This document shows positions 1-64,000 of a stretch of 64,000 bases of DNA, one piece after another. Origin of the DNA: Perna viridis. Lineage: Eukaryota. The position numbers and the translations under genes are program-made. The stretch covers positions 21,018,001 to 21,082,000 of the forward strand of contig CM074511.1 of the NCBI GenBank assembly GCA_037379345.1, in the 5' to 3' direction. The notes under the pieces were generated by a model that was given only the letters and a program-made list of their open reading frames with translations, had not been told where the DNA came from and searched no databases. Numbering within the stretch: position 1 is the stretch's first letter; every line of letters begins with the position of its first letter.

Positions 1-639
1 ATGATATTGCCTGAAACGTTGGTAATGCAGCGAGACGTATTCGATGGCAGATCTACGCAAGAAATATTTCCAATGTCTCAGACAATTTATCGATGATGCC
101 CTGTACATTAGCCGATATTACATTTATTTCCTTGAAGAATATGAACATTTTAACGCACATCAATGAATTGTTTAATTTTTGATGTAACGTCTCTTCTGAT
201 TGGTTAACATATTTTCGCAATTCATCTAATGGACGCAATTTTACCGTGCGATAGTAACGTTGTTTGCTGATAAACTTGATAAATTTTGAATTAAAAATTA
301 AGTTATATGGAATGAGTTGAGTGTAATATAATCGATTTCTTTACAATAACCTGAATGCATACGTAGAGTTATTTTCAAGTGTGCACCACATGATTCAGAT
401 TATTGCAGCATAGACCCGAAATATATTACAATCATTCCTTCAATACCACATACCCATGCTTTAATCAAAGGCATAAAGCTCCATTTCCATTGAACATCTC
501 CATATGCATGTAGTTTAAAAGTTAACGGGCTAGGGTCAGAGTGAACCTAATGACGCAAAGCATGTAGTTATCAGATGTAAATTGTATTTTAGTACAAATA
601 TAATCACATTAAATATGGCATTTTACTTTTGTAATTCAG

Positions 640-801
640 GTTATTCACATGGAGGAAGCTTCTGAACCTAAAAAGAAGATTTCAACCACATCGCTTCCAC
701 CCGAATACACGGCGGTTGAAAAAAAGAAAGCAAAGAAACCAACCAACACGTGGATGCCTCATCACAATGAAGTTAGACCGTTTAATACAAGCACAAAATA
801 G
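640..801 (+). CDS. Gene A, terminal exon of a Sushi-TM family member (upstream exons lie outside the window)
   Basis: Acceptor ttttgtaattcag| at 639, phase 0. Open frame VIHMEEASEPKKK...KKKAKKPTNTWMPHHNEVRPFNTSTK-TAG ends in the family C-terminal motif. Confidence 0.85.
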   Translation, partial: VIHMEEASEPKKKISTTSLPPEYTAVEKKKAKKPTNTWMPHHNEVRPFNTSTK

Positions 802-2899
802 AATAATTCCAATGCTTTTTCAACAAGTTTGCTTGTTTTTTTAGTGTTTCACGTCATTTGAATTTTGTCATTATTTTTCTTCGCCGGTTTAGGTTATTTA
901 AGCAATCAATTGTTCATATTTATTTTATTAATTCGAAAAGTAATTTTGGTTTCAATGTTGATATTGTTTTGTCTAATTCCACGCCAATCTTTGAAAATGT
1001 AGGTGGTATGTCCAATTATTGTTTATATTAATTTGATGGTAATTTTAGTTAAAAGTTGTCAATTTTGTCTAATGATATGTAAATTTTTAATGAGAAAAAC
1101 AGCTTGTTTCGTGTTTTTTTATTCTGTTTAGTCTGTGATTTGAGATAGATCTAATCATTGAATCTTCTTAGATAAAAATGAATATAATATTTTAATGAAA
1201 TAAAAGTCATCAATGATTGGATTAAAAAAGTATTGTTCCCATATGGATTCACTCAAGAAAATGTAACCACTTAAATAACGACATCTTAAGCAAAAATGTT
1301 TCAAACAAACGAATTTAAAATTATAAAAAACGGAAGGTCACTAAAAGATTCCAACAGATCACCACCCGAGTAAACTTTTCTTCAACATATAGTCAAACAG
1401 GATGCTGTCGCTGCAGTCTGAAATGAAATTCTACTACACGACATACCTATATAAAATTTGTATCAAATATATCTATTGGCTTTTGATAAGTGGATGAAAA
1501 GCGAAAAACGACACACGGAAGGACAAATACCATGGTCACTGTACAGCTCTTGTATTTAAAGCGGTGTATAAACGTAGGGGTTTGTGTCATGGCAGGTAGA
1601 ACTTGCAGAGAAAAGGAGTAAAACATGGACAATGTGAATTAGTGTTTAGTCAAATTGTTATTTTCCATCAATCCCACAAGTAAAATAAATTGTCAGATAC
1701 TATGCACTTTGTCACCAATTTGCAAAAATCTTTATTATAAATAAACATATGATAGAAACCTTAAAATATATACGAATGCTTTGTGCAGGTGGTACACACT
1801 GCGTCTCAAAAATTAACATTCCATGTTCTCGAAAAAAAGATATTGAGACAAAACTTTAGCAAAGTAAAGTGGTTGCATAAAGTCTGAGACCTTGGCTCAG
1901 ATCTTTTCTGTACATACATTTGAATGTAAGTTACACATAAAAAAAATGATATAACAGAATTTACATATGATAGAAACGTACTACTCTGTTCTATCTTTTT
2001 TGTTTAACGTCATTTACAATGTAATGTATTATAGGACATGAACAAACCTTGGTTTGTATTGTATCGAGTCGAGAATTAATATATAGGCAACAATCCGTGG
2101 AGAGCTATGTAACCAAACTCAGATCCGTCTTTCAAACTCTTAACAAACTAATCGCCAACTTTTTTAGATATGCTGCGAGCTTGGCGAGGAAGACATCCGT
2201 CAATTTGAAGTCTGGTTTGACAATGCCGGGAATGAAACCCATGATCTGCCCCCTCAAGCCGTGCTCCCTTGTAGGAGACCATCGAAGCGATTAGTTTAAA
2301 TTGAAGTGATGAAACTATTTGTATCGGTCTTGAATGGGTCTTAAAGTAAAATAGCTATACAAAACACAATTTGCATAGAAATCTCAGAAATAAAAACATG
2401 AAAAATTGGAAACAATGGTGGGAATGGAAATAAGGGGAATTTTTATCAAGGTATTTTGATGACTGAAAATATGATTTTGTGGAGAAAAAAACATAAATGG
2501 TAGAAATACAGACCTGGTGGAAAAGATGGGATAAAATAACATTATAAATGCAATGTTGTGCTCATATTTTTAGTCATTAATGTTCATGCAAACTTATTTA
2601 ATAGTAATCCATCACATGCATTTCGGTTTTCTTTCTATTTTGTGGGGATGGAGGGGTGGGGGTCCAGGAATTAAAAGTATAATTTTCATTGAAAAAAATC
2701 GTTGTATACGCAATTTCTCTCAGACTTAAATTATAATGTCTAAAGGTATATCACAAACCATTTATCCATTTGAGTAAGTTTATTTCGTTAACTTAATTTA
2801 TCACGACAGGGAACATATTGCACACAACTACTTGCTCATATTTTCCGTGTGTGTAGAACAACATGAGCATCTAACTTTTTCACCTTTTACCTTCTTAAA

Positions 2900-4175
2900 A
2901 CATTTAAATGGATACACTGAACGATCCACGAGTCCATGATGACGACCATAAAACTTCTGTAGTGATGACTTCAATCTTGTAGCAACATAACCCTGTTCCA
3001 GAAGCCAAGTTGTTAGAAGTCTAGCGCGATAAAAAAAGGTCAGCGTAGTAACTGCAAGCTCTGGCATACCCTAAGAGTTGTCATGTGAAAACTCTATACG
3101 CAGGTGCTGACAGGATGTTGCCACAGATGAGAGGAAAGTTGACAATTCTGAATGAGAAGTCATCACGTTTGTCGTAAAATTTAGTTAATAATTTTCCTTT
3201 ACCATCGATTTGTAGGTGTAGGTCAAGTGACATCACAGTGTCCGTAGTATCCTATGTCTCAAGTACTTTGGGGTAGATGGATGGGCTGTATCAAATACCC
3301 GAAACGATGATTGTTTAACGAAAATACATCATCTATATAGCGGAAACTGAGATTAAAGGATCTCGCTAAATGATGTTCTTTCTTTCGGATCAGATCAACC
3401 ATGAAGTCAGTCTCATAAGAGTGAAGGAATAGGTCAGCAAGTAGAGGAGCACAATTCGTTCACATTGGAATGCCGACCGTTTGTTGAAAAACGCGTCCAC
3501 CACAGTGAACAAATATGTTGTCAATCAAACATTCCAGCATTTCGAAAACATCTTCAGTCTATATTTTGAAGATGATTTGGAATTATGTTATATAAAGTAT
3601 GAGGAATCTCTACCAAGAACTATATATTTGTATCTAGGTGTACCATCTTTTTTGGAGAAACAACCATGTACAATATTTTTTAGTCGGGAATGAACTGAGT
3701 ATGAGGATAATAAGTATAAAGTGTTGAAAAATCATAGCTTTTAATGCTATTATATTCTGATAATAATCTTGAATTGAGGGTCACCAGAATGTCTTTCATC
3801 TTTTTTCAGGACTCACATTGAATTAATACCACTACGGGAGTAACAAGTGTTGTTGTAGGACTGGAGACTCTCTTTGACAGCTGTGAGTGTAGAAGTTAAA
3901 ACTTCTGAAAGAGGTTTCATTGGTGGTACATTTTGCAGATCCAGCTATGTAGTGTGTTTGTTTCTATTCTTGTTGAGCTTTGGAATCCAGTACAAAGACA
4001 GAAAATCACAATCATTGTCTTTGGTAGAGAGACCAAAAGGGGATAGCACGAATTTATGGTTTTCCACTATCTCTTCTTTGGAAAGTGTAGTGGCAGTATA
4101 GGTCTTATTAATGTAGCGGATAAAAACACTATCTAAGACCTCGTCTAAAACCAGTGTGTCAATACCATGAGAACT
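2900..4175 (-). mobile_element. Decayed Penelope-like retroelement RT
   Basis: Frameshifted RT pieces (LYWIPKL, TNCAPLLADLFL, RYIDD, KFYGRHH), near-identical to 22152-22751. Confidence 0.85.
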
Positions 4176-4570
4176 TGTCAAAAGTTATTCTTTTCTATTA
4201 TCTATGTGTTTGATAACACTTTTGTTTGTAGATTTTAATGGTAATTTTTAAACTAATGAAATGATACGTTTTTACTCAGTCACTCTATCAAAAACATAAT
4301 TCATCACTTCTTATGTTATAAATGTGCATCTCCAGTTTTGTATCATATACAACTTTTTATTTATATGCATGTTTTATGTTGTATACACTTTTATGCAGCA
4401 CAAATGGGATACTACATGTACATTCTGTTTTGGTCAGATTACTGAGTATAAGGGTCTTTTTCCCAATGTGTCACAGGGAATGTTGTACAATCCTACTTAC
4501 TTCCTTATTTCCTTGAACAAGGACTAAATTAATTTTAGTATAAAATTATTATTTTCTCTCACAATTTAAT

Positions 4571-4725
4571 TAAGGAATGTAACTTATATCTGAATGTATT
4601 ATCTTGTACAAAGAACTTAGGTTCGATTTACGTAGAATAAACCGCGAAGCGATTTATGTCCTGCCTAAATCGGACCAAAGTTCGTTAAACAAGGTAATAT
4701 ATTCAGATATTAGTTACATTCCTTA
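4571..4725. mobile_element. Fold-back (palindromic) MITE-like element
   Basis: taaggaatgtaac...tatctgaat at the left end pairs with attcagata...gttacattcctta at the right end. Imperfect symmetry continues to the centre cgcgaagcg. Confidence 0.65.
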
Positions 4726-6329
4726 TATATTATAATGTTTTGGCAAAAACTATGATATATTCATATTAGTTTATTCCAAAACGCACGCCTTTTTTCAGAC
4801 ACGGATTTTTCATTGGTAAAAGAAATCCGGTTAAAAGGGGTATGGTTTAAAGTTCATGACCTTGTTTATTGATCAGGTGATAGGAAAATTTTGTATCCAT
4901 GATCAAATAAAAACGACAGCATCTTTACGTATAGTAAAAAATGTCATATTAAATTGTATGTAAATATGAATTGGATTTTTTTTAATAATGTAAGTTATCA
5001 ATTATAGGTTGTCCAAAGTAGTGGCTCCAAGTATAGTAGTTTTTGCTTCATATATATAGATCAAAAGTTTGGTTGTAGCCAATTGCATGTGAACAATTGC
5101 ACACATTTTGAAGCTTGTTTTAGAATAATAACATGTATTTTCAAAGGCATTATATGTCATCTTTTTTGTAACCTCCCAAAAGGTACTTCTAATGGCAGGT
5201 ATGTTTTGAAGAAATAGGTCATATAGGCCATTAAAGTAGCCTTATAACATAATTTTAAAAACAGCAAACAGCAAAACAAAATCTGAATTCAAGTCCAACC
5301 TCAGGAAATTGCTTTACAGAAAATTTAAGAAAAAGTCGATTAACCAAAACTTGTGCATCAGTTGTTGATTTAGAAAAAAGAATGCCAAATAATCCAATAT
5401 TTCTTATTTTGTATTTCAGTGTGTCAAGTTTAGGAATATTAGTAGAAATTCAGTGTATTCATTGAGGATATGGAAAACCTTAGGATTCTAAATGACTAAA
5501 TATGTTACATTGTCATGTCCTTTGTACGGAATATTGGCCTCTATATAGATGGCGCTGCTTAGCGACTCTTTTCTTTATGATATGATGAGAATATTTTGAG
5601 ATGTACTAAGTATATTTAATATATATTCCCCACATGAAGCTACATTAATTTATCTGAGAAGTGCTTCTGAACCATTTTGCATGGATTTATCTTAGACAGG
5701 CACTTACAAAGAAGGATGTGAATATTTCTTTTGGGTTTGTTGGTAGGTGAAATTATTAGAAGATTAGATAGTAAGGCCATCAAATTTGTAAATTAAGGGA
5801 CTTTTTTAAAGAATAAAAAACATCAAAACATAAAACAGGAAGAAAGTCTACTTTCAATCTTGTCTGGGTACCTAAATATCGAACAGAAAAATACATCGAA
5901 ATCCCCCATGTATATGGCCTCACCGATTTTTTTAACTGTTTAAAATGTCTTGCAATTAAATAAGGCATGCATGTATCATATTTAATGGTAATTTCGGGCA
6001 GAGTGATAAAATATTCATTTACTCCATTATTGTATATAATAGAGTTCTCATGGCATTTTGTTTATAACGTCTTGCAATTCACAAACCTCAACTTAAAATT
6101 TCTCACAGTATATTATATATTATTTGTCATTTAGAATTTAGAATTTTTATTGATGTCGCGATAAAACAGGTTTAGAAGGTTAGTATATTTATTTATTTTT
6201 TGTTTGTTTGTTTTGTTTTTGTTTTGTTCTGGTAGACTTTTACAAACTCAATAATCTAAATAAATAGGAAATAACAACATTTCAAAGCCATTTTTAAATA
6301 TTTTAAGAAAAACTTATTCGAACAAAACT

Positions 6330-7056
6330 GACCCCGTGCGGGTCCGGGTGTAATACAATAGGCTCATAGCAGCGCCAAGCTCGTTGAGGAAAGCGACTAA
6401 ATAGTGTTTAGAATCCTGGTGGTGGAATGGGGTACCCCTGGCATGCTTCATGCTGGGGTTGTCAGGCTCTGGTGGTGGAATGGGGTACCTCTGGCATGCT
6501 TCATGCTGGGGTTGTCAGGCCCTGGTGGTGGAATGGGGTACCCCTGGCAAGCTACATGCTGGGGTTGTCAGGCAATGGTGGTGGAATGGGGTATCCCTGG
6601 CATGCTACATGCTGGGGTTGTCAGGCCCTGGTGGTGGAGTGGGGTACCCCTGACATGCTTCATGCTGGGGTTGTCAGGCCCTGGTAGTGGCATGGGGTAC
6701 CCCTTGCATGCTTCATGCTGGGGTGTCAGGCCATAATACGTAAAACCTGACCGCAGACCATAGTGGTGCAACGTGTTGGTTAAGATGCCACGTTCCTCGC
6801 ACATTAAAGAACCCTTCTCTGGTATTCGATAGGATTAAGAACCCTTGGTTGCCCCTAACGGAGGCTTAATTATCCGTCCCTACATCCTCTCCCTATTTCC
6901 AGTGGCAATCAAAATTTGTCGACCGTATAAACCTTGTTTCCTATCCCATTTTTCATTTTTTCATCAATTCATGTTCATTTTATCATCCATTTCATGTTCA
7001 TCGCGCGGATGTAGCTGATATATTGCTGCTTGGGCGTTAAACCATAACAATCAATC
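6330..7056 (+). mobile_element. SINE-like interspersed repeat carrying an internal minisatellite
   Basis: Homologous to two copies at 30435-31245. Ends in attgctg...ggcgttaaac...caatcaatca. Confidence 0.7.
6415..6732. repeat. 53-bp tandem repeat, about 6 copies
   Basis: Unit cctggtggtggaatggggtacccctggcatgcttcatgctggggttgtcaggc. Confidence 0.95.
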
Positions 7057-7296
7057 AGACGAAACTGAAATATTTGCGAGTTTTAATCAAATGTTCATAG
7101 TATTTACATTTTTGCTTATTACTATAATTCATTAAAATCAATTTTATTTTTTCTGTGAGTGGTTTATTTTACAATTGATTTTTACAACCTTTCTTATGGT
7201 ATGCTCACACTGTTTTCATTAAAATAAATAATAACTTATTTTAAAAAACACATGAGGCACGAGAATTGTTTTACTTTTGAATAGCTTGATATTACA

Positions 7297-7513
7297 ATGA
7301 TGAACTGTGGTGACCCCCCAGCTTTGTCTGCAGCAACGTATGTAGTCGTGCGCAATGTTGTAACTTACACATGTAACCAAGGTTATAAAATGGTTGGCGA
7401 TGCAGATAAGGTGACTTGCCAAGCAGAAAACTGGGTTGGTACGAAGCCGGAATGCCAATTTCAAGAAAATAGTGCAAAAATCTATAACCTGACAAACGCT
7501 CATGATGCAGAAG
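7297..7513 (+). CDS. Gene B exon 1: Sushi/CCP domain
   Basis: MMNCGDPP...YTCNQGYKMVG...TC...W...PEC has the CCP pattern of 4 Cys plus Trp. Phase-1 donor gaag|gtactt. Confidence 0.88.
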
Positions 7514-8184
7514 GTACTTTTAACATTTAATACTGTGAAAGAACTATTAATCAAAGGTATTAAATTTTGTGATTTGTCTTAATTTTCTTATTTTGTTAAT
7601 TCTTCGTTTCTTTTAAACAGTATAGTTTCCGTTAGAAGTTAGAATCTCTAATAAAATCGCAACACAAAATTCACAAGACTGTTGCCCAACGAATAATTCA
7701 TATATAAATCAGTTTTAGTGGAGTCCGAGTTGCTGATTTACTTATGTTGATTTGTATGTTTTATTTTAATTATTTTTTCTTTGTTTTGTGTGTCTGTTTT
7801 CTATGGCTGGTCTTTGTTCCTGGATTACGTTCTTTTGATATCCGCTATAATCTTTGTTCCCTCGATTATTTTTTCAGTGTTGATTGGGCATCCAAATCAA
7901 TGAAATATTTCGTTAAATATTTTTATTTGATTCTTCAAATGTAATGTGGCGACTGAAATAATGAGCAAAACTGTATTATAATGTAAACTATTTCTAATAT
8001 TGTGATATAACTTAACATCTTACTCCATTACACATTACATGCTACAAGAACAGCTTTGTTATTTAAAAGGCTATTTTAAGAATAAGTAAGAAAGGATTAT
8101 TTAATAATTTTACATTTTTTAAATGAGAAAATAGCTTTTCATCATTTCGTTTTTAAATCATAACTTTTCAATTATATTTTACAG

Positions 8185-8281
8185 TACCTTATTGGTTGTT
8201 GTACTTGTTTGCTAGTGTAGCAGTTTTTGCGATAATATTGTCTGTGTGCGGCATTGTTTACATTTGTCTGAATTGTCATGG
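8185..8281 (+). CDS. Gene B exon 2: transmembrane helix
   Basis: ttttacag| ... |gtatgt, 97 nt, phase 1 to 2. Encodes VPYWLLYLFASVAVFAIILSVCGIVYICLNCHG. Confidence 0.88.
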
Positions 8282-9003
8282 GTATGTTTCATTATTTTGT
8301 TAACTACAGTAATTTGGTTATACTGCAGTAGGAGCATAGGCGATCGTCTTCATAGTGAACCATATAAAACAATGACACATCAATAATTCTACAATTTCGA
8401 GTAAAAATTCCCGATTTTCAAACAATCTAAAATTTAAAATTTAAGGAAGGATTTGGAAAAATATACAGGAACGTACTTCAAACAAGACTTGTACTTACAA
8501 ATAATACTACTTAACAGAGGAGCAAATTCAAAGGAAAAATAGATTTCAGGAAATCGAAAATTGAAACTGTAGTATTATAATTGATTGAAGCCAGGAGTTC
8601 GTGTTTTTAAATTACAATGTCATTAAATTAGACACCGATGAACAACAATAATGCGAATACCAATGTAGATGTATCAAATATGAAAAGTTTGTTTTTCTAG
8701 TATTGTTTTCACTTAAGATACTGTGTATCAATGTAAAAAAATCCACAAAAAAGTGTCATGTTTATGAAAGTATATTTTGTACAAAATTCCATTCCATCGA
8801 CACGTAAAATTTGAAAGAAAGGCAGTGTTGCTCAAATGAAATCCATAAACTAACAAAATTTGCATGAACCATGTAAATTGATACCCACGCATGGACACCA
8901 TGGTTAGAACTAGGAAAGGGATATTTATGATCCACAGAGGACAACGGATATGTAAAAACAGACAAAACACTATTTATTAAACAAATTAACCAAAAGAATA
9001 GAC

Positions 9004-9133
9004 CCTTTCGTGGTAAGTTGATGAGCATGCTCAATATACACTTCCGTGAGGTAGGCCTTGAGTAGAACGAAAGAGTTTATATTGAGTATGCTCTATACAT
9101 GCTCATAGACTTTCCCACAGTTAGCACGAAAGG
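9004..9133. repeat. Imperfect palindrome / fold-back remnant in gene B intron 2
   Basis: cctttcgtggtaa pairs with ttagcacgaaagg; gagcatgctcaatata pairs with tatattgagtatgctc. Confidence 0.55.
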
Positions 9134-9743
9134 ATGTATACACACAGAACCAGGTAACTGGGAAACAAAGATAGGGCAAAGGTCCTGTTTTGTTCTTATT
9201 TAATAACCAACAACCGCCTCATTGCTAATATGATGTCCAATCGGAACTCATCAGCCTTTCTAGTTACACCGAATAAAAACCTCGGAGGCACTAGGCGAAA
9301 GAATCTGTCCGGAATTTTGACCGATCCGATTCAATTATTGTAGCTTTACTAGTTGAAATTTTTACCTTTACAATTTTTCCAAGCTCCTCGCTACGAGCCA
9401 AAATTCCTGACTGAGTTATTACTCTTGTGATATTTACCAATTTTGTTAGCGCCACCTGGTGGATAGAACTACTTTGAGGTGCGTATGACTATAGTTCCGG
9501 CAATTTTTTTAAGAAGAAATTCTCCTTTCTGCATCCGAGATTATTTTTAGGAAAGCGGAAATGGCTGAGCAGTTGCGATTAATATGATGTCAAGTAGAGG
9601 GAAACTGTGAAATTGAAAAAAAAAAAAGACTTCATGATGTCTACCTAAAACTTAAGAAGTGTTGTCTTAGTAGTGTGACAAAAATTGTTCCAATAAATTA
9701 TTATGAGAAGTTTAGAAGTATCTTCTAAGTATTGTTTATTTAG

Positions 9744-9882
9744 TTGTTTGCCTTTCCTTTGGTGGCTACGTGAAGATGACACCTCCCTAACCTGTCAAAA
9801 AAATAATCAGGTTGATGAAGAAACGAGCAAAGAACAAAAAAGTATAACGTTCACTGATCAAACATATAGATCTGGACACGAG
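9744..9882 (+). CDS. Gene B exon 3: cytoplasmic linker
   Basis: tttatttag| ... gag|gtgagt, 139 nt, phase 2 to 0. Encodes CLPFLWWLREDD...TDQTYRSGHE. Confidence 0.8.
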
Positions 9883-10127
9883 GTGAGTAAAGCTATTTCC
9901 TCCAATAGAGTCATTTAGACTCTGTAATGTATAAAACTGATATGAACTATAAAAAAAATGTTTTAAGTAAACGAAAACAAAGATAATAAACTATCACATT
10001 GATGTCTACTTTTTTTCACTTTGTTCACATTAAAGATAAGTGAACAAAAATGTGTCTATTGATATGTCATCAACTGAGAGTACGAAACTAAAATATATCG
10101 ATCGTTTGTATAACTTCTTATATCTAG

Positions 10128-10283
10128 TTAATGGTTGAGGAGAGGGAGACGAATGCTGAAAATAAGTCAGTGACCAGATTTTATCACCTACGGCCAGAGA
10201 AACTCCGAAAGAAAGCAAAGGCCATTGAGGTTTGGATGCCACACAGCCATGAAATCAGAAAAATTAATACAAGCACAAAGTAA
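10128..10283 (+). CDS. Gene B exon 4 (terminal); spliced product about 202 aa
   Basis: ttcttatatctag|, phase 0. Encodes LMVEERE...RKKAKAIEVWMPHSHEIRKINTSTK-TAA. AATAAA near 10383. Confidence 0.85.
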   Translation, partial: LMVEERETNAENKSVTRFYHLRPEKLRKKAKAIEVWMPHSHEIRKINTSTK

Positions 10284-11582
10284 TTGATTTGTAACACTAA
10301 ATATCTTGTTTATATATAAATACTTTATTTTTGGATTTGTAGCTCGGTTTGATTATGTAAGATATTGTTTTTAATTCATATAAATAAAATTGAAGATGCT
10401 TTTAATTGTAATTCTATTGTTAACTAACATCTTGTAAAAATGTTATGTAATTTTTACTGTAGCTTCTTCAAGAATAGAGCATCATTTATGTCAAGTAATT
10501 TTCCAATGCTTATTAGGACAAGCAAAAAGTAAATTTATTTTCACTTGAAAAGTTTGATTTGAATGAACACACATAAATTAAAAATAATATAAATTAAAAA
10601 CATCACTGTTCATAATATTCGCATTAAATAAAGATATAAAGAAGAGTGTGGTACATTTTTAGGTATCTTGATGAGATTTTCATAGTCCTCACTTCATTTG
10701 GATAAAACATTTTATATGTCATTAACCGAAGTTCAGTTTTCTACCTGATAATATTTTGTCGCTTCACTATTATGTTAGTAAAAGTACAGTAACAAACATA
10801 TAGTCCTTTGCCCGATGAACCCGACGAAAATACACTCTTCATAGAGATTGTATTGTATGCCTTGGTTCGAATGATACAGCTGTTGAGGTGAAAGGGCAAA
10901 TACAAAATTGGTAAGTTTTTTTCATTACTTTTTATTTGTACACTGCAAACAAAAAAGGAAACATTTTTTTAAAGGAGAAAACAATGGTAACGATAGTTAC
11001 ATCCATCGAAAAGTTAAGAACAAAATCCCATAAACTAAGACAAAACAAGAAGCAAGAAAAGCGGACATAGAAACAACAAGCACCATACAGAAACCAAAAA
11101 GACAGATCCATAAATAAAAAATACCAATCATATAAATATTGCAAATTTGGAATGTTTACTTTTTAATGTTGATGTTGTTGCTATTTGGGGGTATATTTGG
11201 TATGTTTGGTATGTTATGATTAATTTCTAAAAAGGGATCCAGACCTAGAAATATAGAAACTGGTATCAGGCTATTATTTGCTAATTGTTTGTTATAGTTT
11301 TGCACAAAATCAACAAAACTGTCCAATTGATAAGGTGTTCCACGAACTACTCGCTCACTCTTCCTAGATCCGCGCTTGTGAAAAACTTGTACAAAAAACA
11401 GAAACAAAAACTAGACCAAACAAACAAAATTTCTATGGTAACATGGACAAGGTGTACCAATACATGTACATTATTTCTAATTTGAAAGGCAAGAAACAAA
11501 ACAAATTCAAAACAGAAGAATAGACAACTTGATAATATATAACATCAAAACGAACTGAGGGTAAACTGAAAGAAATTTAAAT

Positions 11583-11715
11583 ATACTAACATGGTGACAT
11601 GAAACATACTAGCATGGTGACATGAATATATACCTGGATGGTGACATGAATATACTAGCATGGTGACATGAAACATACTAGCATGGTGACATGAACATGC
11701 TCCTGAAAGTGACGT
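11583..11715. repeat. Minisatellite, 22-25 bp unit
   Basis: atactagcatggtgacatgaa, 5-6 copies. Confidence 0.9.
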
Positions 11716-12173
11716 GTACTCAAAATCAAAATGAATAATTTGCTTAATTGTTGCTTAATTTTGTCAGCAAAAATATAACTTTTAGGTTTGTCTTTTTTCT
11801 ATGATATAACATAACTAGAACATGTTCAGTACTCAGTGCCATGGTAAATCATTGTATATTTAATTGTCGGTATCCTTAATATGAAAATGTTTTGATACTT
11901 AAATAAATGGTTTGAAAGCTCTGGTCTGAGCACCATAAAACTTAAAAAAAACAATGCTGACTGAGAATATTCTTAATTTCCATGATAACTCCAATCGAAG
12001 TCTTTGAAATTAAAAAACGTTTCTCAGACTTTGAAGTTTTGTGGTGTTGGGGGCCTGAACTAAAGTTTCTACTTCTGAGCTTTATAGTACTGATACATTG
12101 TGGCTTTATTTTATACTTCAAACGTTAAAAACCTACTAGTACTTTGGAAATCTCTGTAAACGTTTCAGCTAGA

Positions 12174-12375
12174 ATGACTACGTGTCCTGCACAGGCACCA
12201 GCTATTTCTGGCGGATTTAGTACTGTTGTCGGCGATGATGCAACATACACTTGCAATTTTGGATTTAAGATGTCCGGAAGTCCAAACATAGTATGCTCAG
12301 AAGGAGCTTGGGTTGGACCGTTTCCAGAATGTATCCTGATAAATTCCGACAGCACTTATGTATTAGATTTAATGA
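12174..12375 (+). CDS. Gene C exon 1: Sushi/CCP domain
   Basis: MTTCPAQAP...YTCNFGFKMSGSPNIVC...WVGPFPEC. Two possible phase-1 donors, after 12375 (gtgaga) or after 12381 (gtaggt). Confidence 0.85.
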
Positions 12376-12825
12376 GTGAGAGTAGGTATCTTAGACGCAA
12401 GTGATCCATGTTTTATTTTTTTTTATCAGAGTATACAGGCATAAAAGTAATTATATATATATATATACTGTAATTTGTCATCGAATTATTTATCTAACTA
12501 TATAAATATATCTAAAAAAAAAAAAAAAAACAAATCCGCATACCATCGAAGAATATCAAATATCAATTTTCTGCTACCTTCTCTGTTGTTTTTCAAATAA
12601 AACAGGCTTAAAGATACTGTTCATGTTGTTAAAAATTCAAATGAAATTCTTTTCTTTTATCATTTGTCAAATTTTACTTTTTTCGTCAAGTACTTTTGTT
12701 TTGTTTTTTTTTTATGTTTTGTTTTGTTTTGTTTTTTTTTTTTTTGTTGTTGATTTGTTTTTTTTTGTGTTTTTTTTTGTTTTGCCTCTAATATATTACT
12801 GATAGAAAAATATATTTTGTTACAG

Positions 12826-12922
12826 TGCCCCTTTGGATGATAATACTGATAGCTTTAGTAACTGCTCTGGTTATTCTGGCTTTGTGTTGTTGTGTTATAG
12901 GCATGGTTTGGAGGATGTGTAG
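12826..12922 (+). CDS. Gene C exon 2: transmembrane helix
   Basis: ttttgttacag| ... ag|gtaatc, 97 nt (same length as gene B). Encodes PLWMIILIALVTALVILALCCCVIGMVWRMCR. Confidence 0.88.
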
Positions 12923-13549
12923 GTAATCAAGTACAAAATGAAGAACATTCCTTGAAAAAAAAAAACGTAACAAAAAAAATTAGTAGTTAGTATTTATCAC
13001 AATAGGGGAACAAAACTGGGATATTGTTACTTGCGTTTCAATGATTATATCAATGATACTGAATTGTCTTTATTTCTAAGTGACATTTATATAAATAAGA
13101 TTTTTAACTGCGTAAAATATTTTATACGTTTGCTCAGTATACGCCATCGTTCTATATGTTACTTACGTTCCAATCCGTAGATATGCCGTAATGGAGTATT
13201 CAGGTATTGCATTGATTTAATTGGTAGAGCATGTATTTAGTACGCATGCCATAATTAGCCCCAATAATGAAGTGATAAAGACTCTTGCATCTTTTTATCT
13301 ATTGACGTCTTTCCTCAGTTATCAGTCGTGGTTTCTCCTATCTCCGGCCCAGTCACACTACTTGACTTTAAAATCGGTAGTCACAATTTCTCCGCCAGGC
13401 ACGCAGCATTTAGAATATAGGAGACGGCTGGTTGGTAGGAATAATGTGTCTGCGTTGGTAACAGACTGGCTTACCGACTAAGAGATGCTCTTGTGAACTA
13501 GCACATGCACAATCTGGCTCAACATGTCAAATTATTATATTCTATGTAG

Positions 13550-13706
13550 ATCTGAGGATGAGAGTAAAGTGGCGACAAATCAAAGTTTGGATAGACATGG
13601 ACCTGGAAGACTGGACAATAGAAACCAGTCTGATAATACTGTACAGAATGGAAGTCTCCATGAACGCACTGATCATGAAATATCGCCACAAGGTAAAACA
13701 AAAGAG
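13550..13706 (+). CDS. Gene C exon 3: cytoplasmic linker
   Basis: tattctatgtag|, phase 2. Encodes hydrophilic SEDESKVATN...SPQGKTKE. Phase-0 donor gag|gtgggt; alternative phase-1 donor after 13692. Confidence 0.75.
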
Positions 13707-14663
13707 GTGGGTAACATGCCAAAATGTTGCGTTTAGATTTTTGATGGCCACCATGTTCATTTATAGTACAAGAATTTGGTGTATTTCAAGATATGTCAAA
13801 AAAATCATATAAAGATAAATACCCTTCTTAAACTGGAAATGCTCTGTTAAAAATGTTCCATAAGATCGAAGTTTTAAGACGAACGTTAACGTTATTTTGG
13901 AATTTTTAGCTCAGTCATGAAAACATAACTGATAGACTATTAGTCCGAGTTCTTGTCCTTCAAAGCCAAAATAACGTGGGTTTTACTTTTTGCAGTTCTG
14001 AGCCAATATTTTGAAAACAAGAAACTTTCAACTGATTAATGAACATTATGATAAGACCAACAAATCTGTATTAGCTCGAAGTCGTATTACGATTCCTTAT
14101 TAGAGCTATGGCCCTTGAAACGTGAAAAAGACGTTTTCATAGTTCTCCATAGTTCTTATACATTATTTTGAAATAAACCTAGAGATTAGCCCTACATGAA
14201 ATTCCACGGAATCGTGACAAGGAAAAACTTCTTAAAGGAGTACTGTTGTTGTAAGATCTAAAATAGCCATTGTTGTAGTGTTTGATTTAATTAATTTAAG
14301 CGCCGTAGCAAATCTGAGAAATGATTCAATTTCTGTGATGTTTTGTTTATTCGGGACCTTTATTCAAAAGGCGAAGAAATGATCCAGGACCTTTAGTATA
14401 TATACGAAATGTATAGTCCGTGAAAAGAAGAAATGGAGGACTGTCGATAATAGAAATGAAGTTTAAAACATACAACTCTTTAGTTCCACATGTTAGTAAG
14501 AAATATTCCGCTAAAATAATCTGCAGACATGACATTTTTATCGTGGAAATGTGCATAATAGGCCTTTACCTTGTGTCCTGTATGATTCTTTATGAAAAAA
14601 TAGATTTCTAAACCAAAGAGTTTTAAACTTTAGGTGAAAACAAATATCATTTTGTCATTTAAG

Positions 14664-14876
14664 GTAGAGACACAAACAAAAAGCTGGGCAATGGTTCCAA
14701 AGTTTTTCCGTCAGATGGAGACTAATTGTCGACAGATTTGGCCAAAAACACACTCGGTGACCCCTGTGCGTAATTTACTTTTGATAGACCGGAAGGAGAA
14801 GAAACAAGCAACAAAACCTAAAATGTGGATGCCACACCGGCACAATGTTAGAAACATCAATACTAGTACGAAGTGA
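14664..14876 (+). CDS. Gene C exon 4 (terminal); spliced product about 222 aa
   Basis: ttttgtcatttaag|, phase 0. Encodes VETQTKSW...KKQATKPKMWMPHRHNVRNINTSTK-TGA. Alternative phase-1 acceptor at 14787. Confidence 0.8.
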   Translation, partial: VETQTKSWAMVPKFFRQMETNCRQIWPKTHSVTPVRNLLLIDRKEKKQATKPKMWMPHRHNVRNINTSTK

Positions 14877-15253
14877 ATTTAGTTCGACATGCATATTAAA
14901 ATTCATTTGTAGTGTTTGTTATTCCTGCATGAGTTCGACACCTACACAAATAAATATAAGTTTTTAGATAACAAGAAAGTCTTCTGAACAAGGACACTGC
15001 TTAAGCGATAACCCCTATGTAAATCAATAGTCAGTTATAAGAACTAACGTTTGTAAACAAATATATTCACTTTTCTTTAATATTTGCTTTTAACATTGTT
15101 ACGTCTTTAATTCAAGGAAACCAATGAATTATTGATAAAATAAACAATAGAAAAATCAATTTTAAATATCTGTGACTGAAACGCCTCATATTTTGCCTCA
15201 ATTAATCGCGTTTATAGTGAACACCCAAGTGAAGTAATTCGTCTTCATAAAAA

Positions 15254-15449
15254 ATGGCGTGTTCTACAGCACCGGAAAATATAGCCAATGGATACTTTGT
15301 GGGTGCTAAAGCGTCATATAGTGCTGGTGACCAGGTCCATTATGTTTGCTCTCAAAATTACGTCATGTCCGGTAACCCAACTGTAACTTGTTCAGCCGGA
15401 GTATGGGTAGGAGGATACCCTTCTTGTAGTCTCTCGTTTCTTTCGAATG
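15254..15449 (+). CDS. Gene D exon 1: Sushi/CCP domain
   Basis: aaaaATG context. MACSTAPENIANG...YVCSQNYVMSGNPTVTC...WVGGYPSC. Phase-1 donor aatg|gtaaga. Confidence 0.9.
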
Positions 15450-15667
15450 GTAAGATAACATTGCAGTAGTAAGGTAAAAAAATAAATTAAATAGTAAAAA
15501 AAGTCTAAGAAATTCACAAGATTCAACTAGAAAACTTTTATTGTTTTCTGATTTTAAATAGAACTAGTACCTTCAGATTTGTAGTATAAATTTCGGCGCA
15601 GTCATAATTAGAAACACTTTTTGCTTAATATTGGATTTGAAATTGTCTATAATTGATCATATTTCAG

Positions 15668-15761
15668 CATATTTCTACATTATTGGAGCATTGGTACTCT
15701 TTATACTGGTTGTAGCTTTGGCAATTTTGTGTGTTTTCTGTTGCAAGTTTTGTTGTCGAAG
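15668..15761 (+). CDS. Gene D exon 2: transmembrane helix plus Cys cluster
   Basis: atttcag| ... ag|gtgagt, 94 nt, phase 1 to 2. Encodes AYFYIIGALVLFILVVALAILCVFCCKFCCR. Confidence 0.9.
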
Positions 15762-16206
15762 GTGAGTGAATTGTTGTCCTATTACGTAAGTATATGTATC
15801 AGAACAATTATTCCAACAATTGCAAGCACAGTGAAAAATATATAACTTAACAACAAACCCCAAGGCACACGACTAAGAAATTAACAGGTTGAATAATGCG
15901 AAGCTTAATCCGAATCCAAATAGGATAAAAAAATATAAAATTTTACAAAAATGTACCTTTGACGATAAATTTCAATCCGAAGTCATGTGTCGCGCGATGA
16001 TCGACAAGTGTTTTTTAGCTTATATCACGTCGAGGCATGTGTGTAGCGTAGCTTTTAGTAGTGATAATAGTGTATGCGACTTCCTACATTCTGCTTAGGG
16101 GTAATAGTTTAATAAATTTGAATTGCAGTATGAATATAGCTCGAACAGAAGGAAAACGATAACCTGACGTAAATCACAAAAATCAATAATTTATACATTT
16201 TGTCAG

Positions 16207-16651
16207 CAATAGGGTACAAGATGATGATTTTGAGGAGAGGACTGGGTGTTGTAAATGTTGCCGATCGCGTGATCAAGAAGTACGGGACGACAACGAAGAA
16301 ACAAAGAAGAAACACACAAGCAAGCCAAAAGGAAAATCCTCTTCCAGAAACACAAAAAGTACCTCTAATAACAAGAAAACAATAACAGGGAAGAAATCGA
16401 AAACTACTTCCGGTCAAAAGAAGAACGATATCAATAAGGCAAATAAGTCAAAGAAGTCATTGTCGAGGTCAAAAGGTTATAATGTCAAAAAGAAGAACGC
16501 CAATGTTAAAATGAAACCTGCAACAAAGAAGACAACAGAAACAAGCGAGAAAGAAGATTCGACATTGTCTGCTAGAAAAGTTGCAGTAGAGGTTCAAGCT
16601 TGGAAACCATTTACTAATCCAATGCGGAACATTAACACGAGTACAAAATAA
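16207..16651 (+). CDS. Gene D exon 3 (terminal, Lys-rich tail); spliced product about 244 aa
   Basis: ttttgtcag|, phase 2. Uninterrupted frame NRVQDDDFEERTGCCKCCR...AWKPFTNPMRNINTSTK-TAA. AATAAA at about 16659. Confidence 0.88.
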
Positions 16652-16743
16652 AATCTTAATTAATAAACGTTTAAAATGTTCATTTTAGAGGTAATCAAGT
16701 TAGTTTGATATTACAGTATATATAATTAAAGAAGCTTTGAAAC

Positions 16744-17708
16744 TTTTTTATTCCACTAAGAGGCCCCATATGGAGCACAGTAGTACAAAATAAACATATA
16801 TACAATTATGAACAATGTTGAACATAATGAATGAACACAACAGGAAGGTAATATCATTTGAAAAAAAACATCATTATCTTAATAAATCTGGAATGGCCTA
16901 TGATAGTAAATTTATCTTCACAATTCATTAATTCCCTATCGCTAATAGTATTTGGACTATCAGTTATGAATTTTGGCAAGAATCTACATCGTGAAATATC
17001 GTGAATAAAATAAGTACAATTGAACATATAATGAAATTCATCACCTAATTCTTGTCTGTTACAAAGATTACATATTCGTTCAGATCTATCAATGGCTAAA
17101 AACCTGCCAGTTTCAATTGGCAAATTATGACTACTACATCTGAGTCGACATAAGTCTTAAATAGATCTTGTGGTAATACAGTCAAATAATTTTCAAAACC
17201 AAAAGTTGTCTTGTACATCCTATAATTTGAACATTTAGAGGAATTATATACTTGATCTTTCCAGTTTTCAACAGAAGTGTCAAATAATGATTGTTCAACA
17301 TTTTTGGATAAATGAAAATTTACATCTACATTCTGATCATTCCAAATCTGAATATTACCAGTCTTAATTAAAATATCTTTTATACAGTTTAACCACTTTG
17401 AGTGATACACATTTTTTCCTAATCTAATTTGTATAAAATGTTGTACAAAGTATAGGAATTTTTTTCATGTTTACCATTTATAATACGTTCCCAAAAACCA
17501 ATTAGTCTTGCACTAATAGGAATATACATAGGTATTCTACCTAGTTCACCATATATCATACATGTTGGTGTACATTTTTTTAACTTTCAATATATATTTG
17601 CAAAATTCAAGATGCAATCTCTCAATAATATTATTACCTTCATTTACCCACACTTCTGCTCCATATATCAAAATAGGAACGATCATTGAATCAAACATTT
17701 GTAGTAAA
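16744..17708 (-). mobile_element. 5'-truncated decayed LINE (3' end of ORF2)
   Basis: MFDSMIVPILIYGAEVW...YGELGR...PIETGR...RICNLC...GDEFHYMFNC (C-terminal Cys/His motif), with frameshifts. Confidence 0.85.
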
Positions 17709-18458
17709 GAATAATTGGGCTGAATTTTAATTTCTTTTGAGTTATCTCTCTTTATATCATTGAAATGCTCATATAGTGCTGGTCTAGGTTTATTATCTCA
17801 TTAGTATATTTCCGACGCAGTCGGTATAGTGTCAATTATAACCCTTTGACCATCAAGATGTACTTCCATGGAGACGCAAGTCACCTGAACGAATTCTGTT
17901 TCCCGATTTGCCAGATACTGATAATTTAGCGGCATTCGAAAAAAAAACTGTATTGGAAATTGAAATTGCGTGCCATGAGTTATTTCCTGAATGAAATGTA
18001 GAAAATTATGAGTAAAAAAACAAATTTTACTGCGTCGGCTAATTTTTTTTTCTTAAAATAGTACTTGTTTTACTTGTTTCAGATATTTTTGTCATTCACC
18101 ATCAATGAGTTCGATCATCATTAAAATAATATCCACATGTAAACCACTGCACTATAAACAAAATAAGAGATGTTTTACGCCGGTTATCTCACATTTAAAA
18201 CAGGAACTTCGGATCGCAGATTTTAAATTTTCATAACTTTGGAACTGATATTAGATTATCAATGTTGTGTTGACACTAAGTGAACGTCACATCCAACAAA
18301 TAATTGTACTGAGTGTACAAGATCTTAAAATAAACAACGATGTACAGAATTTACACCACGTCTAAAAGACTAAAGAAGAATCTTAAATTTTGTAGTTGTT
18401 ATGTTTTTTCTTAATTATTAATTTTTTTAATCAGTGTTTTTCGTTTTTCGATGTGTGC

Positions 18459-19105
18459 TTTTTGAAGTCGCTAATATTGTTAGCGACTTCTTGCACTCGT
18501 AATTTCAGTACTTAACATTCGCACATGATTTGCATAATTATATATTACTACTTCACATAAAGCTGCTGATGGGTGCCGTGTACACCGTCATAGCTTCATA
18601 ATTCTCTAGCTTCATACGAGATCAAAATGTGTCCTTTAAATATCATACACATTTTTTTGTTATTGTATGAGAATGGGAAGTTCACATTAAAAGATGAAAT
18701 GATCGGTTAGCATTATCCAGTTTCCGTTTCAGACACAGGGGCACGTTACATTTGACTCTATAGGTCAAATGCATTATCAGGGCCCGATATAACTAAATCT
18801 GGTCCATGGTCAATATCATAAGTGACCCCAGAGATCGCTAAAAATTTGCGAGAAACTTTTGGAACGAAAATATTACCCACACTTCCTGGTAACCAGTTAT
18901 TTTGATTGAAAAAAAAACATTCGGGTCATCACGGTTACGAAAGAGTAATCATATCAAGGGAAACAAGATTCTATCGGAAGTCACCCGATTTTAGAGCATA
19001 TCACATTCCGCATTCGTCCCATTTCGGATGTTGAAAGTAAGCCAAAATCAGTGGCATAGAATATTTGACGATTAGCGACTTTGAGGACTTCAATCTTTGA
19101 TTTTT
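18459..19105 (+). mobile_element. Probable non-autonomous Helentron (HINE)
   Basis: T-run, then 5' palindrome gaagtcgctaa-tattg-ttagcgacttc. 3' subterminal copy ttagcgactt is followed by a short hairpin and a T-run. Confidence 0.5.
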
Positions 19106-21839
19106 AGAATCAATACATAAGAAATAAAATGTACCAGTTTTTGTGTCTTAGTCATATACCGTCATACTGAAACAAAGCCTAGATAGAACTGACCCCTCCA
19201 TATGAATAAACATATCACAATAATTATATAAATACTTACAGCTGTCAAAATTAATCGAAAACGTTACTCCAGTAGTGAAATAAATTTTGTAAATTTGGTA
19301 AATTCAAAAGATTTGTTAGTTTACCTAACCTAGGCCGTTATCTAAGAATAATATCATATAAAATCGACAATGTATGTACTCAGCTCATTCGATGAGGCTA
19401 CATGTTTTCCCAACTAATGATCTATATTCTAATGGAATCTTAACTGTGTTCTTTATCCCTATCTTACAGTCTCATGAATCCAACTTTAAAGCTTTGTTTA
19501 AAAGAATGAGATGCTCTTTTCAGTCATCGTAGTAACCACTTTAAAGTTTAGTAATTTAATTGAAAGTTCATGTATCCATTATTTCTAAATTCAGAAAATC
19601 ATGTGTCTATGAATAATAAAAAAATTACCAAAATGATAAAATCTAGGCAGTTGTCAAAAGAAATAACCAAAAGGAAAGTCTGTATAACAAATGACAATAT
19701 CAGTAAAGTTGGAAATCACCGCAATTGTCCTGACTTGTACAGGCATTTCAAAATGAAAGATGAGTTGAACTTTTTATAGCGCACTAAACCTCCCGCTTCC
19801 AATACGGTTCATTATTTCGGATATATAAATGTATACTTCAACGCAATGGGCTGCATAAAATTGCCACCATTAAAAATCGGTAAAATCAGTTGTCAAAACA
19901 GTACAGTCAGAAGATATGAACAATTATAAATAGATGAAAATAAAAATAAATAAATACACAAAAAGTACGTAAATCTATGCCAGGAATTTCAAAAAATCTT
20001 GAACTTGGTGTGAAAATCCATCGTCTACAATCTGTTTGTCAGAAACAAAATATCAAAATAATGAATTTGTGAGAATTACCATTCTTGCAGTTAAATGCTT
20101 TGTGGATACATGTAACTTCTTTTAGACGGGTTTTTAATTTATCCTTGGGCAATTAAGGTTGTACATAATATTGAAATGTCAAATGTTTTGATAAATTTGA
20201 ATTCAGCGAAGAAGCGAGATTTAAGACTATATTAGAGAGTGGAAGTTGATGAACCGAAAATGTGCAAAAAGTATGTTTAAGCCCAGTGCATTAAAGATGT
20301 CTATGGTTACCAAACTGTTACAGAGTTACGTCATATTAGAAAAAAAAACGGAAAATACTTTGGACTTAAAAAAGACTGTTCTAATTCATGCAATTAAATG
20401 CACCTAAGTAAGTCGCATTTCATTATCCCATATCCTATTAAAACAGTTAACTCTTCAAACTATAATATTCCTGCCAAAAATGCTTGTTAATTATCATATA
20501 ATTCAGCGGAAGCAGAATTACTAGATCATGCAATGAAAGAGAAACATTGACATTTGGGGTGTATAGGTTTTATGTCAATTCTTGTAATTTTGCTTTTTAA
20601 AATTTCACAAATCAACCAAAAGTGCATTTAACATGTATTATGTTCAGATTAATGCTTTAAGGGGCACGTATTTTAATTATTTAGGTGTAGTGTAAAAAGG
20701 TGGAGGTTTAATTTGTATTATTTTTTTTCTTTCGAAATAAGAATAACGATTTTTGTAAAAGTTTATCTGATTTAGGTCCCATTCAGAAATCTAATGAAAG
20801 AAAAGGCAATGATGAAGCGCTTTAAAGAAAAAGAGCGTCTTAAAACGTGAAAAAAAATGACCGAAATCATGTTCAGTTATTTAGTGTGTCTGAAACTTTA
20901 AAATAAAACAATTGATTTAGAAACAGAAATACAATTTTTAAACAACAAATTAAAAAAAAACCGAACAAAACAAAATAAATTGAACTATTCCATTAACAGT
21001 ATAGTCATACAATATATTTTTTTTAAAATACATACCTACCCTTTCTTTAGCCTAGTGAACTCACGAGGCTTTTTAACATCCCTTGCCATCTCAACGTGAC
21101 GCTTGTCACTACTTCAGCACTCGACCATGTGTCCCACCCCTTTCATTTTTCCGTCTTTACTGCTCTTTTGAAAGTGATTCTGGGTCTTTCAGTCCTTTTC
21201 TACCCAACAGATGTCAATTTAAGTGCTATCTTGATGTCAATGTTTATGTCTCTTAATATCTATTAAGTTCTATCATGTATGTTCTGTGTACCTTTAATTG
21301 GAGGACATGGTCAAATTGTAAAATAATGTCCAAACACTTACCTCTAATGATGAACAGATGTAAGTTTTTTTTATGTTCTTTCTATGGTAATTAAGTAATT
21401 CCGATAAAGATGAGTCTGCCTTTATAATTGCTAATAGTGCCTCCATTCATACCATGAGATACCACCCGTGTTTTTTTTAAATATCGTATGCGACACTTGT
21501 TCATTCAGTTTTCCTTTAAATGATAGTAGCGGCCAAGATAATATGATTTTCTAATATATACTTAATTCTAGCCCATTGTTTATATATACAATCAACAAAT
21601 CTTAACTTGCGCGTGTTCATGATGCTGAAGCAAATATTTGTTAGCTATTCTAACTTTTGTGCAATTTCTCCTTTTTGATAGCTCTACACAAAACATCATT
21701 GGTCTTGAATATTTCAGTAAATATTCAGGAACTCCCCTGCCGTGCCACAGAATTAGCATTCTCCCAATGCATTTAAATGGAAAAAGCAATTTGTGAACCG
21801 TTAGCAAACGCCTAGTACAAATTGTAAATGTTTAAATGA

Positions 21840-23030
21840 CTGTTATCTGAATATAATAGCATTAAAACCTATGATTTTTCAACACTGTATACTTCTATTT
21901 CCCATACTCAGTTAAAATCCCGACTTAAAAACATTATACATCGTTGTCTTTTTTTTTTTCCAAAAAAGATGGTACACCTAGATACAAATATATAGTTCTT
22001 GGTAGAGATTCCTCATACTTTGTAAGAAATAATTCCAAATCATCTTCCAAATATACAGAGGAAGATGTTTACAAAGTGCTGGAATTTTTAATCGACAACA
22101 TATTTGTCCAGTGTGGTGGACGTGTTTTTTCTATAAACGGTCGGCATTCCAATGGGAACAAATTGTGCTCCTTTACTTGCTGACCTATTCCTTCACTCTT
22201 ATGAGGCTGCCTTTATAGCTGATCTGATCAGAAAGAAAGAATATCGTTTAGCTAGCTCTTTCAATCTTAGTTTCCGCTATATAGATGACGTATTATCTTT
22301 AAACAATCCTAATTTCGGGGATTTGATACATCGCATTTACCCAAAAGCACTTGAGATAAAGGGTACTACAGACACTGTGAAGTCAGCCTCATATCTTGAC
22401 CTACACTTAGAAATCCATGGTATAGGAAAACTATTGACCAAACTTTACGACAAACGTGAGGACTTTTTATTCAGAATTGTCAACTTTCCTTTCATCTGTG
22501 GCAACATCCCTTCGGCACCTGCGTATGGAGTGTTCATATCACAACTCATACGTTATGCCAGAGCTTGCCGAAACTACGCAGACTTTTTGTATCGCGCTAA
22601 AACTCTAACAAATAGGCTTCTGGAACAGGGTTATGATGCTACAAGATTGAAGTCATCACTACAAAAGTTTTATGGTCGTCATCATGAACTCGTGGATCGT
22701 TATGGTGTATCCATCTGCACCATGAAAACTGATTTATTCAACGGGTCATAGTTTTCCTTTCCTCGTTTGTCTACCTCGGACTTGACTTTTTATGAGCAAC
22801 TCGGCGGGTGTTTCTAGAAAAGCAGATGACGCTTACCCTACCGGTGCACCTGGTCCATGTTTCTGTTTTTAGTGGAGTCCGAGTTGCTCATTTGCTTTTG
22901 TTACTTTGTATGTATGGTTTTAGTTACTTTATGTTCTTTGTTGTGTATGTCTGTTTTCCATGTCTGGTCTTTGTCCCTGGATTACATTCTTTTGATTACC
23001 GCTATAACCTTGGTTCCCTTGATTACTCTT
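21840..23030 (+). mobile_element. Penelope-like retroelement, 3' part (RT core, thumb, 3' UTR)
   Basis: IKTYDFSTLYT...PMGTNCAPLLADLFL...FRYIDDVLSLNN. ORF 22152-22751 is intact but frameshifted upstream. Confidence 0.9.
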
Positions 23031-23159
23031 TTAAATTCAGTCAACTCTTAGTAGTCACCAGAGTTTTGTGGCATATTGGTGTAAAATTTTCAATATCATG
23101 TCACAATGTTCTAGGTCACCTTTGGTGGAAAGCGTTATTTTTATGAAAATTGACAAAAA

Positions 23160-24500
23160 ATGTATTTCATGAATCTATCAAGTCAAGTATGAAGCTTTGC
23201 TGGTCCAGTTGTTGGCTACCTGGAGGAAAAATGTTCTCTGAGTTAATAGGCCCCATACCAGATCTTTTCAAACGATACATAGACGATGTCTTTGGGGTGA
23301 CCAACAATGAAGAACATGATTTGTTGGGTTTCTTTTCGTACCATCCAGCCATCAAATACACCTCCAACATCACCTTAGAGAGCCTTCCGTTCTTTGACAT
23401 CAATTGTAAAATTCAAGATGAAAATAAATTCAACCTCAATTTTTTACAAACCCATAGAAGCACATTTTTACTTAGATGATCAGTCCTGTCACCCTCAGTA
23501 ATACAAAAATACCATTCCAAGTCACAATTACTGAGACTTCGCATTATTTTCAGCGATGACCACGATTCCAGGGCTCAATATAACACGATAAAATCTGTTT
23601 TTATCAAGAGAGGATATCCGAACAAAGTTCTGGATCGGGCGATCACGTCAGTTGACAAGTGACCGTGTTCCTTTGGTCTTGAAATATCAACCGCACAATG
23701 TTGCAATCCAGAACATCTTGATTCACCACTTTAAATCCATACTTCTCAGAGACAAATATATGTCGTCAGTATTCAACGATTCGCTTCCAATTACTGCCTA
23801 AAGAAAGGGAAAGAGTCTGAAAGCGCACCTTTTTACGAGTTCTTTGAAGAGTGCAACTAGACGCCCGCCTGCCAGTTACAAAGGCACACTGCACTGTAAG
23901 CGAATACGCCGTTCGACAAGATCTTTTACTTGGGAAACTGATGAGGTCGTCGGACCAGCCAACGTCTTGTCTACGCTGTGGTTTGCAAACGCTGTAAAAT
24001 GGTTTACATGGGCAAGAGTTTGGCTGATCGTTTTGTAGAACGCAAACAAAGCGTCATCGGTGGAAAGGATTGTCCAGTTCGGGAAACATTTTTGGGAGGC
24101 AAACCACATAGTTGACGACATGAAAGTAACTGTCCTTTTGAATACGTGTTCAGGCGAAAAACAACGAAAGTTCCTAGAACAGCGTATCGTCAGCTTTCTT
24201 GGGACTGCCCATCCCTTTGGAATGAATGTCAATACCCGCATCATTTACTCACCATAACCCGGTTTTCAACTGCTTTTCGTTCTAGAAATTTTCATCTTGA
24301 ACTTTACGCATATTTTATAATGATCAAGCTCCATTTTGAGGGCACCTTGTCTCTGTGGTAGGGATTGTCAGCTTTCATCTCAATACTTTTTGCCCCTAAC
24401 GAAGGCCGGAAGTCCGAAAATTTGGGCTCATATTTTTCAATATTTTTATGTTTTATTCATATTTTATTTGTATTTAGTTCCTTTTAAGCGTGGCTATTGT
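23160..24500 (+). mobile_element. Decayed Penelope element of a second family (RT plus GIY-YIG-type C-terminus)
   Basis: FKRYIDDVFGV and LPFFDI RT motifs. C-terminus HF...RKFLEQRIVSFLGTAHPFGMNV is typical of PLE GIY-YIG domains. Hammerhead-like motif downstream. Confidence 0.75.
24392..24427 (+). ncRNA. Degenerate minimal hammerhead ribozyme (PLE-associated)
   Basis: gccc-CTAACGA-a-ggcc-ggaa-gtcc-GAAA-attt-gggc. Stem I, the core boxes and stem II are recognisable; CUGANGA carries a G to A change. Confidence 0.5.
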
Positions 24501-25949
24501 ACAATAATTCATTATTCCTAAAATTATAACAACTGTATTGCCGTGTCTTTTTTAGGCCGTGGAATACATAACCACTCTTCAAACTGAATCAGGTGAAGTA
24601 TTCAATAAGATTTATTCATCATTTGTTTTTAAATTAATAAAAGAAAAAAACTCAGTCATGCCTTAGGAACCGCTATTAAATTTACCAAGGTAATACCTGG
24701 TTAAATATCCAACTAAGTATACCCAAGGTGTTAAAAAATAGAACTTGTGATTTATATACCCCCATATGATTTCAAATATAACAGGTATAAATTCAAAACG
24801 TTTGGACATGTCGGTCCATAAATTGAACGCATTGCATTAAAATCTTATGTAAACAAAATTATAGTTTATATCAATCATTATGTGACTGGTTTGTGTGATA
24901 ATGAGACTAACGCAGACATATCATTTTCACGAGGTCTTCATCAAATACCCACCAAAAATGAATTAACTGGCGTTTAAAACTAAACGCAATACTTGAAGAC
25001 GGTAATGTATCTACAATTCTTGATTTTAAAGTACTTAAAATGATAATTGCATTTAAATAGAAGATTTAAACAGAAAACTCGATCAAAATAATTTTCATTA
25101 GTTAAAAGTACACCCGTTTGGAATGTTGAGATTTAAAAAGTTCGTAGTTTAAATCAAATTCTCATTTCCCTATATCATGTTATGTAATTTTGATGGAATA
25201 CTAGTTCCTGTATTATAATGTCATAGCTTAACTCTCGCTACTGTTTCAACTTAGCAACGCCAAATCCTGACAGCTTGTACATGTATCGGTGTGTAAACTG
25301 CTGGCGTAATGGTCTGCACAAGATCTTATTTAACACGCTTGTCTATCAACTTCGCGAATAACTTTTCTGAAAAGACAAGAAAAAGCACGTATGATCTATC
25401 TTGTAATGTGAATTATTAAAGAAATCAACATTTTTAACAATTTTTAAATTTGCTTGATATCTATATGCGACAACTGTTTCATGACTTATTAACAGTAATG
25501 ATTTGGCATTTGTAATCATGATGATTGTGACGTAAGATGTTGTATAATACCTCCTCGCAGATAATTTTTTATTTTATGTGGACATACCAAAAACTTAAGA
25601 AGCAACTTATCTGTAGGTTATTATTGACACTATAATGAAATTCGTTTACATTTTTTTCGATGATTTTATGCTGTTATATGTAAAATGAATATAAAAAAGT
25701 TCCCAAAGACGAACTTTGGATTTAAACAATTCTCGATGGTGACTATAAAGTGGTACTTCATTCCGGACAACACCTCTTTCGACAGCAATGTATATGTTAG
25801 ATTCGTATTTGTCATTGAAGTAAAATTAAAGAACATTAGAAATTTCCGGAGATCAGTAATACCAGACATTGGGTCAAGACATAGTAAGCTGTTATAATGT
25901 CTATCGGTGTTTTTTTTTTTTTTTTTTTTTTTCAATTCTCTCCTATAGC

Positions 25950-26090
25950 CACTAGTGTGGTCATGATTACCTAGTTTGGTCATGATTACCTAGTGTGGCC
26001 ATGATTACCTAGTGTTGTCAGGATTACGTAGTGTAGCCATGATAACCTATTGTGGCCATGATTACCTAGTGTGGCCATGATTACCTAGTG
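25950..26090. repeat. Minisatellite, about 19-20 bp unit
   Basis: catgattacctagtgtggc, about 7 copies. Confidence 0.92.
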
Positions 26091-27100
26091 AAATGACGAT
26101 TTTCATAAAACTTAGTTCAGGAAAGAAGTCTTGGTATTAAGTTTTAGATGTTGTAACATTTTTGTCGAAGTCGAGCGACAACTATTTATATAAGTATACA
26201 TTTGGAAGATCTAACAAATGTAGCTTTTTGCTGTTTAAGTCCATAATTTTTAATGTCATCCTCAGTAGATATATAACACAAAAGAAAGGAGAAAAATATA
26301 ATTTCTTAAATGATTCCTCTGATATGACCGTCAAAAAGTCTTAATATATGGGTCGAAGAGGTTATATTGATCATTGCCCTACTTCTCAAAAAAGACGAAT
26401 CTTGACGCTTTGGGTTTATCGTGACATAAAAAAACCAAAGTAACCATTGATAGATGACTTAGTTCCTAGTAATGAATCACATAAGCATTCATAGAAAATT
26501 CTTTTGGTCCCTTCCTCTAAAGTGCTTACATATAAATAAGCAATGATGAAAGTTACAATATACAATATAGCAACAGAACATTTCGCTTTCATTATAAATA
26601 TTACGTTAGTATTTACTTTCATTTAAAATAGCTTGCAATTATACAACGTCAATTGTGGTAATGTTTATGTATAGTGATTACGTCCAGCAAACCCTAAGTC
26701 CATAAACAGGATATGGGTTAGATATCGGAGTGCAATAACTATTTCAACTCAGTTTTACAATAATTAAAATATCGTTGTGTATTTAATAAATAAACGATTA
26801 AAGTCACCTCGAAAGAAATATATGAATAACTGCTAATCACGTCAGAAAACAGTAAATTTAAATAATTTCGTTTAAAAGGCCAAAAGAGTATATTGTATAT
26901 TATGATAGGTTCCTATTGGTTATCAAAGTATTTCTAAAAGATATTTAAATCGCTACCATTTTACAATATTTGTTTCAACTGCTTTCGAAAATAGTACTCT
27001 AATGTAGTAAATCTCTCCGTAACTGACATCAAAGAGCTGCACACCAAGATAGCTTCACTTAGCTAGCCAAGTCCTAAACGATACTCCTATTCTAAAGAAC

Positions 27101-27293
27101 ATGAGCTGTACATCAATATCTATCCCTAACGGATATACCCACTCTGGAGTGAATCTATTCAATGTGAATGATACTGTAACTTACACGTGCAACACATTTT
27201 ATACCCTTTCTGGAAATGCCGTTGCTTCCTGTTTAAATGTTAATGGGACATGGTCCAGTATACCGTCCTGCAAGCTTGTCTTCTACGATAATG
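27101..27293 (+). CDS. Locus E, Sushi exon V1
   Basis: aacATG context. MSCTSISIPNGY...YTCNTFYTLSGNAVASC...WSSIPSC. 193 nt, phase-1 donor aatg|gtatgt. Confidence 0.88.
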
Positions 27294-29419
27294 GTATGTA
27301 CCTTTACATTTTTACATTTATATTTTTGTTATATCTGGTCTTCTACGATAATGTTATGTACATTTACATTTTTGTTATATCTTGGAAAGGCGTTTGCTTT
27401 ATTCTCTTCCAAAAATTATATTTATTTGAGTCATTTGTGTATTCTTTACAGCATGATTGAGAATTTAGTATCTACTATATAGGGATACTTTTTAAAAAGT
27501 AAGTAGTAACTGCTCGTTTGTTCAATGTTGGAGATATAAATACCACTATGCTAAAGATCTATCCTCAAATGATATATCAGCTCATTCGAAGAAAAAAATA
27601 TCAATATGGAGCGAGGACTGCAGTCTTGCTAGGATTATTATTACAAACGCAAAAATCCCAAATTCTTAAGTGTTAATATTTCGTAAATTTAGTCCTAACT
27701 GCAAAACATCTTTTGGAATATCTAGCAACATCCTCAGTACGATCGTGATCATAAATAAATCGTCGGTAGTTCATTAAGAACAAATATAAAATTGAATTAT
27801 CTGCAATAAGTCTGAAATCTATATTAGTTGCACCCATACTTTATTCAAATACATTTAATGCGTTTAAATATTATTTTTATGCATTTGCTTTATTAAAAAA
27901 TTAAGCGCGTTAAAATGTGAAATTAGATCATACAATTTAATTTTCAAATATGAAATATTTATTAATCCTGCGACAGTTTGAAAAAAACGATATGAAATTT
28001 ATTTTGACTGTCGCTGGCTAAGGCGAGGGAAGTCGGCTTTCATAGGTTGAAAACAGTGGCATGTCAGGCTTAGAAAAGGCTGTGGGTAGTGCATGACAAA
28101 TCTTCGCACATATTGTTTTCATAAAAATTTTATCTTCGTCATATCGCAAATGCATCCTTTTTGAAGTTGAATGTTGGTTTTTGATTAAATGCGACAGTTA
28201 AAGAAAAATGAATTAGAGAGAAAGGACTGACATTCATACAAAAAGGAAGAAAACTTCTTTCGTTTTATTCAAAATTTGGTTGCTTTCTTACAGAACTGTA
28301 AAATTGTTTTCTGAGCATCCATTTTCGATTTAAAAAAAAATCTTCGTACTATTGGACAAATATTACATTAGAACAAAATATTCGGTGGGATAAAATTTAC
28401 CATGTCCATCCATATCATAGGACTGCCTGAATTTCAAAATGGGAAGTCTCTTGATTTGTCTCCAGTTTGACAAAAAATGGATAAAGTAGAGTTCAAAAAA
28501 TGGTTGAAGAGAGAAGGGGATAACGTATAGTTTAAAAAATGGATGAAGAGAAAAGGGTTAACTTAAAGAGAAAATCTCACATTAAGTATATACATAGACC
28601 AAAGACAATGTAAAAAGAATGTTTAAGTATACTTGTATTGTATGAAGGAGTTATGATTAACAAACACAAATGGCATTCCAATGAGTCAAGTCTCTGCCCA
28701 TTTACTCATGACGATTTATTTTTCTATTCTAATATCGATGATCATCAACATGACCGCCCAGAAAGAAATGAAATGATTACGCTTTATGGAAACTGTTGAA
28801 ATTGTAATTAAAATAGTTTGCAGTACCCGTAAGTAGCTCACATATCGTTTGATTTACCCGACCAAACCACGAAGTCTCGAAGAATATTTTTTCTAAGGTG
28901 GTGACGTTGCCTCTTATTTTCAATGTTTTAATCATATCACATATATGTCATTTTATGTTTTTTTTTTGTTAATTTCAAATTAAGCTCTTTGATTTTATGC
29001 ATTTTTTTTTGTTTCCCTGTTTTTTGTATAATTATCAGTCTAATGACCTTTTAAATCAAACTGCTCATAACACCTGTGACCACTTGTAACGGTGTTTTGA
29101 AGATAAAACGATTTTAATCAATAGAAATTATTTATGAACGATATCAATAAGCTTTCAAGATGATCTTCTCAATTTTTTTGTTTGTTCTATCAGTATGATT
29201 GTTGTTTTAAGGAAGAAAGTTAAAATCTATCTGGATAAAATCAAATTCTATTTAAATGACATTGTTTAAAAAAGATGAGGATTTAACAAATGTGCTTTGA
29301 TTTAACCAATGTGTACAAGCTCATTTATATCAATTCGTCTGACAATAATATTACAAAAACAAATTCTGAAGCGTGAAGAAGAAGGCAAATCACAAACAAC
29401 TAAATCCTTGTAAATATCT

Positions 29420-30430
29420 ACTACGTAAAAACAGGAAACAAAGGTGATCTTCATGCACAAAACACATACAAATTCATTTATTTATAACAATTTACCTCTT
29501 GAAACTGTAACAGATTATACATATCTGGGTTTAACCATTAAATATAATGGAAATTTCAATTTAGCAATAGATATTTTGATTGACAAAGCTAGAAAAGCCT
29601 ATTTCAAAATTAAGAAAGTTATGGGATTAAACAACCCATGTAGACTTTTAGAGAAACTTTTTGACTCTTTGTTTTCTCCAATTATGCTTTACTGTAGTGA
29701 AATTTGGGGAAATGAATTACTTTTGAAGAATACATCAAATCACCTTGAAACAGTACATACTAAATTTACTACTTGGAGTCAACTGTAAATCTTACATTTA
29801 TGCTTGTCTTGCAGAGCTATGTAGATTTTCCCTGCAATGTAAAATCAATATTTCAATCATTGGATTTCTAAATCATATTTATTCCAATAATACTACTCTT
29901 TTATACCATTTTTATATTACAAAGGATTCAAATACTTGGACAACTAATAACAAAAGGTTACTAGATACCTTGGGCTTTGCCTATTTAATGAATAACCCAA
30001 GTGCACTAAAAATAAAGTTACCGATGATTAAACAAAGAATATCTGATCGATATTTACAAGAACAAAATTCATTTATCAGCAATTCTTCAAAATTATCTTT
30101 TTATAGAAAACTTTATAGGTCTGGAACTAGATCAAATTATATAGATGTTTTGTCTAAACTGGCCGAGATATCTATGATATCCAAAATAAAAATTAGCTCT
30201 CATCAGCTTATGATTGAGAGAGGAAGACACCACAATATTCCAAAAGACAATATAATATGCCCCGTATGCTATATTAACATTAAAGACGATGAACATATCT
30301 TATTTGAGTGTGATTTATACAACACACTAAGAGGTGAACTAACACTGAACTTCTTTATATAAAAACTTTGATACGTTTAATATTATAAAAAAAAACTAAG
30401 TATATTGTTTAACAGTAAAAATCCTAAATT
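29420..30430 (+). mobile_element. Decayed LINE ORF2 3' fragment
   Basis: YTYLGL...LFDSLFSPIMLYCSEIWG...SSHQLMIERGR...ICPVC...DEHILFEC, frameshifted near 29770. Confidence 0.85.
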
Positions 30431-30434
30431 ACTG

Positions 30435-30935
30435 TTTGTTTGTTTGTTAGGGTTTAACGTCCGAGCAGCTATATTTCAGCTATATTCAGACAATGAACAT
30501 GAAATGGATGATAAAATGAACATGAAATGAAAAAAAAAGGATAGGTCACAAGGATAGTAGAGTCGACAAATTTTGATTGCCACTGGAAAAAGGGGGGATG
30601 GGTAACGTCGGGCAATTTAGCCTCCTGTGGCGGAGCACAAAGGTTCCTACTCCTATCGAATACCACAGCTGGGTTCTTTAACGTGCGGGGAACGTGGCAT
30701 CTTTCCCAACACGGTGCACCACTATGATTTGCGGTCAGGTTTTCCGTATTATAGCCTGACAACCCCAGCATGTAACACGCCAGGGGTACCCCATTCCACC
30801 ACCTGGGGCACACATCCCAGTTGCTCTGTGGGCAGAACGCCTAGCCCCCGGCTAGGTTTCTGAGCACTATTTAGTCGCCTTATACGACAAGCTTAGCGCT
30901 GCTGCAGGCCTATTCTTTTAACACCCGGACCTGCA
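30435..30935 (-). mobile_element. SINE-like repeat (same family as 6330-7056)
   Basis: Reverse-complement homology over its whole length. Contains about one copy of the 53-bp unit and a (caaa)n tail. Confidence 0.75.
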
Positions 30936-30937
30936 AA

Positions 30938-31245
30938 CCATAATGGTGCACCATGTTGGGAAAGATGCCACGTTCCTCGCACGTTAAAGAAACCCTACTG
31001 TGGTATTCTCCCGGAGTAGGAACCATAGGGCTCCGCTACAGGAGGCTAAATTGCGCGACTCTACCCACCTTTCCCTATTTCCAGTGGCAATCAAAATTTG
31101 TCGAACCCATTGTCCTTGTGTCCCATCCCTTTTTCATTTCATCATCATTTCATGTTCATTTTATCATCAATTTCATGTTCATCGTCTGAATATAGCTGAA
31201 ATATTGCTGCTCGGACGTTAAACCCCAACAAAAAAACAAACAAAA
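30938..31245 (+). mobile_element. 5'-truncated SINE-like copy, inverted relative to its neighbour
   Basis: gatgccacgttcctcgcacgttaaaga...ctgctcggacgttaaacc followed by an (aaac)n tail. Confidence 0.75.
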
Positions 31246-32979
31246 CCACTTATTGTAACTGTGTTAGAGCTAAATAAAATATTTGTATTTGTATTTGCAC
31301 AATGTAGCGAACAGAATTAAAATACAGATACATAAAAACTGAAGACAATGAAAAATAGACATCACACAAAAAAACGAAACCACTTAAAATATGAATTCTC
31401 CCAAAAACGGAAGTAACATCAGGAATAGCATCCTGTGCTCCGGAATAGCAAGCGTACCCTGCATCGCAAGCGGCTCCCTCACATTGCAAACTAACCAAAT
31501 CTTGTAAACGTCAAGTTCGATGGTTTGCCTATCCGATAAGACGTAAAATCAAACTAAAGATATATTTATCTTGTCTCATCTGTGAGAAATAACCTTTAAA
31601 TCGGTCAACCAAATTTCAATGTCCACCATAAAACTAGTTTTGATATCTTATATAATATAATGATTGCTGTACAAAAGAAATTCACATGCTTTATAGTAAC
31701 AGAACAACTGTGAAATGTATACTCTATAGGTTGGGGATGTTGGTATATCGCCATCCTGACTGTAGACGGTAACAGTTGGAAAGTAAAATGTATCATATCT
31801 TTAGGTCCCCTGTTTTTTTATAGAACTTTGGTGAATATGATCCAGCACAGCCATGTAGAAGCGGTGTACAATTTTGTAAAAGCAAAAAATTAATATACTG
31901 TTACATTATCAGAAATAGTACCGATGTACGTTAGATCAGACCTATGATTGTTAATTATGGTCTCCTTAGGTAAAGGGCTACTGAATATATTGGGTTATTA
32001 CGTGTTCATGGTTTTTCAAGACCAATCCGAACTAAACATTCAATATCTTTTTTTTTTCGAACGATATTTTTAGGAGCTTTGTTTTCTTGTCCGACGCATT
32101 TGTCACGAAGGTCTAACAAAGTATTTTTACCTAAAGATCGTCAGAATAATATCTAATTTAAAATTTAAATATTTTTCATATATATATTTTCGTACATTAC
32201 TGGACAGGCGGTAATTTCTATATTCTCAGCTGCGCGTTGTAGCAGAAGAAGCAAAACTCGTACAAATCAAAATGAGCTTCTCTGGATTTATATCAATCAG
32301 ACATGTCAGTTGTGTTACTATATCTCATTACATAAAATCAGTCCGTTATGTTATAGACTTTTTTATTCTTCTCAACATTTATTACCTTTTAACTACACTT
32401 TATTTGAATTTAACAAATCTTTAAATTGAAACGTTACTCTCTTATTTTACAAATTTCTTGATATTGCAAATAAACACAGACAGTATTTGAATCCTTTAGA
32501 CCATTTATCTTTTGTATGAAAAGTTAAATATCTTCGATACTTTGCCAAGCGTCATGTGGATTTCCCCAAATACTCAAGTTTATTCAATTGCTTAAATCCG
32601 TGATCTATCTTAAATAGTAATTGGAGAAATAAATTATAAATACAAATCGCATTGAGTGTTTATATTTAAGTGAAAATAGCATTTTCCATAGCACTTGAAA
32701 AAATGTATGAACAGGATGGCAGCCTTAAAATATATAGTTGTCAATATATGTTGCATTAGGGCGAAGTATTGTGTTACTTGGAACGAAGTGATTACTTAAC
32801 GATAAATACTTATTTTATAGCTGAACGGTGTTTTGATAATGAGGCTACTTTAAGCCACTAATTAATATCATATAAGCTTTTTTAGGTCCATTTACAAATT
32901 ATCTTACCTCAGATAGGACATAGAATTGTTTCAAGCAACATAGGAATATAAATATACGTGTTGTCTTGATAAGAGAAAG

Positions 32980-33200
32980 AGTAATCTAGAGAACCAAGGT
33001 TATAGCGGTAATCAAAAAGAATGTAATCCAGGGACAAAGACCAGACATGGTCAATAGACATACATAACAAAGAACATAAAGTAACTAAAATTAAGTACAT
33101 ACAAAGTAACAAAAGCAAATGCGCAACTCGGACTCCAATTAAAACTGGGAGCATGGACCAGGTGCACCGGTAGAGTAAACGTCCTCTGCTTTTCTAGCAT
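32980..33200 (-). mobile_element. Solo 3' UTR segment of the Penelope-like family
   Basis: Matches 22810-23030 in reverse complement. Similar pieces at about 7710-7870, 38835-39045 and 55070-55322. Confidence 0.8.
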
Positions 33201-33565
33201 CCCTGAAAAAGACACCGAGTTGTTCATAAGACGGGTAAAAAGACTGTTGCTTTTACGAAAAGTGAAGGATTGTCGTCATTCGATTGTGACATGTTACGAT
33301 CTCAGATATATTAGATGAGTTAAAAAGTCCATATGAAATCGGGATTTCTTTATGACGTAAGAAAGCTCTTGTTATGTTCCAAAACTACATCTTAATTGAA
33401 AACCGTTATTGATGTTTGCTGCTCTGTTTAAGTGAAAAAAATGATGGGTCAGCGTGCTCGTTATAGAAATATTAGCATTTAAAATTTTGGTGGGAAAAAT
33501 GACTTCTCTTGATCTTCTATAGGTTTTGCCTTCGTCGGTTTTATCTATAAGAGGTAGCAAGAATT

Positions 33566-33613
<48 letters not shown>

Positions 33614-35029
33614 AATAACATTTAGATTTGTTATTAATGAAATTGTGAAAAGGAAAGTGTGAATCACAGGGCAAAACATATTAATGCTATGGAATGAATA
33701 AAAGCAAAAGAGCCCTAAAATCTTACAAAAAATTGAGCCATCGATATAAATCCGTCACAAAGTACAGTGACAGTTTTGTGGAATATTGGTAGGGCTATTT
33801 TAAAAAGAGCGCCTGGTTTATTGGAATATTGTTATCGCTATATTTTACCTAAGAAAAAAAATATATACAAGAAAATAGGATTTTAAAGTTTACATTATAC
33901 ATACATTTGTGGCTTATAGAGTTGTACCGGTAGTAATGTTTTTGAACTTAAATCTTTAGGTGCATAAACAGCTGTGTACTTAACCTTTTTTCTCAACAAT
34001 CTTAACAATCTCTGTACTTTAATGTAACAAAAATCACGCCCATGAAGCTAACTAAAACATACCTTGTAGCTACCTACACATAGAGCATCAGTAAAGTTTA
34101 ATTTAATTTAATTTAAAGTCCACTGTACACAAAGTATTAGAAGAGCAGGAAAGTCATTTGTTCGCCATGTTTAGAAAACTGATACGGTCAATTCATATCA
34201 ATACAATACAACATGTAAATATTTGGAAATTTACGTATGTAATTTCTGTAATATCAACATCTAAATAAAATATCAAACATGAAATTAGAGATAGAAGAGA
34301 TGATCTTCAATGGGCTTAGTTACCACTTTTATATCTGTAAACTTGTTCAATTATAGTATGTCCTCATCAAATATCAACATTACCCACAAAAAAAAGAAAT
34401 GTCTTCCTTTCAAATTAAGATATTTAACATTACCCTTTGGATGTCGGCAATGAATCTGACTGAACTAAATATTGACACACTCGCCATTCGTTAAAATGTT
34501 GTTTGACCTAAATCTGCAAGAAAACAGAATTGTGATAATGGTATTAAAAGGTGGTAGAGGTTACTTATGAGTAAAATGTTTTAATCGGCAATACATTCAG
34601 TTGGCGTTTTATATATATGGACACCAATAAAAACCACGATGTGATCAGTTCACGTTATAATACAGATATAGATACAGACAAAGTCTAGAAAAGAATTAAA
34701 AAAAAAAACAAAAAAAAAAACCTTTATCACATACCAAAAAGAAAAAAAAAGTATGAATAAAATGACTTTGTCTTAATGATAACAGTGTTTGACACGTATT
34801 GCGGAAAACTTCATTATTGTTGCTGATTACTACCGGATTATACTCACTTGTAATATGGCGGTTTCCACTGGCGGCGCATGCCATGAGCACCTGATGTTAC
34901 TCCCCGTTTTTTGTGGGAGTTCACATTGCTCCTATTTTATTTATTTGTGTGGCGTCTTTTCCTCTATCTTCAGTGTTTATGTGTATTTTTTTATTTGGTT
35001 CGCAGCATCGTGCATGTAGGTCGTCTCTG

Positions 35030-35325
35030 TTTCATGAGATCTGGGGCAACATCCTTCCAGCACCAGCGTATGGAGTTTTCATATCATAAATGAAACGTTA
35101 TGCCAGAGCAACTAAGTTGACTTTTTTGTACCGTACTAAACTTCTTACAATTAGGCTTCTGGAACATGGTTGTGTTGCAACGTCAAGAGTCATCACTACA
35201 GAACTATCATATTGGTTATTTAATTTTCTTTGTTGTGTGTGTCTGTTTTCCATGTGTGGTCTTTGTCCCTAGATTACATTAGTTTGGTTTCCACACTAGA
35301 ATCTTGCTTCCCTTGATTACTCTTA
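35030..35325 (+). mobile_element. Internally deleted Penelope-like 3' fragment
   Basis: GNILPAPAYGVFIS...RYARA remnant plus the family terminal sequence cccttgattactctt. Confidence 0.75.
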
Positions 35326-36242
35326 AACGTCTAGGCCAGAATGTGGGTTTTTGGCGTATTTGAACTATCCGACTGCTTACCCTTTTGTATATTTTGTCGA
35401 TATCTAAGCACATCGCAAATAGCTAGATATAAGAGGTTGATTAAAGCACCTTTGTCATGATATCTTAAATGCTTATAATAAAGCCATAATTTTGGGTTCT
35501 AGAAAAAGACGTCATTTTGAAATGAGTAGGAATTTTAAGTTCAGTCTGAAAAGCTCAAGAAATCCGAAAGCCCAAAAAAGACTACGATTTTATGAGCATA
35601 GCACATTGATTCGAAACTTCAAATAAATTGAAAATTGGTTGTCTGTAACTAAGTGAATATCAAATTTATTAGTTTATAGTTGCAAAATCAATTAAAATTT
35701 TAGAATTTTAATATTCTATAAGTTAAACTTGTCAAGGCTAGCTATTTATCGAAGCAACAGGATAGACAAACTCTAGAAAATCATACATCCTCTACGATAA
35801 AGCATTCTTTACATTTGTGAAAATAGCATAAAAAGGTGTACGATCCATTTATTAAGTGTTAAATGCAATATAGTTACCTTATTGAAATTATTCATACTAT
35901 TTATCTTATTAGCAAGTTATCAGTTAATGTCCTTTATTCTTTATCCTAAATTAAATTCTAATGATCAAATGAAAGGGTTATTGATCCTAAAACTTGTCAA
36001 CCAAAAAGAAAAATTTGCTTATGAATGATCGAAGATTAAGCACAGTTTGATTTGCTTAATACGATATTTCTGTGCAGTCAATACAGTGTTAAACATTTTG
36101 CTGTTTACAGGGACTGTATTTACAGAATGTCTACAGACTGTTGGAATTGATCATGATACATTAGACAAGCCTTTCTGTTATAGTGTAAACTACTTGTGAA
36201 TATCCAGTTCACGTGTTCTAAAATATTTCGAGATCCATAATC

Positions 36243-36435
36243 ATGAGTTGTACTGCTACTTCTATTTCGAACGGTTATATCTTGTCATCGACGCCGATAT
36301 ATCAAATCAACGAAACAGCCACATATTACTGTAATACATTTTATTACTTATCTGGTAATCCCGTTGCCACGTGTCTGGATCGCTATGGAAACTGGACATC
36401 TATCCCATCATGCAGTTTTGCTGCTACAAAAAATG
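36243..36435 (+). CDS. Locus E, Sushi exon V2
   Basis: atcATG context with an in-frame TAA at 36219. MSCTATSISNGY...YYCNTFYYLSGNPVATC...WTSIPSC. 193 nt, phase-1 donor aatg|gtcagt. Confidence 0.88.
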
Positions 36436-39400
36436 GTCAGTGATGTCTTTAACCAATTAAGATTTCGAATTATTATTCTAATTATTGTTCTTATTATTAT
36501 TTATGATATAGTAGTTTCACTAAAAGTTAACGCAGTTTACATTTTGATAACAAATTAAAAATTTAAGGAGTTAAGAAGAAATAAATGCTACCATATACTT
36601 TTAACAGTCATTTTAGGACACTATCAATTTTTGATATTGTGAAGAAATTTATACGAAGCAAGGTAAAGTAACGTCTTACAACTTACTACGGAAGAACCGT
36701 ATATACAAGGAAAAACTGATGAATTATAGGGAAGACAAAAATGTTGCAAATACGCTATTTCAGAGGAATTCAAACCTATGGTAAGATATTCTGCAATAGT
36801 TTTCTGTAATTGACTCGCGTAAGGTGTTTATGTATATTTTGCTTTCGCAAGCTCCTTAAACCCCAACAACCAATCAATCAAAGGAAAAGAGTTAAAATAA
36901 AAACGAAGGGTATCTCTGGTGAAAACTTTGACTATTATATACACAAAGTAATTTCATTTAATATTGATATAATTTTATACTGTCAATATGATTATTTTGT
37001 AGTACATAGATCTAAAAGTTGTTTTCGCTTTTGCAAAGATTTTTCACCTGCGCAACGTTTAGCACTAAACCACTCCTCTTTATGCAAATTAGTAAAGTAC
37101 AACGGAATTACTAATGCCTTTAATGTATTTCACACCCCGTATAGCAGAGCCTACAAGCTAGCGAAGTGATACACAGTAATCTAGGAAGCAGTTATATGTC
37201 TGCGGAGGAAATAGGGGTTAGGCCTTGTTGGGGTAATGTAACATTTGTAGTGACTTATTTGTGGAGTGAAAAGTACATCGTGCTGACCAATAGATATCAT
37301 CTAATGATATTTGGGGTTGTTTGAAGATTAAAATATATATGTATCCATAAACATTGTTCGTATTAAAATGCAAGCTCTGTTCAAAATAAGAAAAATATAT
37401 TTTATTCATATATCAGATTGACCAATGCAATGGAAAAAAAATCATGGAACGTTTGTAATACTCTAAATTGTCTGATACAAATATGAAACTATAAGATAGA
37501 GATAGACTGACGATTAAAAAAGTCCGAAATAATAAAACATTAAACACATATTTGTATTGTATAATAGTACAGTATGGCCCTTCATAGATGTTCATTGACT
37601 TTAAACAACACGTTATGTTTAGGTGCTTTAAAAGATGTCTGAAAATCATTGATTTGTTATTTTCCCGCACTATTTTGATGCAACGAAAGTAGTGTCCAGT
37701 GTCTGCACTGCAAGTTAATTGGATATTTTATCTATCATGACAATAACTGAGTGAATATTTCTTGTGCTCTCGTATTCAAAAATACAATTGTATGTATAAC
37801 TTCATCGGAAATTACAGGAAAATAACAAAAATTTTATAAATAACTTTTTAGTTATTTCCAATATCATATGATACACCATCAAAGTTAATAATGATATAAG
37901 CACGATTTGAGATACTTTAGAATAAAAACAAATGAGACTTTTTAAACTATATTGTATCATTGGATCCGTCCTCAACCTCGAAGACAATATCTCTTTGTTC
38001 AAGCTACGTCTTATTGTGTCCGAACAATTCTACATTGTGATGTTTTCTTAATGTATATCTGTATGACGCAATTAGAATGTTGTATTTTGTTTTGGTTTGT
38101 TTTGTTATATTTGGTATTAACTTTGTTTGTTTTTTTAACTTAAGAGAAACCGTTCAATTAAACTTCTTTCATAATTTTACTGAGATTTTGTTCATACTAT
38201 GTATATTGCTTTTAGAGGAAATTATTTATCGACAAATTGATTTCACATTCTCTAACATGACCTACCAAGTCGCCTATGATTTATTTGAAATTAAGCAACA
38301 TTTACTAAACCTAAAACATAATTTCTCTGGAGTCAATCAACATTAAATGTCTATTAACGCCCTGTGGCTATTACATGCATATCATGCTAAGTTTAAAGTC
38401 TATTCTGAGTACATAATCGAACCTTCACTACCACTATAACTAAAAAGTAATATCTTGAATTTTATTTCTAATGAGAATTGTGGTAAAGCTCTAAATTTTG
38501 CAAAAGATGCCTTTTGAAATACAAATAACACTTCATCGATAAAACAAAGTTTCCAGATAAATATAGAAGTTTAATCATGTCATAAAATGGTTACTATAGT
38601 TACATCTTTCCCCAAAAGGCACGGAGGAGTGCTAAATTAGAAATAAATATGTTTTCCAAAAGTTGTAAATTATAGTATGTAATGGCCTGTTTTTGTTCTC
38701 AATACAATATTCGACTGACAAACTTGGTAACCATTTTCTTTTTACGACTTTGCGATGTGAGCATAGCAATGCAAATAGTTACAAACAAATATATAATGGT
38801 CATGAAGTGTAAAAATTAAACTTTTTTCTAATCAAAGAGTAATCAAGATAACTAAGATTTTAGCGAAAATTAAAAGAATGTAGTCCAGGCAGAAAGACAA
38901 GACACACAACAAAGAAAGAAAAACTAAAATAACTCATACAAAGCAACAAAAGTACATGTACAAGTCGGACTCAACTAAAAACTGGGAGCATGGTGTACCG
39001 GTAGGGTAAGCGTCCTCTGATTATCTAGAAACACTCGCGAGTTGTAAAATTGTACCGTTTGCATAAAATAATCGCTAAAATAAAATTCATGCACTTTGGT
39101 GACAGTGGCAATGTGTAAATTGAGTTATAATTAAAAGATTGTATAACTCTATGTTACATAGTACATCAAATCAAGATATTAACAATAATGCCTATACTCA
39201 AAATCCAAATGTAAAATAAAGAAATGGGAACTTACGAAATAAAAAAGGAACATATAGAAGCCAAAGGAAAACAATAAGTAATAACAATAAGTTGTCAGAC
39301 AAAAAACGCAGACTTTGAGCAAATGAATACTAGAGAAAATTGAATAAAAGACGCTGGAAACTTTGAGGAATAAAATTCATAATAATTTAATTAAAATTCA

Positions 39401-40249
39401 ACATACAACAACACAAAATAAAGTTCATCAAAATATATTTCTTTGTAGACGTTTTATTTTTCGAATATTTAATTAATTAAAGTCTACAAACAGGCGGCGT
39501 CCATGTGCTGTGTTAGATATTTTTTACCTTTTTAATGAAATGTCAGGAAAAGTTTCAATTTGATATAAATGGATTTTTTTAAATGTGATTTTACAATGGA
39601 TTGCCAAACCCTTGCACTTTTAAGTCTAGTACAAATATACAATTTCCTTGATTTCCTTGATGGGAAGAAATTGAAAGTAACAAAACAAAATAATCTTATC
39701 GGTAAGGTTATCTTTTTTATGTACACTTTTGATAGCATGACAAGCCACAATATTTAGAAATGTAATATTTCGTTTTGAACCTGTCTCTTTATTCATACGT
39801 TCATTAATGTCAAACCAAAATTGCTTCCTTCCCACGTTTACCGGTATGAAAAAATATCTACTGGACGTTTAAAAATCTCATCAAAAGTTATAAAAGGAAT
39901 AAAGAAAACCCTGATGACGTAAAATATTCTTGTTCAACCTTCAACCAAACAAAAAATAAACTTTACGATCATATTTGTATAATAATTGATTCTACACTAT
40001 GGTAATATGTTATAACTTATGTAACTATTTCGTTTACAAGAATATTGTTTTATGTACATCAGTTCTCGAGTGATCGTCTGGACATTCTCTCACGTCTCAT
40101 TCATACTGCATAAAATATGCAACGCAGGACATATCAATTTTCTTTTAATATTGGTAGAAAATAGTGGTTGAATAAATTAATGTGTCTAACCAAACAAATA
40201 TGTAGTTATTATTTTTCTTAAAAATCCAATCACTATACAAAAGGAACAG

Positions 40250-41126
40250 TTTTTAGCTCACCTGGCCGTAGGCCAGGTGATCTATTACCATCACTTGGCG
40301 TCCGTCGTCGTTAACAATTTTTCAAAACTCTTTTCCTCTGAAAGTACTTGACCTATTGGAATCAAACTTGGAATGAATGTTCTTTGGGGTATCCTGCATA
40401 GAACTGATCCGCCGAAAAAAATGGCCGCCGTTACTAAAAATAGAACATAGGAGTCAGACAATAGTTTTTCGCATATATCTCCCATTCTATCCCAGTTTAT
40501 CACATTCTGAAAGAGGTAAAAGTGTTCAGCATAATAAAATCTATCTGCGGTCAAATTATCATTTTAATCTATTAATCCATGTTGGAGTTATTGCCCTTTT
40601 TCAAAGTGTTTTGCTATTTTTAATGTTATTTCTTTCAAAAAATCTCCTTTGACACTATTTTGCCAATTAAAACAAAACTCGGTATAAGTGTTCCTTGGGG
40701 TATCCTGCATAGAACTGAAATGGGATTTTCTGATCCGTCGAAAAACGTGGCCACTTTACTAAAAATAGAACATAGGGGTCAGACAGTATTTTTTCGCATA
40801 CATCTCCAAAACCGTTAGGTTTAGCCAAATTCTTTCAATAGCTGAAATGAACCTTATTATTAGGAAGTCTTCAAAAGTCTTCAGGCATAAAATTTGTCAG
40901 ACACTTTCTTATAAGAGTTATTGCCCTGGACAGGGGAAACTGACCGGTGTTTTTTTTTTTTACATTTTTCAGCCGATGTTTTGAAAACTATTATAGATTC
41001 AGACTTTCATTTACTGAAATGATCCTTATGATAAGTCCTGTTGGACAACTTATTGTCTAATTTATTGCCCTTGAAAGGAAAAATTCAACCAGGTGAGCGA
41101 TTCAGGTTCCTTGGAGCCTATTGTTT
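40250..41126 (+). mobile_element. Non-autonomous Helentron (HINE) with internal tandem repeats
   Basis: tttttagctcacctggcc-gta-ggccaggtga 5' palindrome, then (gtc)n. Internal repeat 40368-40480 matches 40678-40806. 3' subTIR ccaggtgagc, hairpin aggttcc-tt-ggagcct, then ttgttt. Confidence 0.8.
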
Positions 41127-41199
41127 ATTCTATCTTTAACCTGTTTTAATAAGAAGGACTAGTGACACATTATTTAGACACTGAAATAAGCTTAATATA

Positions 41200-42238
41200 T
41201 CCCTGCAGTACCAGCATATGGAGTGTTCATATCACAACTCATATGTTTTGCCAGAGCTTGCCTAAACTACGCAGACTTTTTGTATCGCGCTAGAACTCTT
41301 AACAAATAAGCTTCTGGAACAGGGTTATGATGCTACAAGATTGAAGTCATCACTACAGAAGTTTTATGGTCGTCATCATGAACTCGTGGATCGTTATGGT
41401 GTATCCATCTGCACCATGAAAACTGATTTATTCAACGGGTCATAGTTTTCCTTTCCTCGTTTGTCTACCTCGGACTTGACTTTTTACGAGCAACTCGGCG
41501 GGTGTTACTAGAAAAGCAGAGGACGCTTACCCTACCGGTTCACCTGGCCCATGCTCTCAGTTTTTAGTGGAGTCCAAGTTGATCATTTGCTTTTGTTACT
41601 TTGTATGTATGATTTTAGTTACTTTATGTTCTTTGTTGTGTATGTCTGTTTTCCATGTCTGGTCTTTGTCCCTGGATTACATTCTTTTGATTACCGCTAT
41701 AACTTGGTTCCCATGATTACTCTTTCAATGCGTCATAGTTGTCCTTTCCTCGTTTGTCTACCCCGGACTAGAAAACCAGAGGACGCTTACACTACCGGTG
41801 CACCTGGTCCATGCTCCCAGTTTTTAGTGGAGTCTGAGTTACTCATTTGCTTTTCTTGCTTTGTGTGTGTGATTTTTGTTGCTTTGTGTTCTTGTGTATG
41901 TCTGTTTTCCATGTCTGGTCTTTGTCCCTGGATTACATTCTTTTGATTACCGCTATAACTTGGTTCCCATGATTACTCTTTCAATGCGTCATAGTTGTCC
42001 CTTCCTCGTTTGTCTACCCCGGACTAGAAAACCAGAGGACGCTTACACTACCGGTGCACCTGGTCCATGCTCCCAGTTTTTAGTGGAGTCTGAGTTACTC
42101 ATTTGCTTTTCTTGCTTGGTGTGTGTGATTTTTGTTGCTTTGTGTTCTTGTGTATGTCTGTTTTCCTTGTCTGGTCTTTGTTCCTGGATTATATTCTTTT
42201 GGTTACCGTTATAACCTTGGTTCCCTTGATTACTCTTA
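41200..42238 (+). mobile_element. Penelope-like 3' fragment with three tandem 3' UTR units
   Basis: RT C-terminus (PAYGVFISQL...KFYGRHHELVDRYG), then three successive units of about 255-285 bp, each ending gattactctt. Confidence 0.88.
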
Positions 42239-43248
42239 AATGTGTTTAAGTATGTACTTCTCTTTTGAAGATATTTTTTTACCATTTAAGACTATAGATG
42301 TAAAAATAAATGCGTGGCCAAACTCGAATTAGACATTTTTCTACAAATCATTTCGAGATTGATGAGTTATATACTCTTCCAAACGAAATAAGCTAATATA
42401 AGATATTCAAAGTAACATTTTACTCGTTTTTAAGGTTTCGTTTAACATTGAATAGAACTGTATAATCAATTTAGATGTTATGTTATGGCACCATCAGAAC
42501 CTTCATTCGGAATTTCCATGTACACGACATTGACATCTCCTTTTGACTTTAACAAAGATGTGGGTTCGTACTTTGGTATTTGAAGTTTCACTTTGATAGT
42601 CAAAGTTTTATGTGATAATTTCTTTAAGAATCAGTCGATACCCAGGGATAGGGCATAAGTTACATAGTACTGATCCATTACGTAAGAGGATTTTATTGGC
42701 ATACTCAAATTGTATTTGACGCAGATAAAAGTTTTAAAGTCAATTCAATCCTACGAAATTTATTGCCCATGTTTATCCTATTTGAATGTAATGAATTTGA
42801 AATGAAGTATGAAAAAGCGTCAGATCTTTGATCTTTAAATGTGTCAATCAAAGTCACCAGAAAGAAGTAGGTTGATCTTTTTCAACTGCTTTAAATCATA
42901 TCCACACAACTCTGAATAAGATGCGTGCAATTATATCAGTCAATCTGAAGTACATTTTGAGTGACATTAACTTGGGGAAAAAGTAACACTGATTCAAATA
43001 AAAAAATCTGATCACGTAATAATTGTCTTGTCCAACTATCATTCAAACGAAATATGAACAGTTCTTTAGGTAGTAACAGAAAATACTTTTAATCTATGTA
43101 ATTTATGTTGAGTTGCTTTAGATTAAAATCGTTGAATCATATTCTGTCCTACGTATCACGACTTCGTTTTTGCCCTTGTATCGTGGTGCTCAATTATTTC
43201 TGTTTGTATTTTAGTTCCTTTACGTTGTGTCATTTAAGGCAAATAATG

Positions 43249-43418
43249 CAGTGGCTGATCCAGGGGTTTTAGGTAAGGGGAGCAAAAAAATCCCCCCAAG
43301 AAAATTTTGAAATATCAAACCTCAAATTCTGCATTATGAGGGTATCTTTAACAGTTTTTAAACAATTTTTAAAAATTGCAATTTTCCAAGGGAGGACCGC
43401 CCCCTGGGTCCGCCACTG
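43249..43418. mobile_element. MITE with 18-bp TIRs
   Basis: cagtggctgatccagggg ... cccctgggtccgccactg (2 mismatches). No clear TSD. Confidence 0.65.
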
Positions 43419-44855
43419 TAAGGCATGTACTATAAAATGAAATGCCGATATAATTGTAAAAAAAAAACATGCGTGTTAGGAGAAACCTTGGAGATGCTTG
43501 AATTACAAAGGTACAGCCAACTTTTACTCTTGACAAGCAGGTACTAGTATTGAAATAAACATTGCTTTATATTTCCTATCTACCTGATTATAAAATTGAA
43601 ACTATAAAATGGCTTCCTCAGTTTAAGAAATTAGTCGTTAATTTAAACTATAATATCTCGTTTTTGGCGAGAACAAATGTTACTCATAGATGCGAAGCAA
43701 GACTTTTTTATGTTCAGACATATAAATTCTTCCATAATTTTACGATCCGTCAAATAGTCACGAATGCTCTTACATGACATTCGTTGGAATGTACAGATGA
43801 AATAATAATTCAGTTACTGGGATTCTTTTTACTTTGACTTTGTTTAGAACGGTATCTTTCTACACGTCATCTCGTTACACCATTTAGTATAAAGAGAGTA
43901 AGCACATATGTACATAAAAGAAACGAAAAATAAAAAAAAATTATATCTCAGAATCCTTGATTTCATTTAAGGCCTAGTCAACGTGATAACGGTCACATTG
44001 TTACTATGACAACGAGAATATTATTTTTATTATTTAAGTTAACTTTTATGTGAAATGTGATTTTATATAAAAGATACAAATAAACTTAATCAATTGTAAA
44101 ATTTAAACATACAGATATGTTAGCACGCACCTTTTTACCTTAAACATAAATGACTGGAGTATAAAATAGTTTTTGACTACTTACTCTTTCAAATGTATTT
44201 TCAACATGCGTGCCTAATTGTTCCACCTAATTACGATTGAATGTAAAATTGAAAGCATTTGAACCATAAATTTACTCATTCATTGTTAGCATGGTAGAGA
44301 GCCAAAGGTACAGGATATCATACGAAGTACTTTAGAATTTTATAAACACTTCTTTTTGTTTACAATATCTCCATGGAGAAAAGTAAATAAGGGTGTTTTA
44401 TATTTTGGCACTTAAACAGTCTGACCTAACGTTTACCGAATCTTTTATCCGAGCGTATAATTCGTGCATAATTTGTACTAACTGTTCAAAGCGTAGATGA
44501 GCCGTTTCGCTGTGTAACTATTTAACCATTCTAACTTTATTGCCTTATATCGAAACAAAATTACGAGTTCAAATTCTTTTTATTTTCGTGTAATTCTGTA
44601 GCCCAATTTAAATTTTGAACTTGTATCAATACATTTCAACTACCATAAATCCAGTTAATGTGTTTGGCACTTTTTAATCCTGAATTTAGATTACTGTGAA
44701 GAGGTGTCATGATATTTGGAAACGAGTCCTTAAGTTGAAAAGTGAAAAGGAAATTATTATTTGCTGTCTGGAGTCTAACTACATGAATTGGATTTGTTGG
44801 TGATGTTGGTGCACGTAAATTGTTGACTTAGGGATAGACTTCAGTTGGCACAAAA

Positions 44856-45048
44856 ATGACGACATGTACTCTACAGGCTTTAAGTAATGGATATGCAATA
44901 TCTTCGAAGAATCTTTTCAACGTGAATGACACAGTCACTTTTTCTTGTAACCAGTTTTACACGATATCTGGAAACCCGGTGGTTACATGTTTGGACACTG
45001 GTTCATGGTCAACGCTACCATCGTGTAAATTTTATACTACAGATAATG
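44856..45048 (+). CDS. Locus E, Sushi exon V3
   Basis: aaaATG context with an in-frame TAG at 44835. MTTCTLQALSNGY...FSCNQFYTISGNPVVTC...WSTLPSC. 193 nt, phase-1 donor aatg|gtgaga. Confidence 0.88.
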
Positions 45049-48000
45049 GTGAGAACGTATAAGAATTTTTTTATGTCGACGTAGATGTCATATGAATATT
45101 TACCATTTTTAAACTTTTGCGTTTTTTCTTATGCCTTTTTGCTTTTGAAAATAACAATTTAATAGAAAATTATTATTTTTTTCATTGTTTTGGTGTAGAT
45201 TAATATTGATAAATGTTTCAGAAGATATTTTTCTGAAGTTTTGTTATTCATCATTTTTACACAATTTGGCTTTTGTATAATATTATATATCACGAACAAA
45301 ATTTCTTTTTGAGAAATACAACTTCAAAATTATATCTCAAAATTGTAAATGATCAAAGTATCATAGCGGGAACATTTTCTGAATATCAATTTGGAAATTG
45401 CATGGGAAAGTCATTTAATGTCGAAAACGAGCTTTTCAAAACATCCACAGTTTAAAAGCAACATTTTAGGAAACCAAAGGAAGCGCAAAAAACTTAGTAT
45501 ATCAGTTGCAATTGAAATGTCCCTTGACAGATTTCTCCTTGAAATGTACAGGTTAAGACATTTCTTTGATATAATACAAGGTAACGTTTTTTAGCAATTT
45601 TATTTTTGCACTAAATGACCTTGCCAAATGCCAATGTTGAGGTTCTCAACATGATATTTGTAATGTACACTGGATGACCTTTCATTTGGTATGCAACAAC
45701 ACTACTTGCTATGAACTTTAGCATTTTGAACTTATTAACCCCATCCAGATTCTATTTCGGTATTTTGGATGTACGCTGTAAGACCTTCCATTTGATATTC
45801 AACAATCCTACATTCTATGAATGTTTAATATTTATCAGTTATGGACTTTTAACGAAGTCAATACGTTACATATGGACCTGTTCAGATCATACTGACCGAG
45901 GACGAAGTCCGATGTTATTTATTATAGCCTAACATGTCCGTATATAACGTAATGACTGAGTGAAAGTCCTTAATTCATATATTACACATGTAAATAATGC
46001 ATTTTTTTGTCTGTTTCATCTGCGGCGCTTCCGCCATGAATGACTGAGAGTAATTATGGAACGGAGCGGTTTATTTCCTTATCTAAATCAAGATGTATGG
46101 CTTCATATACATATAAATAGAAACATATCGTCAATAACAGAAGCAAGGCTTCATGTGCGTGGAATAACCTTTGCATCACGTGATCATAATAACCAATGAA
46201 CAAAGAATATTGTTACACCATGTGTAGTATTTGAAATTAATGACACCGCCCTTAACGCATGCATAGTATGAAATATCATGATTGAAACTTTGATTTTTAA
46301 AATATGCTTATTTAGACCTTCAAATGATATGTCACATGAAGACATAGTTAAAAAAGAATGATGCAATGTCAATTCTCTAGATAGGACTAATGAACATATG
46401 TGCAACTCAGAGGCAAAACATGCAGGCATTTTCAGAGGGCACAGTTAAAATATAATGCAATTCCAATTCCACGACCGAGAACCTTGGTAAGGAAAATTTC
46501 AGAAGAAAAAAAGGGGAAAAGGAAAATAAACATTTGAAATGAATAAGTTATCTCCAATGTGGGATATTGATTACTTAAAATTTAGTATTGAAAATAATAA
46601 GTGGACTTAGTATCTTCTCTTTTTTAAACATCCAGCAAGTCTCTCGAGTCATCCCGGTTTAATACGTAAGATTGAAACTGTCTCGACTGGATGAAAGATG
46701 CGGACACAAAAGTATCGATCGACAAGCGGTCGTAAAACTTTTTGAAGAGTTGAAATGTTTTTGTAAAACTGAGTTTTATGAACGTAACGACGTATTAGAC
46801 ACATTTTAAAGGGAAACATACTTCATTTTGTCTCTTTAGCACATTAATCTATGAATTCAAGAGCTTAAACAACCATAATTTGAATTTGACATTTCCAGTT
46901 ATATAATTTGATCTTTGAATCTTCGTGTCAATATAATAGCACTTATTGGAAAAGAAACAAAAATGCACAAAAAAGTAATGGTAGGAGGTAATACATTTTG
47001 TTTAAATTCATTCTGTCTTTTTAAGTAAAATATCTATCAACTATTCTCATTTTGTATACATCCCGTAATTTTGTGGTTCACAATATAAGAGGAATTGACT
47101 GTATAATCTTACTTTGTCAGTAAAATGCAGACATGGAGATGCATAGATTTTGTTTAATGCAATTTATTATAAGATTCATGAGTTCAACGGAAATAAGGTA
47201 ATGACAATGCGCTTTAACAAGGAATTGATTTTTTTGTATTAGTAAAATTACTTGCTTAAATGGATTTTAGCAGAACATTGTCATGCAAATGCTAACGTAT
47301 TAACCTAATGATGTGTTCTTCTTAGGTTTACCACTCGACACGACTTAAAAACTGCGAAGAGACAACTGCGCTAAACACAAGTAACCCTACAATTTTGTAT
47401 ATAATAACTACGGTCGTTGACCTCTTCCGTTTGTTCGTTTGTCCGTCAACAACTTTGTTCTGTGGTTTTCAATTCAAGTATTATCACAGCCAATTGATAT
47501 TTTGATAGCAGCATTATATTGATATGTTATACAGTAGGACATGATTTCAGACTGACGCGACAGAAACGACTTATTTGATGATAATATTCATATGTTGACC
47601 ACTTGGTTATAGGGGGTGAGGACCGGGATAGTCCTTAATGGGCTTTGATCACAGTTTTGTTGTGAAAAATGAAATATTAAGTTCCATCCTTGATTTGTAC
47701 CAGTATGTTTCGGACTCAAACAATGATTAATTTGATTTGGCTAACTTCACAGCCGCAGAATTTCACTAACGTTTATCACGGATAAAAAAATATTAAAGTA
47801 ACTGATAAACTGACGAGCATAAATTCAATTTTAACTTTGAATGCAATTGTTATATATTGAATGCCGTTATGCCAAAGTTTGACCCTAGTTTCTGAATTTT
47901 TATGTGTACATCATTGTTTCCGAAATAGATATGCTCGAACTGAAACGTTAATTCGAGCACAATTTTCCGTTTTTGGGAAAGATTTCATTTTAAAAAATGG

Positions 48001-49575
48001 CTGAACTAAAGATGGATTACCTTAAATAACGACTTCTGGACAAGATTGCCTCTTTGGTCTTTCATCTTCAACTGAATTAAATTGTTATCACAACAGCTAC
48101 TCCACTTGAAATACCTGCATTACCAAGCAGCAGCTCACAAACAGCCCACAACCGACTTTGAGATTCAAAAAGCCATAATACGTAGCCATTACTCAGACAA
48201 GGGAAGAGATCATTTAGTGGAACAGATTGAAGGACTTTCGTAACTTGTAAAGAATCTGGGCCTGCGACAAGTTACGTTTTCTGTTTCAAAACGTGGTGAA
48301 AATATCTCTATATATTAAAACAGGAATGAACATTTCTTTAGACGACCATGGTATTAATAGATAAATGTATTTGTCAGCATACCCTCGACTGTTGCAACAC
48401 AATTGGCGACAAATTCGATGCAAAACGAAAGAACATTGATTCATTTCATCCCAAAGAGATCAAATCAGTGTTTTCAGCACGAAGTGATCACCAATGGCAA
48501 TACATTTTACGAGACATGCAGTATCATTAACTGTAATAAAGTGATGATTGTTCGCTATTCTTTGAGGATTAAATTGATTTGTTTTAATTAAAACATTATT
48601 CAGTGAATATCTATATTTGTAGTGACGAATTTGTACAAGTGACTTGAAATTGAAATTTTGAAAAATTCTTGAAATTCATTAAGTTTCTCATGTTTGCAAA
48701 GTACAAAATCATATTTTTCTACTCAAATAGCCTGTAGATATTTTTCTATCTATCTATGTGAAACACAACAACAATTTATAAAATGCTTATTTGATTGATT
48801 CATTGACAATGTCGTTCTGAATGATTCATGATTTTTATTGCTTTATGGATTTATGTACTTTAATTATTGGTTCCGTTTAAGCTTGATAATATAGTAACCT
48901 ATCTAAGCGAAATCAGTATCATTTTCATTCTTTGGTAATTGATATGATTATAAGTAAAAATGATAATGTATCTTTATAATTGTGGTGCTTATAGATAAAA
49001 TATTATAAAATTCGAAAAGTAATTAGCATATACAAAAGTTAGTAGTCTCGTATTTCAGATAGGTCATGAAGCTTTATACGGCGAAACACACCACTTATAG
49101 ATTTGCCACTCAGCCATTTTAATACATGTACCATTTGATATTTGACAACCTTACAAAGAGTAAAGCATTTCCCAATGACAAGTTTGTCAAATTGTCAAAA
49201 CAAGAGATAAAATTTCGTTAAACTTTAATTTGGAGACTGCGTATAAATACAAAATTTATTTGGCGATTTGAAAAGACAAAAAGATAGATAAATATGCAAA
49301 ATAAATGAAAACAATAATATTGAATGGAAAAACTGCGAACCCTGAACATAAAACAAAATTATAATATACTTTTATACATTTACTTATTTAAAATAAAGAA
49401 TTATTTTTCATTCTACGAAATGAGAATATGGGGGAGGGTCAAACGAGTGGTTCGTTGATTGGTCTTTTCATTTTAATATGCAAGGAGCTAGGATACAATA
49501 AACCGTGCTGAAGCCAAGCGCTCGGTGTATTGGTTTAGATTTACCTCCGATAAATAATACTTGGAAATATATCCA

Positions 49576-49827
49576 TACACAGGCAAAATTATTTCTAATG
49601 AATTTCATATGATTTTCACCTGAATTGAGCAAATAAACTAAGTGACAGAGTTCACGTGAAATTCGGGTGAATGGAGCCTTCACACGAAATTCACACGAAA
49701 TGTTCACATAAAATTTGTGTTTAGTGAATTTCATATGAAAATCATGTTAATTTCATGTGAATTTTACATGAATTTCACGTGAAGCTCGATTAACATGAAT
49801 TTCACGTGAAAAATATTTGCCTGTGTA
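49576..49827. mobile_element. MITE with TA-flanked TIRs
   Basis: tacacaggcaaa ... tttgcctgtgta. The interior is built from ttcacgtgaa/ttcatatgaa palindromes. Confidence 0.7.
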
Positions 49828-52800
49828 CCTTAAGGTTTGCATTTTTTAACACAATGTCGAAGCAGTTCTTGATCTAACGAATTTATGACATATGTATCAA
49901 CAGAGAAATCCTTTCAAGAATGTTAAATGTATGACTTTTGTTATCGTAAATGAATAGAAATATGCAAATCATGCTGAGATTTTATTAATACTTTTATTTG
50001 TTTTAACAATGAGATATAACTTTCAATCCCTCGGAATCCATTTCTTCAAAGAGGTACATGATTTAAATGCAAGCACTTACATTAGATACGAAGTAATTGC
50101 ATACTGTGTATAATATGAAGTTTAAAGAAAACAATTTAATTATACTTTATTGCTATGTGTGTACGATAATTTTTTTTTACTTCGCACACAATGAAAGTGA
50201 ACAGTTTTGCAGTAGATGTTTCATGCTCGTTATGGTTTTTCTGCTCTTTAATTTTATCTCATTGGAAAAAATAGTTAATTGTAAAAAATAGTAACTTTAA
50301 ATCAGCTTTCCCTTAGTATTTTGTTTTGGTTTTGTGGTTTCATTAAGATCCATACAAGGATCTCTTTCGTCATACATTGCCGTCCGTCCTTTTGACGATT
50401 TTGTATCACTTTCCAGGATATCATCAGGTAGGACATGGGCAATACAGCGCATGTTTCCAGAAAGTAGGTATTGCTTTTCTCATGGTTCGCCAGTTTATAT
50501 GCGTTGATTGTTCTCTACATTATTTTTTTAATTATGATTAAAAATTACAATAAAAATAATAATCATAATCATAATAGTTTTAAGTTCAAAGGTCAAGGCA
50601 CAATATGTTTTATCAATTCTCTGATTTCATTATATTGACTCTGTCCCTTTATTACCGTGGTATTTTAGTATCGTTCATATACCTTACTTTCATATTTAAC
50701 AGTTTTGCATGTCATGACCGAAGTACAATTGAATCGGTAAAAACAAGAAATTCTTGCATATTGCGTGCATGCATAGGAATAAAATTTATTACAATTTTGT
50801 TGATAAACTGTATTCCTAGGTTGCACAGTGATGTCAATATTTCAACGTTAATAACTGAAGTTTTTGCATGCATACTTGAGCGATTATAATTAAGCTATGG
50901 ACTGTTTAAACATCCTATAATTGTACTGCATAAAGCTGCAAAACATTTATCAATCCAATGACAAAGTCCTTTTTCTAAAATAAAAACCGTGTTGACTTGA
51001 TATTTACATGGACCATATAGAAAAAATCAAGTGTTCGAACTTGCACTAAACTTTATTCACCCAGCTATATATAAAACTGTGAGTTAACGGAACTATTCAG
51101 GATTTGAATTAGAAAATTTCTGCTTTTTTTCTATGTGTTACACATAATTTGGAACCGAATGTCTGAAAAGAAAACAATAGGACACTGACCCTACCAGTAC
51201 ACCTGATACATGTTCTCAGTTTTGAATGAAGTCCTGTATTTTATATTATTTTTGTGTTTTGTATTGGTTCCTTCACTTTAGGTGGTTAATGCTTACCAAA
51301 GAGGTTGCTGATTAAAAACAGTAAAAATAGTGAACGTATATATATAACGTCTCAGAATGTGACGACTCTATTTGCTACACTGCTCCATCTGATCAAATTG
51401 ATACAGGCAAGATAAAGTCAGCATAGAAGGGTCTGAAAATTTCCTAACAATGTTAGAACTGTCAAATTTGTGCCGCTGTGACATCTCTAAACGACTCCGC
51501 CAGCTAGGGGGCTGGACTTTGTGCAGGCGGTGTTGTCATAGATGTTTTTTAAAGTAAATCCACAGAGTTGTACATTTCATTCAAAAGTGACTCATCTAAA
51601 ATTGAGCGTTGATCTTTTAAAGCGTATTGATTTTTTGTAGTATTAAGTACCAATCCATATAACATTCAGGCACTGCCAAAAGTAGAGGTAATTCTTGGTG
51701 CAGAAAATGCCAACAAACAATGGATGCTTTTTCAATCTCCATACGCCATTTTCATATGTAACTATAGTCTTTTTCTGTATTCAGAACTACATTTTCGAGA
51801 AAACTGTACATTCATCTATCATTCAATTCACCAATATATTTTAAAATGTAAATTTAATATACTGTATGCTGGACGAATATTTTGTACAATGAACTTGATA
51901 TGATTTGATTCACCAACTTCAAAGTGACAATTTCATACGCAATCTATGAAATATTTATCTAAAAAAAAAAGCAACCACCGAATAACATGTGTTACTTTGA
52001 CTGACCAATTTTTCAAAAGCTTTAATTTCATATTTTAATCTTGTGAACAAATTATCTTAAAAAAGAAGTGAGGCGTGATTAACACAGTGTAATTTTACCC
52101 CATTCTATTAAAACTTGAAACTTGAAACAACAGATATAAGTTACAATTTTGTCGAATCTGGCATTCCAAAATAGTGTCATTAATGAAGGTGTCCCATGTT
52201 TGTACATAGTATACGTTTTTTTTCTTTTACCTTTATTAAAAAAAATAGTTTTTAACTTGTTTAGGAGTTTAACTTTTAAACGAAAGAAACTTTTTACATC
52301 TATAATAAAACAATTTATATCTGTGAATGGATTTCAAATTACAATTATGTAAAATAATTATGGAACGTAGCTATCTGAAAGGGACCGATATGCTTGAGAA
52401 AATATCGTTTAACAGTTACAATATGTAAGTAGAAATTTTGGGTCATTGTCGATATCTGATATATTTCTTTTGCAAATTATAGTGACAATACTTCTTTTCC
52501 TATCATATTCTGCGTCTATTCTGGAAAACTAAAAATATGAAAAATGTTTTGCATTGCCAAATCCAACACGACAGAGAAAGTATATCGAAGACTAATGCAA
52601 TGGAAATAAGAGGGATATGCCAGTGAAGCTGTCAAATATGGTTTCAATTGTCAAATGTAATGTGACCAAAAAGAGATTCTTGGGAATTTCCGTTAGTCAA
52701 ATGGTCGAAATAGGATTCGTTTCAAATTCTTAACAGCATCACTGACATCAATAAGTTACGAATTATATAGAACTTCTTTGTTGGCATTTAAGGTGTTTCG

Positions 52801-52987
52801 TTAAGAAATATAACTCTTGATGTGCTTCACTAAATAGAATTCAATGCATTAATGTCTAATGTCAGATAATCAATTTAACTCACGAAAAATATAATAAAAC
52901 ATATGATTGATTATATCAAACGTATTAGTTAATTCAGTCAATTTGTTATAAAATTATATCAAGGCAAATTTTGGGTGAAAACAATAG

Positions 52988-54340
52988 GTAATCAAGGGAA
53001 CCAAGGTTATAGCGGTAATCAAAAGAATGCAATCCAGGGACAAAGACCAGACATGGAAAACAGACATATACAATAAAGAACATAAAGTACCTAAAATAAT
53101 ACATACAAAGTAACAAAAGCAAATGAGCAACTCGGACTCCACTAAAAACTGGGAGCATGGACCAGGTGCACCGGTAGGGTAAGCGTCCTCTGCTTTTCTA
53201 GTAACACCCGCCGAGTTGCTCATAAAAAGTCAAGTCCGGGTGGACAATCGATGAAAGGAAAACTATGACCCGCTGAATAAATTAGTTTTCATGATGCAGA
53301 TGGGTACACCATAACGATCCACGAGTTCATGATGACGACCATAAAACTTCTGTAGCAACATAACCCTGTTCCAGAAGCTATTTGTTAGAGTTCTAGTGCG
53401 ATACAAAAAGTGTGCGTAGTTTCGGCAAGCTCTGGCATAACATATGAGTTGTGATATGAACACTCCATACGCAGGTGCAGAAGGGACGTTGACAATTCTG
53501 AATGAAAAGTCATCACGTTGGTCGTAAAGTTTGGTCAATAGTTTTCCTTTACCATCGATTTCTAAGTTTTGGTCAAGATATGACTTCACAGTGTCTGTAG
53601 TATCCTTTATCTCAAGTTCTTTTAGGTAGATGCAATGTATCAAATCCCCGAAATTAGGATTGTTTAAAGATAATACGTCATCTATATAGCGGAAACTCAG
53701 ATTGAAGGATCTAGCCAAACGATATTCTTTCTTTCTGATCAGATCAGCTATAAAGTCAGCCTCATAAGAGTGAAGGAATAGGTCAGCAAGTAAAGGAGCA
53801 CAATTTGTTCCCATTAGAATGCCGACCGTTTGTTGAAAAACACGTCCACTGCTATTATTTTCTACGTCTACCTCTGATAATAAACATTGGACGTAAAACG
53901 TTTTGCAGACAAAAACAATGTTGTTTTGGGCTTTGACTGCTGGTACGACAACATATTTTTCATGTATAGTAGACATTTTTTTTCCTACATCGGGGTCTTT
54001 AAAAATTGATGTAGCCTTGGCACTCATTGGCCTACTTAACACTTTCATTCGTTTCAAAATTAAAGACGATCTGCTGTCAGGTTCGGGCCTATTTATACTT
54101 TTTAAACCTTTTTATAGAAGAGTAAAGGAATAGGTTAGCAAGTAAAGGAGCACAATTTGTTCCCATTGGAATGCCGACCGTTTGATGGAAAACACGTCCA
54201 CCACACTGGACAAATATGTTGTCGATTAAAAATTCCAGCATTTTGTAAACATCTTCCTCTGTATATTTGGAAGATGAATTGGAATTGTTTCTTACAAAGT
54301 ATGAGGAATCTCTACCAAGAATTATATATTTGTATCTAGG
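52988..54340 (-). mobile_element. Rearranged Penelope-like retroelement
   Basis: ORF 53263-54057 carries MGTNCAPLLADLFL and FRYIDD but has an internal deletion. The segment around MGTNCAP recurs at 54120-54340. Confidence 0.88.
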
Positions 54341-55069
54341 TTATTTATCCAAAACATGAAAATGCAAAGATGAAGACATGTAGGAAATGTAGAAAAACAC
54401 ACAGCAAACTAAATTTGTTTAATTATTCAACTAAGGAAAATGCATCAATAATCATATCTTTAATTTGTTTATTAACAACATTCACTTTTAACCTATTTTC
54501 TGTGGCAATTACGCAATGTTGCAAGTACAAAAATGACATCAATAAAATAAGGAAATGAAGTAACCAGAGAAATATCATTTATTAAAACCTGGAGAAAGTA
54601 AATGGTCTCCTTTATCATTTATTACATTTCAACAGTATATATGCATTTATTTTGATTACTTTTAATCGAAAGTCATTTTAATTTGTATAGCCTTGCCTTT
54701 CAAACATAATCTACTTTTGTTATTATAGAAAATATAAAAATATCAAACTTTTCATGGTTAAGATTTAATTCGATAACAGAAAGTAGCAAATAGTTTTAAT
54801 TTTAGAAAGGACAGTCTAAAATAATAATGTTTTATTGGTCTAGATTTTTACAAAATAATATTGCTCTACAAAAGAACATTAAAAATTGCTTTTTGTACGA
54901 CATTGACTGGTGTGTCTTATCTTTCAAGCAATAGTGGGAAAAAAGAGGAACTTGTTCTTGGGAATTATAATTTCTTTGCGTTACCCAAACTATCTCATAA
55001 GTCGAATTATCTGATTTATTATTCCATATTTACATGAACCATTTGAGTTAAACAATTCAAGAATTTCCT

Positions 55070-55322
55070 CTTTCGTCTACCCTGGACTTGACTTTTTATG
55101 AGCAACTCGGCGGGTGTTTCTAGAAAAGCAGAGGACGCTTACTTTACCTGGTCCATGCTCCCAGTTTTTAGTGGAGTTGCTCGTTTGCTTTTGTTACTTT
55201 GTATGCATTATTTTAGTTACTTTATGCTCTTTGTTGTGTATGTCTGTTTTCCATGTCTGGTCTTTATCCCTGGATTACATTCTATTTGTTACCGCTAGAA
55301 CCTTGGTTCCCTTGATTACTCT
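55070..55322 (+). mobile_element. Solo 3' UTR segment of the Penelope-like family
   Basis: Near-identical to 22770-23030. Confidence 0.8.
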
Positions 55323-55591
55323 TCCTTCAAAGTGTCAATATCACGTATAATCTATAAAGTTTTATCTCAAAAGTGCAACAACTTAATGAAAACTATAACT
55401 GATATGTGGTATGTAACAAACTGAGAAATAAGATGGGCAAATAACAACCTTTAATACTCAAAAAATCAGTCTGTCTGGTGCTTTTCATTATCTTTTGGTC
55501 TTTGGAAGTAAAATTCGTTACACTTTTGTCTTGTAATGGTTTTTAATTCAAGATGTTACTTTATTTATTACTATCATTGATTTATTTTCAG

Positions 55592-55682
55592 TATGGTTTT
55601 GGATGACAGTTGGTCTTGCATCACTCTTGGCTCTGGTATTGTTACTGATACTACTGTTATTCCTTATAAGATACTGTTTTTG
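55592..55682 (+). CDS. Locus E transmembrane exon (candidate shared/constant exon)
   Basis: tttattttcag| ... tg|gttagt, 91 nt, phase 1 to 2. Encodes VWFWMTVGLASLLALVLLLILLLFLIRYCFC. Confidence 0.88.
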
Positions 55683-56454
55683 GTTAGTAACAATTAAAAC
55701 AGTAAATATTTACTTTTATTTCTATGTTTCTTACCCAATGGTGGTTGTCGATTTTAATAAATTATCAAAATTAATTTGTGATTACAGGTACATAAACTTT
55801 ACTTTATGACTTTAATTTTGTAATTTGGTAAAAGACATTGCTTAACTTTTACGCTTAGAATCCCTAAAAAGAAGCCCAAATCTCACATATTTTCATTTCG
55901 TGTCTCGCTCCGAATACATTTATTACATATTCCGATACATCTGTAAATATTGTTGAGACCGTTTTGACCACCAGTATGTTTACACACATTATTATTCTTT
56001 ATCGATTCTACGGACGAAAATTAACAACCTCGTTGGCTTGTTAAAAAATTAGATATAAGAATTTGAAAAAGTAATGTTAAACATTGTTTTTTACGCGGGA
56101 AAATAACATATATCTGTTTGTTTACCCAATCAGCTGGTGGTGCGAGTAAATAATGCTACAATAAGGATAATCCTATCTAAGGAAATACTGTCTGTAGTTT
56201 TCCAAATCGAAAGGGAAATACTACTGGTTTTGCAAAGGTGAAAAATAAAGTAAAATTTTGACATTTGTTGGGATAAGTTTGGGAAAATGTAGTTCCGTGA
56301 TTTTGAAGGCACCCTGTGTAAATATGAAAATATATTGGGAAAAAATATTTTTAAAAAATGTAATAACATTGATTTTCCAACAAAAGGTTTACCTTCAGTA
56401 GAAAAGTTGAATCCGGTTAGATGTATTGTGAAATAGATTTTCAATCTTTTTTAG

Positions 56455-56851
56455 CCACAAACGAAAAAGCCGGGTTTCAGAATTTATAGAAAGTCAAGAC
56501 AGATATGGAGATTCTTGTGGACCTTGTTGTGGTTTCGTAGACTACAAGGGATGCTGTTCTCTCTTCGGTTGTTGTGGATTCTTTGGATGTTGTGGTGGTT
56601 TTTGTGGTTGTTGCCGATGTTGCCGAGAGTTTCCAGGGGACACTGGTCCGGAATCATCAAACCATAATAATGTCAACCAACAGGGCAATAAACCAAGGAA
56701 AAAGAAAGTGTCCGTCAGGCAAACACAGACTTCACCGACGCCTACAGATTCGTCATATATACACGACGAAAAGAAGAAAATAGCAAAGGTCCTTAATGCT
56801 TGGATGCCACATTCACATACTGTACGAAACATAAACACCAGCACAAAATGA
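56455..56851 (+). CDS. Locus E tail exon T1 (Cys/Gly-rich); V+TM+T1 gives about 226 aa
   Basis: tcttttttag|, phase 2, matching the TM donor. Encodes HKRKSR...GPCCGFVDYKGCCSLFGCCGFFGCCGGFCGCCRCCR...RQTQT...AWMPHSHTVRNINTSTK-TGA. Confidence 0.88.
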
Positions 56852-57022
56852 ATTATGACAAAGAACAAACCAGAACAGAACTATTGCCCTGAACAAGTTA
56901 TAGTTCGAAAAAATTAATGTTAAAGTTTTATAGTAGTATGAAAACTATTAGCATCTCAACTTTTTCTAAATTTGAATATGATATGTTTATTTATCGCACC
57001 GCAGTCCATTTTTTACAGGATG

Positions 57023-57053
<31 letters not shown>

Positions 57054-57420
57054 TTCAAAATAATATAACTTATCTTCTCCTTTCATGGTTATTGGGCATT
57101 CTTCTCTTTTTGCTTCTGGCAATCTTTTTTTTTATGTATTTCATCAAAGTGAATGTCGCATCAAGAAATTACAGGTTCTTTAGTGTTTCGATCGATTATT
57201 TTTTATAAAATTTACAAATCTTCAAAAAGAACTACTTACGAAAATGTTAATCATAGAAACTTCCTGCTTTACGATAGTCTATTGAAGCATGCAATATTCT
57301 TACTTCGCTTTTTGTGCAACTTTTTTCTGGTTTCGGTTTACACACTCGTGTTATTTAACGCACCCTAGCTAGTTCCTAATGTGGTGTATAGTCACACTGT
57401 CTATTTCATTCTCGTTTCAG

Positions 57421-57648
57421 ATGGACGGGGTATATATTATTTCTAATAACATTGATTCTACACATATTGTAAAACAGAAACCGAAGAAAGTTCATACGTC
57501 TGCTACACAGACCTATCCCATGTCACGTGATTTAGAAAATTCATTTGTGACACAGGAAAAGGATAATAAGAAGAAAACCGCCAAAGTTTTAAAAGCTTGG
57601 ATGCCTCATACACACGATCTCCGAGCAATAAATACCAGCACGAAGTAA
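57421..57648 (+). CDS. Locus E second tail exon T2 (splice partner unresolved)
   Basis: Strong acceptor ctatttcattctcgtttcag|, phase 0. Encodes MDGVY...SATQTYP...KKTAKVLKAWMPHTHDLRAINTSTK-TAA. Confidence 0.75.
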   Translation: MDGVYIISNNIDSTHIVKQKPKKVHTSATQTYPMSRDLENSFVTQEKDNKKKTAKVLKAWMPHTHDLRAINTSTK

Positions 57649-58849
57649 ACAAATCGGATATAACTTTCATTTAAATAATTCCAAGAAAGATACGGTAGAC
57701 AAATTAGTGTGTTCCATGATATACGAACGTTCGAAGGTCTCATATTGTTAACTTATTCTGTTTATAAGCAACAACACACATTTATTTGAATATGACTAAC
57801 GTAGAAGTGTCGCTTATAGGTCCATGTGTTTTCTTTGTTTTAGACATGTGTATTTTGTTCTTTAACTGTTTTTTTTTTATTCATCATGTATTGCCATTTC
57901 TGCCCTCTTTTTTATTTTCGTATTAGATTATTTCTATTTTGATTATTTGCTATGTTTATTTCGTACTCATTCATAGCTACATTTTTGTAGTGAACTCTTA
58001 TTACTTGTTTATGGGTAAAGATTTGGTGCATTTAATCAGTATTATGACTTCTTCTAAATTTAATTTTGTATTGTTTTGTTTTAGCTGATATATTTTGGAG
58101 ACAACTTTTTTTTCTTTTCAATTATCACAATGTGTGCGAACAAAGCTTTTTTTCCTTTTAAAAACAGTAAGTGCTGTGTTAACTTCGTTTTATGACTAAA
58201 AAATAAAGTTTCTAAAATCTCTTTCTATGTTTTATGTATGATATTTCTGAATGTATAAAATCTAATATTTTACATGGACAAAAAAAAACGAAATTGAAAT
58301 CCTGTAATAAAGGTAAGATATCCTGTGTTTAAGCCTTATCTGAAAATATTATTATTTTGCATTAGGTGTACATACTAAGCGACGTCAATCGGTTTGTTTA
58401 AAGACGGAAAGAAAAAAAAACAGGATTAAACTTGGGTAAAAAATACTACGTGAAACAACCACTGAAACGCTGAAAAACGTAAAATCTTTCGGAATGTTGG
58501 CAAGGATTGCAGCCATGATAATAGTTTTCTCCTTTCTCGTTAAGTTCATATTATGTCTGCTGGTATAATGATTTATTGCAAGTGTTAAACCACACTGCAC
58601 CCATTTCTGTACATACTGCAATGATGCATACCTTATCGAGTCGTACATTGAAAAGGTAGAGGAAATTGTTACACAAGATAAACGTTTTTAATAAGAAGAA
58701 CAAATATTATTTATTGAATATTCATGAAGATGGTGTGTTTCTTAAATAATTCTGAGTCGTTTTAAGTTCAAATGGAGATACTTTTTGTCAAATTAATTTT
58801 TAGAGTTTTTCCTTAAAACTAACACTCTGTATGAATGAGGAAGAAATGC

Positions 58850-59085
58850 CTAAAATGCTTAAGTTAATCTGGACTATCTTGCTTAACCTAATCTGGACAA
58901 AAATGCTGTAATTTACCTGGACTAAAATGCTTAACTTAACACTAAAATGCTTAATTTCATCTGAACTCAATTTCCTTAACTTAACCTAGACAAAAGTGCT
59001 TAACCTAATCTGGACTGAAATACTGAATTTAACCTGAACTAAAATGCTTAACTTAACACTAAATTGCTTAACTTAACCTGGACTA
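58850..59085. repeat. Degenerate minisatellite, about 22-bp unit
   Basis: Variants of aaaatgcttaacttaacctggact, about 10 copies. Confidence 0.85.
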
Positions 59086-60162
59086 TAAAACTTTGACTTC
59101 TTCTATCAGTTTGATAGTACTTGTTCACATTAATCATTCTTAAATTAAGTTGGGCTTTTCTATCAACACATTAAAACGGAAAGCGATTCTTTTTAGTTAA
59201 TTCAAACATTTTTTTTTAATTTTCTTATTTTTTGCTTTTTTTTTTATTTGTTTAAATGCTTGTTTAGCATTATCATTATTTATTTTTGTTTTAACCATAG
59301 AACGGCATCAATATCCAAGTTTTGCATTTTTTATCTAAATTTAAACAACCCTCAAGAGAAATTTTCACAACTTTTAATCAAGATCAATCTGTCAGGTCAC
59401 AAGTTCAACTTCATACATTATACATTATAGCAAATAATACTTATTAGCTTTAAAAAAGCATGATAAATCCCTAGTAATTTGTAAATGTTTAACTAGATCT
59501 TTTAGCGTTTATATTGTATGTTCTTATATAATCCACAAGTTTACTCTAACTGTACAGTATTGTACGAAGTGAACTTGAAAAGAAGATCGCCAATATTTTG
59601 TATATACACTTAAAATGATATAGAATGCATTTAAAAATCTTGACCTAGTAAGTTACTATTTATTTAAACAAAAAGTATTTAGTATGCAAACACGCTAATT
59701 AAAATATCTTCACTTCTTACCTTCGTTAGAGGTTAAGTTTAAGTTAAGCCTTTATAAGAAATACATTGCTCCGAATGGCTTAATTAGTCCAAAGAACGCA
59801 GCTATCTATGTTTATGTGACGGCGTTGTTGGACACTTCTTCCTCGTAAAATAATACAAAAACATTTCGACTTGTTAGCACGATAATGAAAAAATGAATAC
59901 AATTTGGTAAAGGTTTTATTGACCTTTTGTGTTTTCTTCTGTTTCAATATCTTTATTTGCAGATGTATTATCAATTTGTTTTCTTTATAGTTTTGGTAGT
60001 TTAGTTTTTAAAGAAGTATTTTCTCGAGTAAAAGCAAGGAGCCCGCGATTATAAAGAAGAAATCATAATCCGGAGACAAAGACTTGACATAAAAAAAAAC
60101 AGACCAAAAATGAATAACAGAAATAAAATAAAAAGAATACACAAAGAAGCCAAAGAACGAAC

Positions 60163-60470
60163 TAGCAATCCTGACTCCAGTAACAAAACAGTGTATTGAC
60201 CATGTGTAATTAGCAATCCTGACTCCAGTAACAAAAACAGTGTATTGACCATGTGTAATTAGCATATCCTGACTCCAGTAACAAAATCAGTGTACTGACC
60301 ATGTGTAATTATCAATCCTGACTCCAGTAACAAAAACAGTGTATTGACTATGTGCAATTAGCAATTCTGACTCCAGTAACAAAAACAGTGTATTGACCAT
60401 GTGCAATTAGCAATCCTGGCTCAAGTAACGATACAGCGTACTGACCATGTGTAATTATCAATCCTGACTA
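60163..60470. repeat. About 49-bp tandem repeat, about 6 copies
   Basis: Unit tagcaatcctgactccagtaacaaaaacagtgtattgaccatgtgtaat. Confidence 0.93.
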
Positions 60471-60869
60471 GAGTAGTTGCAAGCATTTTTCCCTAGTTCT
60501 GTCATGTAAAAGACGATACGTGTAGTGCAATTATGCTTCCATTCCAACATGAAACCTTGACCTTTTTAAAGCTACATTTTTATTTACATTCGAATCATTC
60601 TGAACCCATTTTATACTTAACGATAGTTAATCAGTAATAAGTCCGTTCTCAATCTGTCACATATTTCCTACTACCAGTGTTTAGAGTACTTACTTCGGTA
60701 AAATAAAAATCAAAGTCATACCCCTGACTGAACAAAAACTCTAGCATAAATGAGTCTGTTAACAAAAAAATATCCAATTTTTGATATCCGGGTCTAATCG
60801 AATGCAGACTAAGAAAATGAAAAAAATTATATGACAAAGAACAATAACATGTAATGTGAAGTTCCTGGA

Positions 60870-62390
60870 TTTTCAGCATGCGTTGAACAAACAAGCATCA
60901 TTTCACGGCTGATAATGGAAGCTAAGGTAAATAAAACAATTTGACAGTGATATGGTTGGATACAGCAAAGCATGTGGAACCATCCCGCATATGCTGATTG
61001 AAGAGTCAGTGAAACATTATCACATACCTGAGCACTTTAGAAGAATCATTAAGAGCTATTTCAATGGCATCAGTCTGCGGTTTACAACAAAAAGTTAACA
61101 GCAACTTGGCAGAAAAAGTTGAAGGGCATTGTTACTGGATGTAACATCTTAGTTATTCTATTTGTCATTGGAATAAACATGATTATATAATCAAGAAACA
61201 GAGAAACCAGAGGACCAAAAACTTCAAATAACATTAGACGACCACCAAACAGAGGTTTTATGGATTACTTTAACATTCATACAGATACCCTTGTATGAGG
61301 AACATCGACAAGACACGTTTACCAGGGAAGGTTAAGGCGCGGATGTATCAGCGTGGATTATTACCAAAGAAAGCATGGCTACTTATGCTCTACGAAATTA
61401 CATTGACAGCAGTAGAGAAGCTTTTAAGAAACATCAACAAACATGTAAGAGAATGGCTGGGTGTAACACTAAATATTACACGAATACGCGTGTACAGCAA
61501 AACCACCAAGTGACAACTCCCATTTACATCATTAGTCGAAGAATTTTAGGTTGGGAAAGCAAGACTTGTAATGACCTTGAAAGATTCTAAAGATGAAAAG
61601 GTAGGAATAGCTGGGTGGAAGTAACGACAGGAACCGTATCAGTAGGACGGCAAGGCTTAGGCACATCAAAAGTCTGCTACTGGAAGGAGGCAACCAAACA
61701 AAAGAGACGAAACATTGTCCAAGGAAAAATAAAATTTATGATAGGAATCAAATCAACGTACACTTTCTTGGTCAGACATAAGACAGTATCCGTAATTCCA
61801 ACTTCAATTCCTCTTTAGATCAGTCTATGACTTGCAACTAATACCAGCAAATTTAAACAGATGGAACCTGACAGACACGCCAGATTACCCTCTGTGTGGA
61901 AACGGGAACTTTACAACACATCCTCACAACATGCACCATCGCTTTAGCCCAGGGAAGGTACACAACCAGGTACTAGTACTCCGGGAGTTGGCAGAAGTGG
62001 TAGAAAAACAGAGGTAGGATGTAAAATACCAGATACAAAAGCCATGACATATACAGTTTGTGAAAAAAGGCGAAACAGGGAAAAAAAAGAGCATAAGACC
62101 TCAGGAATTCTGGATCAGGATAGAGAGTGGCTGCTAGAGGTAGACTTAGAAGTTAAAATTCCCTGAAATAGTACCAATCAATCCAGACTTGATTCTTTGG
62201 TCGACGAGGACCAAGAAAGATAGTCAATGGACATTTCAATGGGAAAACAGATGATGCGAATCGAATGAAAGAAAAAGAGCTAAGTACAGGGAATTTATGG
62301 CACAATGTAGAGACAAAGGTTTGGCAAACGAAACATTGGATGTAGAGGATTTCCTGCACATTCATTGTGGCGACTGTTTTCCGCAGTGGG
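60870..62390 (+). mobile_element. Decayed non-LTR retrotransposon with restriction-like endonuclease (Hero/R2-group-like)
   Basis: Remnants VIWLD...IPH, GIVTGC, RGFMD, NLNRWNL...PLCG, HNQVL..RELA and PDLILWS, with many stops and frameshifts. Confidence 0.75.
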
Positions 62391-64000
62391 AATGACTGTG
62401 CGATGTAGGGTGCATTATTATTATTTTTTGTAGAATTGTTAACTTGATTCTTGGACACATTCCTGGTGTCCGCTTTCTTCTCTTATTTCAATAATTTATG
62501 GTGTTTTATTGAGATTTTCATCTTTACTACTACCTCAATGTAGGAACAATACTTTTTTTTCAATCTATTTTTTTAGTGACAATCTATTTTTTTTCTCGCT
62601 AGAAACGTCATCTTTTTCCACTGCCTGGCTGTGATGGGTAAAGTTCAAAGAGAGATAACTCAATTGTGAAAGAAAGTTTTCTGTGAGCTTTTATTTTACA
62701 AGTATTCATATTTAAATCCTATATATGTATATTGATTTGACCAATGTGAGCCATTAAAGTACACTAGTATACATGTAAAATTCCAAAGAATAAGATTTAC
62801 AAGAATTTTGAACACGAAGCTAAACAAAAATACATAAATATCAAACCCATCCCTTGCAGATAATTCAAACAAAACTGGTCTTCTGTCTCAGTACGTCGAA
62901 AAAAAAACAGACACAGACTTTTTGTTTACATTGTGTGAACTATATATAGTCAGATGAATACTAGTATCACAATACTAAATGTTAAAGGTTAAAGAAGAAA
63001 CAAATAAAATAATGAAATTAACGGAGCTCATTAGAAAACACAGATAAAAACTAAGATAAAAAGCACAGATTGCACTGAGAATTTGTGAATTAGGTTTATC
63101 AATGGGTTGGACATCCTAATTAAGGTATAAACAACTGTTATACGTGTTAATCAAATACGAAAAAAACTATATAAAATCTGAAAATATCGGTATGCTATAC
63201 ACCATGGTTCAAGAAGTAATCCCTCATCGGCAACATAAGAACTACATACATGGGAAGATCGAGATCTTAAAAAAACAATTGTATAAAGCACAGTAGATCG
63301 GAAAAAGGGCCAAATCAAGTGCTAGTAAGTAATACTATGTACAATAAAATAAAATGATGCCTCATTGATTTGGAGGGTTTTGATCTTGATACGCAACTTG
63401 AAATGATGACTTAAATTCCCACAATAATACATGAATCAGTGAAACAATCGCGGAATTAACATACTGAAATAGAAGGAAATGTTGTAATTCGTTGTAATTA
63501 GTGTTCAACTAATTTTGTGAAATGCAGTCTGAAAGTCCGTCGATGCATCCATTTAGCATTCAAGAAGGGAAAACGGCGTGTGTGTAGTTTCAAAATTTTG
63601 TTAAAATTGACAACACCAGTAATAAATCAACTGATCGATTGATTGTGGTTTTATATCCATTGAAAGAAATTTTAAGCATTTAAGAACAAGAAGGTTTGAA
63701 CAATCGAACAACCGTGTATTAGTCCGAGCTAGTCAACAGAAGCAACAGACCGTAGGTAAGCTTGTCATCCCAGTCCGGGATGAAATCCAAGTGAAAACTT
63801 CGTAAATATTTTATATATGTCTGAACTCCTGGGAAGAATTCAGTGTACTTTTAAACCTATTTTCAATAAATTGCCACTGAAGTCATATTTTATCGATGGC
63901 AAAGGAATACGTTTTGACATCTAAGATAATTCGAAATCAAATTAATTACGCGGTTTATCCCTGAGGATACACCTTGACCGTAACTTGCCGAGATATATAA

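Follow-up and report, generated by a model that had tools for sequence, protein, structure and literature searches.

A conserved C-terminal peptide shared by tandem single-Sushi membrane protein genes of Perna viridis

The stretch of Perna viridis DNA analyzed here, a window of 64,000 nucleotides, comprises five tandem neighboring genes (A–E) of a family defined by a Sushi domain and a conserved C-terminal tail. Reading frames ending in W.P.{5}R.[IF]NTSTK directly before a stop codon occur six times, all on the + strand (positions 751, 10233, 14826, 16601, 56801, and 57598), and in 6/6 copies the Trp lies 16 residues ahead of the stop, as a first, sequence-only reading of the window had reported. 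The same reading had listed the tails as six copies of a tandem family; we count five genes rather than six, as the tails at 56801 and 57598 appear to be splice alternatives of one. Between the tails lie transmembrane exons and six exons matching the Pfam Sushi family (PF00084; E 7e-12 to 4e-9), which score 37–46 bits against a gathering cut-off of 20.7; assignment to the family was based on a score above this cut-off, four Cys, and the conserved Trp. Sequence matches of the Sushi exons in the PDB were weak ones only, to complement-control modules.

Gene A is represented in the window by its terminal exon (640–801; acceptor taattcag/GTT at 640), with the motif at 751–798 and a TAG stop at 799–801. 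Gene call P0013 is identical to positions 649–798 of this exon, and the upstream part of the gene, outside the window, includes Sushi exons with signal peptides, a transmembrane exon, and a Cys exon. The first coding exon of gene B (7297–7513; Pfam Sushi 4.3e-10; phase-1 donor AAG/gtactt at 7514) starts at an ATG two codons ahead of the first Sushi Cys and encodes no signal peptide. It is followed by a transmembrane exon (8185–8281; acceptor ttttacag/TA; phase-2 donor GG/gtatgt) and a terminal exon (10128–10283; motif 10233–10280; stop TAA), between which a tentative middle cytoplasmic exon (9744–9882; phases 2 in and 0 out; donor GAG/gtgagt) is placed by splice phases rather than by alignment to a homologue. 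Gene C consists of a Sushi first coding exon (12174–12375; ATG at 12174; Pfam Sushi 5.4e-10; phase-1 donor at 12376 or 12382), a transmembrane exon with a CCC cluster (12826–12916; acceptor ttgttacag/TG; donor at 12917 or 12923), and a terminal exon (14664–14876; motif 14826–14873; stop TGA), of which positions 14664–14873 align to P0024, a related protein of 72 aa. In gene D, a Sushi first coding exon (15254–15449; Pfam Sushi 2.9e-11) precedes a transmembrane exon ending in the Cys cluster CCKFCC (15668–15761; donor AG/gtgagt) and a terminal exon (16207–16651) that encodes CCKCC, a long Lys-rich tail, and the motif in a variant form, WKPF...NTSTK (16601–16648; stop TAA).

Positions 27101–57648 are predicted to form a single gene (gene E) with three alternative Sushi first exons, one transmembrane exon, and two alternative terminal exons, both of which end in the motif. 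All three first exons match Pfam Sushi: the first (27101–27293; own ATG; donor ATG/gtatgt) is orthologous to the first exon of isoform X2 in Mytilus californianus, the second (36243–36435) shares 84% identity with that of Mytilus isoform X3, and the third (44856–45048) is closest to that of Mytilus isoforms X1 and X5. The constant transmembrane exon (55592–55682; acceptor ttttcag/TA; donor TG/gttagt) is followed by a constant Cys-rich region continuous with terminal exon A (56455–56851; motif 56801–56848; stop TGA). An alternative donor inside this exon, AAG/gtcctt at 56789, skips the motif of exon A and joins the Cys-rich region to terminal exon B (57421–57648; acceptor tttcag/ATG; motif 57598–57645; stop TAA). 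A hydrophobic frame at 56942–57205 was considered as a second transmembrane exon and rejected, since it aligns to no homologue and falls within the intron that separates the two terminal exons.

Mytilus isoforms share this layout, as does a spliced transcript contig of a related species; the evidence for splicing and expression thus comes from relatives. M. californianus isoforms X1–X4 differ in residues 1–64 only, and the cross-species mRNA contig is colinear with exon 1, the transmembrane exon, and tail A of gene E. We considered a gene to be of the variable-first-exon type when tandem first coding exons with their own starts and same-phase donors are alternatively joined to shared exons, and each Sushi first exon indeed has an ATG of its own, an in-frame stop upstream, and a phase-1 donor. 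A seventh tail, that of a sixth gene 10.6 Mb away on the same chromosome, lies behind five alternative Sushi first exons and one transmembrane exon. A scan of the 500 nt preceding each Sushi start codon for shared words recovered recent duplicates only and no common element, and no description of a variable-Sushi-first-exon/constant-exon layout for these genes was found in open-access papers. Such a combination of variable Sushi first exons with constant exons is a layout that would diversify receptors.

A degenerate DNA pattern of the motif yielded exactly six matches in the window vs none in 100 dinucleotide shuffles, and the whole genome (723 Mb) holds only seven such motif ends, every one of them behind Sushi and transmembrane exons. 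The terminal consensus reads [KR][KR]K-x-A-K-E-[VL]-x-x-W-M-P-H-S-[NH]-P-V-R-N-I-N-T-S-T-K-COOH. Earlier statements that a Lys-rich patch precedes each copy, that codons and stops differ between copies, and that selection acts on the peptide were all borne out. The patch is present ahead of each window copy and includes a near-invariant A-K; the stops are, in order, TAG, TAA, TGA, TAA, TGA, and TAA; the Arg codon is AGA, CGG, or CGA, and Thr uses four different codons. Synonymous differences are saturated across the eight invariant codons (pS 0.89), where no non-synonymous difference occurs (pN 0), and thus the terminal peptide itself is under selection. Nucleotide identity falls from 66% inside the motif to 31% directly past the stop.

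The sequence-only reading had proposed that proteomes be searched for the pattern and had called the motif uncharacterized. A profile search of 1.84 billion proteins returned 65 clusters with the motif, all ≤354 aa, and the named species among family members are without exception Bivalvia or Gastropoda (26/26), with genome-level searches confined to non-cephalopod molluscs. Exons entered every search and fold unjoined, and comparisons over the full length relied on proteins from databases. Two other queries recovered little: the full-length family alignment gave only seven matches, swamped by unrelated Sushi proteins, and a tail-only, region-restricted protein search gave two candidates. The motif forms the exact C-terminus of 92 of the 98 family proteins, which supports a need for the free C-terminus. 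Among 74 distinct tails, the last residue is K in 63, R in 9, and Q in 2; the penultimate residue is Thr in all 74, a position fixed by the extraction pattern, and is preceded by Ser in 73. All full-length members carry just one Sushi domain, which varies in sequence between them and in some cases follows a Ser/Thr-rich stretch, so that the "diverse ectodomains" proposed earlier hold for sequence but not for kind of domain. The motif does appear uncharacterized: neither the tails nor the Cys-rich regions matched a Pfam family, a PDB profile search with the tail gave no meaningful match, nothing scored above 0.8 in the ESM Atlas, and literature searches for NTSTK, bivalve Sushi tails, mollusc alternative first exons, and the oyster locus name found nothing relevant. 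Overall, the family is one of small single-pass, single-Sushi membrane proteins of bivalves and gastropods, so far uncharacterized, and it bears only that label ("uncharacterized" in every database entry) in each mollusc genome sampled, including those of farmed oysters, mussels, scallops, and abalone.

Vertebrates also have single-Sushi membrane proteins, e.g., of the IL-15R alpha type, SUSD3, and SUSD6, which likewise have a single CCP/Sushi domain, in some cases with a Ser/Thr-rich stalk, a lone transmembrane helix, and a short, unstructured cytoplasmic tail. The mollusc proteins are set apart by their Cys clusters, their NTSTK end, and the frequent lack of a signal peptide, because of which the Sushi domain of many members begins at residue 2–8. 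In gene D, the sequence from the in-frame stop at 15248 to the codon of the first Cys contains no AG, which leaves no way to join an upstream signal-peptide exon in frame. The other five Sushi exons of the window start 1–3 codons before the Cys, predicted proteins of >10 species use the same start, and RefSeq models from many species begin M-x-C. With no cleavable signal peptide ahead of the exoplasmic domain, these members are suggested to adopt a type III topology, their transmembrane segment then serving as N-out signal anchor. Some paralogues do carry a signal peptide, with or without the Ser/Thr-rich stretch, and signal-peptide and signal-anchor paralogues together in one cluster offer a natural experiment in membrane-protein topogenesis. 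We infer an N-out/C-cytosolic orientation from the basic flank on the C-terminal side of the helix, the sequons in the Sushi domain, and the signal-peptide paralogues.

Each protein has one hydrophobic helix only, followed by a Cys cluster, which is probably palmitoylated, and then by a disordered basic tail of variable length that places the motif ~40 to 250 residues from the membrane. In an AF2 model, the Sushi domain (beta fold, residues 1–60) and the transmembrane helix are confidently predicted, whereas the tail has a pLDDT of 44–50, rising to 64 at the motif. Type III proteins such as synaptotagmin-1 similarly combine a short N-terminal exoplasmic part without signal peptide, a single transmembrane segment, and, directly behind it, a palmitoylated juxtamembrane Cys cluster. 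Unlike in synaptotagmin-1, the exoplasmic part of the mollusc proteins is a disulphide-bonded Sushi domain, C2 domains are absent, and topology and acylation are predictions.

Considering the tails as cytoplasmic C-termini of the Sushi family, we think it reasonably probable, from the sequence comparisons above, that the terminal peptide is a docking motif for a conserved cytosolic partner. This partner would read a short linear motif through the free C-terminus, the T-S-T-K end would probably be switched by phosphorylation, and many different Sushi ectodomains would thus be coupled to one sorting or signaling route. Across bivalves and gastropods, this cytoplasmic peptide of 22 residues stays constant as the ectodomain and the remainder of the tail diverge. 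Such constancy points to an interaction of sufficient importance to merit a search, with the peptide itself as a ready bait for the partner. The interpretation given by the sequence-only reading is supported in part: selection on the peptide, the lack of fit to PDZ ligands or KKxx signals, and the absence of a described family agree with it, whereas a count of six genes and diverse kinds of ectodomain are not supported, and its docking or trafficking role with a common partner is a proposal. Like the mollusc tail, PDZ ligands and KKxx/KxKxx COPI retrieval signals are recognized in membrane proteins through the free C-terminus. As claimed earlier, neither fits: the K, R, or Q at the end of 74/74 distinct tails is never hydrophobic, as a class I–III PDZ ligand would need, and, with the final residue numbered 0, positions −3, −4, and −5 hold T, N, and I, whereas COPI retrieval would need Lys at −3 and at −4 or −5; Lys occurs at the last position only. 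The invariant positions also fit none of the SH3 (PxxP), PxIxIT, RVxF, LIR, NPxY, YxxPhi, or WxxF motifs when compared by eye from general knowledge.

One candidate reader is 14-3-3, whose mode III pattern is pS/pT-x(1-2)-COOH (PMC12459269). The tail formally fits this minimal pattern, in which one or two residues separate Ser or Thr from the carboxyl end, and two intact intronless 14-3-3 genes are present in the P. viridis genome. Like mode III ligands such as TASK channels and the plant H+-ATPase, the tail has Thr/Ser in register with the free carboxylate and basic patches upstream. However, the pattern is a loose one, and the mollusc tail lacks the Arg that mode III ligands usually carry at −3 or −4 relative to the phospho-site, its invariant Arg being six residues ahead of the penultimate Thr; its conserved block is also much longer than a mode III ligand requires. 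More generally, the ~22 conserved residues exceed a typical linear motif, which counts against docking.

A disordered tail whose motif needs the exact C-terminus, and in which only K, R, or Q occurs at the end, could alternatively be a C-terminal degron or a terminal-Lys modification site, setting receptor half-life rather than adaptor docking. The final few residues are what C-terminal degron pathways recognize. The ~22 conserved residues are far beyond the need of known C-degrons, whose classes have G, R, E, or A contexts at their ends and not T-K; we hold this to be quite unlikely. It seems similarly improbable that the basic patch, the Trp, and the terminal peptide form an intramolecular electrostatic or lipid-binding switch on the inner leaflet, perhaps together with the Cys cluster and without a dedicated protein partner. 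The conserved [KR][KR]K-x-A-K patch adjoining the invariant Trp, the juxtamembrane Cys clusters, and three terminal hydroxyl residues that could carry phosphate are all compatible with such a switch; yet charge and hydrophobicity alone leave the invariant Pro, His, and Asn and the exact NTSTK order unexplained, and the distance from the membrane varies widely.

The invariant or nearly invariant N-T-S, with Asn fifth from the end and Ser two residues on, could also be read as an N-glycosylation sequon on a luminal or extracellular C-terminus. This is very improbable given a single hydrophobic helix followed by a strongly basic flank and Cys cluster, and preceded by a Sushi domain with its own sequons that the signal-peptide paralogues place outside; nor would a sequon account for the invariant W, P, and R, the two Thr, or the K at the end. 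Finally, a 3′ RNA or regulatory element, or an untranslated frame (the earlier reading had asked whether the terminal exons are translated in frame), found no supporting point in our analysis and is a practically negligible prospect, as residues are fixed where synonymous sites are saturated, three different stops are used, similarity collapses past the stop, and RefSeq models of many molluscs annotate this frame as the end of the CDS, with spliced transcript contigs keeping it as well.

Extending the docking-motif reading, bivalves and gastropods may possess a receptor system of their own in which ectodomains are chosen through exon arrays and paralogues and are tied to one cytosolic reader by the NTSTK handle. 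This reading is possible but rather doubtful; if true, it would imply protocadherin-like ectodomain choice per cell and a new class of C-terminal recognition. As in the clustered protocadherin and UGT1A loci, tandem first coding exons with their own ATG encode a variable ectodomain and are joined to shared downstream exons. Unlike in those loci, the mollusc variable exon encodes a 64-residue Sushi domain only, leaving the transmembrane segment to a constant exon. The arrays are also small, with three first exons for gene E and five for the second locus; Mytilus conserves the arrangement.

A six-frame scan of the window returned six occurrences of NTSTK followed immediately by a stop codon, all on the forward strand (751, 10233, 14826, 16601, 56801, and 57598), each with a Trp 16 residues ahead of the stop, as the sequence-only reading had described. 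The degenerate DNA pattern for W-x-P-x5-R-x-[IF]-N-T-S-T-K matched the same six window sites only, and had no match in 100 dinucleotide-preserving shuffles. Across the whole 723-Mb P. viridis assembly, a tail profile detected a seventh copy at C1:10412823 (minus strand, 10.6 Mb from the window), with no convincing match besides these. When the eight codons for invariant residues (W, P, R, N, T, S, T, and K) were compared among the seven genomic copies, synonymous differences were saturated (0.89 per site) while the non-synonymous difference was zero. The invariant Arg is drawn from both codon families, the first Thr uses four codons, and three kinds of stop codon follow the motif. Mean pairwise nucleotide identity is 66% within the motif vs 31% over the 48 bases past the stop; this drop, together with the saturated synonymous sites, rules out that the motif is maintained as a nucleotide-level element. 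The motif is a real feature under strong selection, and this selection acts on the peptide, as initially proposed.

The motif belongs to an uncharacterized family of bivalves and gastropods. A profile search across proteomes, suggested as a check by the sequence-only reading, was carried out with the last 36 residues against 1.84 billion representative proteins (HMMER, E ≤ 0.001), and yielded 65 clusters, each of ≤354 residues. The motif is present in 98 of 103 fetched proteins, and forms the exact C-terminal end in 92 of these 98. The tail consensus is [KR][KR]K-x-A-K-E-[VL]-x-x-W-M-P-H-S-[NH]-P-V-R-N-I-N-T-S-T-K, in which the pattern used for tail extraction had pre-set W, R, N, and the T before the last residue. 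The profile search made no such demand, and nearly all of its matches fit this pattern. Among 74 distinct tails, the last residue is K (63), R (9), or Q (2). Each full-length member is built from a single Sushi domain, a single hydrophobic helix, Cys residues next to the membrane, and a tail of low complexity spanning 40–250 residues; the “diverse ectodomains” first envisaged are thus all of one kind.

All named members are molluscs, from 16 bivalve species spanning Pteriomorphia, Palaeoheterodonta, and Heterodonta, and 10 gastropod species ranging from Patella and Haliotis through Lymnaea and Plakobranchus. Cephalopods and non-molluscs were absent among named matches, and unnamed metagenome and Logan entries carry no taxon. 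Members are labeled uncharacterized, hypothetical, or Sushi domain-containing, except for one auto-named CSMD and two with an evidently wrong UniRef name. Whole coding sequences from relatives are found on short transcript contigs (e.g., 297 aa within 970 bases), which indicates that spliced family mRNAs exist in these species. Neither the tail nor the Cys-rich stretch matched any Pfam family, and full-text literature searches yielded nothing that describes the motif, its family, or the oyster locus, in line with the original description of the motif as uncharacterized. Sequence matches in the PDB were weak and limited to the Sushi part, to complement-control modules, and the ESM Atlas returned no match above chance. 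Many members also display a weaker second tail motif, D/E-G-[VI]-Y-[FIL]-[VI]-P, with a Y-x-x-P pattern (family proteins P0016, P0020, P0022, P0037, P0063, and P0067; window 57421–57450), and one bivalve subgroup shares the block F-P-R-R-[FY]-E-Y-D-E-x-G-R-R-[FY]-H.

The six tails had been taken as six family copies; instead, the window holds five genes, the tails at 56801 and 57598 being alternative ends of one of them, gene E. In Mytilus californianus, the predicted isoforms X1–X5 of LOC127707718 share one sequence from residue 65 onward except at the end, while their residues 1–64, i.e., the Sushi domain, come in three clearly distinct versions, with a fourth being a one-residue variant of one of these. 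Isoform X5 terminates at the first NTSTK, and X1–X4 exit the exon right after E-K-K-K-I-A-K, gain 56 residues, and carry a second NTSTK at their end. In the window, Sushi exons at 27101, 36243, and 44856 (forward strand) each have their own best Mytilus first exon, with 62% (in an alignment extending past the exon), 84%, and 67% identity, respectively. These are accompanied by a single transmembrane exon, an internal donor at 56789 (+), where GT lies immediately 3′ of the A-K codons, and a tail-B exon acceptor at 57421 (+; tttcag directly followed by ATG). Logan contig L015, a transcript from a related species, is colinear with exon E1, the transmembrane exon, and tail A, with tail B lying in its 3′ untranslated part in a different frame. 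From the parts shared with the Mytilus isoforms and the colinearity of L015, 27101–57648 is a single gene, in which three variable first exons are combined with two alternative ends that both retain the motif. A hydrophobic open frame at 56942–57205 was considered as a transmembrane exon and rejected, as no family protein aligns to it and it sits in the intron between the alternative terminal exons.

Pfam Sushi matches were obtained for six window exons. In each, an ATG lies 1–3 codons ahead of the first Cys, an in-frame stop precedes it by a few codons, and a phase-1 donor comes soon after the last Cys. Because gene D contains no AG from the upstream in-frame stop to the Cys codon, in-frame joining of a signal-peptide exon is impossible there. 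Transmembrane exons lie on the forward strand at 8185–8281, about 12826–12916, 15668–15761, and 55592–55682, with a Cys cluster at their end or in the next exon, and splice phases agree throughout (Sushi exon out in phase 1; transmembrane exon in at phase 1, out at phase 2). The tail exon directly follows the transmembrane exon in genes D and E. In gene A, a small Cys exon between the two resets the phase to 0, and gene B probably includes a similar phase-restoring exon, this middle exon being tentatively placed. The gene A tail exon starts at 640, the first coordinate of the feature as originally noted, and the 5′ part of the gene lies directly upstream of the window in L013 (G000:C1:21008001–21018000). 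This includes three Sushi exons, each with its own signal peptide, at 301–576, 4137–4454, and 7076–7408, of which the middle one is degenerate (last Trp and Cys lost) and the others intact, then a single transmembrane exon (9367–9463) and a Cys exon (9796–9871). With three Sushi exons ahead of one transmembrane exon, gene A may use alternative first exons, like gene E. Within this one cluster, some paralogues have a signal peptide and others lack one. Conserved splice sites, together with transcripts and models from relatives, suggest that the P. viridis genes are expressed and spliced in this way; searches with the P. viridis genes used their exons individually.

The seventh copy is part of a second family locus with the same plan as gene E, at G000:C1:10412823–10446011 (minus strand; L007, L014, and L017–L019). 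There, the alternative Sushi first exons number five, fall into two sequence types, and are spread across 26 kb; in one of them, Leu takes the place of the conserved Trp. They are followed by one transmembrane exon and one Cys-rich tail exon with around 18 Cys in a stretch of ~50 residues. Orthologues were identified in Mytilus, Ostrea, Crassostrea, and Pinctada, and in Mytilus, the two counterparts, P0001 and P0002, diverge from each other in the Sushi part alone. These variable Sushi-exon arrays represent a further point of interest beside the motif.

An AlphaFold2 model based on a 28-sequence family alignment included a confident Sushi fold, one long helix (residues 61–99), and a disordered tail (pLDDT 44–50, rising up to 64 at the motif), which is the usual picture for a peptide folding on a partner. 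The strongly basic, Cys-rich flank after the helix, the sequons in the Sushi domain, and the signal-peptide paralogues in the cluster all point to a Sushi domain outside and a tail in the cytosol, and members without a signal peptide would then be inserted as type III proteins. A luminal sequon as the role of the motif is contradicted by the data.

The motif falls within the known class of C-terminal linear motifs of single-pass receptors. We consider it reasonably probable that the tail is a C-terminal docking peptide whose free carboxylate would be read by a conserved protein of the cytosol, and that Sushi ectodomains of divergent sequence would in this way be coupled to a single sorting or signaling route. 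A 14-3-3 protein is an unlikely candidate for this reader: the T-S-T-K end conforms to the minimal mode III pattern as quoted in PMC12459269, but this pattern is loose and no Arg stands at its usual place near the phospho-site. The assembly does encode 14-3-3 proteins, with intact intronless genes of 250 aa (L020 307–1059, +) and 248 aa (L021 238–984, −) on C12, and multi-exon genes on C9 and C14. A degron and a membrane-binding switch are rival explanations to the docking peptide, each of low probability. Finally, PDZ ligands and KKxx signals both fail on their defining residues, which are absent from family tails, as already recognized in the sequence-only reading.

Several repeats were also detected in the window. 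A G+C-rich tandem repeat at 6415–6732 (period 53, six copies, all three frames open) lies inside an interspersed element (6380–7040) that recurs as an inverted pair at 30454–31221 with about 80% identity. Another interspersed repeat of ~170 bases is found in introns and spacers at 7710–7880, 22867–23031, 32975–33147 (−), 41507–42237, where 2.8 copies are arrayed in tandem (period 256), and 52989–53147 (−). Broken open frames at 21840–24254, between genes D and E, and at 29429–30359, between variable exons 1 and 2 of gene E, had no Pfam match at E ≤ 0.01 and resemble decayed retroelements, one with a Y-I-D-D box, which is typical of reverse transcriptases. More retroelement-like open frames at 60.9–62.4 kb adjoin a tandem repeat at 60163–60469 (period 49, six copies, or alternatively period 148).

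Follow-up and report, generated by a model that had tools for sequence, protein, structure and literature searches.

The region from 26.9 to 57.8 kb of the analyzed window (64,000 nucleotides of a Perna viridis contig, forward strand) contains three Sushi exons (V1, V2 and V3) upstream of one transmembrane (TM) exon, which raises the question of whether these are alternative first exons of one gene or duplicated exons that have lost their downstream parts. An initial annotation had proposed the former, with mutually exclusive ectodomain exons being spliced onto one anchor. Considering exon anatomy, RNA-derived contigs and related loci, the region very probably represents a single gene of the kind in which variable first exons are combined with constant exons. 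A summary of the features is shown in Table 1.

Table 1. Features of the probable variable-first-exon locus in P. viridis (positions refer to the window)
Feature	Position	Strand	Remarks
Conserved block, predicted V1 promoter	26910..26952	+	inverted CCAAT (CTATTGG) and TATA-like AGATATTTAAA
V1, coding part of alternative first exon 1	27101..27293	+	ATG, Sushi, phase-1 donor after 27293
V2, coding part of alternative first exon 2	36243..36435	+	exon anatomy, Pfam, orthology
Conserved non-coding block, candidate V3 promoter or 5'UTR	44353..44690	+	upstream of V3
V3, coding part of alternative first exon 3	44856..45048	+	exon anatomy, Pfam, contig break
Constant exon 1, transmembrane segment	55592..55682	+	phase 1 in, phase 2 out
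Constant exon 2 (tailA)	56455..56851	+	stop 56849-56851; phase-0 donor within the exon, after 56788
tailB, alternative terminal coding exon	57421..57648	+	phase-0 acceptor; stop 57646-57648

Variable Sushi exons

Each of the three variable exons is 193 nt long (64 codons plus one base), starts with its own ATG, the encoded Met being located directly before the first Cys of the Sushi module, and ends with AATG followed by GT; the donors are GTATGT, GTCAGT and GTGAGA in V1, V2 and V3, respectively. Membership in the Sushi/CCP family (PF00084) was assigned on the basis of approximately 60 residues, four Cys, a conserved Trp and a score above the Pfam gathering cutoff (20.7 bits). The scores of the three exons were 37.8-46.6 bits, with E-values of 1.8e-10 (V1), 2.5e-9 (V2) and 4.7e-12 (V3). 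The initial annotation had described three 193-nt Sushi exons running from an ATG to a phase-1 donor, and the coordinates, 3' ends and Pfam matches were all confirmed. The pairwise protein identity, which had been estimated by hand at about 55%, was computed as 51-57%, and an in-frame stop upstream of each ATG is present as claimed (27050, 36219 and 44835). V2 was also correctly described as lacking a usable phase-1 acceptor, no phase-1 AG being found from the upstream stop to the ATG. V1 to V3 are tandem paralogous exons with no constant-type exons between them. A self-comparison of the DNA revealed dispersed repeats only and no 9-kb segmental duplication; the spacers between the variable exons are filled with transposon debris.

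Constant exons

A single TM exon is located downstream of the variable exons, and its phase-1 acceptor was confirmed. In a tblastn search combined with a six-frame motif scan of the window, family-type TM segments start only at 8184, 12825 and 55591, hence none from 17 kb to 55.5 kb, and the tail motif W.PH...R.INTS occurs only at 751, 10233, 14826, 16601, 56801 and 57598. This agrees with the initial annotation, which had reported no TM exon and no NTSTK tail between the variable exons; overlooked TM and tail exons belonging to V1 or V2, which it had considered as an argument against its own proposal, were not found by the scan. A weak TM-like match at 50489-50542 was rejected as an AT-rich stretch with a stop nearby and no splice context. 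Compact paralogs with one exon set each adjoin the locus within the window.

The tailA exon encodes a basic juxtamembrane stretch, a Cys-rich cluster, a linker and an INTSTK end of its own, and its read-through form matches the short Mytilus isoforms of 226/228 aa. The tailB exon, which falls within the 3'UTR when the short form is made and also ends with INTSTK, corresponds to approximately the last 76 residues of the 282/283-aa Mytilus isoforms. Direct splicing of the TM exon to tailB was rejected because the phases are incompatible (phase 2 of TM plus phase 0 of tailB reads TG+A, a stop). The suggestion that the two tails are alternatively joined to the TM exon was accordingly not upheld: tailB is reached via the tailA donor at 56788, never directly from the TM exon. 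A Pfam search of tailA and tailB yielded no family, and a search of the ESM Atlas with the TM segment plus tail yielded only sub-threshold matches and one unnamed molluscan Sushi cluster.

RNA-derived contigs

RNA-derived contigs from four P. viridis runs (X1, X2, X4 and X11) were compared over the TM-tail region. The TM-tailA joint (55682>56455, GT..AG) was present in all runs and the tailA-tailB joint (56788>57421) in three of the four; contigs spanning 56759-57015 read through the tailA donor. Regarding the variable exons, the predicted junction 27293>55592 was found in runs X4 and X11, in which the last 30 bases of V1 occur in the loose ends at the TM acceptor; the end of V1 abuts the TM exon directly, with V2 and V3 being skipped.

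In X1 as well as X2, the contig with the TM exon starts exactly 6 letters before 55591. These letters correspond to the suffix GATAAT(G), which is common to V1 and V3 only; a branch with V2 would cut the contig 3 letters upstream of 55591. The contigs of both runs also stop precisely at 56788, the second known branch; breaks in them thus coincide with branch points. The position of the break fits V3>TM use as well as V1>TM. A heterozygous site at 27286 could mimic the break attributed to V3. As to the other two predicted junctions, 45048>55592 is thus suggested by a contig break and 36435>55592 was not seen in the contigs of the TM-tail region from the four runs. The proposal of mutually exclusive ectodomains on one anchor was therefore borne out directly for V1. 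The use of V3 is suggested by the contig break; V2 was not seen joined to the anchor in these runs, and its use is suggested by orthologous isoforms (see below).

The initial annotation had also pointed to a weak cag at 44844 through which V1 or V2 might be spliced to V3. This in-frame phase-1 acceptor candidate (44842-44844) does exist and would permit two-Sushi proteins (V1-V3 or V2-V3). However, the other species conserve neither its position nor its quality, two-Sushi isoforms are annotated in none of four species, and the end of V1 adjoins the TM exon in X4 and X11, which makes such proteins extremely improbable.

Upstream regions and predicted promoters

The CCAAT/TATA block precedes the V1 ATG by approximately 150-190 nt and is conserved upstream of V1-type exons in a related mytilid and in M. 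californianus. In the related mytilid, an mRNA contig begins a few tens of bases beyond the TATA-like element of that species and follows the genome without a break as far as the donor, the 5'UTR being contiguous with the V1-type exon. From the conserved block and this mRNA start, V1 is predicted to have its own promoter. The block upstream of V3 can be aligned with the sequence preceding the V3-type exon of M. californianus, and that sequence with the one before the third variable exon of the related mytilid; V3 probably has its own promoter, too. Regarding V2, comparison with the related mytilid and M. californianus revealed no convincing upstream conservation in the window; a block conserved upstream of the V2-type exons of these two species was not found upstream of V2. 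A promoter element common to all variable exons was searched for and not found, which distinguishes the locus from the vertebrate protocadherin (PCDH) clusters. We infer that V2 and V3 have separate promoters.

One promoter might instead serve the whole locus, with the variable exons as mutually exclusive internal exons behind a common non-coding leader, as weak AG sites occur upstream of V1 and V3. Such a leader is at odds with the mRNA of the relative, in which the 5'UTR continues into the V1-type exon behind the conserved CCAAT/TATA block, and with the conserved block of V3's own upstream region. V2-type exons, moreover, lack a phase-compatible AG in three species, although a non-coding leader needs no phase. 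A single promoter is highly unlikely on this evidence.

Orthologs and selection

The locus of the related mytilid comprises three intact variable exons and, 11.4 kb beyond the last of them, a TM exon followed by tailA and tailB; the mRNA contig of this species (L001) consists of the 5'UTR and first variable exon (Va) joined to the TM exon and tailA. In M. californianus, four intact variable exons and one decayed variable exon are located upstream of one TM exon. The RefSeq isoforms X1-X5 of M. californianus and X1-X3 of M. trossulus and M. edulis, which are computational models, differ only in the variable exon or the tail, and the differing 64-residue Sushi exon in these three Mytilus species is of the V1, V2 or V3 type. 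The RefSeq orthologs and paralogs LOC127707718 (M. californianus), LOC134728063 (M. trossulus), XP_071133702/710/718 (M. edulis) and LOC125657228 (Ostrea edulis) share the exon design with a long or short tail, and all are labelled 'uncharacterized protein'. The design is repeated at a paralogous locus in the same genome (five Sushi exons, one TM exon), in a paralogous M. edulis gene and, with two Sushi exons, in the O. edulis gene. The architecture is conserved in mussels and an oyster.

Compared with the V2-type exons of Mytilus isoform X3 and of the related mytilid, V2 shows 83-84% identity, and tree support was 99/98 for the V1 clade and 100/99 for the V2 clade. Among orthologous variable exons, pN was approximately 0.11-0.21 versus a saturated pS of 0.81-0.87 (V2, pN 0.11 versus pS 0.81; V3, pN 0.21 with saturated synonymous sites), corresponding to pN/pS of approximately 0.14-0.24. 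The sequon patterns are type-specific and conserved. At the level of sequence comparison, these values demonstrate purifying selection on the variable exons, in agreement with the initial annotation, which had argued that they are not dead orphans.

These comparisons also bear on whether V1 alone is used in P. viridis, V2 and V3 being unexpressed duplicate remnants without TM and tail. V1>TM is the sole V>TM junction that was read directly, V2 upstream conservation was not detectable in the window, and the transposon debris throughout the spacers would fit such remnants. V2 and V3 nevertheless keep the ATG, the four Cys, the Trp, the sequons and the donors across genera at saturated synonymous divergence, whereas the truly unused copy of M. 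californianus has decayed, with stops and a frameshift. Furthermore, the annotations of three Mytilus species include isoforms that start with an orthologous V2- or V3-type exon, and the X1/X2 contig break fits the use of V3. Exclusive use of V1 is unlikely in view of these observations.

Predicted gene products

According to the reading as one gene with alternative first exons, each of the three tandem exons would encode a whole ectodomain, consisting of Met and one N-glycosylatable Sushi/CCP module. Transcription from one variable exon would lead to the use of its phase-1 donor, the downstream variable exons would be skipped because they have no acceptors, and the chosen donor would be joined to the single TM exon and this to the Cys-rich tailA exon. 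Read-through of the donor at 56788 would then give a form of approximately 226 aa and splicing to tailB one of approximately 281 aa (lengths obtained by arithmetic on the coordinates).

The product has no signal peptide, the sequence RYCFCHKRKSR follows the TM segment, conserved N-x-T sequons are present in the ectodomain and the C-terminus WMPH..R.INTSTK is conserved. The missing signal peptide and the basic residues after the TM segment suggest a type III (N-out) membrane protein. The juxtamembrane Cys cluster is probably palmitoylated, and the product may have a role in ligand recognition.

Comparison with known systems

As in the vertebrate PCDH alpha and gamma clusters, paralogous variable first exons encoding the ectodomain stand in tandem, and V1, which has its own predicted promoter, is spliced to common constant exons past the downstream variable exons. 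PCDH variable exons, however, number 14-22 and include the TM segment together with a portion of the tail, whereas the mussel variable exon is one 64-residue Sushi module without a cadherin domain (only PF00084 was found), the TM segment is constant and three to five variable exons are present. The mussel gene resembles a protocadherin cluster in how it works but does not belong to that family.

In multiple-variable-first-exon genes of the UGT1A/GCNT2 type, the variable exons arose from tandem duplication and include pseudo-exons (PMC1885805, PMC3325998); these genes encode enzymes with a large variable exon, whereas the mussel product is small and is a putative receptor or adhesion protein. 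Chelicerate sDscam genes achieve ectodomain diversity via alternative promoters and first exons, not via internal mutually exclusive exons (PMC9258826), and resemble the mussel gene, for which the same is predicted, as an invertebrate case of this kind. They differ in that their products carry Ig domains, number 50-100 isoforms and have been demonstrated to bind homophilically (PMC9258826), whereas the mussel gene has Sushi modules.

Significance

Literature searches for Sushi alternative first exons in bivalves, invertebrate variable/constant exons and the NTSTK motif yielded no description. The initial annotation knew of no description of the arrangement for single-Sushi proteins, and no paper on it was found, but automated annotations of related species model it, unremarked, and the design recurs elsewhere. 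The gene is very probably an undescribed addition to the multiple variable first exon class. To our knowledge, few systems beyond vertebrate protocadherins, UGT1A and chelicerate sDscam have arrays of variable first exons by which a whole ectodomain is exchanged on a constant anchor. The locus provides a compact and conserved molluscan case; with three to five choices and a variable module of 64 residues, it is a tractable system for the evolution of promoter choice and cap-proximal splicing from tandem gene duplicates. Regarding annotation, the orphan Sushi exons at this locus are not pseudogenes, and an uncharacterized bivalve family of putative receptors is flagged for functional work.

Tentatively, and with some doubt, these genes might form an undescribed family of small single-Sushi type III membrane proteins in pteriomorph bivalves, with arrays of two to five variable first exons that systematically diversify the ectodomain on a constant, palmitoylated anchor and tail, an origin predating the mussel-oyster split and a cell- or condition-specific choice of promoter. 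If this were true, the pteriomorph arrays would represent a recognition code similar to that of protocadherins or sDscam, or a set of immune receptors similar to complement control proteins.

Locus organization

The three Sushi exons V1, V2 and V3, the candidate alternative first exons of the locus, were re-found with the length, ATG start, AATG|GT end, four cysteines and tryptophan that the initial annotation had ascribed to each of them (see the table), and all three scored far above the threshold of the Pfam Sushi model. The pairwise protein identity was 51-57% (about 55% in the earlier estimate), and the in-frame stops noted for V1, V2 and V3 at 27050, 36219 and 44835, respectively, were verified. 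The product of the transmembrane (TM) exon is a hydrophobic segment starting with VWFW, followed by basic residues.

Using tblastn and a six-frame motif scan of the window, family-type TM starts were detected only at 8184, 12825 and 55591, and the tail motif of the family only at 751, 10233, 14826, 16601, 56801 and 57598; neither occurred between V1 and 55.5 kb, in agreement with the earlier claim that TM and tail exons are absent between the V exons. This interval contains a short dispersed repeat and fragments of reverse transcriptase; a 9-kb segmental duplication was not found in it. Copies of a dispersed repeat of about 220 bp are present in the window in both orientations, with 76-95% identity, three of them in tandem at 41.5-42.2 kb. 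They often adjoin fragments of reverse transcriptase (22152-22751 and 53263-54057), and the repeat probably belongs to a retroelement.

Table. Coordinates of the exons, upstream blocks, paralogues and repeats
Feature	Position	Strand	Description
V1	27101-27293	+	193 nt; ATG, 64 residues, four Cys and Trp, ends ..AATG then GT
V2	36243-36435	+	as V1
V3	44856-45048	+	as V1
TM exon	55592-55682	+	pyrimidine tract and AG ahead; phase 1 in, phase 2 out
tailA	56455-56851		constant exon with own stop
tailB	57421-57648		alternative terminal coding exon
Inverted CCAAT and TATA-like block	26910-26952		conserved upstream of V1-type exons in three species
Conserved block, about 340 nt	44353-44690		matches region upstream of Mytilus V3-type exon
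Tail of further family gene	652-798		at window start
Compact paralogue	Sushi about 7321, TM about 8184, tail to 10280		own exon set
Compact paralogue	Sushi 12174, TM 12825, tail to 14873		own exon set
Compact paralogue	Sushi 15254, own TM, tail to 16648		own exon set
Five-Sushi paralogue	G000:C1:10412823-10446011 (L006-L015)	-	five Sushi exons, one TM, one tail
Dispersed repeat, about 220 bp	22814-23031, 32975-33197, 41507-42237, 52988-53202, 55120-55323, 7710-7876	both	
Short tandem repeat arrays	6415-6732, 60160-60469		period about 50-55 bp

Transcript evidence

Of the words sampled from 55592-57648, a share of 0.38-0.60 was present in 14 runs of this organism guessed to be RNA, as compared with an exonic share of 0.62 for this stretch. 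Contigs of four runs from four studies (X1, X2, X4 and X11) were aligned on 55300-57800. The GT..AG joint 55682>56455, which connects TM to tailA, was present in all four runs, and the contigs therefore come from spliced RNA.

In X4 and X11 the TM contig extends 109 and 76 letters, respectively, upstream of the TM exon, and the last 30 letters of the extension are the 3' end of V1, which gives the junction 27293>55592 named in the initial annotation as a check. A 60-bp tandem duplication (27278-27383) covers the V1 end and its donor; as copy 2 reads AATG|TT instead of AATG|GT, only copy 1 is a donor, and the loose end of the RNA carries bases 5' of the duplication, which places the V1 junction in the first copy.

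Regarding X1 and X2, the TM contigs begin exactly 6 letters ahead of 55591 and terminate precisely at 56788, which is the other established branch; contigs of these runs break at branch points. A start at 6 letters is what a V1/V3 branch predicts, because the suffix common to V1 and V3 is GATAAT(G) only and V2 shares just AAT(G); it also speaks against V2 being an abundant branch in these two runs. As heterozygosity at 27286 could produce the same start, splicing of V3 to TM is graded as probable. The proposed joining of the V exons to the single TM exon is seen for V1 and probable for V3.

Both tails of the initial model are used, with tailB reached through tailA and not from TM directly. Since the phase is 2 at the end of TM and 0 at the start of tailB, a direct splice would read TGA and is ruled out. 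Instead, an internal phase-0 donor of tailA after 56788 (..AAG|GT) is joined to 57421 by a GT..AG joint in three of the four runs, and read-through contigs across 56759-57015 are present as well. Calculated from the coordinates, read-through to the tailA stop (56849-56851) yields a short form of about 226 residues and the splice to tailB a long form of about 281, in agreement with the 226/228-aa and 282/283-aa forms of relatives. The start of tailB (57421-57460, MDGVYIISNN) resembles the internal MDVTGNVFYINHQN stretch of the single tail exon of the paralogues; on this resemblance, the long form may correspond to the colinear tail of the ancestor, with the ending of the short form a duplicated C-terminal motif.

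Conservation in relatives

With tailA as the query, the search retrieved a protein of 228 aa that is encoded on an RNA-type contig from a related mytilid; its single open frame comprises a V1-like Sushi, then the TM segment, then tailA. The genomic contig of that species holds three intact 64-codon Sushi exons (spacing 3.8 and 5.0 kb), with the TM exon 11.4 kb past the third and tailA and tailB after it. Starting about 215 nt before the first ATG, the mRNA contig follows the genome without a gap as far as the donor of the first V exon, and from there jumps to the TM exon and then tailA.

A TM-plus-tail query matched RefSeq models in three Mytilus species, namely M. californianus (LOC127707718, isoforms X1-X5), M. 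trossulus (LOC134728063, isoforms X1-X3) and M. edulis (three isoforms). In these models the isoforms of a gene are the same from the TM segment on, except for a long or short tail, and their differences are confined to the first 64 residues, which are of V1-, V2- and V3-like types. Identities of 62-84% to Mytilus exons suggest that the organism of the window is itself a mytilid, though not of the genus Mytilus. In M. californianus, intact V exons lie at four places, along with one decayed copy, all upstream of one TM exon. The decayed V1-type copy (L005:30803-30983), located within the array, contains stop codons and a frameshift and is a natural example of an unused V exon.

The mRNA of the related mytilid begins just downstream of its own copy of the CCAAT/TATA-like block. 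Sequence ahead of the V3-type exon of Mytilus matches both the block at 44353-44690 and the sequence ahead of the third exon of the related mytilid, which identifies this third exon as the positional counterpart of V3. For V2, the other two species share a conserved upstream block that could not be detected in the window, and no element common to the upstream regions of all V exons was seen.

In a tree of the 64-residue modules, V1 and V2 grouped with their counterparts in other genera (support 99/98 and 100/99, respectively); V3 was nearest to the V3 type of Mytilus, a placement that was not strongly supported. Relative to the related mytilid, pN was 0.14 for V1, 0.11 for V2 and 0.21 for V3, with pS saturated at 0.81-0.87. 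The sequons are type-specific and conserved (V1, N23 and N48; V2, N23 and N50; V3, N23 only). Orthology, low pN and conserved sequons, along with the decay of the one copy in M. californianus, argue that V1, V2 and V3 have all been retained in use.

Paralogous loci

The compact paralogues upstream of 17 kb each hold a Sushi, a TM and an ..INTSTK tail within 1.4-3 kb, so that one exon set per gene is the family default, to which the locus at 27-58 kb is an exception. These paralogues have the appearance of an ancestral one-gene-one-exon-set state adjoining the variable-exon gene.

A more distant paralogue of this genome, on the same contig at about 10.6 Mb from the locus, contains five Sushi exons (types A, B, A, A and B). 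Each of them ends with a phase-1 G|GT donor, and all are upstream of a single TM exon and a single tail exon. In one A-type copy the conserved Trp has been lost, and this copy may be in decay. The M. edulis counterpart has two annotated isoforms, with the Sushi exon as the sole difference. The Ostrea edulis gene LOC125657228 contains a pair of Sushi first exons, separated by 1.35 kb, and then one tail exon; its isoforms X1 and X2 correspond to the two first exons.

Proposed mechanism and significance

In variable-first-exon genes, the V promoter used makes the donor of that exon cap-proximal (PMC1885805, PMC3325998, PMC7811963). By analogy, a start at a given V promoter would render the donor of that V exon cap-proximal, and downstream V exons, having no acceptors, would be removed along with the intron.

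The product is without a signal peptide and has an acidic residue ahead of the TM segment and basic residues after it; with the conserved sequons, these features suggest that the Sushi module is probably extracellular, in type III orientation. The Cys cluster is probably palmitoylated, judging from the sequence. A role in recognition or adhesion would be a guess from the domain type.

This kind of system is already known, and the isoforms are present in automated annotations of relatives; a search of the literature yielded no publication that describes the family or the design. The system is conserved, recurrent, experimentally tractable and low in diversity.
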